Virus record (IMG/VR): IMGVR_UViG_3300050821_002050
Span: 4,626-68,625 of that record
Direction: 5' to 3' (one strand)
From: a virus
Length of the DNA: 64,000 nt
In this document: in pieces, positions 1 through 64,000 of the stretch
Layout of the letters: each line of letters opens with the position of its first letter
Numbering within the stretch: position 1 is the first letter of the stretch
The notes under the pieces: generated by a model
Database searches by the model: none
Told to the model about the DNA's origin: nothing
Seen by the model: only the letters and a program-made list of their open reading frames with translations
Position numbers and translations under genes: made by a program

Positions 1-1
1 T

Positions 2-1243
2 GGCAAGCTACTCGTTGTGGCGACGCTTTCGACGCTGCGCTTTGTGTGGCAGGCGGAGGCGTTTCAAACTCTACCGGAAAGGACGGTCAAAGTACTCCAT
101 GGCTCAAAGAAAAGGCGATTGGAACTCCTTGAGGAAGACGCCGACATCTACATCATCAATCACGACGGGCTCCGTGTCATTCAAGAGGCTCTCAGTGTTC
201 GTACTGATATTGACGTTTTGTGTCTCGATGAACTTGCTGTGTATCGGAATAATTCTGATCGAAGCAAGGCAATGCGTAAATTCGCCGAGCGGTTTAAGGT
301 TGTCTGGGGCCTCACTGGACGGCCTATGCCTAATGAGCCGACGGATGTTTGGGGCCAAGCCAAGATCGTAACGCCCCACACTGTGCCGAAATTTTTTCGA
401 CAGGCACAGGAAATGTTGATGCTCAAGATCAACCAGTTCAAGTGGGTGCCGAAGGAGAACGCCCTTGAGAAGGCTGTAGCGATGTTGCAGCCGAATGTGC
501 GTTTCTCCCTAGATGACGTGGTTGAGCTGCCTGATGTGATCTCCCGCGTCATCGACGTGGACCTGACTGACACACAGGCTGAAATCTACAAGAAGCTCGC
601 CAAGGAATTCAAAGCCGAGGTTGGTAACGGACAGGTGACGGCAGTGAATGCCGCCGTTGCCATGGGCAAATTATTGCAGGTGAGCGGTGGCTGGGTCTAT
701 GCCAAAGAACTAGGCGCGGTGCCGTGCTTCGATACGTGGAGAGAGACGATGCACCGGCACGAGCGGCTGGTGGAGCTGATCGAGGAAAATGAACGAAAGG
801 TAATAGTCTACGTCCCCTACCGGCACGCAATCGACGGGCTCTCTAAAATTCTGGGCACGCCAGCACGCGATGGAGAAAAAGCAACAGGGGCCGGTATCGA
901 ACACGCGGTAGTTCACGGTGAGACGGCTGGACGCAGCGAAATCTTTAACGAATTTCAACACACGACCAAGTACAAGGTGTTGCTGGCGCATCCGAAATGC
1001 GTGGCACATGGATTAACGCTGACAGCGGCTGATACCATCATCTGGTATATGCCGACCACCTCCCTTGAAATCTACGATCAAGCGAACGCGCGCATCACTC
1101 GCGTCGGTCAGAAGCACAAACAAAAAGTATTTCACCTGCAGTCAACCACCGTCGAAAAGAAAATCTACGCCATGCTGCAACGCAAGCAGAGGGTGCAAGA
1201 GGCACTTTTAAGTATGTTGGAAGACGCGATGGGTGACCTATGA
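2..1243 (+). CDS. SNF2/DEAD-like helicase, 5' truncated by the window
   Basis: Frame is open from position 2. Motifs LCLDEL (II), LTGRP (III), HGLTLT (V) and QANARITRVGQ (VI). Confidence 0.9.
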   Translation, partial: GKLLVVATLSTLRFVWQAEAFQTLPERTVKVLHGSKKRRLELLEEDADIYIINHDGLRVIQEALSVRTDIDVLCLDELAVYRNNSDRSKAMRKFAERFKVVWGLTGRPMPNEPTDVWGQAKIVTPHTVPKFFRQAQEMLMLKINQFKWVPKENALEKAVAMLQPNVRFSLDDVVELPDVISRVIDVDLTDTQAEIYKKLAKEFKAEVGNGQVTAVNAAVAMGKLLQVSGGWVYAKELGAVPCFDTWRETMHRHERLVELIEENERKVIVYVPYRHAIDGLSKILGTPARDGEKATGAGIEHAVVHGETAGRSEIFNEFQHTTKYKVLLAHPKCVAHGLTLTAADTIIWYMPTTSLEIYDQANARITRVGQKHKQKVFHLQSTTVEKKIYAMLQRKQRVQEALLSMLEDAMGDL

Positions 1244-1656
1244 AGTGCCGAGGTAGCATTGAGAAGTGGATGGTGTTATGGTCGACATACAACAACCTTG
1301 ACGGTCGACGCGAACACTTCGTATGGTACGACTGGAAGAACAGAGCGGGCGGGCTACTACTGTTCGATACGAAAAAAGCCTGTAAACATTGGATAACTGA
1401 GAACTACGGGTATATTGCCCGACGCGGCGATCTTAGAAATGAGCCACACTGCTGGCGAATGCCGCAAGCAGTCCGGGTTCGAGTAGACATAGGAGAAATC
1501 AGTGAACGTAGTTTCGCCCCAACCATCTGGAGCCCCCGAGGGCTCCCCATCGACACACGCCAACGTAGAACGGCTCGTTGGGCTGTATCTCGTCGTCAGA
1601 GAAGAGATCGAAAGGCTCAAGGAGAAACACAAAAAAGAGCTGGAAAAGGCCGTTGA
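1240..1656 (+). CDS. Hypothetical protein; 3' part overlaps the next gene
   Basis: ATGA coupling to the helicase stop. The 155-nt overlap with the 1502 gene lowers confidence in the C-terminal part. Confidence 0.5.
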   Translation: MKCRGSIEKWMVLWSTYNNLDGRREHFVWYDWKNRAGGLLLFDTKKACKHWITENYGYIARRGDLRNEPHCWRMPQAVRVRVDIGEISERSFAPTIWSPRGLPIDTRQRRTARWAVSRRQRRDRKAQGETQKRAGKGR

Positions 1657-1951
1657 TCTTCAGAAAGAATTAACGGGTAAGATCACAGACTTCTTGTCCC
1701 AACACGGTGTTGACAGTGTGAAGACATCGGCGGGGACGGCATACTCGTCCGTCAAGTACAGTGCATCACTGGCAGACCCCGAAGCCTTCATGAAGTATGT
1801 GATCAGCAATCAGAACTGGGACCTGCTGGACCGCAAAGCCAACGTCACGGCTTGCCGCGCGTTCGTCGACCAACACAATACGCTCCCTCCCGGCGTGAAC
1901 CTCTCTTCCATCGAGACCCTTGGGGTGCGCAGCCCCACGAGTAAAAAGTAA
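1502..1951 (+). CDS. Conserved phage replication-module protein with coiled-coil N-terminus
   Basis: AGGAG RBS before GTG. Coiled coil followed by SVKTSAGTAY; position between helicase and SSB-like gene. Confidence 0.75.
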   Translation: MNVVSPQPSGAPEGSPSTHANVERLVGLYLVVREEIERLKEKHKKELEKAVDLQKELTGKITDFLSQHGVDSVKTSAGTAYSSVKYSASLADPEAFMKYVISNQNWDLLDRKANVTACRAFVDQHNTLPPGVNLSSIETLGVRSPTSKK

Positions 1952-1985
1952 CGGCCACCGTAACCCCAACAAGGAACCTCACACG

Positions 1986-3095
1986 ATGAGTAATCTTGAA
2001 CTGTTTAACGCCGCCGCCTTCAAGGGCACTGCCCCATCGAAGGTATTCCACGACATCGACCCAAACTCCGAGAGCCTCGCCGATGGTATCGGCCAGAGCT
2101 ACGGCATCCTTGGCTACAAGGGCAAAACATGGACGCTCCGCCTTCGTGGCGAGACCTTCCAGTTCAACCGACCGGATGACGGCACTCCCGCTCCGTTCCT
2201 CGACGTGATCATCCTGCGTCAGCTTCCGGTGAAGTCCAAGTCGTACTACCCGGCTGGCTCGTATCAGGAGGGCAACGTCGGTGTCCGACCGCTGTGCGCA
2301 TCGCTGGACGGCGTCACGCCCGACGTTGAGATTGCCACGCCGCAGAACAATGCCTGCGTCACCTGCGCTCGCAACGTGTTCAAGACGACCGCCGACGGTC
2401 GCAAGACCCGCGAATGCTCAGACTTCAAGCGTCTGGCTGTGCTGGTCCTCCCGAAGCTCACCATGCCGTTCTTCAATGGCAAGGCGCTGATGGAGCCGGT
2501 GTTCCTGCGCGTGCCCCCGGCCTCGCTGAACGATCTGTCGCTGTTTGGCGATACGATGTCCCAGCAGGGTTTCCACTACGCCACGTTCATCACGCGGATC
2601 GGGTTCAAGCCTGACAAGCCGCACCCTGTGATGTTCTTCAAGGCGATCTGTCCGCTGACGGACCAACAGGCTCCGATGGTCAGGCAACTGCGCGACGACA
2701 TGGCTTCGCACCGGATCACCGGAGAGGACATGCTCGCTCGACGACCGGGGCTTCCTGCGATCGCCGCCCCTGCGGCAGCAGCGCCGGTCCAGACAGCGCC
2801 GGTCCAGACAGCGCCCAACGTGGTGCAGATGCCCCCGCCGAACAAGCCGGCTGCCCCTGTGGCAACGGACGAGGGCTGGGGCGCGGCTGCGGCTCCGGTT
2901 ACGGCCACCGTAACCGGCACACCGCCGACGGATGATGACGGGTGGGGTGGCACTGCCACCGCAGCTCCGGCAGCTCCGATTGAAACTTCAGTTGCTCCGC
3001 AGCACCAACAGCCCACAGCAGCGGTAAGCGACACCATGACCGAGGAAGCGGACGACGATCTCGAAGCCCGCGTAGGTGCCCTCCTTCAGCGGTAA
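1986..3095 (+). CDS. Putative ssDNA-binding/annealing protein with Cys cluster and acidic tail
   Basis: AAGGA RBS and ATG at 1986. PLCASLDG..CVTC..EC Zn-like cluster, Pro/Ala linker, acidic C-terminus (EEADDDLE); adjacent to primase. Confidence 0.65.
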   Translation: MSNLELFNAAAFKGTAPSKVFHDIDPNSESLADGIGQSYGILGYKGKTWTLRLRGETFQFNRPDDGTPAPFLDVIILRQLPVKSKSYYPAGSYQEGNVGVRPLCASLDGVTPDVEIATPQNNACVTCARNVFKTTADGRKTRECSDFKRLAVLVLPKLTMPFFNGKALMEPVFLRVPPASLNDLSLFGDTMSQQGFHYATFITRIGFKPDKPHPVMFFKAICPLTDQQAPMVRQLRDDMASHRITGEDMLARRPGLPAIAAPAAAAPVQTAPVQTAPNVVQMPPPNKPAAPVATDEGWGAAAAPVTATVTGTPPTDDDGWGGTATAAPAAPIETSVAPQHQQPTAAVSDTMTEEADDDLEARVGALLQR

Positions 3096-3100
3096 GTCTT

Positions 3101-6100
3101 ATGTCTGACCCAATCGTTGAGCGCTTCATGCGCGCCGTGTTGCCTTGGCCGGGGGAAGATGCCCCCGGCTGGGTCAACCTGCACTACGACTTCGTGCCGC
3201 AACCCGGTAAGAAGATGCTCAAGATTGTGCCCGGTTGGGCGTTCAAAACCATGGACGGCTTCCAGTCGATGGTAGCCTTCGGTTTGGCACGCCACACTGT
3301 CTACAGAAATTTTTGGCAGTGTATGTCTCTGCAGAAGGACAACGCTGGGCCGAACAAGACCGGCAAGAATTACAGGGCCCTTCGCAAGAAGGATAACGCG
3401 CTGTCGGTCAAGTCCCTCTGGCTCGACCTTGATCTCGACCCCGCCGACCCGAAGAAGTACCCGGACGAGGCGACCGCCATGAAGGCGATCCTCGTATTCT
3501 GTAAGAAGTACGCCCTGCCTGACCCTAGCTGCATCGTGCACTCGGGGAACGGCCTCCACATGTACTGGGCCAACGTAGCGGTGATGACCGTCGACGAGTG
3601 GAGGCCGCTCGCGGAGGGCTTCAAGGCACTGCTGCTGAAGGAAGGTATCAAGATCGACCCAGTGTGTACTGGTGACGTGGCTAGGTTGATGCGTCTGCCA
3701 ACGACCTTCAACAAGAAAGACCTTGCCGACCCAAAGCCAGTGGTACTGCTGACCAAGAATATTATCGAGCACGATTTTTCCACCAAGCCATTTCAAGACC
3801 TGAAGCAATACGCAGTCATCGCGCCCCCTCCTGCTCCCAAGACCCAATCCGAGCATTTCGATGCCGCAGCCTTCAATGGCGCGAAGCCGAGCCCGGTGTT
3901 CAAGGGGATCGACAACAACGACAAGTTATCGGCTGGGCTAGAGCGGCTGGTTCACCCCAAGCCCGTATTCGACCAGTGCCCTATGTACGACGAGGCGCTG
4001 AAGACTGGCGGCAACGGCTACAATCAGGGCCTGTGGATGCTGCAAATCCTCGGTACCACATTCATGGAGGGCGGAAATGACCTCGCACACGCGATCAGCA
4101 AAGGGGACGCGCGCTACACCCCGGACGGTACGGACCAGATGTTCAGTCGCAAGATGGCTGACAGAGACAGCTTCGGACTTGGATACCCATCATGCGCCAC
4201 CTTTAAGGGCGCTGGCAGCAAGGCTTGCGAAGGGTGCCCGCTGCTCGCGAAGGGTAAGTCCCCGCTCAATCTAAGGCCATTTGTGCCGGTTACGGCCACC
4301 GTAACCTCCGCCACCCCGGCGCTCATCAATGGCACGGCTGACGACCCTGACGTATGGATGCCCTACGAAGAGGGCTTCGAGTTTAACGAGAACGGAGTGG
4401 TTTGTTCTGTGCATTCTCACACCGACAAAGAAGGCAACACGGATACATCGTCGATCCCGCTCTTTAAAGGATCGGTGCTGTCGGACTTTTGGATCAGTAA
4501 AGGTAGCCACCACGGTGAGGTGTGCCACTTCGTTTCATCTGCCGATAAGGGATGTCTGGTTCAAGTGGACCTACCTGTCGGCAATATTTTCGAACAGAGC
4601 TTTAAAAAATTTTTAGCTCTTGCCCGGGTGTTGCCAAATCCAAACGCACTGCCCAAAACAACGGAGACTTTTTTCGTGAGTGTCATAGAAAAATTGCGAG
4701 CAATCGCCGAAGCACAAACCGCCGTCCCATTTGGTTGGTACACCGAAAAAGGACAAATCAGAGGGTTCGCCTATGGTGGCAAGCTCTTCCTCGATGACAA
4801 GTCAGAACGGACGTGTGCCGGTGCTGACCCTGTCATCATGAAGAACTACCGTCCGCAGGGGAGCCTTGATCAATGGATGAAGGCGGCACGGTGTGTTACC
4901 GACCGTAAGCGCCCAGAACTCACAGTCATAATGCTCACGTCGTTCCTCTCGCCGCTGTTGCAGTTGGTAGGGCGATCGACGATCCTCTTCTCGGCTTTTA
5001 GTCCTGACAGCGGTGGCGGTAAAACCTCTGCGTACAAGGCCGGGCTGAGCGTGTGGGGACATCCGACCCTGACGAAGGGAACGGAGAGCCAGACGAAGAA
5101 CAACATCACGACGCAAATGAAGACTATCCGCAACCTTCCCTTCTACTGGGACGAGATCACGGACGACAAGTACCGGGAGATCGTGTGGAAAGTCATGCAC
5201 GAGGCGGATGGTGGCAAAGAAAAGGGCCGTAACCTTGACGGCCAGCGCACACAAGACGCGGGGACGTGGATGCTGGCGATGCATTATGCCTCCAACCAGT
5301 CGCTTCTACAGTTCTTGCGTAAGCACAACCCCACAACCTCTGCATCGGCAAACCGGGTCTTGGAGTGGGAAGTCAAGAACATTAGTGGCGTACCGGGCGA
5401 TCGCCCTCCGGGATGGATGCCGGATGCCGAGGCCACTACCCTTATGGACACCACCGAACGGAACTACGGTCTTATGGGTCTCAAGTACGCCCGGTTTTTG
5501 GCGGACAATCACGAGCGCATCACGGCGGAATGTATCGCTAAGATCAACGAGGTGGAGGAAATCCTGCAGACCGGCAATGCCGAGCGCTACTGGATTTGCG
5601 GTGTCGGGCTTATGGTACAGGCGGCTAAGTACGCTCTGGAGTTGGGCCTTGATGTTAACCCAGCCGAGATCGAGGAGTTCATGTTCAAGGTCTATCGAGA
5701 CAACTACAACTCCCGGGAGGAGTACTCCAGCGGTGGCGTCGTCGATCATAGCGAGGACGCTACTACTCGGTACCTCAAGAAACGCGAAGCGGAGGAGCGT
5801 GGAATTTGGTCCGATCATATAGCTCTCGGCAAGGGGAGAAGTGTGGCGAGACCGATGAACATCCTCAAGGGGCCGACGCAGCCGAAGAACACACAGGGTG
5901 GCGTCGAGTTCCGGTTTGCGCTGGAGCAACAGATGCTCTTTATAGCACAACGGGACTTCACCGCGTGGCTGGAAAGCGAAAAATTATCGGAACCTGAAAT
6001 CCGAAAAGGGCTCGCGAAGGTGTACGGCGACATTAAGGTGAAGAAGATCGCGCTGTTACGGGGATGGAAGCAGGACGCAGGACGCGAGTATGTCCTACAC

Positions 6101-6220
6101 ATCCCGGTAAGGCCCGGTACCCCGCTGTGGGACTACATGGTGTCGGTATCGACGCAGGAAGAGCGTGCGCGGCTTGCGACCACTCTCCCCGTCGCGCTAG
6201 ATGATGCCGATGCCGCTTGA
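3101..6220 (+). CDS. Primase-helicase (AEP/RepB-like primase, Cys cluster, DUF927-type P-loop domain)
   Basis: WLDLD and HSGNGLHMYW primase motifs, RLMRLPTTFN, YPSC..CEGCP, Walker A SGGGKTS, Walker B FYWDE. Confidence 0.85.
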   Translation: MSDPIVERFMRAVLPWPGEDAPGWVNLHYDFVPQPGKKMLKIVPGWAFKTMDGFQSMVAFGLARHTVYRNFWQCMSLQKDNAGPNKTGKNYRALRKKDNALSVKSLWLDLDLDPADPKKYPDEATAMKAILVFCKKYALPDPSCIVHSGNGLHMYWANVAVMTVDEWRPLAEGFKALLLKEGIKIDPVCTGDVARLMRLPTTFNKKDLADPKPVVLLTKNIIEHDFSTKPFQDLKQYAVIAPPPAPKTQSEHFDAAAFNGAKPSPVFKGIDNNDKLSAGLERLVHPKPVFDQCPMYDEALKTGGNGYNQGLWMLQILGTTFMEGGNDLAHAISKGDARYTPDGTDQMFSRKMADRDSFGLGYPSCATFKGAGSKACEGCPLLAKGKSPLNLRPFVPVTATVTSATPALINGTADDPDVWMPYEEGFEFNENGVVCSVHSHTDKEGNTDTSSIPLFKGSVLSDFWISKGSHHGEVCHFVSSADKGCLVQVDLPVGNIFEQSFKKFLALARVLPNPNALPKTTETFFVSVIEKLRAIAEAQTAVPFGWYTEKGQIRGFAYGGKLFLDDKSERTCAGADPVIMKNYRPQGSLDQWMKAARCVTDRKRPELTVIMLTSFLSPLLQLVGRSTILFSAFSPDSGGGKTSAYKAGLSVWGHPTLTKGTESQTKNNITTQMKTIRNLPFYWDEITDDKYREIVWKVMHEADGGKEKGRNLDGQRTQDAGTWMLAMHYASNQSLLQFLRKHNPTTSASANRVLEWEVKNISGVPGDRPPGWMPDAEATTLMDTTERNYGLMGLKYARFLADNHERITAECIAKINEVEEILQTGNAERYWICGVGLMVQAAKYALELGLDVNPAEIEEFMFKVYRDNYNSREEYSSGGVVDHSEDATTRYLKKREAEERGIWSDHIALGKGRSVARPMNILKGPTQPKNTQGGVEFRFALEQQMLFIAQRDFTAWLESEKLSEPEIRKGLAKVYGDIKVKKIALLRGWKQDAGREYVLHIPVRPGTPLWDYMVSVSTQEERARLATTLPVALDDADAA

Positions 6221-6608
6221 CCTAGAGCGCCTCACCAAGCTCATGGCTATGACGACCAGTGACAAGGACCCCGAGGCCCTTGCCGCTGTTCGCATGGCCA
6301 ACAAGATGCTGAGCGGTTTAAAGATGACGTGGGGGGATGTCCTCAAGGTAGTCCCGCCCGAAGTGAAGATGACGATCTTCGCGCAGACACAACACGAGGC
6401 TAACTGGGATGAGCCCGCGTACCTCTCCGACAAGGTGCAGATCGACCTGATGTTCAAGTCGATCTACTCCGCGCCGAGGACCGGCGTCGAGGACTTCTGG
6501 CGGGTTGTCGATGGCATACACCAGAGCTACGTGACCCACGGCAGGCTCACTGCAGCCCAGTACAAGATCATCCGCCACTGCTACTCCCGAACCCTCAGAC
6601 ACGCATAG
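6201..6608 (+). CDS. Hypothetical protein, last gene of the + arm
   Basis: Coupled to the primase stop. N-terminus LTKLMAMTTSD..EALAA resembles common small phage proteins. Confidence 0.7.
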   Translation: MMPMPLDLERLTKLMAMTTSDKDPEALAAVRMANKMLSGLKMTWGDVLKVVPPEVKMTIFAQTQHEANWDEPAYLSDKVQIDLMFKSIYSAPRTGVEDFWRVVDGIHQSYVTHGRLTAAQYKIIRHCYSRTLRHA

Positions 6609-6822
6609 CCCAGTAGGTGCCGAGCACCGCGCCACTTACGGCAGCCGTAAGTAGCCACGGCTCGCGGGTGTATTCGACGATTACGACGCCTCCGAGCGCG
6701 AACAAGACACCGCTGCTAAGGCAGGCGCGAAGGATTTTACCATCACCTACGGCCTTCGTGTACTTCGCCCAGACGTAGTCGTAGACCACGGTGACGGCGA
6801 AGATGAGGAGCCATTTTATCAT
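6595..6822 (-). CDS. Small membrane protein (about 3 TM)
   Basis: Hydrophobic 75 aa, coupled to the upstream gene; contains one palindrome copy (LTAAVS). Confidence 0.65.
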   Translation of the reverse strand: MIKWLLIFAVTVVYDYVWAKYTKAVGDGKILRACLSSGVLFALGGVVIVEYTREPWLLTAAVSGAVLGTYWAMRV

Positions 6823-7061
6823 GGCTTCTCGATCTCAGCGGCAGCCGTGGCTGGAGGTTCGGCCACACAGAGGCGCGCACCGTTGCTGAATGTGATGATG
6901 GTGTGAGTGTCGTCCTTGTCCGCCCGGGGGCTGATCGCCGGGCAGTCCCCATTCACGGCGCGTAGCACCGCGACGACTTGGGCCTTTGCGACCTGTACCG
7001 GATAGCCATCTGGCTGCGTCAGGATCGCGAAGAGGGTGAGTAGGGGGACAAAGTACTTCAT
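6819..7061 (-). CDS. Small secreted or membrane protein
   Basis: ATG at 7061 (MKYFVPLLTLFAIL, signal-like), ATGA-coupled. Confidence 0.6.
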   Translation of the reverse strand: MKYFVPLLTLFAILTQPDGYPVQVAKAQVVAVLRAVNGDCPAISPRADKDDTHTIITFSNGARLCVAEPPATAAAEIEKP

Positions 7062-7531
7062 GGCTTCAACCTCATCACATGGATGGGGCCGCGCGTGTTG
7101 ATGTCGTGCTCTGCCGCGATCCTGACGGCGTCCCGGGCGCACAGGCCAGCGGCCATGGCTCCGATGGCATACTCGTTGCCAGAGCCACAGGCGGCGTATT
7201 TGCGGGTGATGGGGGTGAAGCCTACTTCGTCCTTGTAGTCGAGCGGGTCTTCGCGGCAGGTGATCTTGAAGACCTGTCCTGTCGGCAGGACGAGGATGCC
7301 CGCGAACTCACAACGCAACTCAAGGAGCGCCTTACGATACGGTAACCCTTTGGCTGATTTGATCTTGCCGAGGAAGTCAATCATCTCGCGGGCGTCGTTG
7401 TCGCCTGCTTGACCCAGTAGTCCGCCGCTAGGCAGGCGGACTATCTTCGTGAGCGCCGTCACCTGCTGGTCGCCGATCGTCCAGCAACTGTCGCACGCCA
7501 TTATCCCGGCCTTGTACGCTATGGTGGTCAT
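7058..7531 (-). CDS. HslV/proteasome-beta-like Ntn-hydrolase
   Basis: N-terminal MTTIAY..MACDS, ACGSG..YAIGAM, AVRIAAEHDINTRG. Confidence 0.75.
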   Translation of the reverse strand: MTTIAYKAGIMACDSCWTIGDQQVTALTKIVRLPSGGLLGQAGDNDAREMIDFLGKIKSAKGLPYRKALLELRCEFAGILVLPTGQVFKITCREDPLDYKDEVGFTPITRKYAACGSGNEYAIGAMAAGLCARDAVRIAAEHDINTRGPIHVMRLKP

Positions 7532-7597
7532 TGGGGCCCCCTTCGCAGTGGCGACACAGGAACACGGGGATGCTCGTGTGTGCGCACTCGGCTACGT

Positions 7598-7846
7598 TCA
7601 TTTGCGTGGCTTGATGGCTTTGAGCGACTTGTCGTTCTTGATGTTCGACTGCGGGTCGTGCGTGCCCTTCTTCGTGTAGTCCTGAGTGTTCTCAGGCCCG
7701 AGAAGACCTGTACCCATAGGGTGCATGTCGTCGTTCTCGTCTTTTGCGAAATTCTGGTGACGCTTGATCACGAGGCCACCGCACGCGGCGTCCATGTCCT
7801 GCGGATGTGATCCCTTGGCGTATATTTTGTTCGTCGGCTGTACCAT
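7598..7846 (-). CDS. Hypothetical protein
   Basis: GGAGA RBS; 82 aa, hydrophilic. Confidence 0.65.
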   Translation of the reverse strand: MVQPTNKIYAKGSHPQDMDAACGGLVIKRHQNFAKDENDDMHPMGTGLLGPENTQDYTKKGTHDPQSNIKNDKSLKAIKPRK

Positions 7847-7893
7847 CGTCGTTCTCCATGTTGCTGCGATATGAGCAGGTAAATCTTAAGGAA

Positions 7894-10800
7894 TTACCAA
7901 CCTTCGGTGGCCCGGTTTAGGATGTCTTCCCCGATGCCATAGCCGCCATGCTTTTCACGTAGACGGCTGTCCCGGGCATTAAGCTTCTGGGATTTCCGCT
8001 CCCAATTAGCGCCTGCGTCAGAGGGGTTTTTCACGTCGGCGGCTTGGTCCCGGATACCCTTGAGAGCGGCCTTGCCCACGCCTACCGGCCCCCCGGCATC
8101 CTCTGGGTTCTTCTTGTATGAGTTCGAGAGGGTGCCATAGGGGCTGACTGTGCCCCGCACCCAGTGCTCGGCCTCTTGCATACCTACCTTGAGCCCCGCA
8201 CGGATACGTCCCTGCCTACCGCTATTTTCTCCGAAGGCGTCACTCACATCGCCGGGCTCGATGATGTTCTTGCCCCGGTAGTCGCGACCGCTAATTGCCT
8301 CGATCAGCGTGCTGATCAGCGGCGTCACAGTGAACGTGGACCGTAGCGCGCTCATGGGGTCTTCCTTACCCTGTGACGCCCGGTAGAGATGGGACGGGAT
8401 CGAGACGGGACCGCGCCGGGTCTGGGAGGCATCCTCATTGCCGGTGATGAACTGCGCGAGCTTGTCCATCATTGGGTAGATGGCGAACGTGAGGAAGCCC
8501 ATTGCCAGCATCTTACCTGCCGCGTCGATGCGGTCGGCAGCGCTGCTCTTCGGATGGAAGGCATCCTTGATCATGTTCGCGTAGGCGTTCCACATGCCGT
8601 AGTGGTAGCGACCGAACGTGAACAGGTCGTTGCCACTCATCACCTTCGACAAGAAACGTCCAGCCTCACCGCTACTCATGATGCGGTTGGGCACTTGGTA
8701 ATTCGGGATGTCACGCTCAGCATGGATGATGGCTTGCTCCGTGGACATGCCCTTGCGCTCCAACTCCAGAATGCGCTGGGTCAGGAACACGTCGTTCGCG
8801 TGCCACATCATGCGTGAAGACCAATCATAAAATTTCTCGCCTAGTGCCTTCGGGTCGACGCCGATAATGTCGGCAACGCGACGCCAGCCCACGCCCTTTG
8901 GCCCGTTGGCCATCTCTGTACCGACACGACTGGCGAGACCTTGTGCGAAGTTGCGGGTGTTGACGCCGGGATAGATCAACCCCGCGCCGGAACGCATGAG
9001 ACGTTTCTGTAGGTCATCTTGGTTCCAGACGGACTTGATCGCCTTCGCCCCGTCGACGATGAGCGAGTGCAATCCTGCCGGGGTGATGTTGTCCCAGCCG
9101 CGACCGACGAACCAGTGAGTGCCGACGTTGGCGATGTGCGCGGTCGGCATCCAGAACAGCAAGCGTGTGACGTTGTGGTTCAGGTTGCGCCACCAGTCAT
9201 AAGTGTCGAAGCCTGACTTGGCGTAGCTGTCGAACACTTCCTTCATCTTCGGGTCCATGAAGATCGGCTTGCCGTCCGCGCCCTTCAGGTTGGGGAAGTC
9301 GGTCTGCTTCCAGCCCCGGTCGTTCGCGAGCTTGCCGTCGGTGGTGGACATCTTCCCGAACTCAGGCGAGTTGATGATCTTGTTCAGGAGCTTCAGGTTG
9401 CGGAAGCGCTGCCCCATGAGCGAGTTGGTCAAGAATGCAGAGAGCGCCGCGTTGTGCTGGTACTTCAACATCGCTGGCGTGTTGCCGAGACCGCGTGCGT
9501 GCTTCTCCTTCTCGGAGGCCATGGCCTCGCGCATCGTGAAGGTCTGCTTCGCGCCGGTCTTCGGGTCGGTGTAGACGTAGGGCTTGTTGGCCTCGAACTC
9601 GAACTTCGGGTCCCTGATCTTCTGGCTCTTGCCGTTGCGCCAGATGTTGTAGCCGTTGTCGCGCTCTTGGATGATATGACGGTGGCCCGATCTATCTTCC
9701 AGCGCGAAGTAGTTACGGTTGTTGGACATCGAGGCGGACACCGTGAGACCGTTATATTCGGGGCTCGTCGGGTCGTCCTTGTTCTTGAGGAGGTTGTACT
9801 CGCTCGTTTCACCGTCAGAGAGATGGGAGATATGGTCGTCAACGTCGCGCGCCGCGTTGTTAGGCGCGAAGATGTCCCCGCCTTCCTTGTAGAGCTTGTT
9901 CTCATCGAACACCTCCTTGAGGTGCTCGTTGTAGAGCCGCTGATCTTCGGCGGACAGGCTCTCAAGGTTGGTCTTGCCCTTCTGCTTGCCCGGCAGATCA
10001 ACGTGAGCGCTGTCGGCGTCGCGAGCTTCGAAGATGCGCCGCTGTTGTGCGGTCTTCGATTTGGCGTCGGGCTCCTTGCTGTCGTGCCACATCGCATCGC
10101 TCGCTTGGAACAGCGCGGTGTTCGCAGCCTTGTTGGTCTGCTCGTTGGTGTGGAACATCTTCTGCAGGTCACGCAGCCATTTGCCGTGGTTGTTCAGCTC
10201 GTCCGCCGTCAGTGAGCGGGAATAGCTGCTGTCCCGGTGGGAGATATTCGCGCCCACCTTGCTGCCAGACCACTTGGAGTTCAGGAAGCGCTTCATCAGC
10301 GCCTTCACGTCGTGGCCGATCTGGTTGATGTTGAGCGACGCCTTCTCGTCGGTGCCGAACTCCTTCGCGAGGCGAGCCAGTTCGTTGGCCCTGCCGATGG
10401 CATTGCGCTTATCGTCGGCTGCCTGCGCCGCCTCGTACTTGGCCCGCTCCTCCGGGGTGACGTTCATCTTGGCGCGGAAGCGAGCTTCTTCGAGCGCTGC
10501 TGCACGCTCCTCGGCTTCTCTTGCCTTCTTGGACGACTTCAGCGCTTCATCTTCGCCCTCCTTGGTCACATCCTTGGTCTTCTTCGGACGCTCGGCATTG
10601 TCGGCCTTGTTCTTGATGGCCTTCTCGACCACGCCCTCCGCGATCGCCTCGGGGTCGACCTTGGTGTGCTCGAAGTCGCCTTCGGGGTAGTTCTTCGCCA
10701 GCCACTCCTTGTCGCGATTGCGCAAGGCATCATAGGGATCAGGACGTACCTCGGTGCCTTCTTTATAGTTCTGCCCAAGCCACTCTTTCTCCTCGCGCTC

Positions 10801-13512
10801 AAGGCGATCGTGGTAGGTCTCTTCAGTGTTGCCACGCTGCTCCATTGCCACCTTGGCTTCCGCCTTGTCGACGGCATCGCTGCCGCGACCCTTGGCGTAC
10901 TTCAGCCGGTCCTCGGCTTGCTTGGCCGCCCGGAACTCGTCGACTGCCTCTTCGGGGCCATGGCGGAGGATGCGTTCGTCCTCCCGGAATTTCTGGAGCT
11001 TCTCCTGTTTCGTCAGCGCTCGGCCAAGGGTGGGGTCGACTACCTTGCGCGAGGAGAGCAAGTTGCGCGCCTCACGCGCCAACAGCCACTCGCGCGGCTT
11101 ATGCGCTGGTACCCAGCCCTTCTCGGGGAAGCCATGGTGCGCGGCGCGCGCGAGGGTTTGCGCAGGCGTCTCTTTATCAAGCTCGGCTTGTTCTCGATGC
11201 CCCTTCTCAAACCACTTCTTGACGGCCTCGTGCTTCTCAGCGTTCTTGGCCGCTGTCGCCACGGTGTTCGCCGTGACCGGTTCGCCCTTTTCGTTCTTCA
11301 GGTCGCCGATCGGTACGCCGCCCTTGTTCTTACGAACGCGCTTGCCCTTGACGGCCTCCAGCGCGCTGTCGGGAGCGTTCCGCAGAGCCTCGGCCTTCTC
11401 GTGCTCGCCTGCAGCCTCGAACTTCTTGATGGCATCCTTGACGGCGGCGCGCTCCTTGACGGGCTTCGCAGGCGCGGCAGTCTCCGCCTCACGTTCAGCC
11501 TTCGCTTTCTTGAGTTGCTCTTGTTCGGCCCGCAGACGTGCGAGTTCCTCCGCGAGGTTCTCGTCCTCGGGGTTCGCTTTGGGGCCGCTCTTCTTGGGCT
11601 TCTCTTCGCCGACAAGCTCTTCCTTCGACGGATGGGAGCCACCGTCGTAGGTAGCGGGCTTCTCTTCTTTCGGTTCGACGAGCCCGCTTTTTTCCATCTC
11701 AGGGCGGATGGACTTCAACGGTAACGTAGAGCCCTTGTCGTACTTCGCGTCCCGCCATCCGGTCCCGGGCTCGTCATCGACACGCGGGGCGTTCTCGGGC
11801 GATACCCCCTTCTGGAGGGCCCTCTTGCGCTTCAGCACCTCTCCTTCGTGCTGCATATTGAGCACGTTGCTCTTCTTAGACTTCGCGACCGCAGCTTCGG
11901 CTTTTGCCGGTTGGGCCGGTTGGGCCGGTTGGACCGGTAGGGTAGTTTGCTGCTCTGGCGCAGATTTTTTATTTGCGTTTTTCGATTTTGATTTCGCGGC
12001 TTCGCCCTTTCGAGCTTTATTTTTCTTCGCGTTCTCGAAGATGTTCGACGCGCCGGGCGAAGCAGGCCGCTCGGGCGTCACGACGCCGCGCTGCTCAAGG
12101 GTTTCTCGCGTCTTCCGCGCCGCCTCGGCCTCTTGCCGGGGGCCACTTACGGTGGCCGTAACCGGCTCGGTCGGGGGCAGGCCCTTTTCGGCGCGCAGTT
12201 TTGCGTTCTCGGCCTGCAACGCCTTGAGCGTGTCACCGATATTGGGTTCCTGCTTGGGCGTGAAAGCTGCTACCGGCTTGCTCGGGCGCACGTCCTCCTG
12301 TGTCGCCACGGCGTCGCCGGGCTTCGGGAAGCCGCCGTTGTCGTCCTCGGGCGGAGCCATGCGCTTGTTGCGCCCCTTCTTTCGGGGGACGCCAGCGTTG
12401 TCGTCGAGGTTGGCTCGGATGCCCGGATTGTTGGGATCAGCGGTTTTACTTGGGGCGTTCTGCTCGTTCGCCTGATCCAGCGCGGCCTTTTGCGCCGGGT
12501 CTATGTCACCGGTCGTAACCTGCGAGTTGTCAGCCGGCGCACCTTTTTTCGTGCGGGTGGCGTCCGGTTTACCGGTCGCGGTGTTGCCCGCACTATCTGT
12601 GGGCTTGTTGTCATCCCGCGCGCCAACTGTCGCACCATCGGCATCAGGAGGAGTTTCGGGAAAGGCTGCCCCTTCAGTGTTGGTATCTTCAGCTTGGGTC
12701 TGCGTGGTCCCATCACCAACGTCTTCGTGCGCTTGCTCTGCGCCCGGGTTACGGGCCTCGCCGGGTCGGCCAGCAACCTTGCCGACGCGCGCGGCGATGT
12801 TTTCACCGACGCGCTCACCAGCCTTGTTAATTGCTGTGCCAGCTCGATTGAAGCCCGGAGCGAAAGCACCGGCTGCGAACTGCAGTGCGAGGTCCCCGGC
12901 ATCTTGGTCCTCCCCTTGGATGTAGTTGCCAATGGCTCCGACGGCGGACTGCACCGCACCTGCACCGCCGCGAGTAATCGCTTCGGCAACCGGTCGTCCG
13001 AACTTGTCGACGAGCGCGTTACCTGCTCCCTTGACGACGCTGCCCGGGCTCATGCCGATCATCTGACCGCCGATTTCACCCGCGAGCGAGGCGTAGTGGT
13101 GGGCCTTCTCGTTAGCCTGCATCTGCGCTTCGTCTTGATCGGCCCACTGTGGCGCGACCGCATGAAGCAGGTCGTGCTGTGCTTTCTCGGCAGCCGCCGA
13201 ACCGGCAACGAAGCCGCCGAACCCAGCGGCCACCTGTGCGACTGGGCCAGCGGGCGTGGCCAACCCGGCACCGACACCTGCGCCTAGTGTACCAACTACG
13301 CCGGGGATCACGTTATGTGCGAACCTGCGCACGCCCGACATGAGCGCGCCTTCAGGCTCGGGGCCTTCGCCGTATTCCTTTATGAAGTCCTGCGGGCTGA
13401 ACTCTTTGATGAACCCCTGCGGGTCGAACTCGCGTGCGTTATCGTTCCCGCTGCTGGCTTGCGGGCCATGGTCTTCGATAAACTCTTGTGGGTCGAAATC
13501 ATCGTCAGCCAT
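7894..13512 (-). CDS. Large internal virion/DNA ejection protein (1872 aa)
   Basis: Size and position after the tail genes. Repeated FDPQxFI N-terminus, Gly/Ala-rich hydrophobic segment, long charged low-complexity middle. Confidence 0.7.
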   Translation of the reverse strand: MADDDFDPQEFIEDHGPQASSGNDNAREFDPQGFIKEFSPQDFIKEYGEGPEPEGALMSGVRRFAHNVIPGVVGTLGAGVGAGLATPAGPVAQVAAGFGGFVAGSAAAEKAQHDLLHAVAPQWADQDEAQMQANEKAHHYASLAGEIGGQMIGMSPGSVVKGAGNALVDKFGRPVAEAITRGGAGAVQSAVGAIGNYIQGEDQDAGDLALQFAAGAFAPGFNRAGTAINKAGERVGENIAARVGKVAGRPGEARNPGAEQAHEDVGDGTTQTQAEDTNTEGAAFPETPPDADGATVGARDDNKPTDSAGNTATGKPDATRTKKGAPADNSQVTTGDIDPAQKAALDQANEQNAPSKTADPNNPGIRANLDDNAGVPRKKGRNKRMAPPEDDNGGFPKPGDAVATQEDVRPSKPVAAFTPKQEPNIGDTLKALQAENAKLRAEKGLPPTEPVTATVSGPRQEAEAARKTRETLEQRGVVTPERPASPGASNIFENAKKNKARKGEAAKSKSKNANKKSAPEQQTTLPVQPAQPAQPAKAEAAVAKSKKSNVLNMQHEGEVLKRKRALQKGVSPENAPRVDDEPGTGWRDAKYDKGSTLPLKSIRPEMEKSGLVEPKEEKPATYDGGSHPSKEELVGEEKPKKSGPKANPEDENLAEELARLRAEQEQLKKAKAEREAETAAPAKPVKERAAVKDAIKKFEAAGEHEKAEALRNAPDSALEAVKGKRVRKNKGGVPIGDLKNEKGEPVTANTVATAAKNAEKHEAVKKWFEKGHREQAELDKETPAQTLARAAHHGFPEKGWVPAHKPREWLLAREARNLLSSRKVVDPTLGRALTKQEKLQKFREDERILRHGPEEAVDEFRAAKQAEDRLKYAKGRGSDAVDKAEAKVAMEQRGNTEETYHDRLEREEKEWLGQNYKEGTEVRPDPYDALRNRDKEWLAKNYPEGDFEHTKVDPEAIAEGVVEKAIKNKADNAERPKKTKDVTKEGEDEALKSSKKAREAEERAAALEEARFRAKMNVTPEERAKYEAAQAADDKRNAIGRANELARLAKEFGTDEKASLNINQIGHDVKALMKRFLNSKWSGSKVGANISHRDSSYSRSLTADELNNHGKWLRDLQKMFHTNEQTNKAANTALFQASDAMWHDSKEPDAKSKTAQQRRIFEARDADSAHVDLPGKQKGKTNLESLSAEDQRLYNEHLKEVFDENKLYKEGGDIFAPNNAARDVDDHISHLSDGETSEYNLLKNKDDPTSPEYNGLTVSASMSNNRNYFALEDRSGHRHIIQERDNGYNIWRNGKSQKIRDPKFEFEANKPYVYTDPKTGAKQTFTMREAMASEKEKHARGLGNTPAMLKYQHNAALSAFLTNSLMGQRFRNLKLLNKIINSPEFGKMSTTDGKLANDRGWKQTDFPNLKGADGKPIFMDPKMKEVFDSYAKSGFDTYDWWRNLNHNVTRLLFWMPTAHIANVGTHWFVGRGWDNITPAGLHSLIVDGAKAIKSVWNQDDLQKRLMRSGAGLIYPGVNTRNFAQGLASRVGTEMANGPKGVGWRRVADIIGVDPKALGEKFYDWSSRMMWHANDVFLTQRILELERKGMSTEQAIIHAERDIPNYQVPNRIMSSGEAGRFLSKVMSGNDLFTFGRYHYGMWNAYANMIKDAFHPKSSAADRIDAAGKMLAMGFLTFAIYPMMDKLAQFITGNEDASQTRRGPVSIPSHLYRASQGKEDPMSALRSTFTVTPLISTLIEAISGRDYRGKNIIEPGDVSDAFGENSGRQGRIRAGLKVGMQEAEHWVRGTVSPYGTLSNSYKKNPEDAGGPVGVGKAALKGIRDQAADVKNPSDAGANWERKSQKLNARDSRLREKHGGYGIGEDILNRATEGW

Positions 13513-15389
13513 TACTGGGCCTCAAGAATTTTTCGAACCGCTGCAGCATCCTTATGGTTGGGGTTGGCGTTCAGCCACGACTGTGCGCGCGCCCGTTTCG
13601 CCGGGTCCATCTTCTGTGCGCTCTGTGGCGTCGTAGGCGAGGAGGTGCGGGCCTGCGGGGTCGGAGCCTGCGGGGTCCCAGTGAACTGTTGATCCGCAGC
13701 GACGCGATACTTCTTCGCGATCTCGTTGTCCTCGTCGGTAAACCGCTGACCGGCAGCCATCTTGGCCTTGAGGTAGCCCAGCTCGCTCGTCTTGTCAGAG
13801 CGAGCGTCCTTGCGGGCTTCTTGGTCGTAGAGGAAATTGACGCGCGCCATCGCCGCGTCATGCTTCTGTTTGGTAGAGAACTCCCACTGCAGGGCCTTCT
13901 CATGGGCGATCCGCTCGTGCGACGCATCGGTCGCCGCTTTACCTTCGTTCTGAAGCCGCACTTTTTTCTCGGCGTTGACGCCCTCTAGGCGCTTACCTTC
14001 GAGCTTGTTCTTGCGCTCTTCGGCGGCGCTCTGCTCGTTCGCCATCCACTGCTGGCGGGCAGGCTCGGCGTTGACGTTGCCCTTGCCGAACCGCAAGGTA
14101 GAACGTTCCTCTAGGTCAGAGCCGTAGGGGCTCTTCTGCTTGACCTTGCCGACGTAGTTGCCGTTCTTGTCGTGCGTGCCGGGGATCGGCGGTTGGTCAC
14201 CGGGGCCAAGGCCGTGACGTGCGTTCTCGGTGTCGATCGCTTCGTCGCTCTTGAGATTGCCAGCGAACTCCATGTCGCGACCGGGATACTTGTCAAGGCT
14301 CTGCGCGTGCGGTCCCGAGTAGCGCTTCGGCTGATAGCCAGCGCCATCACGCAGGTTCTGCGCGTTGCTTTCTTCGTCGCTGGGACCCGCGCGACCCGGG
14401 ATGGTGGAGCGATCCGGGTCTTTCTGCGGTGGCTTGGCGTCCTCCTCGTCGTCGTCAGCCTGATCTTGGGCCTTCAGCTTCGCTGCCGGGGACTGGGTCG
14501 GGGTCTGGGACTGTGGCGTGTCGCCGTCGCTCTGCATGCCAGCCTGCGCATTCGAAAGCCGCTGCAGCATCGCAGGCACGCCAGTGTTGAACACCTTGTC
14601 GAACTGGGCCTCGTTACCAACGTCGAGGACCTGTTTGAACTGCGGGATCGAGAGATTGTACTGCACGGTGTGCGTCGAGCCCGGCATCTGCACAACCGCG
14701 ATCACGCCGTGATTGCCGTTCGGCGAGAAGATCACGTTCGACCCATCGGGCATGTGGTCCTGCGCCTTGTTCGCGGCGTCGATGGCCGCCTTCAGGTCGG
14801 GACGTTTCTCAGCGGACCCGTTGAGAGCCTGCAGCGCATAGGTGTTGTAGGTGCCCCAGAGGACGCGGTTGCCCTGCACCAGCGCCTTCCCGGCCTCAAG
14901 GCCATGCTTCATGACCGCGTCGTGGATGGCGTACACGCCAGTGTCGGCGGGCGTGTCACGGAGACCGCGCCGCGACTGCGCATTGATCTTCTGGATCAGA
15001 CCCGGATTGACCGCGCCCTCGCCCGCAAGCATCTTCTTGATGTTGTCTTGGCGTTGCTGGTCAGGACCGGCGTTGCCGAGTTGACCGTTCTGAGCGGGGG
15101 GCTGACCTTGCTGTTGAAGCGCCGCCTGCGCGGTGTCGTCGTCCTCGTCTTTGATCGCATTCGTGAAGCGGCCACCCTGCTGGGCCACCTGCTGGTCAAC
15201 GCCAGTGCTGTCGTCCTCGACGCCCTGACCTGAATTGACAACAGGCGCGGAGAGACCCTGCTCATCCTGCGGGTTGGGCGTGTTGATGGGCACGTTGGGG
15301 TTATGGCTCTCACCATCGTCAATGGCAGGAGGCGTGGGATCGTTCTGGGTGTCCGTCGGATCATAGTTGCCGTCATCGAAAGCCATCAC
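13512..15389 (-). CDS. Internal virion protein (625 aa)
   Basis: Coupled in the ejection operon; D/Q-rich with coiled coil. Confidence 0.65.
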   Translation of the reverse strand: MMAFDDGNYDPTDTQNDPTPPAIDDGESHNPNVPINTPNPQDEQGLSAPVVNSGQGVEDDSTGVDQQVAQQGGRFTNAIKDEDDDTAQAALQQQGQPPAQNGQLGNAGPDQQRQDNIKKMLAGEGAVNPGLIQKINAQSRRGLRDTPADTGVYAIHDAVMKHGLEAGKALVQGNRVLWGTYNTYALQALNGSAEKRPDLKAAIDAANKAQDHMPDGSNVIFSPNGNHGVIAVVQMPGSTHTVQYNLSIPQFKQVLDVGNEAQFDKVFNTGVPAMLQRLSNAQAGMQSDGDTPQSQTPTQSPAAKLKAQDQADDDEEDAKPPQKDPDRSTIPGRAGPSDEESNAQNLRDGAGYQPKRYSGPHAQSLDKYPGRDMEFAGNLKSDEAIDTENARHGLGPGDQPPIPGTHDKNGNYVGKVKQKSPYGSDLEERSTLRFGKGNVNAEPARQQWMANEQSAAEERKNKLEGKRLEGVNAEKKVRLQNEGKAATDASHERIAHEKALQWEFSTKQKHDAAMARVNFLYDQEARKDARSDKTSELGYLKAKMAAGQRFTDEDNEIAKKYRVAADQQFTGTPQAPTPQARTSSPTTPQSAQKMDPAKRARAQSWLNANPNHKDAAAVRKILEAQ

Positions 15390-16072
15390 TAATCCTCCGT
15401 ATCGGAGATCGCGCCGCCTTGCGCTTGTTTGTTCTCCGCAAGTGCGCGCGGCCCGTTCATCTGATGAATGCCAAGGTCGCGGCTCATCGGGTTGTTCAAC
15501 TGGCTCGCCCCGTTATCGCCCGCATATTGGTCGTAGAGCCCGTAGGCTTTGCCTGCGAAGTTGTTGAGCGCGCCGCCGATCTTGAGCCCGAGAGGGCTGG
15601 TGGTCTGGTTGCGACGATCGTCGACGTTCGGTGACTGGTTCACGGTTGACCAATCGGGCCCGCCCGGTGCCACGCTTTCGTCGCGCTTGGTCGGGATGTT
15701 GCGACCCTCATCGCCCTCCGGGTAGTAGACGTTCGCGTCGCCTGTCCCCGTTGCGGGAGCCATGCCCGGGCTGTCGGGTGATCGCGGTTTGATGTCCAGC
15801 ATCTGCTGTCCACCGCTCCCGTCAGCTCCGCCGCCGTCCGATAGACCGTGCTGCTGGTACATGTACTGCATGACCTGATCGACGCTGTTCAGCGCCTCAG
15901 ACATATCGTTCTGTTCCGGTGTGCCATTGCTGTCGCCGCCGCCCGCCTTCGGATCAGCAGGGGCCGCAGACGCGCCATCGCTGTCGTCAGCGATCGCGCC
16001 ACTGTCGGGTGCGCCGCCACCGCCCGTGTTGCTATCGTCCGTCGGGATCGCGCCCTCTTCATTGTCTGCCAT
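15389..16072 (-). CDS. Putative virion protein, acidic and Gly-rich
   Basis: Operon coupling. GAIPTDD/GAIADD/GAISDT repeats. Confidence 0.6.
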   Translation of the reverse strand: MADNEEGAIPTDDSNTGGGGAPDSGAIADDSDGASAAPADPKAGGGDSNGTPEQNDMSEALNSVDQVMQYMYQQHGLSDGGGADGSGGQQMLDIKPRSPDSPGMAPATGTGDANVYYPEGDEGRNIPTKRDESVAPGGPDWSTVNQSPNVDDRRNQTTSPLGLKIGGALNNFAGKAYGLYDQYAGDNGASQLNNPMSRDLGIHQMNGPRALAENKQAQGGAISDTED

Positions 16073-16075
16073 GAC

Positions 16076-17500
16076 TTACCTCGTTGGAGCCGGTTTGGCC
16101 GGCGCGGAAGTCAGTCGCTTCTTGCGCGACTGGTCGATCAAATTCTGAAAAAATTCTTGGCCCTTCCACAGCGCCACATCCTTCGGGATCACGAACTCGT
16201 CCGCGTTGAGATGGCCGGGAGCACCGCTCGGCATTCGCGTCGGCACGTCATCCGTGCGCGCGCCATGGCTCGGGCTCGCGCTTTGCGGCACATGACCGAC
16301 GCCTGTGAACTGGCGTCCGCTGCTGTCGTAGTCGCCCACCCGGCCCCCGCGCGCCATATCGCCGCCGCCACTGTCGAAGCTCGACATATCGCCGCCGTTA
16401 CCCTGATCGACACCAACGCCCGCGCCGTCGTTGTAGTCGCCGCCCGGGTCATTAGGGCTCGCACCCCCAGTCGGAGGCGGGTCGGTAAACCCTCCATCGC
16501 CACCGGGAGGTGTCGGCCATGCGCCGGGTTCTTCAATGGCACCGCTATCCGGTCCCTGCGGAATGTCGGTGCTTGAAGCGTCGGGTTGTGGTTGTCCACC
16601 GCCGCCACCCGAGAAGCTCTGCGAGCCAGCGCCGCTATGGTCAGGCATCCACGCCGGGCCACTCGACGAGCTGCCGGGGCCGCCGCTCCCGTCGCCGCCA
16701 CCGCCGCCACCGCCGCTCTTCGAGCCGCTGTTGTTGCCACCGGACGAGGTGCTGGTGTTCTGACTGGTGCTTTGTGACTTGTTGGCCGAGAAGGGCAGCT
16801 TGGTCTGCATGCCGGTCGAGAGGAATTTGTCTGGGACGCCGTACAAGTTCGCGCCAGTGTTCGCGTTCGCAAGCTCGGCGTTGGACGCGCCAGTGTTCGC
16901 TTGGATCGCGGTGTTGTTGACGTTGGATATGGCAGCGGGGAGCTGCGCTCCCACCTGTACCGCTTGTCCGCGCAGGGCCTGACCGGTTTGGATGTCGGCC
17001 ATACGCTGTTGGTTCTCCGCCCCCGCGATATTGGCGGAGTTCTGAATTTTCGCCGCTTCGTCGAGACCGGCGTAGCGACCATCAGAAGGATTGACACCGT
17101 AGGAGCGGAGGGCCTCTTCGCTTTGGTCAAGCGCAGACTTTCCAGCTTGGGCTTGAGTGGCACCCGCCATTCCCATATCTGTGGCCATACGCGCAGGCGA
17201 GGCGTAGCTGTTTGCGTCAGCCACGAGTTGCGCGTTTTCAGGTGCGAAGAGGTTGTTGTACTGGTTCGTCAGGTTGGTCGACAGCCCGTTCATCTGAGAT
17301 GACACGTTGAAAAAGTTGTCGACAGCCTGACTGGTAATGTTTGAGGTCTGATTGAACACGCTGCCAGCCCAGTCGTAGAGCTGGCTGGCATAGCCTTGAG
17401 CCTGCTGCGCGATCTGGTCGATGATGCTGTTCTCAGGCGTCTCAATCGGAAACGTAGAGGAGGTGCTCTGGGAGCTACCGCTGCTGCTGCTCATGGACAT
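16076..17500 (-). CDS. Internal virion/ejection protein
   Basis: S/G/Q-rich. C-terminal MARGG..TDDVP..LNADEFVIPKDV motif of the type seen in ejection and tape-measure proteins. Confidence 0.65.
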   Translation of the reverse strand: MSMSSSSGSSQSTSSTFPIETPENSIIDQIAQQAQGYASQLYDWAGSVFNQTSNITSQAVDNFFNVSSQMNGLSTNLTNQYNNLFAPENAQLVADANSYASPARMATDMGMAGATQAQAGKSALDQSEEALRSYGVNPSDGRYAGLDEAAKIQNSANIAGAENQQRMADIQTGQALRGQAVQVGAQLPAAISNVNNTAIQANTGASNAELANANTGANLYGVPDKFLSTGMQTKLPFSANKSQSTSQNTSTSSGGNNSGSKSGGGGGGGDGSGGPGSSSSGPAWMPDHSGAGSQSFSGGGGGQPQPDASSTDIPQGPDSGAIEEPGAWPTPPGGDGGFTDPPPTGGASPNDPGGDYNDGAGVGVDQGNGGDMSSFDSGGGDMARGGRVGDYDSSGRQFTGVGHVPQSASPSHGARTDDVPTRMPSGAPGHLNADEFVIPKDVALWKGQEFFQNLIDQSRKKRLTSAPAKPAPTR

Positions 17501-17545
17501 GGTTCGGGCCTCAAAAATACCTCCCCCAGCCCTATCACCGTGCCC

Positions 17546-17560
17546 TTAAGGGCAGGTTAA
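17546..17560. promoter_or_regulatory. CtrA-type box TTAA-GGGCAGG-TTAA upstream of the ejection operon
   Basis: Perfect intergenic TTAA-N7-TTAA, 5 bp from the palindrome at 17566-17580. Confidence 0.75.
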
Positions 17561-17583
17561 CCGGGTTACGGTGCCCGTAAGTG

Positions 17584-18357
17584 TCAATGGAGGCTGACCT
17601 TGAGGGTCTTGATGTTGATTGTGGCAGCGAGGTTCGTCGACTGGCCGCTACCGCCATTTGCCGTGGCGAAGTCGACCGCATGCTGGGGGGGACCGAGGTT
17701 ACCAAGGCTGTAGTCGAGGAATTGATCCACCCACCCTTTGGAGCCGGTCACCTGAACCTGATCGGCAGTGTTACCCGAGGTGGACAGGACTGTCTTTTTC
17801 AGGTTGTCCTTCCACGTCGCTAGTCCAAAAATCATAGTCTTGACTTGAGACGCCGCGACGACGTTGAAGCTGATATTCGACGTAAACTGCGAGAGATCGA
17901 ACACCAAATAGCCGTCGATGTTGAAGAAGCAGGTGCCTCCGCCGCCGCCAGCCGGGCCTTGGGAGAACTGACCGTCTGTCACCATCTGGCCCAGCCACGC
18001 TGCAGAGCCCGCGTTTTTAGCGATTGTATCCGATGGAGTATGGCCCGCCCGCGCCGAGTTGGTGAAGCTAACCGCCTCCCGCTGCCATGCGTTAGTAGTG
18101 AGTGTCGCCGTGCCCGCGCCCGTTGGACCGTTGTTGATCGTAAAGGTCCCACCGGGAATAACGGGCTGTAACAGCGAGAACGGTGCACCTTGGATGTTCA
18201 CGTCACTGAGGTTAAAGGTGAAGTTGAAAGGACCGTTTGGGTTGCCGACCCCGCCGTTGCTGGCGTACAGGATCGCGAACGGTCCACTGCCAAAGTGAAC
18301 GTCGAGGATGGTAGAGAACAGGAAGTCTGGGGAGAAATCTACCTCGACCATTTCCAC
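17584..18357 (-). CDS. Putative tail-associated beta-rich protein
   Basis: G/T/N/F-rich 257 aa downstream of the tail nozzle gene. Confidence 0.6.
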   Translation of the reverse strand: MEMVEVDFSPDFLFSTILDVHFGSGPFAILYASNGGVGNPNGPFNFTFNLSDVNIQGAPFSLLQPVIPGGTFTINNGPTGAGTATLTTNAWQREAVSFTNSARAGHTPSDTIAKNAGSAAWLGQMVTDGQFSQGPAGGGGGTCFFNIDGYLVFDLSQFTSNISFNVVAASQVKTMIFGLATWKDNLKKTVLSTSGNTADQVQVTGSKGWVDQFLDYSLGNLGPPQHAVDFATANGGSGQSTNLAATINIKTLKVSLH

Positions 18358-18728
18358 TGTGCTCCGGTATTCTTGTCCGAGAAGACGAGCGCGTTGATCT
18401 GCTCAACATCCACCCAGTTCGGGCTGGTGTGATCGTTGTTTTGGAACACCCTGACCTTTTCCGTCACGCGGCTTACTTCATTCCATTGCGGCTTCGGAGG
18501 CTTTTGCCCAGAGCTATTCGAGTTGGTGTTCAGTTGGTTGCCGAGCATCTTCAGCATCTGAAGGATTTGGTTGATGATGCCCGCGATCTCGTTGTTGAAC
18601 TGCTGCTGCGCTCCCGGCGAATTCGATGTAGGCGGCGAGACAGCACCGGGCAGCCCGGGAATATTCTTCGGGCCGGGTATTTGCGCCGCTGGTTTCGGCG
18701 GCAGATGACAGACGGGGTTCTGGCTCAT
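18339..18728 (-). CDS. Hypothetical virion protein
   Basis: ATGA-coupled to the 18725 gene. Confidence 0.65.
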   Translation of the reverse strand: MSQNPVCHLPPKPAAQIPGPKNIPGLPGAVSPPTSNSPGAQQQFNNEIAGIINQILQMLKMLGNQLNTNSNSSGQKPPKPQWNEVSRVTEKVRVFQNNDHTSPNWVDVEQINALVFSDKNTGAQWKWSR

Positions 18729-21475
18729 GTTTGCGCCATTGCTTTGACAGAGGTACCGATCTGGATGTTCGAGATCGGCACGCGCGCCTCAACTTCGAAC
18801 TGCCACGTTTCATTCTTGAAGCCTGACGGGATGCGGAGAAGCTCTTGGATGTTGCGGATTTCACGCTGCATCACGAGGTTACCGCCCGCGTAGACGCGGA
18901 TGATCCCGTACTGCCCCGCTGCTAGGGCGTTCCACGATGGGTCGTTAAACGGCGCGGTGTTGCGCGTGGCGCTTTGCGCAGGTGTGCCCGGTGGGATGTC
19001 GAACCAGATACGCATGGCCGAGAAGTTCTTTTTGCTTCTTTGCTGGAAGAGTTTGCTCCTCCACTTGTATGTTTGCATAACCGGAGCCGGATCGCTGAAG
19101 TCGTAATAGTACACACCGGTACCTTGCATGACGAGACACACCGCAGACCAAGGATCGAGGCGAACGTTGTAAACGTCGAGTTGGTTTGGGCCAGTGAGCT
19201 TATTGAAGCCCAGACGATGTCCACCGGGCTGCGGCCATATCGAAAAGCTCTGAGCATCCGATGCATTAAGCTCGATCGTGAAGCCCTGTTGCGCGACGCT
19301 GTTGTCCCCATTGCGAACCGTCCCCATTGAGAAGTAGCTCGACACGAGGAAGACAGAGCGCAGGTTCTTCTGCGGCGAATTCTGCTGCCATTTCTCGCGC
19401 GTGATCCAAAGCTCGGACGTGTTGGTCACGGAGCCGAACTGCGTGACGAGGATCAATCCGTTCGGCGAGGTGTAGTACACACCGTCGTTGTTGCCGAGGA
19501 TCGACCCACGCGAGTGGCAGGGCTCACTGACTTGAATTTTCTGCGCCGTCATGGCCGCAGGAGAGGAGCCGCTGGCGATGTAGGGCGAGCCCGACGTACA
19601 GGCGACGACGCTGCTCCCTGTGACGCCAAGTCCCACGATGGGATACTCGGTGGTGAGCACATACGAGCCCGGCCACGCATGGGGGCGGTAGGGCTCGCAG
19701 AACCAGATTTCGTTCGCGCGCCAGCCCACAATCATGCCGTTAGGCATCGAGACCATGCCTTGCAGGTCCTCCGGTGGAGGCGTCCACAACTGCGAGGCAA
19801 GCTGGGTGTTCGTCGCCACGAGATCGTCGGTGTTCGTGTCAACGTAGGTCGGCGTCGTGATCAGCAAGTCGCCGAACGGCGCGTTGCCTACGGGGGTAAC
19901 TTGGAAGTATGTGGTCGAACCACCGACGCCAGAAATAGTTCGATAAAGTCGTATTCCGACGAGATTTCGAGTAATTCCGAGTTGGTCTGGAGGAGGTTGG
20001 AATAGCGATACCGTCCACGTGCCATTGCTCCAGCCCGTAACAATCGTCGCTGGCGAAGGCGGGCTCTCCTCGCCATAAGCCGAGATGTACGTGTAGACAT
20101 AGGCGCGCGCCTCCAACACGGACGACGAGGTTAGATCACCCCACAACTGCAGGTCAGGTTTGTTGATCGCGAGGTTGTTGATGACAGGCGGCGGCCCGTT
20201 CGTGAACGTCTGGTTCGAGACCACTCCGTTCAGGCCGGTGTTGTCGGCAAGCTGGATGCCGATGTTACTGTCGAAGATCATACCGATCCAGTACTGCGTG
20301 TTCATCAGCAGTCCGGGAGGATTGACGAACGCGGATAGCGCAGCGGTACCGGCAATGACGCCAGTCGTTATCTGGCCCGTTCCAACCAAGTTGGCCGGGG
20401 TACCATTGTTGTCGGAGTACACCACCGCAGCGTAGTTGCAGGTAGGGTTCGTGACCGTCGGCATGAACGAGACATCGTTCAGGCTCGCCGCGCCAGTCGG
20501 AGTGATCGGGACCAAATAGATTTCATTGGCCCCGGGCGTGAAGCCGCCTGACGACAGCGAGTTCGGATAGCCTAGCTGAAGCGTGTCACCTCCGCCTGTA
20601 ACGACAACACCCGGGGAGCATCCCGGTGCGGGTACTCCCAGCAGCCAAGCAGGCTGTCCTGCCTGCATTCTGGCGCGGGTGTTATAAGTCGGGGCGACGG
20701 ATGGACTGGCGAAGTAAAATCGGTCGAAAAGGTCATCCACAACTGGGCTGCGCATGACATCTGTGTCAGGATCAGCGAACTCCACCCAAGTAGAAGCTCC
20801 TGTGATAGAAGCGTCAAAGGTGAGATTGGTGCCGCCTTGGAAGGTTGTGGTTGCGGCCCCGTTATAGGTCCACTTAAGGCGCGCTCCTCCTGTATTGTCT
20901 GCAACAAGCGTTGAGTTGTACGCAGCGCCAGTGGATGGCGCAAAGACTTCAACGCGATCAGGCCCCGTGGCGAGGATGTTTTTCGTGACGGGTGAGGTTT
21001 GGTCAATAGCTGGGTTAGCAACGGTACCAATGCCATAGAGTGTTCCTTGGTTGACAGCGCTACCGTTGTCGATGGTGATAGCGCAAAAGAAATTGGTCGC
21101 AGTGAGCGCGGTGGTCGCACCGATCTGCACGTCGTAAGCTTGCGAGATCGCGTTGCGGAACGTGTAGACTTCCTCGCCCAGCGTAACCTGATCACCGTCC
21201 AAGGCGTTGGAGATGACCGTGACGATCGCGTTGGCGATATTCTGAGTGATGTTCGGCAGGCGGTACGCGAACTTCGAACCGCCGTTCTGGAATGCGTGAA
21301 GAAGCTTTGGCGTGCGCCAGCCGGCTAGTGCTCCCGAGAACAGATAGCCGTTCTGCGAGAGCACAGACTGCCCGTCGGGGATGAGGTGATCATCCCACGC
21401 CGGGAGCATTCCGCCGAACTGCTGGAGCTTAAATGCCTCGGCGGAGGTTTGCGTTCGTGGCGTTCCGGTTGGCAT
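18725..21475 (-). CDS. Tail tubular B/nozzle-like protein
   Basis: RAYVYTYISAYGEESPPSP, IRLYRT, MPNGMIVG..IWFCEPYRPHAWP and YKWRSKLF motifs typical of podovirus tail stabilisation proteins. Confidence 0.8.
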   Translation of the reverse strand: MPTGTPRTQTSAEAFKLQQFGGMLPAWDDHLIPDGQSVLSQNGYLFSGALAGWRTPKLLHAFQNGGSKFAYRLPNITQNIANAIVTVISNALDGDQVTLGEEVYTFRNAISQAYDVQIGATTALTATNFFCAITIDNGSAVNQGTLYGIGTVANPAIDQTSPVTKNILATGPDRVEVFAPSTGAAYNSTLVADNTGGARLKWTYNGAATTTFQGGTNLTFDASITGASTWVEFADPDTDVMRSPVVDDLFDRFYFASPSVAPTYNTRARMQAGQPAWLLGVPAPGCSPGVVVTGGGDTLQLGYPNSLSSGGFTPGANEIYLVPITPTGAASLNDVSFMPTVTNPTCNYAAVVYSDNNGTPANLVGTGQITTGVIAGTAALSAFVNPPGLLMNTQYWIGMIFDSNIGIQLADNTGLNGVVSNQTFTNGPPPVINNLAINKPDLQLWGDLTSSSVLEARAYVYTYISAYGEESPPSPATIVTGWSNGTWTVSLFQPPPDQLGITRNLVGIRLYRTISGVGGSTTYFQVTPVGNAPFGDLLITTPTYVDTNTDDLVATNTQLASQLWTPPPEDLQGMVSMPNGMIVGWRANEIWFCEPYRPHAWPGSYVLTTEYPIVGLGVTGSSVVACTSGSPYIASGSSPAAMTAQKIQVSEPCHSRGSILGNNDGVYYTSPNGLILVTQFGSVTNTSELWITREKWQQNSPQKNLRSVFLVSSYFSMGTVRNGDNSVAQQGFTIELNASDAQSFSIWPQPGGHRLGFNKLTGPNQLDVYNVRLDPWSAVCLVMQGTGVYYYDFSDPAPVMQTYKWRSKLFQQRSKKNFSAMRIWFDIPPGTPAQSATRNTAPFNDPSWNALAAGQYGIIRVYAGGNLVMQREIRNIQELLRIPSGFKNETWQFEVEARVPISNIQIGTSVKAMAQT

Positions 21476-21482
21476 CTAGCCC

Positions 21483-22055
21483 TCATGTATCAGCCCTGTA
21501 CGTGCCCAATTTTCCGGTAATCGGGTCGGGCACGAGGTCGTTCGGACGATACACGGGGGTGGTAAAGCCTTCCTTAGCGGCCTCGGCGGCGGCATGAGCG
21601 GCCCGTAGACGCTGGGCTTCCTCAAGCTGGGCCTGTGCGCGCTGCTGGGTCTTGCGGCCAGCCTCAAGCTCCTCTTCGAGAGCCGACATCTGTCGCGCGG
21701 TGCGCGGCGGCGGCACGTACTCTCTCGGCTTGGCGGCCTCGGCCTGCCTCTTCATCTGGGCTTCCAACCCCTCGTAGCCCTGCGCGAGGGCCTCCTCAAG
21801 GAGCGCCGGTTTGGGCGGCGGAGGTTCGTTCTGTTGCTGCAGCAACTTGAGTTTGCGAGCGAGGTTCTGTTCTTCAGCCAGAGCCATTTGCTTGGCCGTC
21901 GGCCCTTGCGGAGCCTCCTCCTTCGCCGCGCTCTGATCCATTACTTCCTGCTGGGTCGGTGCCATTATCGTCTCCTTTTGCGCTGTGGGTTGCGCCGTGG
22001 TTGCGTCGTTCAAGTCCACCCTTTGAAAGGGGCGGTGACGGTGTTTCTTTGACAT
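21483..22055 (-). CDS. Hypothetical helical protein
   Basis: 190 aa, Q/E/A-rich, in the late operon. Confidence 0.6.
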   Translation of the reverse strand: MSKKHRHRPFQRVDLNDATTAQPTAQKETIMAPTQQEVMDQSAAKEEAPQGPTAKQMALAEEQNLARKLKLLQQQNEPPPPKPALLEEALAQGYEGLEAQMKRQAEAAKPREYVPPPRTARQMSALEEELEAGRKTQQRAQAQLEEAQRLRAAHAAAEAAKEGFTTPVYRPNDLVPDPITGKLGTYRADT

Positions 22056-22127
22056 GTCTCTTCATCTCCATATCCTCGAATTGTTCGAAGATGGGTCGTG
22101 TTCGCGCCCATAGTCCAATCGGTAGGA

Positions 22128-22319
22128 TCATCGTCCGCGACTGTGGTTGGCCTTCATGCCCTGCAAGGCGAGGTTGGCCTGACGGCCAGTCTTGCCACCA
22201 GCACCCTTCTTCTTGTTGGCGAACTCTTTGGTGCTCATGCCGGCCTTCTTGGCTTTCGCCTTGAACTGGCCGTGCGAGTTGGAGAATGCCTTCTCCATCC
22301 AGTGCGGATCGTTGCTCAT
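22128..22319 (-). CDS. Small basic protein
   Basis: K/A/G-rich 63 aa (HGQFKAKAKKAGMST..QANLA), coupled. Confidence 0.6.
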   Translation of the reverse strand: MSNDPHWMEKAFSNSHGQFKAKAKKAGMSTKEFANKKKGAGGKTGRQANLALQGMKANHSRGR

Positions 22320-22594
22320 ACCCGTTTGTCCTCTTCACATGAAGCGGTGATGGCGATACCCGGAACGGGCGCAACGTCGGCGTTCTCACCCGCATCCTTT
22401 TCGAGCTTCGCGACGAACGTGGACCGCATAAGGTCCGCAAGTTCTTCGCGCTGGTCGCCGTATTCCTCACCCTTCAAGTACGCCTGACACTTGTCGAGCG
22501 TATCGAACGTGAGGATATGATTGACCTTGATGGGCTCGTCGATGACTGGCTCACCGGCAACGATGATGTATACGAGGGCTACGATCATCCACAT
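22316..22594 (-). CDS. Small exported protein in the lysis region
   Basis: Hydrophobic N-terminus and two Cys. Confidence 0.6.
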   Translation of the reverse strand: MWMIVALVYIIVAGEPVIDEPIKVNHILTFDTLDKCQAYLKGEEYGDQREELADLMRSTFVAKLEKDAGENADVAPVPGIAITASCEEDKRV

Positions 22595-22595
22595 C

Positions 22596-23021
22596 TTACT
22601 CTCCTGTTTTGTCCCGATTGAAGTACATGTGGCCCGCAGTCAGGACTGTCCCGGAGCCGAAGAGGCAGGTGATGATGGTGGTAGCCCACGTCGCTACATC
22701 ACCGTGTACGGCAGGCGTTGATCCCCACTGCAGAACATTGTCCCATACGATGACTTTCCATTCGTAGATGATCCACGGGGTCGCGAAACCCACGACTAGG
22801 GCAGATAGGACCCACGATGCCCCGATCACTTTTAGGGCAGATACGCGCGCGTCCTCGGCCTTCGCGGAAGCAGATACAAGCGCCGTCGCCACGGAGACAT
22901 CGCCGCCAATTCGGGCGGCGGTCAATTTCACCTTGCTGTTGAAGTACGTCGCCGTCAGCGACGTAACCATCGTCGAGATGCCGGGGATGCAATTGATGAA
23001 GGCGAGGATTGCTGCGATCAT
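22596..23021 (-). CDS. Putative holin (3TM-holin-like)
   Basis: Several TM segments, two genes downstream of the endolysin. Confidence 0.55.
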   Translation of the reverse strand: MIAAILAFINCIPGISTMVTSLTATYFNSKVKLTAARIGGDVSVATALVSASAKAEDARVSALKVIGASWVLSALVVGFATPWIIYEWKVIVWDNVLQWGSTPAVHGDVATWATTIITCLFGSGTVLTAGHMYFNRDKTGE

Positions 23022-23263
23022 TTGATCTTACCATCTGGTTCGTACTCCGCGTTGCGGCGACGGCCCATCTCAGTGACGAGGTTCGAGAACACGAGCCAGA
23101 ACGTCAGGTACTTCGGGTTGGCGAAGATCGGGGATAGGTCAGTTGCCTGCGCGGCAGCGAAGGCCGCGCCGATGAACATGTTGATACGCGCCCACAAGAT
23201 GGTCTCGGAGCCATGAAACGTGCCGTGCACGTAGTTGTACTTGTCACGGAGGAACTGGATCAT
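23018..23263 (-). CDS. Small membrane protein (lysis accessory or holin)
   Basis: Two hydrophobic segments, coupled to the endolysin. Confidence 0.55.
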   Translation of the reverse strand: MIQFLRDKYNYVHGTFHGSETILWARINMFIGAAFAAAQATDLSPIFANPKYLTFWLVFSNLVTEMGRRRNAEYEPDGKIK

Positions 23264-24045
23264 AGGTGCACCAAATTGTTGGCCGCGTCGGCTTTCTTCT
23301 CTTGGTAGATTTCATACGCGATACCACCAGCGATAATCGCGCCGACGGCTATTGCGGTGGGCACCCAGCCGTAACCTAAGCTGTGGATAGCTGCCCCGGT
23401 GGCTACTGCGCCGCCCGTTGTGGTCTTGCCAGCGGTCTGGGGAACGTGCTTGGCTTTCGGCTGCACCACATGAGACAGGTCCGGGCCATCAGGTGCGGGG
23501 TTCGGGTTGCCGGCTGCTATCCCCCCGGCGTAAGCCCGCAGATCGGCGACCCGACTTCCCCAGCCGTGACCGAACTCGGCCCAAGCCGAGCCCCCTCGTA
23601 TTGCATGCATGAACCGAAGCCGCTCGTCGCACATCTTGTCGACGAACTCCTTCGAATTGGTCGCCATCAGCTTGTCGACCAAAGCCTGATCCATGCCGCC
23701 CGCGCCCAAGGAGAGCAAAGCGCGGGCGACACGGATGGGTCGGGACACACCCGAGTTCACACCGTAGTCGAACATGACAACGTCGATGCCTTTAGGTAGG
23801 TCATTGAAGCGGACACCGTTGGCGTATTTGACGGCGTAAATGGCTTCAGCTTCAGCCAAAGTCATGTTGCGGACAGCGGACGCCCATGCGGCCATCGAAG
23901 TCATCTTCTGACCGCGATGTTCTGCAAGGTCGTAGCAGGTGATGCCATACTTGGTGGGCCCGCCCGGGTCATTTTTATCCCAGCCAAAGCCGCCTTCGTA
24001 CCGACCGATCATCCTGTCGACGAATGGCTTGTAATCCGCCAGCAT
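23260..24045 (-). CDS. Endolysin, glycoside hydrolase family 108 with PG-binding domain and C-terminal TM
   Basis: YEGG..DPGGPTKYGIT, FDYGVNSG, FGHGW..RV; hydrophobic C-terminus. Confidence 0.9.
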   Translation of the reverse strand: MLADYKPFVDRMIGRYEGGFGWDKNDPGGPTKYGITCYDLAEHRGQKMTSMAAWASAVRNMTLAEAEAIYAVKYANGVRFNDLPKGIDVVMFDYGVNSGVSRPIRVARALLSLGAGGMDQALVDKLMATNSKEFVDKMCDERLRFMHAIRGGSAWAEFGHGWGSRVADLRAYAGGIAAGNPNPAPDGPDLSHVVQPKAKHVPQTAGKTTTGGAVATGAAIHSLGYGWVPTAIAVGAIIAGGIAYEIYQEKKADAANNLVHL

Positions 24046-24047
24046 CG

Positions 24048-24329
24048 TTATGCCTTCGGGGCTTCCGCACCATGAACGGCCTCGGCTGCTGGCGCGGGCG
24101 CGGCAACCACGGCGGGCTTGGTGGCAGGGGCGATCTTGGCAACCACGTCAGCCGACGCGGCCTTCAAATCAGCCTTTGCCTTGCTCTCCACTGAGCCGAG
24201 CGCGGTGCGCAGGTCAGACGGAACGCCATTGGCGAAGTCCTTGATCTTCGTGCTGAACAGGACGCCAGCCACGAAAGCGGCGGTAACGGACACTAGGGTC
24301 ACGTTGAAGTAAGCGAGAAACTCGGACAT
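24048..24329 (-). CDS. Membrane-anchored small protein
   Basis: GGAGA RBS; N-terminal TM and Ala-rich tail. Confidence 0.65.
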   Translation of the reverse strand: MSEFLAYFNVTLVSVTAAFVAGVLFSTKIKDFANGVPSDLRTALGSVESKAKADLKAASADVVAKIAPATKPAVVAAPAPAAEAVHGAEAPKA

Positions 24330-24341
24330 TGGTTTTCTCCG

Positions 24342-24641
24342 TTAGGGGGCGACGACGGTGAAGCCCATGGTGTCGATCTTCACCTCGCTGCGAGTGTCCG
24401 AACTAGACACCTGAAGCGTAAACGTCTCGTTAACGGACCCCCCGGCCAGCGTGAAAGCCACACGATTATGTTCGGCAAGCAGGGTGATGGCCGAGATGAC
24501 GATGTCGGTTACGGTCGCCGTAAGGTTGGTGATGGTGGGCACGCCAGTGAGGCTCACGCCCTCCTCCAGCCATCGCGTGTAGTCGATGGTGTATCGGGCA
24601 GTGCCGCCAGCGGTGTGAGCCTTCTGACCAAGGAGCGCCAT
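24342..24641 (-). CDS. Putative fibre-tail adaptor protein
   Basis: YTIDYTRWL..LAGGSVNETF; similar to the N-terminal domain of the 25032 fibre. Confidence 0.6.
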   Translation of the reverse strand: MALLGQKAHTAGGTARYTIDYTRWLEEGVSLTGVPTITNLTATVTDIVISAITLLAEHNRVAFTLAGGSVNETFTLQVSSSDTRSEVKIDTMGFTVVAP

Positions 24642-24643
24642 GC

Positions 24644-24985
24644 TTACACCACGTACTGCTCACCCTCGATGGTGATGGTGAGGGAGGTGGCCGCGCTCGC
24701 GCCGCCGACGAGGAAGTCCGTAGAGAGCATTTTGAGGTTGCCGTACCAGTCATAGACCGAGTTCGCGGCCACGCTCTGGGCGTTGAAGAGTTCGGTGCCT
24801 GCCACGTTGCCGCCAGTACCACCGAGCCAGAGGGAGAACGTCACTGCGCCCGCCGTCTTGTTGACGACGTGGATGTGCTTGATGATGTCGTAAATCAGCG
24901 CCGAGCCCTGATTGTAGACGTTCGTGGTCAACGTATTCGTCAGCGCCAGTGGGCCTGCGGTACGTTTAATTGATGGGTTCGCCAT
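24644..24985 (-). CDS. Small beta-rich virion protein
   Basis: AGGAG RBS; 113 aa. Confidence 0.65.
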   Translation of the reverse strand: MANPSIKRTAGPLALTNTLTTNVYNQGSALIYDIIKHIHVVNKTAGAVTFSLWLGGTGGNVAGTELFNAQSVAANSVYDWYGNLKMLSTDFLVGGASAATSLTITIEGEQYVV

Positions 24986-25031
24986 GACTTTCTCCTGCCT
25001 TTTTCCCTACCAGAAGGGCGTTAATGCTTCC

Positions 25032-26546
25032 TTACGACCACAGTCCTTGGTTCGACTTGCTGTTGAGTTGGATAGGCCAACAGCGGAAGAAGGAGCCGGC
25101 AGCCATGGTTGGGGCAGCCCCGGGAGCGGCAGAGGCGGCTACCTGTGGGATAATCGTTCCGCCAGCATTCACGTTCATCACGCCCCTGAAGTAGATGACA
25201 GTGGTATTGAGCGTGGTGATCGCCGCCGTCATGACCAAGCTGGCTGCGAGCGAGCCCGATTGCGCCATCGAGGCCGCGTTGAGGGCCCCGGTACCGGTCT
25301 CTGAAAACGCCACGACCCGGCCATTCGTGAATGTCGCAGTACCACCAAGCAGGATGCCCCATGTATGCGAAGTCGTGCTGGTGTCCGTGATGATGTAGCA
25401 GCCTTCGAACTCATACTGAGTGTTTCCCTCAACGGTGAGCGCGCCGTTGGTGGTCCCGTTGAGCGCCTTCTGCGCGCCGAGCGCGTTGTTCATGGTGAAG
25501 AGTGATTGCAGAACCATCCAGCTTTCGCCGGGGATACTTCCTACTCCTTGTTGGTTTCCGAATGGCTGCATGGAGAGCCCAGCCATCGCACCGGCCAGCA
25601 GATTGTCATCAGGGATCGCAGGCGCTATGTCGTCGTAGACACTGAGCACAACGGGAGTTGACGCAGGGCCGCCTGCTCCCTGCGGTCCCTGCGGGCCAGT
25701 GTTGCCCGTCGCGCCAACCTGTCCTTGTGGGCCGGGGATGATGAAATCAGACTGCGCACCCGGCGCAATGTCTTCGTCAACGCTATACGCCAACGCACCC
25801 TGCGGGCCCGCAGCGCCGACCGCGCCAGTCGGGCCAGTGTTGCCTGTATTTCCCGTATTTCCTGTATTTCCCGTATTTCCTGTGTTTCCGGTGCTGCCCG
25901 TCGGACCTTGTGGGCCCGGCGCGTAGCTGTCCGCACCGTCAGCGCCATCTACGCCATCGTTTCCCGGAGGGCCTTGATTGCCTGCTGGTCCTGCCGCACC
26001 TGTGCTTCCTGTTGGGCCCGTCGCGCCTGCTCCTGTCGGACCTGTTCCGCCGTTTGCCCCGTTGGTACCAGCAGCGCCCGTCGGGCCTGTAACACTCGCC
26101 CCCGCACTACCGGTGGGCCCGGTACTACCTGCCGAACCGGAAGGTCCCGTAGCTCCTGTATTTGAAGATGTGCCGTCATGTCCTGTCGTCCCTGCTGGTC
26201 CGGTCGGCCCTTGCAAACCGATGATTGATGTGATCGGGGCCGTAGGGCCAGTGACGCCGACGCCCGCATTGTTCAAGATCGTGAAGGCTACATGGTCAAA
26301 TCGTATCTCGCCTCGCGTGGTGTTCTGTTGAAAGATCACGTTGAACATCTCGCCGACCGTGCTGTCGGCGACGTAGTAGTGGAAGCCTTCGTTGTCCCCG
26401 TCTACCGTGACACCGTCGACTACGGCATTGCCGTTGCTTACGGTGGCCGTAACCGTCGTCAACCGCTCGTCGCTCGTCAGCCACGGACAGTCGATGTGGT
26501 AGCGGATACGTTCGCCTACTTGCTGGGATTTGGTGTTGAGGAGCAT
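25032..26546 (-). CDS. Collagen-like tail fibre with adaptor-like N-terminus
   Basis: Long G-X-Y runs (GPT, GNT, GAT) and a globular C-terminus. Confidence 0.85.
   Translation of the reverse strand: MLLNTKSQQVGERIRYHIDCPWLTSDERLTTVTATVSNGNAVVDGVTVDGDNEGFHYYVADSTVGEMFNVIFQQNTTRGEIRFDHVAFTILNNAGVGVTGPTAPITSIIGLQGPTGPAGTTGHDGTSSNTGATGPSGSAGSTGPTGSAGASVTGPTGAAGTNGANGGTGPTGAGATGPTGSTGAAGPAGNQGPPGNDGVDGADGADSYAPGPQGPTGSTGNTGNTGNTGNTGNTGNTGPTGAVGAAGPQGALAYSVDEDIAPGAQSDFIIPGPQGQVGATGNTGPQGPQGAGGPASTPVVLSVYDDIAPAIPDDNLLAGAMAGLSMQPFGNQQGVGSIPGESWMVLQSLFTMNNALGAQKALNGTTNGALTVEGNTQYEFEGCYIITDTSTTSHTWGILLGGTATFTNGRVVAFSETGTGALNAASMAQSGSLAASLVMTAAITTLNTTVIYFRGVMNVNAGGTIIPQVAASAAPGAAPTMAAGSFFRCWPIQLNSKSNQGLWS
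25837..25898. repeat. 9-nt tandem repeat encoding (GNT)n
   Basis: cctgtattt/cccgtattt repeats inside the collagen gene. Confidence 0.8.
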
Positions 26547-26548
26547 CG

Positions 26549-26668
26549 TTATCTCCTCGCGGGTACAACGAACACCTTGTCCTGTGCAGGGACGACGAAT
26601 GCCATATCCTGTGCAGGGACGACGAACACCCTGTCCTGTGGCGGCACATGGAAGACGTTGTCGCTCAT
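26549..26668 (-). CDS. 39-aa repeat peptide MSDNVFHVPPQDRVFVVPAQDMAFVVPAQDKVFVVPARR (not in the ORF track)
   Basis: Translated by hand. 27-nt tandem repeat that fills the gap exactly; in frame with the upstream gene across TAG. Confidence 0.7.
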   Translation of the reverse strand: MSDNVFHVPPQDRVFVVPAQDMAFVVPAQDKVFVVPARR

Positions 26669-26671
26669 GAC

Positions 26672-27283
26672 CTACCCCACAATCGTTGCGCTAGAGATCG
26701 TCGGCAGGACAGGTCCGCTATCCCATGCGGTGAACCCAGTCGGAGGGGTTGACGGCGTTGGATTGAGTGTGGCGTGCGAGGTAGCCGTGGTGAGCCGCGC
26801 ATACGGGAAGAGCGCCGCCGTGAGGGTGCCGATAGTCAGACCACCAATGTTCGCTCCCGGGTCAGCCGAGGCACCGCCGAACGTGCCGTTCCAGTTGCCA
26901 CCGTTTACTCGAAACCAGAACTTGCCGTTCGTGAAGTCAATGCAGAGATCGACCGTGTTCGCACCACCGGTCAAACCGGAGCCCATACCTTGACCACCAG
27001 TGCCGGGAGAGAACGCCGTGTTTGTCTGAATACAGATGATCTGGTTCGCTTGTCCGCCCGAGGCGAGGCCAAGCGTGTCGGCAAGAGAGCCGACGCCGAC
27101 ATAGTCGAGGTTGTCACCTGCGCCTTGAAGGTCGACGCTGGTGAACGAGATCATCCATTTGCCGGAAGACTTTCCAGTCGTTCCGCGCACACCGCCGTTG
27201 CTGGCGCTGTTGCCTGTAGCTATCAGATTGCCACCAGACAACGTGACGTTGGTGAGGTCCCCGGGGTTCCAAGTCGTCGACAT
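26672..27283 (-). CDS. SPRY/ConA-like beta-sandwich protein (receptor-binding or fibre tip)
   Basis: TTWNP..VTLSGGNLIAT..VRGTTGKSSGKW..IDFTNGKFWFRVNG. Confidence 0.7.
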   Translation of the reverse strand: MSTTWNPGDLTNVTLSGGNLIATGNSASNGGVRGTTGKSSGKWMISFTSVDLQGAGDNLDYVGVGSLADTLGLASGGQANQIICIQTNTAFSPGTGGQGMGSGLTGGANTVDLCIDFTNGKFWFRVNGGNWNGTFGGASADPGANIGGLTIGTLTAALFPYARLTTATSHATLNPTPSTPPTGFTAWDSGPVLPTISSATIVG

Positions 27284-28066
27284 TTACGACCTCTGTACGT
27301 GTAGCGAGAGCGTGACCTTCTGGATCGTGGCCGCGCTATCGACGTTGAAGGCGAGGATGTCACCCGCGTTGACCGTCGTGGTCCAACCCGACAGCGTGCT
27401 GTCCTGTGCTTTCGCCGCAGAGCTGATAGTCGGCGGCGTAGACGAAGTGATCTTGTCCGCCGCGACCGGGTGAGTACCCGGCGCGTAGTTCGCGTAGGTC
27501 GTCTTCCAGATGTTGACAACGACAGAGCCGGTTTGATCCGCAAGTAGTTCAGCTTGCGTGATGGTGCAGTTGAACGGCACCTCGATCCACGACTTGAGGC
27601 CAGTGGTGATCGCCGATCCTTGACCGTCGATGACTACTTCGATGCCGAGGGTCTGCGCCGGGCCAGTGGGACCCGTGTTTCCCTGCAAACCAGTAGGCCC
27701 AGTAGGCCCAGTCGGACCACCGTTCGGGCCCGTCGAGCCTGTGTTGCCCGTCGACCCAGTCGGCCCCGTGTTTCCTTGCGTGCCTTGTGACCCCTGCAAG
27801 CCAGTAGGGCCGGTGTTGCCCGTCGGGCCCGGGTTCGAAGGACCAGTGAAACCTGTCTGACCGCGCGGCCCAGTTGGCCCCGTGTTGCCTGTGGGCCCAG
27901 TGCCGATCGGGCCCGTGGGGCCGGTGTTGCCAGTGAAGTTGCCTGCGCCAGTTGCGCCCGTGTTGCCAGTCGGCCCAGTCGGGCCACCAGAGGGGCCTGT
28001 CGGTCCTATAACGACGGCGACGGGTCGCGCGTAGACTGGTGCTGGAGCGTTTACTTGAACCGTCAT
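27284..28066 (-). CDS. Collagen-like fibre protein
   Basis: ATG at 28066; about 40 G-X-T/Q triplets and a globular C-terminus. Confidence 0.85.
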
Positions 28067-28067
28067 C

Positions 28068-28457
28068 TTAGGTCTCCGATACACCTTGTTTGATGATCAA
28101 CTTACCGAACATGAGCATCGTGCGGATCGAAGGGCTGGAGCCGTCGTACATGATCAAGTCGTACACGTACTCGCCAACCGGCAACGAAGCGTCGATCACC
28201 GACATCGGCACGTTGAATTGAATGATGCGGTTGATGGCATCGAGGACAACGATCTGGCCGGCGATCGACGTGAACGTGGTGATCGCTACGGCGTCGTCGC
28301 GGCTCGCCTTGACTTCCATTCGGAAGTTCTGACCAGTCAGCACCCATGTATCGGTCGACAGACCGAACTGGATTGCGTCCTGCATCGTGACGTTGCTGTA
28401 CTCGACGAGATCGACTTCGGATGCGGTCTCTACAGCTAGGAAATTGCCGATGGGCAT
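28068..28457 (-). CDS. Fibre attachment protein (BppU-like fold, tentative)
   Basis: [28 protein letters not shown]. Confidence 0.6.
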
Positions 28458-29140
28458 CAGAAGCTCCTCTCGTTGGCGCTACCGATTGCAGGCACACCGC
28501 TCTGCTGGCTCGTAGACCGGAACTGCTGCGGGAAGCGCCATGCAGTCCCGCCGCGCGTGTTCGCCTGCAGCGTGGCCGCTCGACCGCGCCCGATGGCGTC
28601 GCGGAAGCGCTTGAGGTGGTAGGCACCCTGCGTCTTGTCGGTGTAGCTCTTCTCGGGCTGGGTCATCATCCTGCCGAGGAGCCCATCGAGGAGGCCGGCG
28701 TGATGCACCGGCAGCAGCCAGTCAGGCGCATCCGGGATCATGTGCTTGTCGGTCGGGAGCTTCGTGTTGACGACTACCGAGACGTTGAAGTAGCCCGTGG
28801 TGTTCGGGACGTTCTTGAACACGATGTTGGCGAAGTCAGAAGTCAACAGCGCGGGCGCACCTACTACGGCAGTGGCCGGATTGGTGTTGGGGCTGGGTAC
28901 TTGCGAGCCCCAGTCGGCGACGCCAAGGAGCCGGATGATCTGGCCCTCACTGACGAATACCGGATAGACGCGGGTCGTGGTGTTGTAGGGGACCGTGATG
29001 TCCTGCGTCCACGCCGACGTGCCGCTGAGAAACTCGGAGAGCACATCGAAGAACTCAGCAGCGAGCCCCTTGTCGGACGCGCCGACAAGTTTCACTCGCG
29101 CTAGGTTCATCAGTTGATCCCAATCCTGCCTCTGGATCAT
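28457..29140 (-). CDS. Head-tail adaptor/tail tubular A-like protein
   Basis: ATG at 29140; EFLSGTSAW..GLLGRMMTQPEKSYT; position after the capsid gene. Confidence 0.7.
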   Translation of the reverse strand: MIQRQDWDQLMNLARVKLVGASDKGLAAEFFDVLSEFLSGTSAWTQDITVPYNTTTRVYPVFVSEGQIIRLLGVADWGSQVPSPNTNPATAVVGAPALLTSDFANIVFKNVPNTTGYFNVSVVVNTKLPTDKHMIPDAPDWLLPVHHAGLLDGLLGRMMTQPEKSYTDKTQGAYHLKRFRDAIGRGRAATLQANTRGGTAWRFPQQFRSTSQQSGVPAIGSANERSF

Positions 29141-29141
29141 C

Positions 29142-29531
29142 TTAGCCTCCCTGCGCGGCGGCAGCGGCGACACCGATGGTGCCAATGAGCATGTTCGTGA
29201 AAATCTTCATGAAGGTAGCGGAGCGCTCGTCTTGGATGTCTTCCTGATCGCGCTCCAGTGCGTGCGCGCACAGTCCGTGCAAGAACGCGAGACGGAAGGG
29301 CTCCTCGATGTCGAGCAACGTGCCGTCGTTGGCTTGGAAGCTGGGGACGCCGCCCTTGGCGAAGCGACTGAACACGAACAGGTCGGGGCGCAGGCGACGG
29401 CCTTCGAGGAGGGCCACATTCATCGCGATGACAAGACTTCCGTCGTCATAGCGGTACGGCGCGATGGTGTCCTGTAGGAGCGTCCTCGCGTCGGTGATGT
29501 AGTCCGTGATCGTCAGGAGCGCCGTGGACAT
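29142..29531 (-). CDS. Head-tail connector-like protein
   Basis: ARTLLQD..RYDD..RRLRPDLF. Confidence 0.65.
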   Translation of the reverse strand: MSTALLTITDYITDARTLLQDTIAPYRYDDGSLVIAMNVALLEGRRLRPDLFVFSRFAKGGVPSFQANDGTLLDIEEPFRLAFLHGLCAHALERDQEDIQDERSATFMKIFTNMLIGTIGVAAAAAQGG

Positions 29532-29534
29532 GAC

Positions 29535-29951
29535 TTAGTCCTCGCCGAGAATGTCGACCGTGAGCGTGGTGTTGCCTGCGTAGGTGCCGGTGGACACGAC
29601 CTTCGCGCGCCACAACCGCCCGACGAGACCGTCGTTCTTCGTGTTCGCGGCGAGGGTTCCGTCGGTCGCTGCAACGGGGACCACTGCAGTCTGACGATTG
29701 ACGTTTCCGACTTCGCGGAGTGAGGCGACTGCGAAGTCGAACTCCATCACGTCGCACCACGTCACGCCTTGGTCGAACGAGGTCTGGATGTAGACCTTGC
29801 AGGTGGTGCCGCCCGACCCGTAGACGAAGTTCGCCTGCGCGGCCATGTTGAGCGGCAGCTTCTGACCGTTCGCTTTCACGTCGAACGTCTGAGAGAGAAG
29901 GGTCGCCGCAGCCGTGATTACCGTCGCGGGGAGTAGGGAAGTGACAGCCAT
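29535..29951 (-). CDS. Putative capsid decoration or minor virion protein
   Basis: GGAGG RBS; beta-rich; directly after the capsid gene. Confidence 0.6.
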   Translation of the reverse strand: MAVTSLLPATVITAAATLLSQTFDVKANGQKLPLNMAAQANFVYGSGGTTCKVYIQTSFDQGVTWCDVMEFDFAVASLREVGNVNRQTAVVPVAATDGTLAANTKNDGLVGRLWRAKVVSTGTYAGNTTLTVDILGED

Positions 29952-29961
29952 GGAAACCTCC

Positions 29962-30002
29962 AAAAAATAAGGGCCCCAGAGAATTACCTCGGGGGCCCTT
30001 AA
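29962..30002 (-). terminator. Rho-independent terminator after the major capsid gene
   Basis: Minus strand reads TAAGGGCCCC..GGGGCCCTTA followed by TTTTTT. Confidence 0.75.
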
Positions 30003-30020
30003 GAGTTGGTTTACGTCCGA

Positions 30021-31031
30021 TTAGGAGTTCGGCGTGACCTGCGCCTGCACGAGCGCTTTTCCGTCAACGACCTGATAGCCGTAAACTTGTAGACCACGCA
30101 GGATTTGACCGAAGGTCAGCTCCGATCGAAGGGTCTCTACCTTCGAAATTTGCGACGCGAACGTAAGTCCATGCGCGTGGCCCGCGAAGATCGGCCATTC
30201 ACCAGCGTTGAAGTTCGTGCTGTCCGTCGAGTTGTTGGGCAGCAGGTTGCTGATGTAGATGGTGAAGCGATCGACCATGCCGAGACGCCCGTTGCGGAGC
30301 ATCGAGACGCTGTCGCCGCTCAAGTAAGCCTGACGGAGTTCGGACTGCTTGATCATCCTCCCCGCCCAGCTCGGCATCACGACCCATCTTCCCACCTCGG
30401 GAATATTCTGTTCGTCGAGCACTTGGCCCATACGCATCAGAACATCGAGGAGTTCGATGTCGCCCACGCCCGGGTTCTTCGACACGACCGAGAGAGGCGT
30501 GCCCTTGACACCGAGGTTGACGTTGCCGGTGATGACGCCCGCTGCCGTACCACGGTTCGCGGAGACCATCTGGTTGACAATGCCGTCGAGCACATCGCTG
30601 TCGACGGTGATCTTCAACTGCTGTGCGGCGTCGTCGGACCACATGGACAAGATGTTGAGATCGCTCTGGATTTCCATCACGTCGTCGAGGACGAGAGAGA
30701 AATATTTGCCGTTGCCGATGAACAACTCGACCGTGCCACCCGTCGGGCGGTCAAGGTTGAGCAGACCGTCCGAAGAATAGTTTCGGATGGTGATGGTCGG
30801 CTTGGTACGGATTTTCACGCGGTCGCCGTGGTTGCGAATTTCGCCCTCGTAGTCCGTGTTCGAGATCGCAGCGAGCACAGTCGAGGCGTAGAACTTCTCA
30901 ACCAGCTTGCCACTCCAGATTTCCGGAATGAAGCCAGTGGACTGCAGTGAGTTGGGCGAGCTACCTACGGGATAGATCGCGGGAGTAGAGCCCGACGTTG
31001 CGCCGGGAAAACCTGCACTAGGAATGGACAT
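30021..31031 (-). CDS. Major capsid protein
   Basis: FIPEIWSGKLVEKFY..NTDYEGEI..GDRVKIR..RGLQVYG; follows the scaffold gene and precedes a terminator. Confidence 0.9.
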   Translation of the reverse strand: MSIPSAGFPGATSGSTPAIYPVGSSPNSLQSTGFIPEIWSGKLVEKFYASTVLAAISNTDYEGEIRNHGDRVKIRTKPTITIRNYSSDGLLNLDRPTGGTVELFIGNGKYFSLVLDDVMEIQSDLNILSMWSDDAAQQLKITVDSDVLDGIVNQMVSANRGTAAGVITGNVNLGVKGTPLSVVSKNPGVGDIELLDVLMRMGQVLDEQNIPEVGRWVVMPSWAGRMIKQSELRQAYLSGDSVSMLRNGRLGMVDRFTIYISNLLPNNSTDSTNFNAGEWPIFAGHAHGLTFASQISKVETLRSELTFGQILRGLQVYGYQVVDGKALVQAQVTPNS

Positions 31032-31112
31032 GGAAGCGTCCCCCTCAAGTTGGAATGGATGGAGGGGGCCGCTTTCAATTCATGTCAGAGCATGCGTGTG
31101 AGAGCCCCCGGT

Positions 31113-32243
31113 TTACCGGATGCGCCCTTCTCGCTGTGCCGCTGAGAGATCAGCTTGGATGGCGTCGTACTCAGCCTTGCGACCGTCGTAGTAGCCCTTC
31201 CTACTATCCTCATAGAACTTCGAGATTTGAGCGCGTGTGTAGATCGGCTTCTCACTGGGCACCGCGCTTTCGCCCGATGCCGGTTTGGCCCTGCCGGGGG
31301 CTGCGAGCGTCTCAAGAGCTACAGCGGGACTTCGAGGAGCGGCGAGGGGAGCCTGCTGTTCGGTCTGCTGTGTCTGAGCCGTCTGGCCCGTGGCGTGTGC
31401 TTCCCGAAGGAAGTCGTGGAAGAACTGCAACACGAGCGGGGCATCAGCGCCGTCGACAGCCGCGTTCAACATGTCGTTTCGTATCTGACGTGTGTAAATA
31501 TTCGGTAAACGGAGCCACGTCTTGAAACGAGTGTCCCTGTTGATCTGTCGCCACTGCGGAAGCTTGCCGTCGAGGTACGCGAACAACTCGCGCTTCGCGG
31601 TGCTTTTTACTTGCTGTGTAAGGCGTTGGTTCTCGTCGTGGAGGCGTTGCAATTCAGGTTGCACAGCCTCACGTCCTGCACGCCTAGCGAGATCAATAAG
31701 CTCGTCGCCGTAGTCCTGCCGGTCCTGATCCGTAATCAACTTTTCGTGATCGGGAGGGGTATTTTGCATGTAGCCTGTCCGAGTTGGACTGGCCGTGGGC
31801 ATGCCCTGATTGAAGGCTGCCAACTGATTTTGGACGTGCTGCAGCTCAGCCCCGAGCTGCGCCATCTGGGTCTCCATGGACCCGATCGTCACTTTTTGAG
31901 CGTTGAACCGACCCTGCATCGAGAGAAATCGGTGCCGCCAATCCTCGGCGGAGACGTTCTCATCACCCGGTTTTAGGGCCTCTGGCGGGGGTGTTTGAGC
32001 CGTTTGCGGGGGTGTTTTGGGCTCTTGCGGGGGTGTTTGGGCCGTTTGCGGAGCTTGCGGGGGAGTTTCAGCCGGGGGCGAGGCCGGAGCCGCCTCGACT
32101 GGGGTTGGTTTGGCATAGAGCCGCTTGTGGAGTTCATCCGCCTCCTTGCCCCGTGCGGTGACGCTGTCGGGGATACGGACATTCGGATCGACGGGGATAC
32201 CTTTGGTGTTGTCAAGGGGTTGGAGTGCTGCAGCAGTTGACAT
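31113..32243 (-). CDS. Capsid scaffolding protein
   Basis: AAGGAG RBS; Pro-rich repeats, coiled coil and C-terminal AAQREGRIR; directly upstream of the capsid gene. Confidence 0.75.
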   Translation of the reverse strand: MSTAAALQPLDNTKGIPVDPNVRIPDSVTARGKEADELHKRLYAKPTPVEAAPASPPAETPPQAPQTAQTPPQEPKTPPQTAQTPPPEALKPGDENVSAEDWRHRFLSMQGRFNAQKVTIGSMETQMAQLGAELQHVQNQLAAFNQGMPTASPTRTGYMQNTPPDHEKLITDQDRQDYGDELIDLARRAGREAVQPELQRLHDENQRLTQQVKSTAKRELFAYLDGKLPQWRQINRDTRFKTWLRLPNIYTRQIRNDMLNAAVDGADAPLVLQFFHDFLREAHATGQTAQTQQTEQQAPLAAPRSPAVALETLAAPGRAKPASGESAVPSEKPIYTRAQISKFYEDSRKGYYDGRKAEYDAIQADLSAAQREGRIR

Positions 32244-32269
32244 GGTAACTCCTTATGAACGCAGGCGTT

Positions 32270-32509
32270 TTACGGCTGTGGGTTCGGTTGTTTTGGGGGG
32301 TTGCGGCACTCCCGGAAGGTCTTCAGCAGGTGCAGGAATGCCTGTGCTTTGCCCTGCTGGACGAGGATGGTGTTCTGTTCTGCTTGGGTTACGGCCACCG
32401 TAACTTCGGTCGCGTAGGCGTCGAAAAACTGAACGAACGCATCCCATTCCTTGGGGGCGGCGTTCGCTAAGTTTCGGGAAAGCTGGGATAAAATCTGGGT
32501 GCTATTCAC
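32270..32509 (-). CDS. Hypothetical protein in the head module
   Basis: GTGA coupling; QQGKAQAF motif. Confidence 0.65.
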   Translation of the reverse strand: MNSTQILSQLSRNLANAAPKEWDAFVQFFDAYATEVTVAVTQAEQNTILVQQGKAQAFLHLLKTFRECRNPPKQPNPQP

Positions 32510-32721
32510 GCGATTGCGTTTCCGGTCCAATCCCCGGAGCCAAGCCCATCAGGCTCGGGTGCGGGCTGGGCCATTGGGGTTGCCTTGCCGTATGACTGGA
32601 AATCGGGCTGCGAGGAGCCGCCGCTGGCGGCACCGGGGAGCATGCGCTGCGAAGACCCCTTGTTCGGGGACTTGACAAGCGATCCGCCCTTCGTGAGCGG
32701 GGTCATGTGTTTCTTGAACAT
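32506..32721 (-). CDS. Small basic low-complexity protein
   Basis: GGAGG RBS; shares YGK.P.A with its neighbour. Confidence 0.6.
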   Translation of the reverse strand: MFKKHMTPLTKGGSLVKSPNKGSSQRMLPGAASGGSSQPDFQSYGKATPMAQPAPEPDGLGSGDWTGNAIA

Positions 32722-32948
32722 CAGATGCCTCCAAGTCGGCCCGGCCCATACGGGGAGGGCGACGGTTGCGCGCCGGCCATCGGCATCGCCGATGGTGCGG
32801 ACTTTCCGTAGTCGCGGGTGCTCTTCGTGATCGAAGACACGCGCGGCTTGCGCGCTGCTCCAGACGGACCATCAGCCGAGACCGACCCCGGGTTGGGGAC
32901 GGTCTTCGGCGCAACGGTCTGCATCGGTTTGATGGTGGCTTTGAACAT
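32721..32948 (-). CDS. Small basic low-complexity protein
   Basis: Coupled; MFK start and DYGKSAP. Confidence 0.6.
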   Translation of the reverse strand: MFKATIKPMQTVAPKTVPNPGSVSADGPSGAARKPRVSSITKSTRDYGKSAPSAMPMAGAQPSPSPYGPGRLGGI

Positions 32949-33217
32949 TACCGTGCTCCGGTAATGCCCGCCGTCGCGGAGACCGCGCCCTGATAGCCGA
33001 ACATCTTGCCGCTTCCGCCTTTGGCGAACTTGTCGCCCGTACCTGCGCTGTCATCACCCTGATCGGTGTTGCCAGCAGTCTTGACGCCTGCAGCTTCCTG
33101 CGGCGCAGTGACAGTACGGTCGCCCTTGCCGAACATCGGGGTCTTGCCCCCCTTGGCAAAGTCAGCATTCTTTTCGGTGTGCTTCTGGAAGCCGCCGTTG
33201 AGAGAATTCTTGGACAT
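32948..33217 (-). CDS. Small protein with two FAKGG..MFG repeats
   Basis: GGAGA RBS before ATG at 33217. Confidence 0.65.
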   Translation of the reverse strand: MSKNSLNGGFQKHTEKNADFAKGGKTPMFGKGDRTVTAPQEAAGVKTAGNTDQGDDSAGTGDKFAKGGSGKMFGYQGAVSATAGITGAR

Positions 33218-33229
33218 GGTTGTCTCCAT

Positions 33230-33260
33230 AAAAAAATCGGGACGGCGTGAGCCATCCCGA
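33230..33260 (-). terminator. Rho-independent terminator after the glycosylation cassette
   Basis: Minus strand reads TCGGGATGGC-TCAC-GCCGTCCCGA followed by TTTTTTT. Confidence 0.7.
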
Positions 33261-33280
33261 GGAGAGTTACCTGATGGGGG

Positions 33281-33295
33281 TTAAGGAGCCCTTAA
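33281..33295. promoter_or_regulatory. CtrA-type box TTAA-GGAGCCC-TTAA upstream of the head genes
   Basis: Perfect intergenic TTAA-N7-TTAA. Confidence 0.75.
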
Positions 33296-33299
33296 TCGG

Positions 33300-33866
33300 C
33301 TATCTGATGCCTACGATGAGACATTCTGGCTTCACCGACGAGCACGCGGCAACGCTATCGAAGCCACGTAGGTGGTCGAAGATACCGTGGTCTACTGACC
33401 CGTTCGGCATCTTGTAGGGACACACGTCTTCCATGAAGTAGTAGCCGCCCGGGATCAGCCAGTTTACCAGTTGGTTGGCCAACTGGATTTGTGGCGCGGG
33501 GTCATGGACTGCATCGTCGATGATCACATCGAAGGGCTGGCCCCCGAACCCTAGTAGAGCGTTGTGCAGAGCGTCTTGCGAATAGGCGTCACATAGGGCA
33601 GTACGGATGCGGCGCTGATCGTTGAAGATAAAGGTACCGTCGTTGTCGATGCCAAAAATCTCAGCATTCGGGAAATAGTCCCGCCACACGAATAGACTTG
33701 CCCCCACGACATTGTTAGGAATGTCCCGGTGACCGCAGATGCCGATCTCCAGCACCCGACGGACGTGGAAGCGGCTTCGTTCAAGACACTGCTCGTAGTA
33801 GGGCGTGTACCCCCAGATGCCTTTGTCAGTGCCGTACTGCACGAATAGTTTCTCTAGCAGGCTCAT
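33300..33866 (-). CDS. Class I SAM-dependent methyltransferase, sugar O-methyltransferase-like (MycE/TylE type)
   Basis: YGTDK, VLEIGI, GASL..WRDYFPNAEIFGID, FDVIIDDAVH. Confidence 0.8.
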   Translation of the reverse strand: MSLLEKLFVQYGTDKGIWGYTPYYEQCLERSRFHVRRVLEIGICGHRDIPNNVVGASLFVWRDYFPNAEIFGIDNDGTFIFNDQRRIRTALCDAYSQDALHNALLGFGGQPFDVIIDDAVHDPAPQIQLANQLVNWLIPGGYYFMEDVCPYKMPNGSVDHGIFDHLRGFDSVAACSSVKPECLIVGIR

Positions 33867-34522
33867 TGTTTCAACTCCAGATTTGTGAAGAGGCTCACGT
33901 CATGGTCAGCCTTGTACCAATGGATGGGCAACTTCGGGTAAGCGTGCTCTACCCGGGCCCACGTGTTGACTTCCCACTCGACAGACTTAGTCTTCGAGAC
34001 GTGCTGGCGGGCGGCAATGCGCACATGGAAATCAAATGTGTCGACGTATTTGCGAGGTACCGCAACTACCGAGCCGCAAAAACGCCAATTGACTTCCGCA
34101 GCTTCGACGACCCTCTTGTCCCAGCACCCGGGAATATAGATGGCCTTGTCATCGACCTTCTCCATGAACTCGTAGATCGCTTGGTTGCTGACGCCCGGCA
34201 GATGAAAAATGCCGTAGTCCACCCATACAAGGATGTCGGCTTCCGGGTCTTCATCGGCAGCCTGCACGAGCCAAGTGGTTTTCTGGTGGTTGACGGCGTG
34301 GTACGCAAGCGTGTTCTTGGCGGGATTGTCGCCCTGACTTGCACGCGGCGTGAAGGGGAGCTTGTTGATGTACTTGTTCATCCACAGGTCGGGGAGAGTG
34401 TTGTAAAAACACTTCTTACGCACAGGGACCCCGCCGAGCTTCTCGCCGAGGGCTCCGTACTCCTCGGGACCGCGAGGATGGTTTGGGATCGGCACATAGG
34501 CCGTGACTAACTTAGCTCTCAT
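33863..34522 (-). CDS. HtrL/WlaTC-like glycosyltransferase
   Basis: LVTAY, WVDYGIFH, VNWRFCGS, WEVNTWA, WYKADHD. Confidence 0.75.
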   Translation of the reverse strand: MRAKLVTAYVPIPNHPRGPEEYGALGEKLGGVPVRKKCFYNTLPDLWMNKYINKLPFTPRASQGDNPAKNTLAYHAVNHQKTTWLVQAADEDPEADILVWVDYGIFHLPGVSNQAIYEFMEKVDDKAIYIPGCWDKRVVEAAEVNWRFCGSVVAVPRKYVDTFDFHVRIAARQHVSKTKSVEWEVNTWARVEHAYPKLPIHWYKADHDVSLFTNLELKQ

Positions 34523-36536
34523 AAAATTTCCAAATCATCTGTGCCACTTCCTCAACCTTCACAGTGCCCAGATGGGCTTCGGCATCGCGTATGCCGTATG
34601 AGAGGATCAGATCGTCGCCGTTGGGGTGATACGCGAGACCAGCGCAGAACTCGATCTGCTTGTCCAAGAAGACGAACGGCAGACTGAGACGGCGAAGTTC
34701 AAAGTCGTGGTTGAGCCACGCGAAGCGGTGCCAGTAGGTGCGCTTGCCGTTGCACGGATCAACCGACGCTTCGTGCACGACCATTAGCCAGCCACTACGG
34801 AACGGGATCGCTTGTGAGCCGCCGCTGATGTCGCCGACGCGCACTTTGGCTTCGTGCTTCTCGATGATGACTTCATCCCCATCAAGAAAACCGGGGCGGG
34901 ACTTAGTCTGCGCGATCTTGTCGAGCCGATAGACGTAGGAGTTGAGACCTTGGATAGGCATCCAGTTCTTCTCGACCGCGTGCTGATCGGTCATGCTCCG
35001 GGCGTTGACCACACGCCAGCGGAAGCCATCGCGGATCAACCGTCCTTCCCACTGTTGACAGGTCCCGGTGGCGCACTGCTCGCGAACACAGGCGTTAAAC
35101 CATAACTCGTTCGCGTGGGACTGGAGGCGGATGTCTTCGAGACCTGTAACCATCTCCCACACAGGCTCCCGCACCCAGTCCACCTCCCGGCAGGCCACCA
35201 CTGACAGTCCGTCGTCCAACTCGGCGATGAAGTTACGGGTGTCGATCGGGGCATCGTGACACTCCTTCGGGCCGATCATGTAGCGACCGTGCTCGTCGAT
35301 CTTGTAGTTGACCGTGCGAATGTTGCAGAGGATTTCCCCCTCGTGGATCACAACCGACGGGTTCATTGCCGTGTATCCGACAGGCGGGGTGAACTCGATC
35401 TTCTTGTCAGAAAATGATGGGCAATATTCTGACAGCGGTTTGAGGAACCACCAGAGGTTCGAGCGACAGGACCAGCGATCGGCATCATTGAGCGTTGGAT
35501 CGAGCGACAGGTCATCGGTCATCTGGAACGCAGCGTTGCGCTCCTTGTCGTCGTAGTAGCCCGCGACCGCATACTCGTAGCGGAGCCCGTGGGCGTAGAC
35601 GTAGTCGTTTACGAAGAGGAGATCATTGGGCCGTGGGATATTCATACCGTGCTTGGCGAACATGAGCGCGAGAGCTGTCGGTCCAGTCTCGCGGTAGTGC
35701 CGAGCAAGCTCATAGAGCGGCTCGGCGCGTCGTGGTCTGAACTGGTAAGCATCCAACATACCGGTGACGAAGCCAGATATGTCCTTCAGCTCCCGCAGCG
35801 ACTTGGCGCGGAACATCTTGGACTGATGAACTTCTTCGTCCCAGCCGTCCGCAGCGATGTGCTTGTCGTAGGCGGCGACGGCTTTCTCGTGCTGGCCTGC
35901 CTCGTGGTAGGTGTTGCCGAGGTAGAACATGTACCGCGAATTATGTGGCTCGTCGATCAGGCCCTGTTCCAGCAGGCGCGCGTCGCGCTCGTATTTGCCG
36001 GGTCGGTTCGCACCGTCGCCGTGGTCGGCGAAGTAGATGTCGGCAGCGTCGATACTGCCATTACACTCCAAGTCAATGTACTCGTGTGTGACGCCGACGT
36101 AGGGCTCGTCCTTGCCGACCTGAAGGTTAATCAACCTACGATTGAAGTAGGAGATCGCTCCGCCCTTCTGGGTCATGTTGTACGACACAGCACGCGCGTT
36201 CAGATCGAAGAACGGCTTCTCGTTATTGACGACAAGCTCCATGTCCGCGTCCATCAGGAGCGCGAACTGGCACCACGCCATGTCCTTGTTGAACTCTTTA
36301 GCGAGCTTGAAGGCGTCGTTGCGCGCCTGCGAGTAGTTGACGAACTCGCCCTCGGCGATGACGTAGTGCACGCGGTACTGCTGGCACATTCGCTCGATGA
36401 CTTCCTTGGTGTCATCGGTCGAGCCGGTGTCGAGTATCGCGACGGCTTTGACGTGGGGGAGAACAGAACGAAGGGCACGCCCAATGCGCGCACCTTCATT
36501 CTTGACGATCATGTTCAAACACAGAGATGGTTTCAT
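34512..36536 (-). CDS. GT2 glycosyltransferase with TPR repeats and C-terminal beta-propeller (GH130/GH43-like) domain
   Basis: ATG at 36536. LCLNMIVKNE, DTGSTDDT, QARN, MDAD (DxD), THEY; TPR RYMFYLGNTY; propeller motifs NPSV, GLEDIRL, EKNWMP, IEFCAGL. Confidence 0.85.
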   Translation of the reverse strand: MKPSLCLNMIVKNEGARIGRALRSVLPHVKAVAILDTGSTDDTKEVIERMCQQYRVHYVIAEGEFVNYSQARNDAFKLAKEFNKDMAWCQFALLMDADMELVVNNEKPFFDLNARAVSYNMTQKGGAISYFNRRLINLQVGKDEPYVGVTHEYIDLECNGSIDAADIYFADHGDGANRPGKYERDARLLEQGLIDEPHNSRYMFYLGNTYHEAGQHEKAVAAYDKHIAADGWDEEVHQSKMFRAKSLRELKDISGFVTGMLDAYQFRPRRAEPLYELARHYRETGPTALALMFAKHGMNIPRPNDLLFVNDYVYAHGLRYEYAVAGYYDDKERNAAFQMTDDLSLDPTLNDADRWSCRSNLWWFLKPLSEYCPSFSDKKIEFTPPVGYTAMNPSVVIHEGEILCNIRTVNYKIDEHGRYMIGPKECHDAPIDTRNFIAELDDGLSVVACREVDWVREPVWEMVTGLEDIRLQSHANELWFNACVREQCATGTCQQWEGRLIRDGFRWRVVNARSMTDQHAVEKNWMPIQGLNSYVYRLDKIAQTKSRPGFLDGDEVIIEKHEAKVRVGDISGGSQAIPFRSGWLMVVHEASVDPCNGKRTYWHRFAWLNHDFELRRLSLPFVFLDKQIEFCAGLAYHPNGDDLILSYGIRDAEAHLGTVKVEEVAQMIWKFYES

Positions 36537-36571
36537 GTCACACCGAGTTGGGGATCGGGGGGACTGGAGGG

Positions 36572-37192
36572 TTAGCCTTTGAACCCTCCAGTGGAGATTT
36601 TGAGTTTGCCGACACCGGTCTGACCACCGGGGTTCCAAACTGCACCGGCAAAGCCGGGGTCTTGCGTGGGCGGAAACCAGACCGTGGTCGTGTTGAGCGG
36701 CCCGTATGCACCGGAGAACTGCGACCGTGCACCAGTCGCGCCGGTCGGGCCGGTTGCGCCAGTGTTGGACGTGTTTCCGGTATTGCCGGTGTTGCCCGTG
36801 CTCGACCCGACGCCGCCAGTTGCGCCAGTAGGTCCGGTGATGCCAGTCGTCGCGCCGTTCTGCGTGACGGACGGCGTCGGACCAACCGGACCAAGCGGAC
36901 CCTGCGGCCCAGATGCTCCGGTGTTGCCGACAAGCGCCACGTTGGCCGGGCCCTGCGGGCTTGAACCCGTCGGACCAGTCGGGCCAGTCGAGCTGGCACC
37001 AGTGGCGAGCGGACCTTGCGGGCCCGTCGGTCCCCGGAAGCCGGGGATGTTCTTGAAGTTGATCAGGTCAACTACTTCCTTGAGGACAGCCGGGATGCGG
37101 TTGTCATCATAGTTCTGCTTGACCCTCGTCTTGTTGTCTGGATCAGGAGTGATCGGGACCCCAAGGACGTTGACACCAACTGGGTTCGTCAT
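36572..37192 (-). CDS. Collagen-like protein
   Basis: AGGAG RBS; G-X-T triplets. Shares NYD..LK.VVD.IN and PPT.DP..G.VWN with its neighbour. Confidence 0.85.
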
Positions 37193-37204
37193 CTGTCTCT
37201 CCTA

Positions 37205-37726
37205 TTAGCCAGCAGAGACAGTGAGGACGCCCGCGTTGTTCCAGACCTGCCCGTTCGCGTGCGGATCGGAAGTCGGCGGCACGATGATCACGCCTACCGT
37301 TCCACTCGGCCCAGTCGGCCCAGTTGCGCCGGTTTGACCCTGTGCGCCGGTAGGTCCAGTGACGCCGACGCCAGTCGGTCCTGTGTTGCCAGTAGGTCCA
37401 GTAGCACCAGACCCCTGCGGCCCAGTCGCGCCGACAGGACCCTGCGGCCCAGTAGCACCGAAGCCGGTCGGGCCAGTGGCTCCAGTAGCACCTGCTGCAC
37501 CGACAGAACCAACGGGACCTTGCGTACCAACCGACGGGCCAGTCGCCCCAGTTGCGCCGCTCGGGCCAGTGTTGCCAGTTGCGCCAGTAGCTGCGCCAGT
37601 CGCCCCGGTGTTGCCGGTGACGCCCGTCGGGCCGCCTACAGAACCAGAGTTGATTACGTCAACCACCTGCTTGAGGATGTTCCCCAGCATGTTGCGGTCG
37701 TAGTTGCGGCTCGAAAGAATTGTCAT
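37205..37726 (-). CDS. Collagen-like protein
   Basis: About 35 G-P/A/N-T triplets; paralogue of the 36572 gene. Confidence 0.85.
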
Positions 37727-37796
37727 GGTAGTCCCCTGTCAGCGAGAGCTGGCCTCGGCAGAAGCCGAACGTGCATCGAGGACTAGGGGATAAACG

Positions 37797-37811
37797 TTAG
37801 GAACACGTTAA
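37797..37811. promoter_or_regulatory. Near-consensus CtrA-type box TTAG-GAACACG-TTAA upstream of the collagen/glycosylation cassette
   Basis: One mismatch; intergenic. Confidence 0.55.
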
Positions 37812-37824
37812 GGCGGTGTAAGAA

Positions 37825-40134
37825 TTAGCCGACGCCACCCGTCACCGCGTGCTGTCCGCCTGCCGGCTGATTTCCGACAAGATGCGTCTGCGGCCCCATT
37901 GACTGAGACAGAGGCGCAGCTTGGTTGCCCTGCGCGGCGGCGGCGCGCTGCGCGGTACCGTCGTTCGGATGCTGCTCTCCGCCCGGACTTACGGGGGCCG
38001 TAACTCCTTGCGGATTGTGAGGATCGACGCCCTCGTGCACAGGCGGCCCCTCGGGGACGCCGACCTTGGCTGCGATGCCGCCCGCCGAGAGATCGGTCGC
38101 GATGCGCTTGGCACCAGCGGCCACACCCTCGTCGATTGACTTCTGCAGCATCTGCATGACCTGACCGCCCTGCTGCTGCGCCTGCTGCGCCTTCTCCATC
38201 TGCTCGATCTGATCCTCGTCGGGGACAATGTCCTCGCCGGGCATGCCGAGAGTGGTCGAGACGGAGCGCAACACGTTCGCGCGGCCCTTGAGCCCCATGA
38301 TGTGCTGATCGGTCGGGTTGTTCGTGTGCTGCAGGAACTCCAACTGGCGCTGACGCAGCGTCTCGCGCTGGATCGCCACATTGACGCCCTGCACCGTGAG
38401 CTTCTCTTCGCCAGTGAGAAGGCCAGACGTGTCAGTCAGCAGGATCAAGTCCTGCAACTGCATCATCGAGCCTTCGATCACATCACGATCAATGTTCGCA
38501 CTCACCGTCTGGAGTATTTTGGAAGCATTGCCCATCAGCATCGCAAGCCCCGATGCTGTCCTTCCAGCACCACCAGAAGCCTGACCACCGACATATTTTG
38601 GGATCGCGCTTACGTCGTCCGCGATCTCCACCAACTCCTTGTAGACCTGCATCAAAACTTGCGCGTTGCTTGTCGGCATGAAGAAGGTGATCGGCTGCTT
38701 CGTCCCGCCCGTCATCGGGTCGTTCTTCGTGTGCCATCGCTTCCATGGATACAAGTCCTCCCCATTCTCGCCTTCAGCGAGCATGTCGTCATTGATCACG
38801 ACTTGGGGGCCAGAAGCTATGCTAATATTGTTGATCAGCGACCGGAGCGTTGCGTTGGCGCTTTCCTGCAGGTCCGCCAACAAATCTGTCAAGCCATTTC
38901 CGACAGGTGTCCCCGGAACTTTTTCAAATGAGGTGATGAAATAAGGATGCCGTTGCCGGGGTGATGGGCTTAGGTGGCACTTAATCACATGTGCCCCAAT
39001 CACCCAGATTTGCACATGATAATCGCGAAGCTCATCCTCTATCACCATTCCATAGTCCTGCAAGAGGCGACCCTGCACGTTGCCATTGAACTCCATCATA
39101 CTGATCATGCCGCTTCTATTCCAAGCGGGGTTCTCGCGACTTTCGAGGACGGAGCGTTCTGCGTCGGTGGTGTCCCAGTTGTCGTAGAGGCCACCGCGAC
39201 CATACTCGTCGAGGACCGCCCTGATCTCGTCACTATTATAGCCCGGCAAGTCGAGCAAGTCGTTCAGCTCCGCGCGCGTAACGCGAAGCTTTTCAATCGT
39301 GTTAGCATTTTCGATGTCAGATACCCCGGGGGTAAACCAGAGATCAAACGGCGAGACGCGGTTCCATGTCAATTTGGGAACCTGCTGAATTGTGGGGGCA
39401 CCCCCGCCTTTAGGCCAGATGACAGTGGGGATGATTTTGACTACAGGCCCCTTCACACAGGCGAAGGGGAAGATGGGCAAGTCGACTAGAAACTCAGCAA
39501 GAGCGTGGTAGTACCCGCCCTCGTTCAGCATATCCTGAATTTTTGCCTCACTGTCGCGAGCCTGTTTGTTCGCCTTGCGCTTCGCTGCGTCCTCGGCCTG
39601 CTCTATGAGGTTGCGTTTCCGATCGCCCAAATCGCTGGGACTTGGTGGCTGGCCTGTCGTCTGGGCGACCATCTGCGCTTCCTGCTGGATAAGCTGATCT
39701 ATCCGCTGCAGGATGTCATCGGGCACTGGTGGGTTTTTGGGTGGCTCTAGCGACCACGGAACGTCCTGTCCCAAGTAGATGTCGCGCAGGAGCGAGGAGG
39801 CGGCGCGACACTTCTGTGCGATCAGGCGCGCGTAGACCGTCGAGCCGCCCCACCTCGTTACTTCAGCGAGCTTGGTAGGGTCGTACTGGCCGTTGAACGA
39901 TCGCATGGCGGCGAGCATTCTATTTGACCAGCCCGCTACCGTGTTACGGTGGTTTCGAAAAATCTCGAACTGGGATTTCACGTACCCTGCAAGCTGCGGG
40001 TACTGCGGCTGCCCCATAGCATTAGCCGCCTGCTGCGCCTGCGCTTTTTGCGTGGCAGCGGCGTCGAGTTGGGCTTCCAGTGCGGCGGGGGAAGTAAACT
40101 GGATGACGCCGTTTTGTCCAAGCTGATCGGCCAT
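37825..40134 (-). CDS. Portal protein
   Basis: 769 aa after terL; RVSPFDLW, GPQVVIN, RTASGLAMLM, Q-rich C-terminus. Confidence 0.85.
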   Translation of the reverse strand: MADQLGQNGVIQFTSPAALEAQLDAAATQKAQAQQAANAMGQPQYPQLAGYVKSQFEIFRNHRNTVAGWSNRMLAAMRSFNGQYDPTKLAEVTRWGGSTVYARLIAQKCRAASSLLRDIYLGQDVPWSLEPPKNPPVPDDILQRIDQLIQQEAQMVAQTTGQPPSPSDLGDRKRNLIEQAEDAAKRKANKQARDSEAKIQDMLNEGGYYHALAEFLVDLPIFPFACVKGPVVKIIPTVIWPKGGGAPTIQQVPKLTWNRVSPFDLWFTPGVSDIENANTIEKLRVTRAELNDLLDLPGYNSDEIRAVLDEYGRGGLYDNWDTTDAERSVLESRENPAWNRSGMISMMEFNGNVQGRLLQDYGMVIEDELRDYHVQIWVIGAHVIKCHLSPSPRQRHPYFITSFEKVPGTPVGNGLTDLLADLQESANATLRSLINNISIASGPQVVINDDMLAEGENGEDLYPWKRWHTKNDPMTGGTKQPITFFMPTSNAQVLMQVYKELVEIADDVSAIPKYVGGQASGGAGRTASGLAMLMGNASKILQTVSANIDRDVIEGSMMQLQDLILLTDTSGLLTGEEKLTVQGVNVAIQRETLRQRQLEFLQHTNNPTDQHIMGLKGRANVLRSVSTTLGMPGEDIVPDEDQIEQMEKAQQAQQQGGQVMQMLQKSIDEGVAAGAKRIATDLSAGGIAAKVGVPEGPPVHEGVDPHNPQGVTAPVSPGGEQHPNDGTAQRAAAAQGNQAAPLSQSMGPQTHLVGNQPAGGQHAVTGGVG

Positions 40135-40184
40135 GAGTTATACTCGAAAATCATTCTGAGTATAACCACCTGCCACGACAGCTC

Positions 40185-40199
40185 TTAAAACTCGATTAA
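40185..40199. promoter_or_regulatory. CtrA-type box TTAA-AACTCGA-TTAA(C) between the portal and a divergent membrane gene
   Basis: Perfect intergenic match. Confidence 0.75.
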
Positions 40200-40231
40200 C
40201 GAACGAAATCTTAGGGGTTGCGGAGTGAGAT

Positions 40232-40516
40232 ATGGTCGACAGGAGTTCGACCATGGACACGCAGTATCACCTCTGGGTTTGGGGCAACGTCACCTCGACC
40301 GTAGCCGTCATCGGATCGCTGTTCGGGTACGTCCCAGCGATCGCGGGCCTTGTCGCATTGCTCTGGTATTTCATCCAGATTTACGAGAGCCGAACAGCAC
40401 AACGTTGGATGGCCAATCGCCGGGCAAAGCAGATCGCGCGTCTAAAGGCAAAGATAATTCTGCTCGAAGCTGCACAGCTAGTTGAGCCTGTGTTTCCGCC
40501 CGACGACGCAGGCTAG
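40232..40516 (+). CDS. Small membrane protein (holin-like), counter-oriented in the late arm
   Basis: AGGAG before ATG at 40253 (alternative start); 1-2 TM followed by a basic helix. Confidence 0.7.
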   Translation: MVDRSSTMDTQYHLWVWGNVTSTVAVIGSLFGYVPAIAGLVALLWYFIQIYESRTAQRWMANRRAKQIARLKAKIILLEAAQLVEPVFPPDDAG

Positions 40517-41967
40517 GTCCAACCCAGCGGGGAAACTGGAGCACGACGCTTGGCTTTGGGCCTAATGCGCCGAGTGATTTCAGGAACAATTCCACCGTGG
40601 ACGCACAGAGCAAGATACTGCAGGTCATCGGCAACATGAGAAAATCCATCGCGGTCGTCCTTCTCGGGTTTCGTCCTCATTGCACCATCTTTTTTCTTTG
40701 TGAACCGGTAGCCGCCAGCCATCGCACGACACAGGTGCGGACAGCCCTCCCGCGAGATCATCAGTGACGGGCCACCGTTCGTCTGACGCTGCAGGAGGGC
40801 TTCCACCGCACGGAGGCGCGGTTCTATGTCATTGGTCGGGGCAGGGAAACAAGGAACACCGAAGCGCGTCATGGCGTCGATGCAGCTCTCCTCTGCAATC
40901 GACCCCTTCGCGACGCCGCTCGGGTCACCTACTGCGGCGACCCTGTAGCCAATGAATTTGTTCGAATAGAGGATCGGCTTGAGGTTTTGCATGACGTGCT
41001 TCTCAAGACCGACGTTCGTCGCAGGTACTTCCTTGTGGACCAGAAGCCGGCCCATGTGATCCATCTGCGCGATCAGTGACCACGGGTTACGGCCAAAATC
41101 TTGCCCAATGAGAAGCGGGTACCCGGGTATAAGGAGCGTAGAAGCGACAATGTGGAAATCCGACCGGAACGTGTTCTTAAAGACCGCAGCTCCCGACGGG
41201 TCATCACCATATTGAGCGTAAACGTATCGACGGACCCAGTCGCTGTCCTCGCCGTACATTTCCACAAGACGTTCATAATATCGTCGCCCCTGCTTGATGC
41301 GGTCTGGATGGTTGAGGGGGAGCTTTTTTGTCGCGGTGGTTTGGACGAGGTGGTTGAGGTTTTCGGCATCGACCGACATTCCTGATGGTTGTTTGAAGAT
41401 CAGCACATCCATCGGTGGGTTTTCCATGAGGGTGTGCCATGGGGTCATCTCAGTTGGGAAGTTGGTGTCCGCGATCCAACCGTGCCACGTCGGTTGACCG
41501 CGATCGCCTGATGGATAGCGGCCCAGACGCCCTGAGAGCGGCGCGAGCACGTCGTAGTCCATCTCGATGCACTCCGAGAGCCAAGCTCCCGTTAGCTGCA
41601 TAGAAAGGAGACGAGCTTGATCTTCAGCGTTTTCCAAAGGGATAAAAATCCATTCCGACTTAACATCGCCGAACTCCAGATGGTACGTGTTCTCCGACAC
41701 CTTCCACGCGCCAAGGCCCTCCAGCCACTGCTGGCAGTCCTTCAAGACCGTGTCCTTCAACTGCTTCAGGGTCTGTCGGACCACCGCGAAGCGAGTGTAG
41801 CGATAACCGTCCGCAGCCTTCTCCTGTGAGAGGGCCCGCACGAGCAACTCGATGATGCAGCCAACCGTCTTGCCCGAACCAACCGGCCCGGCCATTAAGC
41901 GACCAAACGCCGCACTGCTCCGCATGAAGAGCGCGATGGTTGGTGGGGCGACGAAGTTGAGGGACAT
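40513..41967 (-). CDS. terL: Terminase large subunit
   Basis: Walker A GPVGSGKT, RFAVVRQT, AWLSE, DTNFP; nuclease motifs GQDFG and SHVADDLQY. Confidence 0.92.
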   Translation of the reverse strand: MSLNFVAPPTIALFMRSSAAFGRLMAGPVGSGKTVGCIIELLVRALSQEKAADGYRYTRFAVVRQTLKQLKDTVLKDCQQWLEGLGAWKVSENTYHLEFGDVKSEWIFIPLENAEDQARLLSMQLTGAWLSECIEMDYDVLAPLSGRLGRYPSGDRGQPTWHGWIADTNFPTEMTPWHTLMENPPMDVLIFKQPSGMSVDAENLNHLVQTTATKKLPLNHPDRIKQGRRYYERLVEMYGEDSDWVRRYVYAQYGDDPSGAAVFKNTFRSDFHIVASTLLIPGYPLLIGQDFGRNPWSLIAQMDHMGRLLVHKEVPATNVGLEKHVMQNLKPILYSNKFIGYRVAAVGDPSGVAKGSIAEESCIDAMTRFGVPCFPAPTNDIEPRLRAVEALLQRQTNGGPSLMISREGCPHLCRAMAGGYRFTKKKDGAMRTKPEKDDRDGFSHVADDLQYLALCVHGGIVPEITRRIRPKAKRRAPVSPLGWT

Positions 41968-43124
41968 CAGGCAGCATTCCTACTGTCAGCGAAGTCCTGC
42001 CATGACACCCACGGCTTGGCCTCGGTGAGGGGCTTGAGTTGGCTCTCTAGGTAGACTTGCCAGTGGGCTGTGATGCCGTGGGTCGGATGCGTAAACCAAA
42101 GTGCCTGCGATGGGCGGCTATAGGGTGCGCGCAAGACCAAGTGCGCGAACTCGTCGTAGCCTTTGAGTGAGTTATTGACGATAAGGCCCGGTAGAGTGAG
42201 GTACTGGTGCCAATGTCCGATGAGTAGCGTATCGAAATCTCGACCAATCTGAGCCTCAGAACGATGCGTCTTAAGAGTGCCCCGCATGATCGGGCCCAGA
42301 GCGCCGATAATACCGTCACCACCTTTAGTACCAAGACTGTCGCCATGAGTAAGCAGATAACGGTGGCCAAAAAGATTGAAAGCGCAATCTGCAGTTTCGG
42401 GTATCGCAAAGCGAACATGGTCGGTCCTCCTGAAGTGTCTCGCGACGCCGCAGTAGACATTCCACTCGTGGCTCGTGAAAACCCTCTCCTTGCATTGCAT
42501 TTTCTTGGTGCTGCGACCGTGGTTGCCCACGACGCACGGCACGAACACTTTTCCGAAACTTGACGCCATCGTCTCGATGCCGCCGCAGATCAGGTCGATC
42601 AGGTCCTCGATGGCTTGCTGGGTCGTCCTGTCGTTTGACTTCACAAGCTCTTCGTGAATATCGCCACCCAGCATGTCACCGCCCAGTGCCACAACACAGC
42701 CCGGATAGGCCGCCTTGGCCTTCCCCATGTGGTTGAATGCAAGGTCGACGGTGGTGGTGACGAGACGCTCGATGCGTCGTTTGGCGACACCTTTGTCGAA
42801 GGTGTTGATCCCGGGCATTCGGACGACTTCGCCGTAGTGCCAGTCAGACCAGATCGTAGCCGGTACGCCGCGAGTGCCGCTTCCGCCCGCTCGTTTAAGC
42901 CAAGTCGGGGGGTCGGGGTCGTGGGCTGCGATTTTGTAGATGTTTTCCCGGATGGTCCTTGCGTCATCGCGCTCCCCCTGCAACTGCTCGATGTTCTTTT
43001 TCTGCGCAAGGAGGAGCTTATTCTTCTCCCGAAGTAGGGCCATGGCGTCGCCGAGCTGCTTCTGCAGATCGGCAGTTTGTCTGTCTGGTGGGCCGCTTGG
43101 CATCGTATCGTCTCCTGCGCTCAA
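41967..43124 (-). CDS. Calcineurin-like metallophosphoesterase
   Basis: SDWHYG, GGD, VVGNHGR, THGD, GHWH. Start may be the ATG at 43103. Confidence 0.85.
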   Translation of the reverse strand: MSAGDDTMPSGPPDRQTADLQKQLGDAMALLREKNKLLLAQKKNIEQLQGERDDARTIRENIYKIAAHDPDPPTWLKRAGGSGTRGVPATIWSDWHYGEVVRMPGINTFDKGVAKRRIERLVTTTVDLAFNHMGKAKAAYPGCVVALGGDMLGGDIHEELVKSNDRTTQQAIEDLIDLICGGIETMASSFGKVFVPCVVGNHGRSTKKMQCKERVFTSHEWNVYCGVARHFRRTDHVRFAIPETADCAFNLFGHRYLLTHGDSLGTKGGDGIIGALGPIMRGTLKTHRSEAQIGRDFDTLLIGHWHQYLTLPGLIVNNSLKGYDEFAHLVLRAPYSRPSQALWFTHPTHGITAHWQVYLESQLKPLTEAKPWVSWQDFADSRNAA

Positions 43125-43198
43125 TACCTTTTAAAGTCTGACTATTACGAAAGTCTTTCTCTCGCCCCTTGGGGCTCTGGCCGTACCGTCGTAGCCGC

Positions 43199-43975
43199 TC
43201 ACGAGACTTCGGGGTCCCGCCGTACCGGCGTAACGTCTCGTACCGTTTCGGTGAGTGGTTGTATTTCCAGACTGCTCGCTGTCGCCCGGGCTGCCTGCGG
43301 GCTTTGCAATCGGTCAGGAGCTTTTGCAGGTGCAGTCGGCGCGTCACCTGCCGCGAGCGCAACCTTCTGACCTCCGCCGAGGTCAATATTAATAACGAAC
43401 CGCTCTCCAAGAGGAGCGCCGCTGTTTTCTCGCTCACCGACACCTGCGAGCTTTGCAAAAAGTTTAGCAGTCTCGGTGACGCCGGGGAGCCCTTCCCCAC
43501 GGTTCTGCATTCGAGCACCCAGCGTGGGTAGACTGTCTTCCAAGATCGCTGCAGCCGCCACCGCCACCCGTTCTTTAGTCGAAAGTGGACTGTGCCATTC
43601 GATGCACGCAGCTTCGAGAGCGTTTTTGTAGACGGTGTTCTGTGTCGACAGGTAGTCGTACTGGACTTGCGTGAGCCCGAACTCTGAGAGGATGGCATGG
43701 GTCTCCTTGATGTCCATCGCGATCGCGCGAGCGAGCTTCGCCAGCGTGACCATGTCGATAGGAGGAAGGTTCACGAGCGCCTTCGTCGCGTCGGAGATTT
43801 GCGTCGGCGTCCCCTCGGGTTCACTTACGGTTGCCGTAAGTTCGTCACCACCGGTCGCGTTGGCGCAAACGTGCGGCTCCGGTGGCTGCACGCTCCCGGT
43901 GATGACTGGTGCGACGTAGACGTTGCCCGCGAGCACGTCGTCGAAGCCTGTGTCGATGTCTTCCTCATCACTCAC
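43199..43975 (-). CDS. Putative terminase small subunit
   Basis: HTH-like LARAIAMD..ILSEFGLT and C-terminal FVINIDLG; two genes upstream of terL. Confidence 0.55.
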   Translation of the reverse strand: MSDEEDIDTGFDDVLAGNVYVAPVITGSVQPPEPHVCANATGGDELTATVSEPEGTPTQISDATKALVNLPPIDMVTLAKLARAIAMDIKETHAILSEFGLTQVQYDYLSTQNTVYKNALEAACIEWHSPLSTKERVAVAAAAILEDSLPTLGARMQNRGEGLPGVTETAKLFAKLAGVGERENSGAPLGERFVINIDLGGGQKVALAAGDAPTAPAKAPDRLQSPQAARATASSLEIQPLTETVRDVTPVRRDPEVS

Positions 43976-44337
43976 GAAATTTTGTCCTTACTAGTCGGAC
44001 ACTGCTTCAGGTCTTTGATGACAGCACTCACGACGCCCTGCTGTGCCTCGATCATTTGCTTCATCTGGTTGTAGGTCACGTCGAACGCTTGCTCGTTCAG
44101 CTCGCCGTTGTGGTAGCAAGTGTGAACGGAGTTCAGCATCCACATCTTGGAGCACTGCGCGTAGAGGATCAGCGCCTGTGTCAGCGCGCCACTGAAGTAC
44201 TCGCGCGTGGCTTTGCGGTCGTAGAGATCGTAGATCGTCTGGATCGCGCCCTGTTGTATCTCTTCGATGTTGTCAGTGCGTACTGGACGGTTCAACAACC
44301 GGTTGATTTCGTCTTCATCGAGGATTGGGTCGCTCAT
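43972..44337 (-). CDS. Hypothetical protein
   Basis: Coupled on both sides. Confidence 0.65.
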   Translation of the reverse strand: MSDPILDEDEINRLLNRPVRTDNIEEIQQGAIQTIYDLYDRKATREYFSGALTQALILYAQCSKMWMLNSVHTCYHNGELNEQAFDVTYNQMKQMIEAQQGVVSAVIKDLKQCPTSKDKIS

Positions 44338-44912
44338 ACCTCGGCCTCCGCCCAGTGCGTGAGGATGTGAATGGCCTTCTCACGATCAAGTAGAGGGATG
44401 CGATAGCCTCGTCCCCACACCGTTTTGATCGTAATTTCGTGGGTTTTTAGCTTTTTTCGCAGGTGGCAGATGATTACGTCGACCATCTTGGGGTCGGTGG
44501 GGGGCCGGTTCTCTCCGGGCCTCATTTGCTCGATGACGAGGTGAAGTTGGGCCTTCATTACCTCGTTACGCTTCAGTAACACTCCGAGGATTGCAGCTTC
44601 TAGGCGAGTGCACCGAAAACATCTGGCGCATGCCATCTGCAGTGCTTCGTCGCTCTCCAATGCAGTGCCATTGAATGCTGCACGCTGACCGCGTGTGCTT
44701 CCGAGAGGCCAATCATTTTTGGGGAGTTCGACGATGGTACCGCGCTGGACCGCGTCTTTGAGTATTTCGTACACTTCTTCCGAGGGCAACCGCACACTTC
44801 GGGCGATTGCCCTTACTGGTATGCCCTCGTCGGCCATCCTGACTGCTGTTTGGTCGACGATTGGATCGCGCTGTGGTTCCTCGAACGGAACCGTTTCCGC
44901 TTCTGAGTTCAT
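44334..44912 (-). CDS. OmpR/PhoB-type winged-helix regulator with a CtrA-like DNA-binding domain and no receiver domain
   Basis: PKMVDVIICHLRKKL..IKTVWGRGY closely resembles the CtrA motif KIIDVFICKLRKKL..IETVWGRGY. Extra N-terminal HTH (GIPVRAIARSVRLP). Confidence 0.8.
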   Translation of the reverse strand: MNSEAETVPFEEPQRDPIVDQTAVRMADEGIPVRAIARSVRLPSEEVYEILKDAVQRGTIVELPKNDWPLGSTRGQRAAFNGTALESDEALQMACARCFRCTRLEAAILGVLLKRNEVMKAQLHLVIEQMRPGENRPPTDPKMVDVIICHLRKKLKTHEITIKTVWGRGYRIPLLDREKAIHILTHWAEAEV

Positions 44913-45230
44913 GTGCCCCGCCCTTTATTCCCGCAAGTGCCGTTGTGATGCGATCAAATTTTGTTGCACGCATAAGGAAGGGAACTTCAAATGTCCGTCA
45001 AGAAAAAAACGTAAAGAATTCACGAACACAAAGTTAAGACATGGAGCTGTCGCAATTTTGCAATTGTCTTTTTTCTTGCGTGTGCTTTTTCAACACACAT
45101 CGTTCCGTTTGTGAGAGGTGGGGCTCCACATCAGCACCCCCAACGGTGAGCAACAGCGGATGATCGCTCTTAAGCTCAATGTGATGGGAGCCCCGGCGTG
45201 GTTTGTGCCACGCCGGAACTTTATTTTTGA

Positions 45231-45515
45231 TTAAGGCCCAGTAGCGCCGGTTGCCGCAGCAGCGGGCGGAGCTTCTGCCGTCTTGACAGCGGCATCGAGC
45301 GAGGACAGCGACGCGGTGACGGCGTCGACGGTGGCCTGATTGGCCGCATCGGCCCCAGCAACGGGGACAAGTGCGATCAGACCCTTGACATCGGCGGAGA
45401 GGGCCGCGACTGCGGCCTGTAGTGCAGCGAAGTTGAGCGACATTTCATGCATCCTTTTTTCTAGCGCGTGCAGGCGACGCACCTCTGGTGACCAAAAAGC
45501 TTCCAACATCCTCAC
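45231..45515 (-). CDS. Ala-rich coiled-coil small protein
   Basis: AGGAGG RBS before GTG; ends in GATGP. Confidence 0.55.
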   Translation of the reverse strand: MRMLEAFWSPEVRRLHALEKRMHEMSLNFAALQAAVAALSADVKGLIALVPVAGADAANQATVDAVTASLSSLDAAVKTAEAPPAAAATGATGP

Positions 45516-45551
45516 CTCCTGCTGCGGTGCTGATCTTCTACCCGAGACTGG

Positions 45552-45848
45552 TTAAGCCGCGATGTAGGTCGGAATAGGTAGTGACCCACCATTCGACGGA
45601 GGTGGGCCCACGAACGGTTTCGCAGCGTCGATAGCAAGGAGCATGCGCGTCCATTTCGCCAGTAGCTCCTCGAAGTCGACCTTGCTGGCCGAGACATGGA
45701 ACCGGTCGAAGGCTTCTTGGGCTTCGTCGACACGGTTTCGAAGTACATCCCTATACGACGGGAGCGTGCAGCATCGAGCGATCTCTCGCGCTTCTCTGAA
45801 TACATTCTTGTCTCCCGAGATTGATGTCGTGCGCCCCCGGATTTTCAT
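45552..45848 (-). CDS. Hypothetical protein
   Basis: ATG at 45848, coupled to an upstream mini-gene. Confidence 0.55.
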   Translation of the reverse strand: MKIRGRTTSISGDKNVFREAREIARCCTLPSYRDVLRNRVDEAQEAFDRFHVSASKVDFEELLAKWTRMLLAIDAAKPFVGPPPSNGGSLPIPTYIAA

Positions 45849-46201
45849 CGCGAGTACCCCTTTGCGATGATGTAGAGCGCGGTAACGACGAGTACGCCCC
45901 CCACACCGATGAACGTCATGGCGAGGCAAAAGTCCATCCACTCACTCATTTTCCATCTCTTTTCTTTTTCCACCAAGCGGACCTTCTCCGCTTGCGTTCC
46001 TCGGCAGCCGCGTCGATCGCGACGGCGATGGCGAGGATAATCGCCCCGACGATCAGCATACCTGCGGCCTCAAGGAGGGGAAGCTTCTCAAACATAGGGC
46101 ACCAGCCAGTAGGAGGTGCTGGTATTGTTCTTGTAGTCGACGATGTAGCCGATCACGAGCCGCATCACGCCGTCGATCTCACTCTCGTAGGTGAAGATCA
46201 T
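45845..46201 (-). other. Three coupled mini-ORFs of about 34-50 aa, two of them with a TM segment
   Basis: Hand translation gives MIFTYESEIDG.., MFEKLPLLEAAGMLIVG.. and MSEWMDFCLAMTFIG.. Confidence 0.5.
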
Positions 46202-46395
46202 CACTGCCCCTCCAGATAGAGTTCGGCGCGCACCGCCGCGTCCTTGGCTTCGAGGAGCTTGCGCAGCGCCACCGAGCGCTCCGGGTTCCTCGGCAGCGAC
46301 ATGACGATCGTGGCGAGCGCCGCGAACGGCTGGCTCACCTTCTGCAGGCGCTCCGGGAGATGGGAGTAGGAGAAGAACTGCATGATCGGCTCCAT
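46201..46395 (-). CDS. Conserved small helical-hairpin phage protein
   Basis: GGAGG RBS; QFFSYSHLP..RNPERSVALRKLLEAKDAAVRA. Confidence 0.75.
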   Translation of the reverse strand: MEPIMQFFSYSHLPERLQKVSQPFAALATIVMSLPRNPERSVALRKLLEAKDAAVRAELYLEGQ

Positions 46396-46625
46396 CACGC
46401 CCTCCCTTTGAGGACGTAACCCGAGCCGAACGCGCACTTGAAGCCGGCTACCCGCCACTCGTCACTTGAATATGGGCCGTTGGCTTTCCACTGGGCGAGG
46501 CCGATTTGCGCGAGGGGGCACGCGGACATGGGAAGGTCGCTGAACGCTACTTCCTCGTGGCACGCTTGGAAGGAGTTCCCGTCCACCGTCACTAGGTGGC
46601 ACAGGACTGCAATTATGGTCAGCAT
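46395..46625 (-). CDS. Small Cys-containing exported protein
   Basis: GGAGA RBS; MLTIIAVLCHL.., four Cys. Confidence 0.6.
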   Translation of the reverse strand: MLTIIAVLCHLVTVDGNSFQACHEEVAFSDLPMSACPLAQIGLAQWKANGPYSSDEWRVAGFKCAFGSGYVLKGRA

Positions 46626-46887
46626 CTCGTATCTCCGACGGTGGCACGGTTGGGGGGTATGCCACCGCAGAGACAACCCAGAGGGGTGTGAAGAAGTAGT
46701 CCTCGTTATCGAGAGGAGGGATCGGGGTGCTTCCGCTGTTGACGAGAATAGGGGGGCTATTCTCGTCATTTGACGCGGAGAATGGTGGCCGTACATCCGG
46801 GCCAACCGGTCTCGTCAAAAGCACAACGATCCCGATGACCAGCGCGATGCCGATCAGGAAGGGGTAGTTCTGCCTTAACCACGCCAT
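46462..46887 (-). CDS. Membrane-anchored Pro-rich protein
   Basis: GGAGA RBS and N-terminal TM; the 3' part overlaps the next gene. Confidence 0.5.
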   Translation of the reverse strand: MAWLRQNYPFLIGIALVIGIVVLLTRPVGPDVRPPFSASNDENSPPILVNSGSTPIPPLDNEDYFFTPLWVVSAVAYPPTVPPSEIRDADHNCSPVPPSDGGRELLPSVPRGSSVQRPSHVRVPPRANRPRPVESQRPIFK

Positions 46888-46928
46888 GAAATTCTCCGCT
46901 GGGGTGCGAAGTTCAGCTTGCGAAAGTC

Positions 46929-46943
46929 TTAAGAAAGCGTTAA
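46929..46943. promoter_or_regulatory. CtrA-type box TTAA-GAAAGCG-TTAA
   Basis: Perfect intergenic match about 40 bp upstream of the 46887 start. Confidence 0.75.
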
Positions 46944-47146
46944 GAGCGTTCGTTGGCGGCCACTAAGGACCGTCGCTGGTCGGGGTAAGCCTGCGTGCCA
47001 CCACCATACCCACCAACCGACCCAGAGCTACATGCCTTGCCGGGCATATGGTTCTCGGGTCCCGCACCACCACTTTCTTACCGTCCTACCGTCCCAGAGA
47101 CCTCTCTGGCGGCGGCTTTCGGCGTTGCGATATGATGTTCAATTCC

Positions 47147-47161
47147 TTAATGAAACGTTAA
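47147..47161. promoter_or_regulatory. CtrA-type box TTAA-TGAAACG-TTAA
   Basis: Perfect match. On the minus strand TCATAT follows after 11 nt, the same arrangement as at the 7886 half-site. Confidence 0.75.
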
Positions 47162-47220
47162 TATCGGTTTTTTCCCCCTACATATTTCCAACCCGGGTCG
47201 CGCGCGCGGCCATAGGAGGA

Positions 47221-47265
47221 GCCCGGCCAAGGTAGGGCGGGGATACCGCCTTACCCTGCCGGGCT
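47221..47265. terminator. Long hairpin downstream of the 47282 gene
   Basis: GCCCGGC..GGTAGGGCGG/CCGCCTTACC..GCCGGGC; no U-tract. Confidence 0.45.
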
Positions 47266-47281
47266 CATTCCCAGACTAGGC

Positions 47282-47539
47282 TTAGCTCTTGGCTTTTCGA
47301 GCTACTTTGTCTTCGTTCGCCTTGATGAAGGCTTCCACCTTCCCTGCCTTGATGAAGTCGATGATCCGCTCCCACTGCGAAGCGTACAGGGAAAGCGGCC
47401 AGCGACCGCCGTGGTACATGCAAACCGTTCCCTTTTGGCCGAGCTTCAGGGTTACGGCAGTCTCATTCTCTGCCTTCATCTTGGCATTCTCGGCAGTCAA
47501 ACGAGCGATTTCAGCTTCCATTGCTTTCAGGTCAGCCAT
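47282..47539 (-). CDS. Small conserved protein (coiled coil plus beta-hairpin), possibly nucleic-acid binding
   Basis: GGAG RBS; LKLGQKGTVCMYHGGRWPLSLYASQWER. Confidence 0.7.
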   Translation of the reverse strand: MADLKAMEAEIARLTAENAKMKAENETAVTLKLGQKGTVCMYHGGRWPLSLYASQWERIIDFIKAGKVEAFIKANEDKVARKAKS

Positions 47540-47599
47540 TTGGTTTCAAGCTCCAGTTGAGGTCAAAACCGGCCGGAAAACTTGGCCGGCAATCTGGCC

Positions 47600-48110
47600 G
47601 GATCGGGCAAACACGGCATGGCCTACTCCCTGAACCACGGTCCTACAGTACCGCTGGGAATGTCGGTGCTAAGTCGAGCGCACGGTAGAACGGTAGTACC
47701 GTAGAGGTGCGCTATGCGTTTTTTGCATGACATTTGACGGCCATTTGGCGTGTCATTTGGAACTCTCGACAAGCCATTGATACTATTACGGTTTTACCGT
47801 ATCACCGTTTCAAATGTCCAAATGTCCAAATGTTTTTGATACCCCGACACCCTGTGACCGTGGAAGGTGGTACCTCTACTATTTTGCCTCTTGCACGGTA
47901 CGACGGTCGCACAGGAGCTGCAGCAGGGAAAATTTCTCAGTAACTGTCTAAATGATTGATAATATTATATTTTATGGGATCGTAGCGTTTTTCAATGGTA
48001 TTTTAGTAGAGATACCAATTGAGGTGGATATTCCGTCAGAACCGGGGGGGGACTATCTCAGGACATTTGGCATTTGGACATTTAGCGCTCGATCCCACCC
48101 TGTCATGCAC
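47600..48110. promoter_or_regulatory. Divergent control region, candidate origin or packaging site
   Basis: CATTTG/CAAATG repeats in both orientations around an AT-rich core at 47930-48030; the coding strand switches here. Confidence 0.55.
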
Positions 48111-48251
48111 TGACGGTATGCGCCGCGAGGCCGCATGCTGCGCGTCAAATCTGCCCATCCGATCGCACTGAGGCGCGGCGGCCCGATCCGGCCAAGGTCG
48201 GCGCGCGCCGCCATTGTGGCTGCAACGTGCCTTCATTGGAGCTAGACGGAA

Positions 48252-48509
48252 ATGACATCCTTCACTCGGAAGTTGCATGTGAGGAACCCAAAGGCTGCAG
48301 CATTGATCGAGCAGTCTCAACAGTTCGAACACCGTCTGATCTACGGTAAGAACACGCAATTGGCCGCGTTCACGCCAGCGTGGAACCCAGTGTCCAAGAC
48401 GTTCGGTAAGCGTACCCTGCCACCTTCGGCAGCTCATGCCTGCAGAGAGCGTTGCGGCCATCCTGCCTGCAAACAGGGCTGTGTCCTGTTCGTCCAACAA
48501 GGAGCCTAG
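48252..48509 (+). CDS. Early hypothetical protein
   Basis: First ORF of the + arm, with an upstream GGAG. Confidence 0.5.
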   Translation: MTSFTRKLHVRNPKAAALIEQSQQFEHRLIYGKNTQLAAFTPAWNPVSKTFGKRTLPPSAAHACRERCGHPACKQGCVLFVQQGA

Positions 48510-48516
48510 TACCACC

Positions 48517-48708
48517 ATGCACATCATGACATCTCGTGGCTGGAAGCCACTTTGGCAGAGGTCTGACGTTGAAGCTCAGCCCGAAGCCCCACCAGTCTAC
48601 CGTCTCAAACTACCCTCTCGCGAATGCCTTGCTTTTATCGCTGAAGGCGAGAAGGCACATCACGACTGGGTCGAGCGCCGCAAGGCGATGCAGGAGGATG
48701 GACAATGA
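48517..48708 (+). CDS. Early hypothetical protein
   Basis: AAGGAG RBS; ATG at 48517. Confidence 0.6.
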   Translation: MHIMTSRGWKPLWQRSDVEAQPEAPPVYRLKLPSRECLAFIAEGEKAHHDWVERRKAMQEDGQ

Positions 48709-48902
48709 GCAAATCCCATCGCACTGCCGGCCTTGATCAACTCGGCCCAAAGCACGCCTACAAGACGCCCACCTTCCACAACTTCTACAAACACTGGCCC
48801 AAGGCGGGAATGTCGATCGCGTCCAGAGCAGCGCTGAGCACGCGGAACCGCAAGGTCAAGGTCACTCTGCCCTGCCTCAAGATACTGGAGACAATGAAAT
48901 GA
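48705..48902 (+). CDS. Early basic hypothetical protein
   Basis: ATGA coupling. Confidence 0.6.
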   Translation: MSKSHRTAGLDQLGPKHAYKTPTFHNFYKHWPKAGMSIASRAALSTRNRKVKVTLPCLKILETMK

Positions 48903-49120
48903 GCTACAACGCAGCAAAGCGCGCACAGATGTTGATTGCTCTGTGCGAAACCATCCTCGAAGCAGTCGGGGAATGCCCGGACGGAGCGCCATCAGGGTCA
49001 GTCTATGCCGCCTTGATGGGGTTCGGGCTCAGCCTCGAAAGCTACCAAATGCTGATCAACACGCTCGTTGCAGCGAAGAAGATCAGGGTCGCGAACAACC
49101 TCTTGTTCGCTGTTCACTGA
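48899..49120 (+). CDS. Small winged-helix-like protein
   Basis: ATGA coupling; GAPSGSVYAALM..YQMLINTLVAAKKI. Confidence 0.6.
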   Translation: MSYNAAKRAQMLIALCETILEAVGECPDGAPSGSVYAALMGFGLSLESYQMLINTLVAAKKIRVANNLLFAVH

Positions 49121-49134
49121 AACGGTCACACGGT

Positions 49135-49161
49135 AAAGGGGGCGGGAAATCGCCCCTTTTT
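49135..49161 (+). terminator. Rho-independent terminator
   Basis: AAAGGGGGCG-GGAAAT-CGCCCCTTTTT, immediately before the palindrome at 49168. Confidence 0.7.
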
Positions 49162-49328
49162 CCACGCTTACGGTCGCCGTAACCCGAGCAAGGAGCCCCA
49201 CCATGAAACGCTAATAGAGCTTGACATCCCCTATCCCTGACACGGCGTCTGTGCGCGCCTCAACGCACAGTTCAATTGGCAGGCAGCTTAGAGCGCCGCC
49301 CACGGTACTACCAAGACGGAGACGACCA

Positions 49329-51083
49329 ATGGCCAAGCCTATCTCAGGAGTGAAGCCTAACTGCTGGAACAAGCATTTCTCGAAATGGATGAAGCGCAGG
49401 TTCTGGAAGCGACACCGCAAGCAAGCCAAGTCAGCAAAGGAGACCGAATGACCGAACCAAAGGGACCACGGCCATACCACCGAGGCAGGAAGTACATCTT
49501 CGTTTCGACAGCGAGGGGCGGACCATTCTTCGTCCCTGCACCTAGTGAGGGAGAGCGATCGCTAAACACCGGTGCTAAGGCGCGAAGCCTCACTGCAAGG
49601 AGGGCCTTCGATCAGCTCAGCGATCAAGCGTTCGAAGCCAGCTTTCAGCATTGGCTCAAGCACGAGAGGCACCTCTCATGATGAGCCTGTTTATCGCTAT
49701 ACGCACCATGGTGCTCTCGTTATACCATGGCAAGTTTGGCATCGCTTTCGCGATAGCCGCGTACCTGTGTGCTCGCACTGAGCACCCGTTCTGGACAGGA
49801 GTGTGTATCAGCCTGTCCATCGCCTGCATCCCCATTGTCGTACCAGCAAAGGAGAAAGCATGATCGAGAACCATTACCAACTGAACATCGCCTACATGGG
49901 CATGCACTACGCTCGGGTCAAATTCCCGTCGTGGTGCACGCAAAGCGATGCCCAGATGAAGGCCAAGCAAATCGCCGATGCAATGAAGACTTCATTTGGC
50001 ACACCGCTCAATTGGAGCTTTCGGCTGACCTTTGTCGAGTGCGTCGGCCACGAGATCGAAGTGGAGGGCGTATGAGCGATAAATCCGACAGTTTCCTGAA
50101 GGTGCTGAAGCACATGGAGCGTTTGACGCTCCGTGAGCTACGGCATATGCGAACGTGGGTCGACGCTCGTATCGAGAGCGAGTGTGGCAAGGCTGCCGTC
50201 GAGTTCCACAAGAAATTGCAAGAGCACAACCGTCTCAGGAATGAGCTGCCTAGTTGGGTGGACATCATGTCTGAGCGTCTGGCTAAGACAGACATTGGCC
50301 GTGAGACGCTGGCTCGCGTGCAGCGCAAGTATGGCGAGAAGCCCGAGGGCTTCCAATACAAGGACGATGCCGTCACGCACGAGGGCAAGGAGTACACCAC
50401 TCCGCTCTGGTACGACGATACGAGAGCGAGGAAGGCAGTGGCTGATGCCATGCTCTCTGGCAAGGCCAAACCCTACAAGCTCAAGAAGGTGCCTGAGTTC
50501 GCAAAGAGCAAGAAGGTGCGAGGTAAGCGCAAATGATGAAACGTCTCACCCGCGAGGATGCAAGGCGCATCGTCAGCAAGGCACAGCGCGCGCTCCACTT
50601 CGAGCGCGTCGCTGAGCGTCATCCATTGGCGTGGAGCTTCTTCCCCACGCTCGACATCAGCGAGTACGGCACCTACGACCCCGCATTCGAAGCGTGGTTC
50701 AACAAAGAGCAGAACGAAGGGAGGGATCGACAATGAACCAGCGTGAAACCGACTTGATGCATCGTGCCGGTCTCGTGATCCAAGAGTTTCTCGCTGCCGA
50801 TGTGTGGCAGGGTGATACTCCGCCCGAGGAAGCGATGAAGCTTGTCAGCGAGATGAGTTTCGCGGTTACGGCAGCCGTAAGCGAACAGCTTACAATCACG
50901 CCTTTCGAAGCCAACGCGCTCCTATACGCATTGGATGAGCACGTTTGCACTGATCGGCTTACTGGGCGCGTTCCTAAAGGTATAGGGGCGCACACTTGTC
51001 TGACGCGCAAACAGTGGCAGGACCTACGTGACAGGCTCATGGCCTATCACGATCATCCTCCTTCGCGCGGCGCTTCCAAATGA
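49329..51083 (+). other. Coupled early hypothetical genes (49329-49451, 49448-49681, 49678-49863, 49860-50075, 50072-50536, 50533-50736, 50733-51083)
   Basis: Chain of ATGA overlaps with GGAG/AGGA RBSs. Confidence 0.65.
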
Positions 51084-51263
51084 GCTTTTCGCGCCTAAGC
51101 TGTTCGGCATATGCGCGATGTTGCGCGAGTTTTAGGAGATGTTCACGACGGGCCACGACCTCGTCATCTTCGTGGTTCGGGTCAAACATATCGAGGCCCT
51201 AGCACGGTATCACGGTCGACAGGTGGTCAATATTGATCACAAAACAGAGAAAGGAGCAGTACC

Positions 51264-51665
51264 ATGGGAAGTTTCTTCAACCAGATGGACAGGAAATACA
51301 AAGCGGAGTGGCTCAAAGCGCTGCGCTCTGGCGAGTACCAGCAGGCACGAGGCAAGCTCTACGATGGCACAGGCTATTGTTGCCTCGGAGTGCTCTGCAA
51401 GGTGGCAGGCTCGAAGTTCGTGATCACCAACCCGGACGATGTGAGACACGAGAGCGACTATCCGGTGTACGAGCCCACCAAACTCGGCAACGACCAACCC
51501 GGCGATGCAGAGAGCCTCAACGACCACGGCTTGCAGATGTTCGGCTTCGATACTGAAGTGCAGGACATGCTTGCAGCCAAGAACGATGGCAATCCTGCAG
51601 CAACGCCACCCAAGCCGATGCAGTCCTTCGCTGAGATCGCTGACTGGATCGAGGAGAACCTATGA
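51264..51665 (+). CDS. Conserved phage hypothetical protein
   Basis: AAGGAG RBS; WLKALRSGEYQQ..YCCLGVLC..SFAEIADWIE. Confidence 0.75.
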   Translation: MGSFFNQMDRKYKAEWLKALRSGEYQQARGKLYDGTGYCCLGVLCKVAGSKFVITNPDDVRHESDYPVYEPTKLGNDQPGDAESLNDHGLQMFGFDTEVQDMLAAKNDGNPAATPPKPMQSFAEIADWIEENL

Positions 51666-53770
51666 GCACCACACACTTAATTGCGATCGACGCTGATCGC
51701 CTCACCGAGATCGAGGCTGATCCTGTTCAGTTCGTCGCGATCCTCATGATTGCCTGCAGGCTCTCGAACCCGGGTGAGGCTGTTCGAGATGCGCTGCGTT
51801 CCTTCGGCACAGTCCATCTCACGTCGAGCATGGACTTCCGTCGTGCCATCGAAGAAGCGTGGAGGGCATACACATGAGCCGCTTGCGAGAATGCCCTTGT
51901 GGGTCGGGCGAGTTTCCCACACCGCAACACGACGGCCACGGCATCTTCATGTGCTACACCTGTTCAGAGTGTGAGCGTGAGAAGATGAGTGGCTGGCGCT
52001 CTGACATTCACGAGCGCTACGAGTGCGACGAGCCAATCGACGCGGAGGACTACTGATGGGATGGGGTCAGAAGAACGCACGGTTCTACGGTACGCTGCGC
52101 GGCCAGACCAATAACATGGTTGGCCGGTGTGGCGATCGTGGTGGCATGCTCATCACTGCACAGAGCCACTCAGGCGACATCCGCATCCAGACGTATGTCA
52201 GCAGTATCGAAAACGAGGATTGTGTGCGCATTGTCGCTTGCGCCCACACGACGAAGGCAACGGATGGTCACGGTGGTGGTCATTCGGTGGTCCTCTATGA
52301 CGGTCCCATCAATCGACTGCTGAAGGAAAACAAGGACCTGCTGCACCTATTGGCAGAGGACGCATTCAGAAAGGAGTGTGACTATGACGGAGCATTATGC
52401 AGTGCAGGCGGCGAATATCATCGCTGACGGCATCAAGCAGGCTGGCGAAGGTCTCGAAAGCGAGATGGGGAAGCAAGGCCGCATCGACTATACCCACGAG
52501 CTAGAGCAGATCGCAGCGGCTTTGTACCAAGTGGCCGAGGCTATCAGCAAGCTTGCAGACAAGGAGTAGCACATGAACCGGAAGCAACGCGAGTTCAAGC
52601 GCATGCTTAAGGCACGCGAAGCACAGGCGAACGAAGTAGGTCGCGGTGGCTTCGCTGCAGCGAGACGACGTAGGCAAATGCTGAAAGGCAGCCTCAAGCC
52701 TGAGAACGGCTTGGTCAAGGAATACGCATGTGACAACCATCTGTGCCAGAACACCGTCAAGGTACCTGGCCTGTGTTCCACATGCGTTGTGATGACTGTG
52801 GCTAACACCATCGACCATAGAGAGGAGCAGATCGGTTTCAAGGAGCCCTTGGAGAAAGACATCCTGTCTTACTGCAGGGAAGCAGCGAAGGAGCTAGAGC
52901 TAGAAGACGACTATCCTCGCCAGTCCGACGAGGACTACGAGGCACGACGAGGCAATCGCGACGACCAATGGAAGGAGCTAGAATGATCATCACCAACTGG
53001 ACTGAGATGATGTGGCACGAGTGGGCCACTGCGACGCATACGCTACTCCACCTTCGAGGTAGAGACCAATGGTCTGTGCTTTGGAACGAACAGCTTGACA
53101 GACGCATTGACCAAGTGTTGCGTATGTACGGCGTGGAGAACATCAATCTTGATGCGTGGGAGAAGGAGCTAATGCATGGACTTCGACTATCCCAAGGTTC
53201 GGGCACTAACGATCTGCATCGAATGCAGACAGACGAAGCGGTCAGGTCAACTGATTTGTCATCATTGTCATACGAGGCAGAAGCGGACGCCGCACCATGG
53301 TGGAGGCGATTACGACACGTGCTTGGAAGCTACCTTCGATCTTATCGAAGCGGGCACACTGCTAGTCACTCGTGAGGGTAAAATTGTCCTTGGATAATGT
53401 AGAACGTACCGTAAAGAAGCTGCGCCCCGAGTGGGCGCAGCTAATGGCTAACCTTGTCCTGCGAGGTTGGATCATCAAGCCTGTGGAAGGGCAGATAGGT
53501 CAGTACATCCATGGTACCGATGCATGGACGGCGCACCTAGAGTGCGACACCTTGGAGAAGTTGCAGATAGCGACGATCCACAAAGACAGATTTGGACTGC
53601 GGATGTACTCCGCACCCAGCCTGCTAGTTCTGCTTGAGCAGATGGTAGACGTGCTCGCAGAGTTTCAGGCAATAGAATTGGCGGATTTGCCCGACGCGGC
53701 AGAAGCGCCAAAACCGCCCGTCACTGACGGTCACCGTAACCGCAAACGAAAGGAGCAGTACCTACCATGA
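51662..53770 (+). other. Coupled early hypothetical genes (51662-51877, 51874-52056 Zn-ribbon, 52056-52427, 52384-52569, 52573-52986, 52983-53375, 53176-53397 Zn-finger, 53372-53770)
   Basis: RBSs and ATGA overlaps; CPCG..CYTCSEC and CIEC..CHHC motifs. Confidence 0.6.
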
Positions 53771-54447
53771 GCACCCCACCAACCCCAAACACCATCACGT
53801 TTGAAGAAGTGATGGAAGTAGCCGACTTGCTCGGCAGTCAACACGGTCAGAGCAAAGACGTGTTGATCAAGTCTCTTCTGAAGTGTTGTGAGGCTGCCTA
53901 TCATGGGGCTCTCACCACTCAGAAGAACAAGCACGGTAAAGACCGTGACGATGCCTCGATGTATGCGGAGCGCTACTTCAAGGCCCGCAACGAGAACGTG
54001 ATCTTCGATCCGAAGGCTGACAATCAGCAGAAGCTGGCTTGCACCATTCGGACGGCGGTCAAGCTGGGTTCCTCGCCTAAGTTCGGCAATGGTGAGCCCA
54101 TCGCTACTGTCAATCAGCTCATGAGCCTCTTCCAGAAGGAGAAGGCCGCTACCAAGGGCAAGGTTGACAGCGCTGACAACGTCTTCCTGAAGTTCGCTCG
54201 TGCTCAGCTTGCTCACGACATCATGTACGAAGGTGATGAGCTGAAGCAGTTCCTCTACAAGAAGGAAAAGCAGGAGCCGACGCTCGAAGAGTACCTCGAA
54301 AACACCGCCAAGAAGCTCGACAAGCTGATCACTGGCGATGCACCCGGTAACCTGCAGAGCAAGTCCAAGAACGTGATGGACGCGCGCCATGCGTTGCGTC
54401 AGGAGCTGGCTGCGATTGCCCGTGCCAAGTCCAAGGGTGGCGTGTGA
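53767..54447 (+). CDS. Helical, basic hypothetical protein (226 aa)
   Basis: GAAAGGAG RBS preceded by a near-palindrome; strong codon bias. Confidence 0.75.
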   Translation: MSTPPTPNTITFEEVMEVADLLGSQHGQSKDVLIKSLLKCCEAAYHGALTTQKNKHGKDRDDASMYAERYFKARNENVIFDPKADNQQKLACTIRTAVKLGSSPKFGNGEPIATVNQLMSLFQKEKAATKGKVDSADNVFLKFARAQLAHDIMYEGDELKQFLYKKEKQEPTLEEYLENTAKKLDKLITGDAPGNLQSKSKNVMDARHALRQELAAIARAKSKGGV

Positions 54448-54563
54448 TGAGAAGCACCCGCACCCGTAGGCTCAAACGCAGACATAAAACCCAACTCGCT
54501 GCAATCGAGCGACGACAGAGCATCATCAAGTCTCTGTATCGCCTGTACTACAGCGGGCGCTGA
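54447..54563 (+). CDS. Arg-rich 38-aa peptide
   Basis: TGATG coupling; hand translation MRSTRTRRLKRRHK.. Confidence 0.45.
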   Translation: MRSTRTRRLKRRHKTQLAAIERRQSIIKSLYRLYYSGR

Positions 54564-54708
54564 TAGCAGGCAGGCCCGCGCTGGAGGTAGCTGGTACCTA
54601 TCTCCTTCTGCGACTGCCTGCTGGGCGACATGGTGGTCTAGCTCCCTGCCATGTCGCCCACTTCTCTTCACGGAGCATCTGTAACCCAACGAAAGGAGAC
54701 TATCACCC

Positions 54709-55869
54709 ATGGGAATGAGCATTATCGAGGCGAAGAAGCAGACACGAGCGCTTCTCAGAGCAGGCAACGCCGCGCTCTGGTCGAGTGGCTCGGGGCTGGG
54801 CAAGTCCTCTGTGGCCTACCAACTGTTCGAAGAGATCAGGGACGAAGGCGCAAAGAAGGGCGAAGCTTGGGGCTTTCTGACTTTCTTCGCCGCAACCCAG
54901 CAGCCAACCGACATGGTTGGCGTCCAGTTCAAGGGAGAGCGTACCTATCAGTACGCTGATCCGGTGTCTGGCGAACTCAAGGAACGCACGATCACTATCT
55001 CTGATCCTGCATTGCCCGTCTGGATGATGTCCAGCGAAGGCAAGCCGGCGTTCATGTACGACAAATGCTTCCTGTTGATCGACGAATACGGTCAGGGCGA
55101 ACTTGATACCAAACGAAGCATCGCGGAGGTGTTCCTCAACGGTGGCGTCAATCCGTGGTACCTACCTGCTGGTAGCGTGCGTCTCGCCTGCACCAATCAG
55201 GGAGCACGGTATGGCGTGAGCAAAGACTTCGACTTCGCGATTTCACGGCGTTTCCAATTGGAGATCGTCGGAGACCTCGATGTGTCCATGACCTACATGG
55301 ACAAGCCCTACTGGCATCAGGGCAGGCAATGGGTCACGCTGCCGGTCACGAAGCTCTGGGCCAAGCAGCACCCCGAAACGCTCTTCGAAGAAGAGCCGAA
55401 GGTGCAGGGACCGTGGTGCAATCCTCGCCAGCTTATGGCTGTGGATCGCTTCATCCAATCCTCGTGGGAAATCTCTAACGACCAAGAGATCACCTCTGAG
55501 ATGACTTCGGTCATCGCAGGCGGGATCGGCATGCCCGCGACGGAGAGCCTGTTGGGTCATTTCCAGTTCTTGCTGGAGCTTCCTCAGTACGAGGAAGTTA
55601 TCAAGGACCCGCAGGGTACGCCCGTTCCTACCAAGGCTGACCTGATGATGCTGATGGCCTACCAACTCGCTGCCTTTACCAAGGTCGAAGACCTTGCGCC
55701 GGTCATCGAGTACATTCAGCGTCTTCCCAAGGATATGGGCGTGACGTATGTTACCAGTCTACTTCGACGCGACTACCGTGGTCTGATCAATAGCCCGCCG
55801 ATGCAGGCATGGATCAGCAAGAACGCTGCGCTGGTGTCGATCATCTCGGCATTGGCTCAGACCAACTGA
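54709..55869 (+). CDS. MoxR/dynein-related AAA+ ATPase
   Basis: Walker A GSGLGKSS, Walker B LLIDEYGQ, ACTN sensor, SRR arginine finger, NPRQ. Confidence 0.85.
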   Translation: MGMSIIEAKKQTRALLRAGNAALWSSGSGLGKSSVAYQLFEEIRDEGAKKGEAWGFLTFFAATQQPTDMVGVQFKGERTYQYADPVSGELKERTITISDPALPVWMMSSEGKPAFMYDKCFLLIDEYGQGELDTKRSIAEVFLNGGVNPWYLPAGSVRLACTNQGARYGVSKDFDFAISRRFQLEIVGDLDVSMTYMDKPYWHQGRQWVTLPVTKLWAKQHPETLFEEEPKVQGPWCNPRQLMAVDRFIQSSWEISNDQEITSEMTSVIAGGIGMPATESLLGHFQFLLELPQYEEVIKDPQGTPVPTKADLMMLMAYQLAAFTKVEDLAPVIEYIQRLPKDMGVTYVTSLLRRDYRGLINSPPMQAWISKNAALVSIISALAQTN

Positions 55870-55985
55870 GTTAGTCTGCAGGGACCTGATTTAGCAATGT
55901 CAGTAGCAGACTAGGCATGTGAGTGGCGGGGTGTTCGACCCAACAACCCCGCCACTTACGGCCACCGTAACCGAAAGGAGCAAAC

Positions 55986-56285
55986 ATGGGCCAACGTACA
56001 TTCACAATCGAGTTGAAGGTCGACTACGCTGACCGCAACAAGGACGAAGAGATCAAGAAAGCCTGTATCGCTGCAGGTGTGCATCTCTTTGCTACCGCAC
56101 AGTTACTGTCGGACATTCCCCGTACCACCGACATCGCTGTTTACACCGACGACAATTTCATTCCTCGCAAGCAAATACTTGCGCAAGAGGACATCATTCG
56201 CACGGGCAATGCTGCCCTACCGAGCACCCAAGAGGCGGATGGGAACTCGGCTGAAGACTTGGCCGCCGTGATAGGAGACCTATGA
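55986..56285 (+). CDS. Hypothetical protein between the AAA and VWA genes
   Basis: GAAAGGAG RBS right after a palindrome. Confidence 0.7.
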   Translation: MGQRTFTIELKVDYADRNKDEEIKKACIAAGVHLFATAQLLSDIPRTTDIAVYTDDNFIPRKQILAQEDIIRTGNAALPSTQEADGNSAEDLAAVIGDL

Positions 56286-57595
56286 CCCCAATGCCAGTCA
56301 ATCCGGCGTTGCAGCAGGGTAGTACTACCGTTCTCGGAAGCGAGATCGAGGAGATACTCCCCTGTGGGCTAACGCCAGCACAGAAGAAGGAATGGCAGGG
56401 CACCATGAGCTTGATGCTCTGGACGTGCCCCGGCTTCCGTCATCTGTTCTACAAGCTTCTGAACAACAACGACGGTGAATATGGCTGCGTTCCTACGCAG
56501 TCAGTGCCCGTCGCTGCCACCGATCAGAAGAACATCATGATCAACCCCGGTCCCTTCTTCCATAACTACACGATGAAGGAGCGGGTGTTCATCATGGGGC
56601 ACGAAGTGGTGCACAACATCTACAACGACGTGGACTTCCTGCGTCGCTGCGCAATCTCTGGCACGGTGCCAATGTCGGACGGTACGACGCTGCCGTTCCA
56701 CGAGAGTACCATGCAGAAGAGCATGGACTTCCGCATCAATGCGCTGTTGAGAGACAGCAACATTGGTAGCGTCCCCAAGGACGCACACATCGACGATACC
56801 ATCGCAAAAGCAAACGATGGCGTGGTCGATGTTTACAAGCGTGTCTATGAGGATGAGGAACAGGGTGGTCCCAAGACTGGCCCGCGTGGCAATCCGGGTG
56901 GCTTCGACCTGATCCTCAAACCCAGTACCTCGACGCCCAACAAGAACGCTCCCAACCCGCAGCAGTGGGCAGTGGAGATCAAGAAAGCCCAGATGCTCGA
57001 AGCCATGAAGGCACAGGGCAGAGGGAAGGGCGCATTGCTGCAGATGTTCGAGGATGTGCTGAACCCGGTAGTTCCGTGGACAGACCATATCCGAGGCATC
57101 TTCAACAAGAAGGTAGGCTCTGGATCATTCAACTGGAAGCGGCCTAATCGCCGGGCGATCCTGCAGGACATCTTCCTGCCTTCGAAGAGCGGCAACGGTG
57201 CAGGCTGGGTGGCGTGTTGGGGCGATAGCTCTGGCTCTGTCATCGCACTGGTCAACAAGTACCTGCCCGAACTGAAGGGCATCCTTGAAGACTGCCAGCC
57301 CCGTCGTCTCACGATCGTGTGGTGCGACGACGGCGTACAGCGTGTCGATGAGCTGGAAGAACCCGGCGACATCGAGATTATCAAGGGCGAGGGTGCTCCG
57401 GGTGGAGGCGGGACTAGCGTTGAGCCTGTCTTCGACTGGATCAAGCAGCAGCAAGGCGAACTACCCGAGGTGTTCATCGCGTTCACCGATGGGTATGTCG
57501 ACTTCGTTGATCCCCCGCCGATACCCAACATCATTTGGTGCATGACCACGGATGTGGTAGCTCCCTATGGTGAAACAGTGAGGATCAACACATGA
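56282..57595 (+). CDS. DUF2201-type metallopeptidase plus VWA-like protein
   Basis: VAATD, HEVVH (HExxH), WKRPNRR, DSSGS (MIDAS), GGGGT, FTDGY. Confidence 0.85.
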   Translation: MTPMPVNPALQQGSTTVLGSEIEEILPCGLTPAQKKEWQGTMSLMLWTCPGFRHLFYKLLNNNDGEYGCVPTQSVPVAATDQKNIMINPGPFFHNYTMKERVFIMGHEVVHNIYNDVDFLRRCAISGTVPMSDGTTLPFHESTMQKSMDFRINALLRDSNIGSVPKDAHIDDTIAKANDGVVDVYKRVYEDEEQGGPKTGPRGNPGGFDLILKPSTSTPNKNAPNPQQWAVEIKKAQMLEAMKAQGRGKGALLQMFEDVLNPVVPWTDHIRGIFNKKVGSGSFNWKRPNRRAILQDIFLPSKSGNGAGWVACWGDSSGSVIALVNKYLPELKGILEDCQPRRLTIVWCDDGVQRVDELEEPGDIEIIKGEGAPGGGGTSVEPVFDWIKQQQGELPEVFIAFTDGYVDFVDPPPIPNIIWCMTTDVVAPYGETVRINT

Positions 57596-57699
57596 AGAAG
57601 ACTACCAAACGTACTCTTCCGCCGCGCTCGAAGGCGCATAACCTCGCCATCAGCAAGGCGCTGCGGAAGTTCCATCGAAAGAAGAACAAGAAACGCTGA
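57592..57699 (+). CDS. Lys/Arg-rich 35-aa peptide
   Basis: ATGA coupling; MKKTTKRTLPPRSK.. Confidence 0.5.
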   Translation: MKKTTKRTLPPRSKAHNLAISKALRKFHRKKNKKR

Positions 57700-57860
57700 T
57701 TAAGTTCACGCTCCCGCAACGCTACAGAGAGCGATGCAAGTCCAATGCGGTGGACGGACTTGTTTCAAGTGAGATGCGACAGTAACGCGACACCCGGGAA
57801 GTCAGAAGCTCACGAGGCCCGGCATTTACTTACGGCAACCGTAACCGAAAGGAGCTGAAC

Positions 57861-58034
57861 ATGCCTAAACGCAAAAAGCACGCGACCGACGAACTAGCGG
57901 CGCAAATTTCCCATGCCCTTGACAGCCTCGTGGAGGATGGCGAACTCATCACGGACGGTAAAGGCAACTACCGCTTTCCCGGCAGCACCCACAACGTAAT
58001 CACCCCGCCCGATGACGAAGAGGAAAGGAGCTAA
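57861..58034 (+). CDS. 57-aa hypothetical protein (not in the ORF track)
   Basis: GAAAGGAG RBS after a palindrome; MPKRKKHATDEL..LVEDGELITDGKGNYRF. Confidence 0.65.
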   Translation: MPKRKKHATDELAAQISHALDSLVEDGELITDGKGNYRFPGSTHNVITPPDDEEERS

Positions 58035-58036
58035 CC

Positions 58037-58207
58037 GTGCCAGAACCACAATGGGAACCAAACGTAAAGTACGTGTGCAATGCCGCTATCTACGCGGCGA
58101 TCCACAACGAGCTTACTGAGAACGGACAGCAGGCTCGTGTCATCCAGATCGACGGCAACGAGATCGTCTTCGAAGTCCAACCACGAAAGGAGGTGTACCT
58201 TGGCTAG
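58037..58207 (+). CDS. 56-aa hypothetical protein (not in the ORF track)
   Basis: AAGGAG RBS and GTG start. Confidence 0.55.
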   Translation: MPEPQWEPNVKYVCNAAIYAAIHNELTENGQQARVIQIDGNEIVFEVQPRKEVYLG

Positions 58208-58913
58208 AGGCGGAGAATGGAGCGGATGCCCATTGGGCAACAGTGAGATGGAGAGCGCGATCAGCTTCATCCACCAGAAGCAGAAGACCGCAGTAACCTT
58301 ACTCACCGAATATAAGTTCAGTCGGTATAAGACCATCGAGATGCTCTTCTCGCCGGATACGATCGCGAAAGCGACCGCTGCGAACGGCATCGTCAAACCG
58401 GACTACATGAGCAAGAACTACGAGCTGAACGGCGTCTGTCAGTTCATGGGCAACCTCGGCATCTCCTACATGGGCTGCAAGTGCCTGCCCATCAGAGCAC
58501 ACAAGCTGGAGCTACAGCAGAACGTCACTCCGCTCCTCCTATACCTCAAGGAGGTCGAGAAAGTTTACCTGCAATATGAAGAGGTTAAGGGTGTCCTGCG
58601 CTGGCTTAATAAAAACGCAACCATTGGCGGGATACGGTACTACTGGCCGTCGATCATGAAAGTTGCCCCCAAGGACAGCGTCTTCGCCAACATGGAAACC
58701 GCCCCCAAGCGTTTCGACACACCGTCAATGCTGCACGAGTGGATGACTGCGCTTCGCAATAGTGCAGTCACTGTCGCGAGCATGACACTGCAGCCCTCCG
58801 ACGCTGAGCCCAGACCATTCACCGAGATGTCGGTTAGCTGCTACAAAAGAAAAGTAGTTGTGAGTGCTTCACAACTACACTATGAAACAGACAGCATGTC
58901 CTTCAACGTGTGA
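58200..58913 (+). CDS. Hypothetical protein
   Basis: GGAGGT RBS before TTG at 58200, in frame with the 58080 ORF. Confidence 0.65.
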   Translation: MARGGEWSGCPLGNSEMESAISFIHQKQKTAVTLLTEYKFSRYKTIEMLFSPDTIAKATAANGIVKPDYMSKNYELNGVCQFMGNLGISYMGCKCLPIRAHKLELQQNVTPLLLYLKEVEKVYLQYEEVKGVLRWLNKNATIGGIRYYWPSIMKVAPKDSVFANMETAPKRFDTPSMLHEWMTALRNSAVTVASMTLQPSDAEPRPFTEMSVSCYKRKVVVSASQLHYETDSMSFNV

Positions 58914-58917
58914 GCCA

Positions 58918-60873
58918 ATGACTTTACTGCCACCATCTCAGAACCTGTTGATCTTCGACTGCGAGACGTACTTCGACAAGGAGTACTCTCTCAGCAAGAT
59001 GCCAACTCCAAACTACATTTTGGACGACAAGTTCGAACTACAGATGGTGGCAGTGAAGCTCAACAATACCCCACACCAGATCATCCCCGGTCCAGACTTC
59101 CCAGCCTACCTCGCCAACATCGACCCCAAAGTTACGACCACCGTAAGTTTCAACTCCCCCTTCGATAATTCGATCTTGTTCTGGCGCTACAATTGGCTGC
59201 CTCACCGAATGGTCGACGCGATGGGAATGGCCAGAGCCCTCTGGCAACACGACCTCCCCGATCTTCGCCTCTCTTCCGTCGCCCAATATCTAGGGCTCCC
59301 CCCCAAGGGCAACGCCTTGGTGGCAGTCATGGGCATGAGGTACGACGAAATCCGCGCTGGCGGCCTCTGGGACACGTTCTCACAGTACGCTCTTCAGGAC
59401 AATTTCATCTGTGAGCAGGTATTCCTGCGCGCCTTGCAGTACAGCAAATTCCCCAAGTCCGAACTAGAGCTGATGGACATGGTCCTGCGGACCACCATCG
59501 AGCCGAGCTTCAAATGCAATTTCGATATGCTAGAGCAGCACCATCAAGATGTGGTAGCTGCGAAGCAGAAGCTCTTGGAAGACGCGAACATGGTCGATCG
59601 CAAGATCATCATGAGCACGAACAAGTTCAAAGAGTTCCTAGAGAGCAAGGGCGTCGAAGTGGCAATGAAGGTCTCGCCGACGACCGGCAATGAGACACCT
59701 GCCTTTGCTAGGACGGACGCCTTCATGGATGAGCTGCAGGACCACCCCGATCCCGAGGTGAGTGCTGCAGCGTGCGCGCGCCTTGCGTTCAAGAGCACGC
59801 TCGAAGAGACGCGCACGGCCAAGTTTATGTCGATTGCGAAATTGAACTGGCCCGCGTGGGTCAAGGGCAACATCCCCATGCCCCTGCGCTATGGCGCGGC
59901 CCATACCCATCGCCTTGGCGGCGACTGGAAGATGAATTGCCAGAACATGCCGACGGTGCGCGGCTCCAAGGGCAAGAGCAAGCTTCGTCTCAGCCTTGAG
60001 GTAGAGCCTGACGAGATGGTGATAACGTGCGACTTGAGCCAGATCGAGGCGCGTCTCGCTGCGTGGTTCTGTGGCTGTACGACGCTGGTCAACGAGTTCG
60101 CACAGAACAAGGACCCCTATTCGCAGCTTGCAACGGACATCTTCGGCTATCCGGTGAACCGCAAGCTGAAGGATGCTGCAGGCAAGGTGATCTTCGAGAT
60201 CGAGGGCTTCATTGGCAAGACGGGCATCTTGGGTCTAGGTTACGGTGCCGGTAAGGACAAATTTGACAGTATGGTTATCGCCAGTGCCCGCACCATGAAG
60301 CTCGACATCTCAGGGAAATATTCCCGGGCAATCGGTGATAAGGCAGTGGAGACCTACAGACGGAGGTACTCGCAGATACCCCAGATGTGGTCCGTACTGA
60401 ATGGATACATCGCTACCTATTGGTTGTCGGGGTCTGCCAGTGTCCGTGTGGGACCGGTGGAGATCAGCTATGGCTGCGTCAAGCTGCCGAACGGGCTGGC
60501 TTTGAACTACGCACAGCCCCGATCACAGACCAATGCAGAGACTGGCCGCACCGAATACATCTATCGGTACGGCAAGGAGTGGCATCGTCTCTACGGAGCG
60601 AAGCTACTGGAAAACATCATCCAAGCGCTCGCGCGTATCGTGGTGATGAATGCAGCGTTGCGTATTCGTGCACGAACAAGAAAAGAGCTTGGCGTTGAGT
60701 TCAAGTTCAAACTGCAAGCGCATGACGAGCTTGTATACATAGTGCCGCACAACTTGGTTGACGCGGTGAAAAAGATCGTGCATGAAGAAATGAAACGCCC
60801 GCCGTCATGGGCACCGACTGCGCCGATCGACGCGGAGTTGGGTCAGGGCAAATCCTACGGAGAAGCAAAGTGA
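58918..60873 (+). CDS. polA: DNA polymerase family A with 3'-5' exonuclease domain
   Basis: Exonuclease motifs FDCET, FNSPFD, YALQD; motif A DLSQIEAR; motif B KTGILGLGYG; motif C AHDEL. Confidence 0.92.
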   Translation: MTLLPPSQNLLIFDCETYFDKEYSLSKMPTPNYILDDKFELQMVAVKLNNTPHQIIPGPDFPAYLANIDPKVTTTVSFNSPFDNSILFWRYNWLPHRMVDAMGMARALWQHDLPDLRLSSVAQYLGLPPKGNALVAVMGMRYDEIRAGGLWDTFSQYALQDNFICEQVFLRALQYSKFPKSELELMDMVLRTTIEPSFKCNFDMLEQHHQDVVAAKQKLLEDANMVDRKIIMSTNKFKEFLESKGVEVAMKVSPTTGNETPAFARTDAFMDELQDHPDPEVSAAACARLAFKSTLEETRTAKFMSIAKLNWPAWVKGNIPMPLRYGAAHTHRLGGDWKMNCQNMPTVRGSKGKSKLRLSLEVEPDEMVITCDLSQIEARLAAWFCGCTTLVNEFAQNKDPYSQLATDIFGYPVNRKLKDAAGKVIFEIEGFIGKTGILGLGYGAGKDKFDSMVIASARTMKLDISGKYSRAIGDKAVETYRRRYSQIPQMWSVLNGYIATYWLSGSASVRVGPVEISYGCVKLPNGLALNYAQPRSQTNAETGRTEYIYRYGKEWHRLYGAKLLENIIQALARIVVMNAALRIRARTRKELGVEFKFKLQAHDELVYIVPHNLVDAVKKIVHEEMKRPPSWAPTAPIDAELGQGKSYGEAK

Positions 60874-61331
60874 TCAGACCCACAACCTTCTACTTAGCGG
60901 GCCCAATGTCGGGCATACCACAATTCAATTTCCCATTGTTCAACGCTGTTGCCCGCATCTTGCGTGACCACGGCCACACTGTTTTTAACCCCGCCGCAAA
61001 AGACATTGAACGTCACGGCGGGGTTGATATTTCTGCAGGCAATGACAACGGCGACGTTGCGAAGTCCGCAACCGAGCACGGCTTCTCACTACGAGAGGCA
61101 CTGGGCGACGACACCCACTTCATCTCACTTAAGGCTAGTGGGATTGTCCTCCTGCCCGGCTGGGAGTTTAGCAACGGCACGATGGCCGAGTGGTTCTTGG
61201 CCCGCGCTATCGCTAAGGACCCGAACAATAAGGTGCCGTTCCGGTTCGTCTATGTGCAGCGGTTTGACGACACTGTCATCATTCCCGGCATCGCCACTTT
61301 CACGTTAGAGCCTGCAGTGGCTGCAGCGTGA
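60870..61331 (+). CDS. DUF4406 / nucleoside 2-deoxyribosyltransferase-like protein
   Basis: GTGA coupling; YLAGPMSGIPQFNFPLF, VFNPA, LLPGWEFSNGTMAE. Confidence 0.8.
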   Translation: MIRPTTFYLAGPMSGIPQFNFPLFNAVARILRDHGHTVFNPAAKDIERHGGVDISAGNDNGDVAKSATEHGFSLREALGDDTHFISLKASGIVLLPGWEFSNGTMAEWFLARAIAKDPNNKVPFRFVYVQRFDDTVIIPGIATFTLEPAVAAA

Positions 61332-61365
61332 GCGTGGCACTCCCCTACCTAGTATTCGGGATCAT

Positions 61366-61896
61366 TTGTATCGGCCTCGCACTGTGGCTGAGCAAATGAT
61401 CCTCCCCCTTCACCTACAACACAAAACAAGGATGTTTTCCATGGAGCGACGAGTACCACGAGTGGTTCACGACGGAGACCCACACGGATTTGATGAGACC
61501 CATAGCCCCGCGCGCGTTCTCGAAATTGTGCCGCCCGACACGCGCCGGATGACGGAGCGGATGACCTCTGCCGAGCGCAAGGAATACCCAATCACGGAAG
61601 GCATGCTGGACTATTTCCCCGACGCTTGCGCCTACGTGGCGCATGTTTCGTTTCTGGGCAACGCCAAGCATAACCCCGGCGAGAAGATGCACCATGCCCG
61701 AAGCAAATCGACCGATGCTGCCGACTGTGTGGGCCGGCATCTGGCCGAACGCGGTGGTTACGACGTTGTCGTGATCGACGGCGTGGAGCGCCGGATCAGA
61801 CATACTGGAGCGCTGGCGTGGCGTGCCTTGGAGCTTCTGCAGAAGGAACTGGAGCAGGACCTTGGGCTCCCGCTTCCCCGAGGCGCGCGAAAGTAA
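61366..61896 (+). CDS. dATP/dGTP diphosphohydrolase-like protein (DUF5664 type); start uncertain
   Basis: GMLDYFPDA..VAHVS..GNAKHNPG..RSKSTD..C..RHL..AWRAL..LQ. Confidence 0.7.
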   Translation: MYRPRTVAEQMILPLHLQHKTRMFSMERRVPRVVHDGDPHGFDETHSPARVLEIVPPDTRRMTERMTSAERKEYPITEGMLDYFPDACAYVAHVSFLGNAKHNPGEKMHHARSKSTDAADCVGRHLAERGGYDVVVIDGVERRIRHTGALAWRALELLQKELEQDLGLPLPRGARK

Positions 61897-61908
61897 CGGT
61901 GGCCGTAA

Positions 61909-62325
61909 GTGAACACCCGCAATGACGAGATGCGTCGCGGTCGAGAGACGCTGGAGAAGAACCGCCGAGCGAGCGACCTAGAACGGTTGAACGCCTGTGG
62001 AAAAGTAGCGATCAGGCTGGAGAACTTGCCCGGGGGACCGTCGATCTCTGGCTATCTCGCGACCTTCGTGGTGGATGGAGTGGACGTATGCCAAGAGCGG
62101 ACGCAAGACCCGGCCTACCCAAGCGATCGGGTTATGGCCTTCGTGAACTTAGCGATCGCTGCCACGAGTGGTTTCGCCGACGTGCCGCCCCCAACCCCCA
62201 CCCACAAGGTGAGTGCCAAAGCCTACAACAAACGCCTCCAAGAGCAAAACCAACATCGCTGGAACACGAACGACAGTTGGAACGCCTCGCGAAACTTGAA
62301 GCCCAACACAGGAAACGGCAACTAG
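61909..62325 (+). CDS. Hypothetical protein (FPS-motif family)
   Basis: GTG start abuts a near-palindrome; YPSDRVMAFVNL. Confidence 0.65.
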   Translation: MNTRNDEMRRGRETLEKNRRASDLERLNACGKVAIRLENLPGGPSISGYLATFVVDGVDVCQERTQDPAYPSDRVMAFVNLAIAATSGFADVPPPTPTHKVSAKAYNKRLQEQNQHRWNTNDSWNASRNLKPNTGNGN

Positions 62326-62327
62326 TC

Positions 62328-62774
62328 ATGGCTGTGGCGCAACACCCGTTGACCGAACAACAGAACCACATGTTGCTGGAAGCCTTCAACCAGCAGCGAC
62401 GTATTGGGCTTCTCAGCCAGTGGGTAGAGCTGGGCTATGTCGTTGTGGAGGAAGTCGCCAAACTCAACGACTACCGCATCGTCTGTGCCGGTGTGGTGTT
62501 CCGAGAGCCGAAACGGAAATTCCCTTCTGAAGAGTTGATTGCCAAGCTTGGCCTCGCAGTCAACTCAGGAGCGGTCTCGGACGAAGAGCGCAAATACAAT
62601 CGCATGCTCACACGGCGCATGGCGGAGCACACCATCGACGATCTGTGTCGGATCAAAGAAGACGTTTATCATCAAATTGCAGAGGCTACCCGCCAGATCA
62701 ATTTAACGACGGCACTACCTCCCTACATACTCGAAAGCGAAAGGATCAAAGATGACGAAGAGCCCAATGGATAA
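62328..62774 (+). CDS. Hypothetical protein (FPS-motif family)
   Basis: ATG at 62328; FPSEELIAKLGL. Confidence 0.65.
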   Translation: MAVAQHPLTEQQNHMLLEAFNQQRRIGLLSQWVELGYVVVEEVAKLNDYRIVCAGVVFREPKRKFPSEELIAKLGLAVNSGAVSDEERKYNRMLTRRMAEHTIDDLCRIKEDVYHQIAEATRQINLTTALPPYILESERIKDDEEPNG

Positions 62775-63318
62775 GATGACATTCCCCGGCATCAATCACG
62801 GTGTCGGCGCGCAGGGTGCGCAGCAATCGAAGCCTGACCCGAGGGACCCGAGGAATTGGCCGGCCATTCCCCCTCAACATCATCCGAGTGTGAACCCCGG
62901 CCCGCCGTACACCTATTTGAACGTGAGCGACATCGAGCGACTGGCGAAGGCTGGCGTGCAGATCAACGTTGGGACGGTTGTCCCGCAGCAGGACCAGTTT
63001 AACGTCCTGTCCCGAGGTAACGATGACCGCAACGTGACTGAGTTGGACAGTCTGACCACCATCGGTAACACTTTATCAAAGGCGATTTGGTATCGGTGGC
63101 TCCGAGCGCGCCGTGCACTCAGGGACCCCGATTTCGGCGACATGCTGCAGATACGCCCTTTCTCGCTGATGGCGAACCAGTACGGTGACACGGTGCATGT
63201 GTCGGTCCATCCGACCAACGAAAATCGACCACCATTCGAACTAACCGACGATGCGATCATCTTCCCGAGCGATGCTCTGATGGCGAAGATCGCGCTATGG
63301 GAAAAGGACAATCCGTGA
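62752..63318 (+). CDS. Hypothetical protein (FPS-motif family)
   Basis: FPSDALMAKIAL; start may be 62767. Confidence 0.65.
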   Translation: MTKSPMDKMTFPGINHGVGAQGAQQSKPDPRDPRNWPAIPPQHHPSVNPGPPYTYLNVSDIERLAKAGVQINVGTVVPQQDQFNVLSRGNDDRNVTELDSLTTIGNTLSKAIWYRWLRARRALRDPDFGDMLQIRPFSLMANQYGDTVHVSVHPTNENRPPFELTDDAIIFPSDALMAKIALWEKDNP

Positions 63319-63491
63319 AGAAGCCCAAGAAACCGGTGCGGCGGCGACCTGTGATGACGTTTATAAGACGGCAACAGATACTCGCGTTCTATGTCCTCTG
63401 CCGCGACGGGGCTTACATTGGTCGCGAGGACGAACGGGATGCCGTGCAAGAGATGCTCTTCGCGGCCAGCAAGGCAGGGGTAATCAAATGA
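63315..63491 (+). CDS. Small basic hypothetical protein
   Basis: GTGA coupling after an AAGGA RBS. Confidence 0.5.
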   Translation: MKKPKKPVRRRPVMTFIRRQQILAFYVLCRDGAYIGREDERDAVQEMLFAASKAGVIK

Positions 63492-64000
63492 AGATCGCGG
63501 GGCTGGGCAGTACGAGCTTGTCGACGAAGGTGTGGAGTTGGTCTTACTCGAAGTTGAAAAACTACGAGAGTTGTCCGCGTAAGCACTACGAGATCGACAT
63601 CGCCAAGACGGCAGCGGAGACGCAGAGCACCGACCCGAACTCACCGCTGGTGTGGGGTAACCGTGTGCATGACGCGCTCAAAAACGCACTTACGGCAGCC
63701 GTAAGCCCGCTCCCGGATGAATTTGCCGCTTTTCAGCATTGGGTTGACAGAGTGCTGGCCCGTCCGGGCGAACTGCTGGTGGAGCAGAAGTACGCGATCA
63801 ACGAGCAGTTTGAGCCACGCGCATGGTTTGACAAGGACGTGTGGTGCCGAATGATCGGCGACGTAGTGAAGATCGACACGCCTTTCATCAATAAGAAGGA
63901 CGGTAAGCGTTGTCAGCTCGCGCTGGTTCTGGACTGGAAGACCGGCAAGGTGATCGACGACCAAATCCAACTGATGCTGATGGCGCAGGCGCTGTTTTCG
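63488..64000 (+). CDS. PD-(D/E)XK (RecB/Cas4-like) exonuclease, 3' truncated; not in the ORF track
   Basis: Hand translation WSYSKLKNYESCPRKHY..GNRVHDAL..VEQKY..IGDVV..LDWKTGK..QLMLMA. Confidence 0.85.
   Translation, partial: MKIAGLGSTSLSTKVWSWSYSKLKNYESCPRKHYEIDIAKTAAETQSTDPNSPLVWGNRVHDALKNALTAAVSPLPDEFAAFQHWVDRVLARPGELLVEQKYAINEQFEPRAWFDKDVWCRMIGDVVKIDTPFINKKDGKRCQLALVLDWKTGKVIDDQIQLMLMAQALFS

Follow-up and report, generated by a model that had tools for sequence, protein, structure and literature searches.

The palindrome TTACGG-N3-CCGTAA, which recurs throughout the phage DNA analysed here, is best read as one lineage's dialect of a DNA recognition site that is dispersed over the genomes of a whole phage family. 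The window, the 64,000-nucleotide stretch that was analysed, comprises bases 4626-68625 of the 68,625-bp genome of a soil phage that is apparently lytic. We infer that the site is bound by a protein, and favour, with a probability of roughly 55%, a symmetric phage-encoded dimer that would read it as duplex DNA.

Copies of the palindrome and selection on the DNA

A motif scan of the window gave 15 perfect and 5 one-mismatch copies; these 20 matches compare with 0.06 on average, and never more than 1, in 100 dinucleotide-preserving shuffles. The full genome, a single contig, contains 18 perfect copies. All 15 perfect copies listed in the first-pass annotation were recovered at the same starts, as were its four one-mismatch copies, but it had missed a fifth at 60240, a match that may possibly be due to chance. 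The sites are as follows (window coordinates):

1949-1963, one mismatch (TAACGGCCACCGTAA): first three bases form the TAA stop of ORF 1502-1951; the SSB-like gene starts (ATG, 1986) 22 nt downstream
2899-2913, perfect: C-terminal linker of the SSB-like protein, VTATVT
4290-4304, perfect: primase-helicase linker, VTATVT; position kept in relatives with the CG dialect
6636-6650, perfect: where the plus and minus arms converge; doubtful 75-aa ORF (6595-6822, minus strand)
12147-12161, perfect: gene of a 1872-aa virion protein, VTATVS
17566-17580, perfect, intergenic: upstream of gene 16076-17500 (minus strand); a perfect CtrA box (17546-17560) lies 5 bp away
24509-24523, perfect: gene 24342-24641 (minus strand), LTATVT
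26438-26452, perfect: tail-fibre gene, VTATVS
32389-32403, perfect: 86-aa gene 32270-32530 (minus strand), VTVAVT
37989-38003, perfect: C-terminal tail of the portal, VTAPVS
43825-43839, perfect: gene 43199-43975 (minus strand), the TerS candidate of the first-pass annotation, LTATVS
49168-49182, perfect, intergenic: flanked on one side by a terminator-like hairpin with a T-run, on the other by an RBS
50866-50880, perfect: doubtful ORF 50631-51083 (plus strand), VTAAVS
53725-53739, one mismatch (TGACGGTCACCGTAA): 27 nt upstream of the start of gene c53767
55956-55970, perfect, intergenic: spacer between the ATPase gene and ORF 55986, in the order hairpin, site, RBS
57830-57844, perfect, intergenic: after the VWA gene, followed by the CCGAAAGGAG RBS as at 55956
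59132-59146, one mismatch: DNA polymerase, VTTTVS; Thr and Val codons track the lineage dialect
60240-60254, one mismatch (TTACGGTGCCGGTAA): conserved GYGAGK motif of DNA polymerase
61894-61908, one mismatch (TAACGGTGGCCGTAA): first three bases form the TAA stop of ORF 61366-61896; a GTG start follows directly
63690-63704, perfect: RecB-like exonuclease gene, LTAAVS

The site is under selection at the DNA level. In 300 synonymous shuffles, based on crude ORF calls covering 88% of the genome, coding sequence held a mean of 0.097 copies (maximum 1) against 12 observed. All ten hexapeptides able to encode the site in the main frame (frame 1) do encode it. Together with the orthologue alignments described below, this bears out the earlier proposal that DNA rather than peptide is selected. 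The pattern V/L-T-x-x-V-T/S previously noted for eleven coding copies also holds, but two of the eleven lie in the doubtful ORFs. Outside the window, one copy falls in the other open frame (GYGVRN) and one provides a TAA stop codon. The sites occupy spacers, protein linkers and places that tolerate V/L-T-x-x-V-T/S; most are inside coding sequence and most are away from promoters.

Density is maintained at about one copy per 3-4 kb. In this genome the spacing is over-dispersed (CV 0.52 versus 0.93 ± 0.19, P = 0.002) and the minimum gap between sites is unusually large (P = 0.0006), as it also is in three relatives (G001, G002 and Rhizobium phage RHph_TM27A; P = 0.005-0.03). Regular spacing is not significant in most relatives, which counts against the preferred reading.

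The dyad symmetry of the site and its independence of gene orientation, both claimed previously, hold up. With its flanks, the site is a degenerate 19-bp dyad: among the 15 perfect copies, positions -2 and -1 are R and S in all 15, +1 is S in all 15, and +2 is Y in 14. The earlier extension of the symmetry to 19 bp is therefore correct by base class but not by strict complementarity, which is found for only 6 of 15 -1/+1 pairs and 8 of 15 -2/+2 pairs. Of the three central nucleotides, described as variable, only the middle one is free, position 7 being Y and position 9 R in 14 of 15 copies each. The resulting consensus is RS-TTAC-x-G-YNR-C-x'-GTAA-SY, where x/x' stands for G/C in this phage; most relatives have C/G, and one clade has T/A. 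Compensatory double variants number one in this genome (itself a CtrA box) and 0-1 per genome in nine typed relatives, which implies that base identity rather than pairing is read. The site is read base by base.

Dialects of the site among related phages

Comparison across genomes indicates that the site system is family-wide and that its dialect co-varies with lineage. The first-pass annotation had proposed comparing related phages; the comparison revealed synonymous co-variation and site positions that are often conserved. The pattern TTAC-N7-GTAA occurs in 9-25 copies in nine of ten complete or near-complete IMG/VR relatives, versus 0-3 copies of a reversed control pattern; the palindrome is missing from G006, whose genome is complete. 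The CG dialect, TTACCG-N3-CGGTAA, is found in eight IMG/VR relatives at 7-21 perfect copies each, and one relative, G004, carries 6 perfect copies of TTACTG-N3-CAGTAA (TG dialect). The GG dialect of the present phage also occurs in L120 (81% nucleotide identity). In RHph_TM27A the site takes the form TTACC-N6-GGTAA, with 26 copies, and the motif of the present phage does not occur. Spacer length is mixed in some genomes, N2/N3 in G009, L235 and L236 and N5/N6 between the TTACC arms of RHph_TM27A.

Nine of 11 relatives keep the site at 32389, written in their respective dialects; its peptide VTVAVT is replaced by ALKALS in the motif-less G006. Perfect sites are found in the same context as the one-mismatch copy at 1949 in G001, G002, G003, G005 and G008. 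In DNA polymerase, the peptide TTTV(T/S) is kept even in G006, while the Val codon GTA combined with dialect-matching Thr codons (ACG..ACC in this phage, ACC..ACG in the CG dialect, ACT..ACA in the TG dialect) occurs only in site-bearing genomes. At the fibre site (26438), relatives have the same peptide without the site, except G004, which has the site in its own dialect. Both dialect positions are third codon positions in the V/L-T-x-x-V-T/S frame, so a lineage can switch dialect without protein change. Dialect switches occur between phages with portals ~80% identical.

A candidate reader and alternative explanations

The leading candidate for the dimer is the first gene of a replication-side block:

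53767-54447, plus strand: c53767, 226 aa, predicted all-alpha, no known family; candidate reader
54709-57595, plus strand: rest of the block core, comprising a MoxR-like ATPase (PHROG 1297), ORF 55986 and a DUF2201_N + DUF2201 VWA protein

We put c53767 forward tentatively; of the genes singled out by the first-pass annotation, it is the one to gain comparative support, from block co-occurrence, lineage-specific changes and a dimer model. Every one of the 11 motif-bearing genomes checked has the c53767, ATPase and VWA genes, while G006 lacks the 5-kb block that holds them; in RHph_TM27A the c53767 orthologue is EVB29_028. This link between block and site is correlative, since one motif-less lineage and one contiguous block amount effectively to a single evolutionary event. 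The c53767 protein (pI 8.9) is predicted to form a homodimer, its model scoring 0.80 versus 0.09 for the best control; of the solved pairs, 20 of 30 came up to the mark applied, as did 1 of 23 single chains, and neither contact agreement nor pLDDT fell below 88% and 87, respectively. At positions invariant in the eight CG genomes it has the largest share of changes, 11 of 46 in the present phage and 8 of 46 in G004 (portal: 14 and 6 of 401, respectively), with only one position differing in both lineages. Helix 135-150 reads DDAANT..AR.QLKR, with small variants, in all 18 CG-dialect loci, DSADNV..ARAQLAH in this phage and YDAQNC..ARAQMKI in G004, and a member of the present phage's own c53767 subfamily that carries DDAANT adjoins a CG site. 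However, a single c53767 sequence stands for each of the GG and TG dialects, and drift of the lineages may simply account for the helix differences.

Other observations count against c53767. Its changes specific to this phage lie partly in residues 18-36, which belong to the interface in the dimer model, and the ATPase/VWA pair is common in N4-like phages, in which we know of no such palindrome. Family profiles and structure searches gave no DNA-binding fold or family: there was no match in Pfam, PHROG or NCBIfam, ParB and KorB families included; Foldseek against the PDB returned nothing at E ≤ 0.001; the best VIA-align hit (Z 6.9) was confined to a two-helix stretch; and a PDB profile search gave nothing below E 0.37. 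An ESM Atlas structure neighbour annotated 'ParB HTH' reached a TM of only 0.33-0.37. Two further genes proposed as binders, 47282 and 48899, have no detectable homologue in five relatives and RHph_TM27A (E 1e-3 against G001, G002, G004 and RHph_TM27A; E 1e-4 also against G009 and G006). The mixed spacers also argue against a rigid dimer, which would not tolerate such mixing.

Variable loop length would suit a single-stranded hairpin that folds at the replication fork, where the AEP-type primase-helicase, a fast-evolving protein, would recognise it on either strand and prime the lagging strand at dispersed places, in the manner of plasmid ssi signals or N4 hairpin promoters. The orientation-free, over-dispersed sites, the absence of long gaps and the central Y-N-R, which holds on both strands, are consistent with this. 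Among core proteins the primase is conserved least (28-45% identity), and it takes second place for lineage-specific changes at otherwise invariant positions, with 13 and 16 of 126, six of them changed in both lineages. We nevertheless judge it improbable: compensatory stem variants are lacking, the flanks are held by base class, the core folds weakly as ssDNA, four of six folded sites giving -3.8 to -4.6 kcal/mol (z about -1.1 to -1.6), and site-less G006 retains the primase.

Alternatively, a host DNA-binding protein could bind the sites, or the sites could protect against a host nuclease, with dialects tracking hosts. Host systems have strongly shaped the genome, in which GANTC, expected about 250 times, occurs 0 times and CtrA boxes are enriched. 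None of the phage candidates yielded a DNA-binding fold, and the site loss in G006 could reflect a host switch. This explanation is decidedly improbable; dialects switch between phages whose portals are about 80% identical, the correlation with a phage gene block plays no part in it, and we know of no alphaproteobacterial regulator site that matches the palindrome.

Another candidate of the first-pass annotation, the receiver-less winged-helix protein encoded at 44334-44912, matches Trans_reg_C (E = 1.7e-9), its best NCBIfam match being the CtrA DNA-binding domain (E = 5.8e-7). The host CtrA motif, also found in phages of Alphaproteobacteria, is given as TTAA-N7-TTAA in PMC9437464; the palindrome has the same 15-bp length and 4-7-4 outer geometry, differs by one base per half-site, and in one case lies 5 bp from a perfect box (17546-17580). 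A CtrA-like circuit in which this protein reads TTAC-N7-GTAA is nonetheless very unlikely, as protein and palindrome do not co-occur: RHph_TM27A, with its 26 palindromes, has no Trans_reg_C in six frames and no tblastn match, while G006 has a homologue (41% identity) and no palindrome. The protein instead follows true CtrA boxes, of which there are 5 in this genome (0.2 expected), 1-6 in nine of ten relatives carrying the protein (none in G009) and 0 in RHph_TM27A. CtrA boxes leave the inner seven positions free, but the palindrome fixes them, and the palindrome is genome-wide whereas CtrA boxes cluster in promoters (PMC9437464). At 30 CG-invariant positions the protein shows no change specific to this phage.

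A transcribed hairpin acting in RNA processing, stability or translational regulation is of similarly low probability. Across ten genomes, 24 of 151 sites lie at most 40 nt upstream of an RBS and start codon in the sense direction (6% at random positions, p = 1.4e-5; modal distance 15-16 nt), and the order hairpin, site, RBS is seen at 49168, 55956 and 57830, with an arrangement like that at 55956 also in G001 (36564) and G004 (37110). However, a number of the cases at 15-16 nt stem from a single gene and its orthologues, and such enrichment is expected of any element preferring unconstrained spacer DNA. Most sites are in coding sequence, compensatory variants are again lacking, and Rfam gave no match at gathering score. 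In 57 one-mismatch sites from the ten genomes, sense-strand G.U (19) and A.C (16) are such that wobble pairs are not favoured, with transcription direction inferred crudely and orthologous sites non-independent.

A selfish or mobile palindrome (REP- or MITE-like, inserted in frame) or concerted evolution by gene conversion is hardly tenable: the same 18-bp unit recurs and two intergenic copies have a further 10 bp in common (CCGAAAGGAG), but orthologue alignments show substitutions in pre-existing peptides (fibre VTATV(D/S), polymerase TTTV, portal tail) rather than six-codon insertions, and ~50 window proteins gave no transposase, HUH or RAYT-like match in PHROGs, Pfam and NCBIfam. Overall, the findings disfavour a hairpin acting as RNA or through structure alone, and they likewise speak against a mobile insertion, a terminator and a circuit built on CtrA boxes.

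Comparison with known dispersed sites

Cluster A stoperators likewise place many copies of one short site in and between genes genome-wide; as described in PMC4351075, they are asymmetric, oriented with transcription, and serve the immunity repressor of temperate phages. The stoperator-like role suggested earlier is unlikely in this classical form, because the present sites are symmetric, orientation-free and mostly off promoters, and no repressor or integrase family was matched among the proteins scanned, in agreement with the first-pass annotation.

The closest parallel appears to be the unexplained 17-bp dyad repeat of Cluster O (Corndog group) mycobacteriophages, 5'-TGTTCGGNNNCCGAACA (PMC4351075; PMC6439249), for which a dimeric binder is predicted (PMC4351075). 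In both systems an inverted repeat with a 3-bp centre is scattered in tens of copies over the genome of an apparently lytic phage of 65-70 kb; the copies lie in spacers and genes, are denser in the non-structural arm and are not promoter-tied, and there is no integrase and no ParAB system. We counted 34 repeats in Corndog, compared with 18 palindromes here. The repeat sequence differs, tblastn detected no common protein (best E-value 0.012), and Corndog has no Trans_reg_C domain. Unlike Cluster O, the present phage follows a strong coding-frame rule; the five Cluster O genomes are near-identical, so that dialects, positional conservation and wobble co-variation are invisible there.

KorB of the IncP plasmid RK2, a dimeric ParB-family protein with a partner ATPase, acts globally through OB operators, about a dozen short palindromes spread along a mobile genome of ~60 kb; some of them are promoter sites, whereas others lie far from any promoter. 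The likeness lies in a short palindrome dispersed over a mobile genome of similar scale; the present element, however, is a lytic phage without partition genes rather than a plasmid, and c53767 matches no ParB or KorB family or fold. DNA uptake sequences, Chi and USS-type words are likewise over-represented genome-wide and tolerated in coding frames, but these asymmetric words are features of cellular chromosomes and function in uptake or recombination, for which no machinery was identified in this phage. The Neisseriaceae uptake dialects, one- or two-base lineage variants that match a cognate reader and act as a self tag, offer an analogy of logic only.

The proposed phage dimer would serve a network of dispersed operators or self-tags comparable to KorB-OB or Cluster O, in which individual promoters would not be under control of the sites and binding would mark the whole genome in a lineage-specific manner. 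The co-varying dialects of the relatives, absent from the first-pass annotation, are the main new result, and such a lineage-specific tag points to a phage protein that may read the whole genome as "self".

Genome-wide copies of a degenerate 19-bp dyad

Judging from PHROG and Pfam scans, the 68,625-bp single-contig genome is that of a podovirus-like phage, with its genes divided between two arms:

Late arm, minus strand: portal, large terminase, major head protein, internal virion proteins, collagen-like fibres and a 1872-aa protein without a match
Early/replication arm, plus strand: SNF2 helicase, AEP/D5-type primase-helicase, PolA-type polymerase, RecB-like exonuclease, ATPase (PHROG 1297) and a VWA protein with DUF2201_N and DUF2201 domains

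The 1872-aa protein (window 7894-13512, minus strand; its orthologue in the cultured Rhizobium phage RHph_TM27A has 2307 aa) and a 625-aa protein (13512-15389, minus strand), both lacking a PHROG/Pfam match, are presumed to be virion proteins that are ejected. A GT2 glycosyltransferase with TPR repeats (34512-36638, minus strand) adjoins the collagen-like fibre genes (25032-26546, 27284-28084). The product of 61366-61896 (plus strand) has a sub-threshold Pfam match to a dATP/dGTP diphosphohydrolase N-terminal domain (E = 1.9e-5, 25 bits against a cut-off of 27), a lead towards a putative MazZ-like nucleotide pyrophosphatase. A PHROG scan of ten small early ORFs returned one family of unknown function and nothing else.

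The palindrome TTACGG-N3-CCGTAA occurs in both genome arms, in spacers and in coding sequences, with 18 perfect copies in the whole genome. The window, which spans bases 4626-68625 of the genome, contains 20 matches to TTACGGNNNCCGTAA at no more than one mismatch (15 perfect, 5 with one mismatch), compared with a mean of 0.06 in 100 dinucleotide-preserving shuffles. All 15 perfect copies reported by the first-pass annotation were recovered at identical starts; its four one-mismatch copies are also real, but it had overlooked a fifth at 60240. Between 9 and 11 of the 15 sites are ORF-internal. When synonymous codons were permuted inside every called ORF (300 rounds), the motif all but vanished (mean 0.097 in CDS, 12 observed), and the proposal that selection acts on the DNA thus withstood the shuffling. 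In the main reading frame, all ten permissive hexapeptides in the proteome, [FLIV]T[VADEG][SPTA]V[IMTNKSR], carry a site, as does the sole peptide allowing a site in the other open frame; a TAA within it closes the third frame.

The arms are 6-7 bp long, separated by a 3-bp centre that is effectively 1 bp. The central bases vary, as had been noticed, yet they are constrained: position 7 is Y and position 9 is R, each in 14 of 15 sites. The left flank is R-S and the right flank S-Y in 14-15 of the 15, in agreement with the claimed 19-bp extent; strict base complementarity of the flanks is found in only 6 and 8 of the 15. This makes the recognised unit a degenerate 19-bp dyad. The sense-oriented centre shows a weak bias at most, and no orientation signal was seen.

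The sites are over-dispersed, with a gap CV of 0.52 as opposed to 0.93 ± 0.19 under random placement (P = 0.002) and a smallest gap of 1361 bp (P = 0.0006). TM27A and two IMG/VR relatives, G001 and G002, likewise have an unusually wide minimum gap (P = 0.005-0.03). An apparent ~5.6-kb quasi-periodicity of the late arm is not reproduced by relatives, and avoidance of close pairs is the sole spacing feature treated as real. Site density is greater in the early arm and in spacers. A ribosome-binding site and start codon lie in the sense direction within 40 nt downstream of 24 of 151 sites from ten genomes (6% for random positions, p = 1.4e-5); several of these sites belong to orthologues of one gene, and the pattern is what any element favouring unconstrained DNA would show. 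Two intergenic palindromes are followed by an identical CCGAAAGGAG (window 55971-55980 and 57845-57854), with the start codon 15-16 nt past the site and a GC-rich hairpin preceding each palindrome. Of the five CtrA-box promoters described below, only one has a palindrome next to it.

Dialects and conserved site positions among relatives

The closest named relatives are the Rhizobium phages RHph_TM27A, TM27B, TM29 and TM3_14A (portal identity 58%), and 57 IMG/VR loci have portals 65-91% identical; no near-identical phage emerged when 20 kb were compared by megablast with 50,697 phage records. Only four soil-metagenome runs contain this stretch of DNA, all as contigs and none listed as RNA; on 44001-64000 these contigs are short and identical, with neither ends nor nicks nor informative variants at the sites. 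In the TM27A record (MN988461.1), the 'putative integrase' EVB29_077 is the orthologue of the primase-helicase (28% identity over ~1100 aa), so the attL/attR features of that record merit re-examination.

GANTC, the CcrM/HinfI-type site, is absent from the 68.6-kb genome (~250 expected) and from TM27A, with 0-3 copies in relatives G001-G007 and 26-90 in G008, G009 and G010. Five perfect CtrA boxes, TTAA-N7-TTAA, are present (0.2 expected; window 17546, 33281, 40185, 46929, 47147), some heading late operons. Both features fit an alphaproteobacterial host.

Whole IMG/VR records of nine of ten complete or near-complete relatives contain 9-25 matches to TTAC-N7-GTAA, whereas a reversed control pattern gave 0-3. 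The form found here (GG dialect) is shared by locus L120, 81% identical to this genome in nucleotide sequence. Eight relatives use TTACCG-N3-CGGTAA (CG dialect; 7-21 perfect copies each), as do all 18 further loci reached via the candidate reader discussed below, and G004 and its near kin use TTACTG-N3-CAGTAA (TG dialect). TM27A has no copy of the GG palindrome and carries 26 copies of TTACC-N6-GGTAA, 12 of them TTACCT-N4-AGGTAA. Within each genome the dialect is uniform. Compensatory two-arm variants are essentially absent (one in this genome, itself a CtrA box, and 0-1 elsewhere), which argues that every arm position is read by identity, not only by pairing. The spacer is strictly N3 in nine of ten genomes typed, the exception being G009 with seven N2 and seven N3 sites; loci L235 and L236 also mix N2 and N3, and TM27A has two spacings. 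A scan of IMG/VR with GTTACGGNNNCCGTAAC gave, among the matches listed, chance single copies alone and no relatives, and the first 50 kb of the distant Rhizobium phage RHph_N3_13 contains no enriched palindrome.

The view that the sites are kept for their DNA gains from the comparison of related phages: in orthologue alignments the same positions hold the local dialect, and sites also turn over.

Sites conserved in place in orthologue alignments
Primase linker: GTTACGGCCACCGTAAC here, GTTACCGCGACGGTAAG in G001
86-aa gene preceding the head genes: VTVAVT, encoded in the respective local dialect by 9 of 11 relatives
TerS-candidate N-terminus: position conserved with local dialect
Spacer ahead of the SSB-like gene: position conserved with local dialect
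Spacer following the ATPase gene: position conserved with local dialect

The exceptions at the 86-aa gene are IMQAMA in G005 and ALKALS in G006, a complete relative that lacks the motif. As an instance of turnover, the fibre peptide VTATV(D/S) occurs in most relatives and contains a site only here and in G004. DNA polymerase gives the clearest example: its peptide TTTV(T/S)FN is present in every PolA orthologue but that of TM27A, and is retained by G006. The Val of this peptide is encoded by GTA only in site-bearing genomes, whose Thr codons match the dialect, being ACG..ACC in this genome, ACC..ACG in those of the CG dialect and ACT..ACA in G004. Both dialect positions fall on the third base of a codon in the main frame, xTT ACN GNN NCN' GTA Axx; a change of dialect hence costs no amino-acid change, which probably explains the frame bias.

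Candidate reader and rival readings

G006 (64,454 bp, portal 69% identical) has one non-palindromic chance match only, and no other enriched dyad was found in it. Its frequent GGCC-N5-GGCC was rejected as a dispersed motif, being collagen-like coding repeats of 9 bp (long runs of GGCCAGTAG). By tblastn with the ORFs of the present genome, G006 is without one contiguous block, which comprises the following:

53767-54447, plus strand: c53767, a 226-aa protein
The ATPase and ORF 55986
The DUF2201 VWA protein
c58080, another ORF nearby

The joint absence of block and motif counts as one event and, taken alone, is weak evidence. The ATPase, the VWA protein and c53767 are present in 11 of 11 motif-bearing genomes, among them TM27A, where EVB29_028 is the c53767 orthologue. 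The ATPase/VWA pair is widespread in N4-like and jumbo phages too. c53767 is specific to this group and a wider metagenomic family (301 clusters at 50% identity).

No match to c53767 was found in Pfam, PHROG or NCBIfam, among phage records (tblastn, E 0.01), or in the PDB by Foldseek (E ≤ 0.001); a PDB profile search gave a best E of 0.37, and a wide VIA-align search an uninformative 49-residue helical hairpin (best Z 6.9). Its ESM Atlas neighbours are unnamed viral clusters, the nearest named families (DUF3102, a Streptomyces phage repressor family, ParB HTH) falling below useful scores. Ten longer family members contain no Pfam domain, and c58080 has no usable ESM Atlas match. The protein (pI 8.9) is confidently modelled as all-alpha (pLDDT 87.8). 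A two-copy model scored 0.80 against 0.09 for the best control (contact agreement at least 88%, pLDDT at least 87). Among solved homomeric pairs, 20 of 30 attained the mark, as did 1 of 23 single chains. This supports, but does not establish, a c53767 homodimer.

All conserved proteins were scanned for positions invariant in the eight CG genomes and changed in the two dialect-switched lineages. The share of changed positions is highest in c53767 among proteins with more than ~30 CG-invariant positions: 11/46 here and 8/46 in G004, compared with 13/126 and 16/126 in the primase and 14/401 and 6/401 in the portal. Helix 135-150 of c53767 is close to DDAANT..AR.QLKR in 18 of 18 CG loci, and reads DSADNV..ARAQLAH here and YDAQNC..ARAQMKI in G004; a member of the c53767 subfamily found here that keeps DDAANT adjoins a CG-dialect site. 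Each switched dialect is, however, represented by one protein sequence, and one position alone differs in both lineages. In addition, no DNA-binding fold is recognised, and the predicted dimer interface contains some of the lineage-specific changes. We consider that a phage-encoded dimer reading duplex DNA is the most suitable account of the sites (probability roughly 0.55), and name c53767 as that reader tentatively, as a possibility short of even odds. General autoregulation of c53767 was rejected, as a site lies within ~70 nt upstream of its start in 4 of 11 genomes (this one, G001, G010 and TM27A) and in locus L239. A conserved TTTGCCCGACGCGGC-like stretch ~60-90 nt upstream of the start (window 53680-53700; also G002, G003, G004, G005 and G008) could belong to the upstream ORF, as its conserved C-terminus, or act as a regulatory element.

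The lack of compensatory variants and the weak folding of the core as ssDNA (-3.8 to -4.6 kcal/mol in four of six sites) argue against a hairpin recognised by structure alone. Variable spacers would suit a reader of single-stranded DNA that is sequence-specific, for instance the fast-evolving primase, but we regard such a reader as quite improbable. As for an RNA hairpin, across 57 one-mismatch sites, with direction inferred crudely, sense-strand G.U (19 times) and A.C (16 times) show no wobble preference, and Rfam gave no match at gathering score over the whole window.

A CtrA-like circuit was suggested by the following protein:

44334-44912, minus strand: 192-aa receiver-less protein with an HTH-like N-terminal segment and a C-terminal OmpR/CtrA-type winged helix (Trans_reg_C E = 1.7e-9; NCBIfam CtrA E = 5.8e-7)

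It co-occurs with true CtrA boxes, which are found in nine of ten gene-bearing relatives (not G009) and are absent from TM27A, which lacks the gene. The distribution among genomes speaks against such a circuit for the palindrome: TM27A carries the palindrome but no Trans_reg_C domain, and G006 carries the domain but no palindrome. The CtrA box TTAA-N7-TTAA has a free spacer, whereas in TTAC-N7-GTAA here 12 of 12 arm positions are read and the centre is Y-N-R.

Intrinsic terminators, with a GC-rich stem and T-run at gene ends, do not apply, since no T-run follows the sites and most lie in ORFs; ahead of the site at 49168 stands a true terminator-like hairpin, distinct from the site itself. No six-codon insertion was found in the aligned orthologue cases, so the sites arise by substitution; with many copies intragenic and no transposase family matched among the ~50 window proteins scanned, a REP/RAYT or MITE-like mobile palindrome was rejected. 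A restriction/modification target is dismissed because the site is enriched, not avoided.

Known systems and proposed role

The known dispersed dyad repeats of lytic phages start with the Cluster O mycobacteriophage repeat described in 2015 (PMC4351075), the closest phage case. Its authors predict a dimeric binder of the 17-bp repeat and a role other than transcription initiation (PMC4351075). As in Cluster O, the arms are split by 3 bp and copies are both inter- and intragenic, with 18 copies here and tens in Cluster O; unlike it, the sequence differs from TGTTCGGNNNCCGAACA, and the best tblastn match of the present ORFs in Corndog had an E-value of 0.012. Our literature search returned no later work giving the Cluster O repeat a function, no description of the palindrome of this family and no paper naming RHph_TM27A.

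N4-type hairpin promoters have a 5-7 bp stem and 3-nt loop, are used by the virion RNA polymerase, and are directional and placed at early genes. Stem and loop size agree with the present sites, which, unlike those of N4, occur in both arms and inside late genes. This identity was rejected, as the 1872-aa and 625-aa virion proteins have no PHROG/Pfam family and there is no orientation signal. Cluster A stoperators are asymmetric and oriented with transcription, whereas the present site is a perfect palindrome found in both arms. Stoperators go with an immunity repressor and a temperate life style; among ~50 window proteins scanned, no repressor or integrase family was matched. The readers of KorB/ParB-type systems belong to the ParB family (HTH and ParB N-terminal domain); c53767 gave no profile match and no convincing fold match.

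KorB with the OB sites of RK2, and uptake-sequence (DUS) dialects, are known systems that follow the logic of a genome-wide mark. The present sites fit better with such a lineage-exclusive mark than with gene-by-gene regulation. We infer this because all permissive positions are used, close pairs are avoided, and the sites are independent of orientation and promoters, and because the system is dispensable in one lineage and its specificity diverges between close relatives. Silencing, replication or organisation, packaging specificity and the exclusion of relatives are all candidate functions. A homodimer of the c53767 family would read the 19-bp dyad about every 3 kb genome-wide; a dialect shift would occur by co-evolution of one recognition helix with the wobble bases, at all sites at once; and the marked phage DNA may serve replication, genome organisation or exclusion of co-infecting relatives. 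As a whole, a previously undescribed self-tag system in this phage family, combining a new-fold homodimer, helix-dialect co-evolution and lineage-exclusive DNA marking, is speculative and unlikely to hold in every part. Cluster O repeats possibly share its logic.

Dispersed dyad repeats in a phage are already known as a kind of feature; what is new are the dialects, the co-variation at wobble positions, the positional conservation, the natural loss variant and the candidate reader. The family goes beyond the Cluster O set in offering a dozen diverged genomes with a positionally conserved site, three or four dialects one base pair per half-site apart, a natural relative that has lost the system, and a cultured member, RHph_TM27A, with Rhizobium phaseoli N831 as host. 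An old curiosity thereby becomes a testable problem with few reader candidates and predicted specificity residues. It is also an unusually clean case of DNA-level selection overriding codon choice (rare Val GTA, dialect-matched Thr, a conserved polymerase motif), in which a whole set of cis sites has switched specificity while the proteins hosting them are unchanged. If the reader were confirmed, the c53767 family would represent a new DNA-binding fold widespread in soil viromes, and the self-tag system, if true, would be a phage counterpart of DUS dialects or KorB networks.
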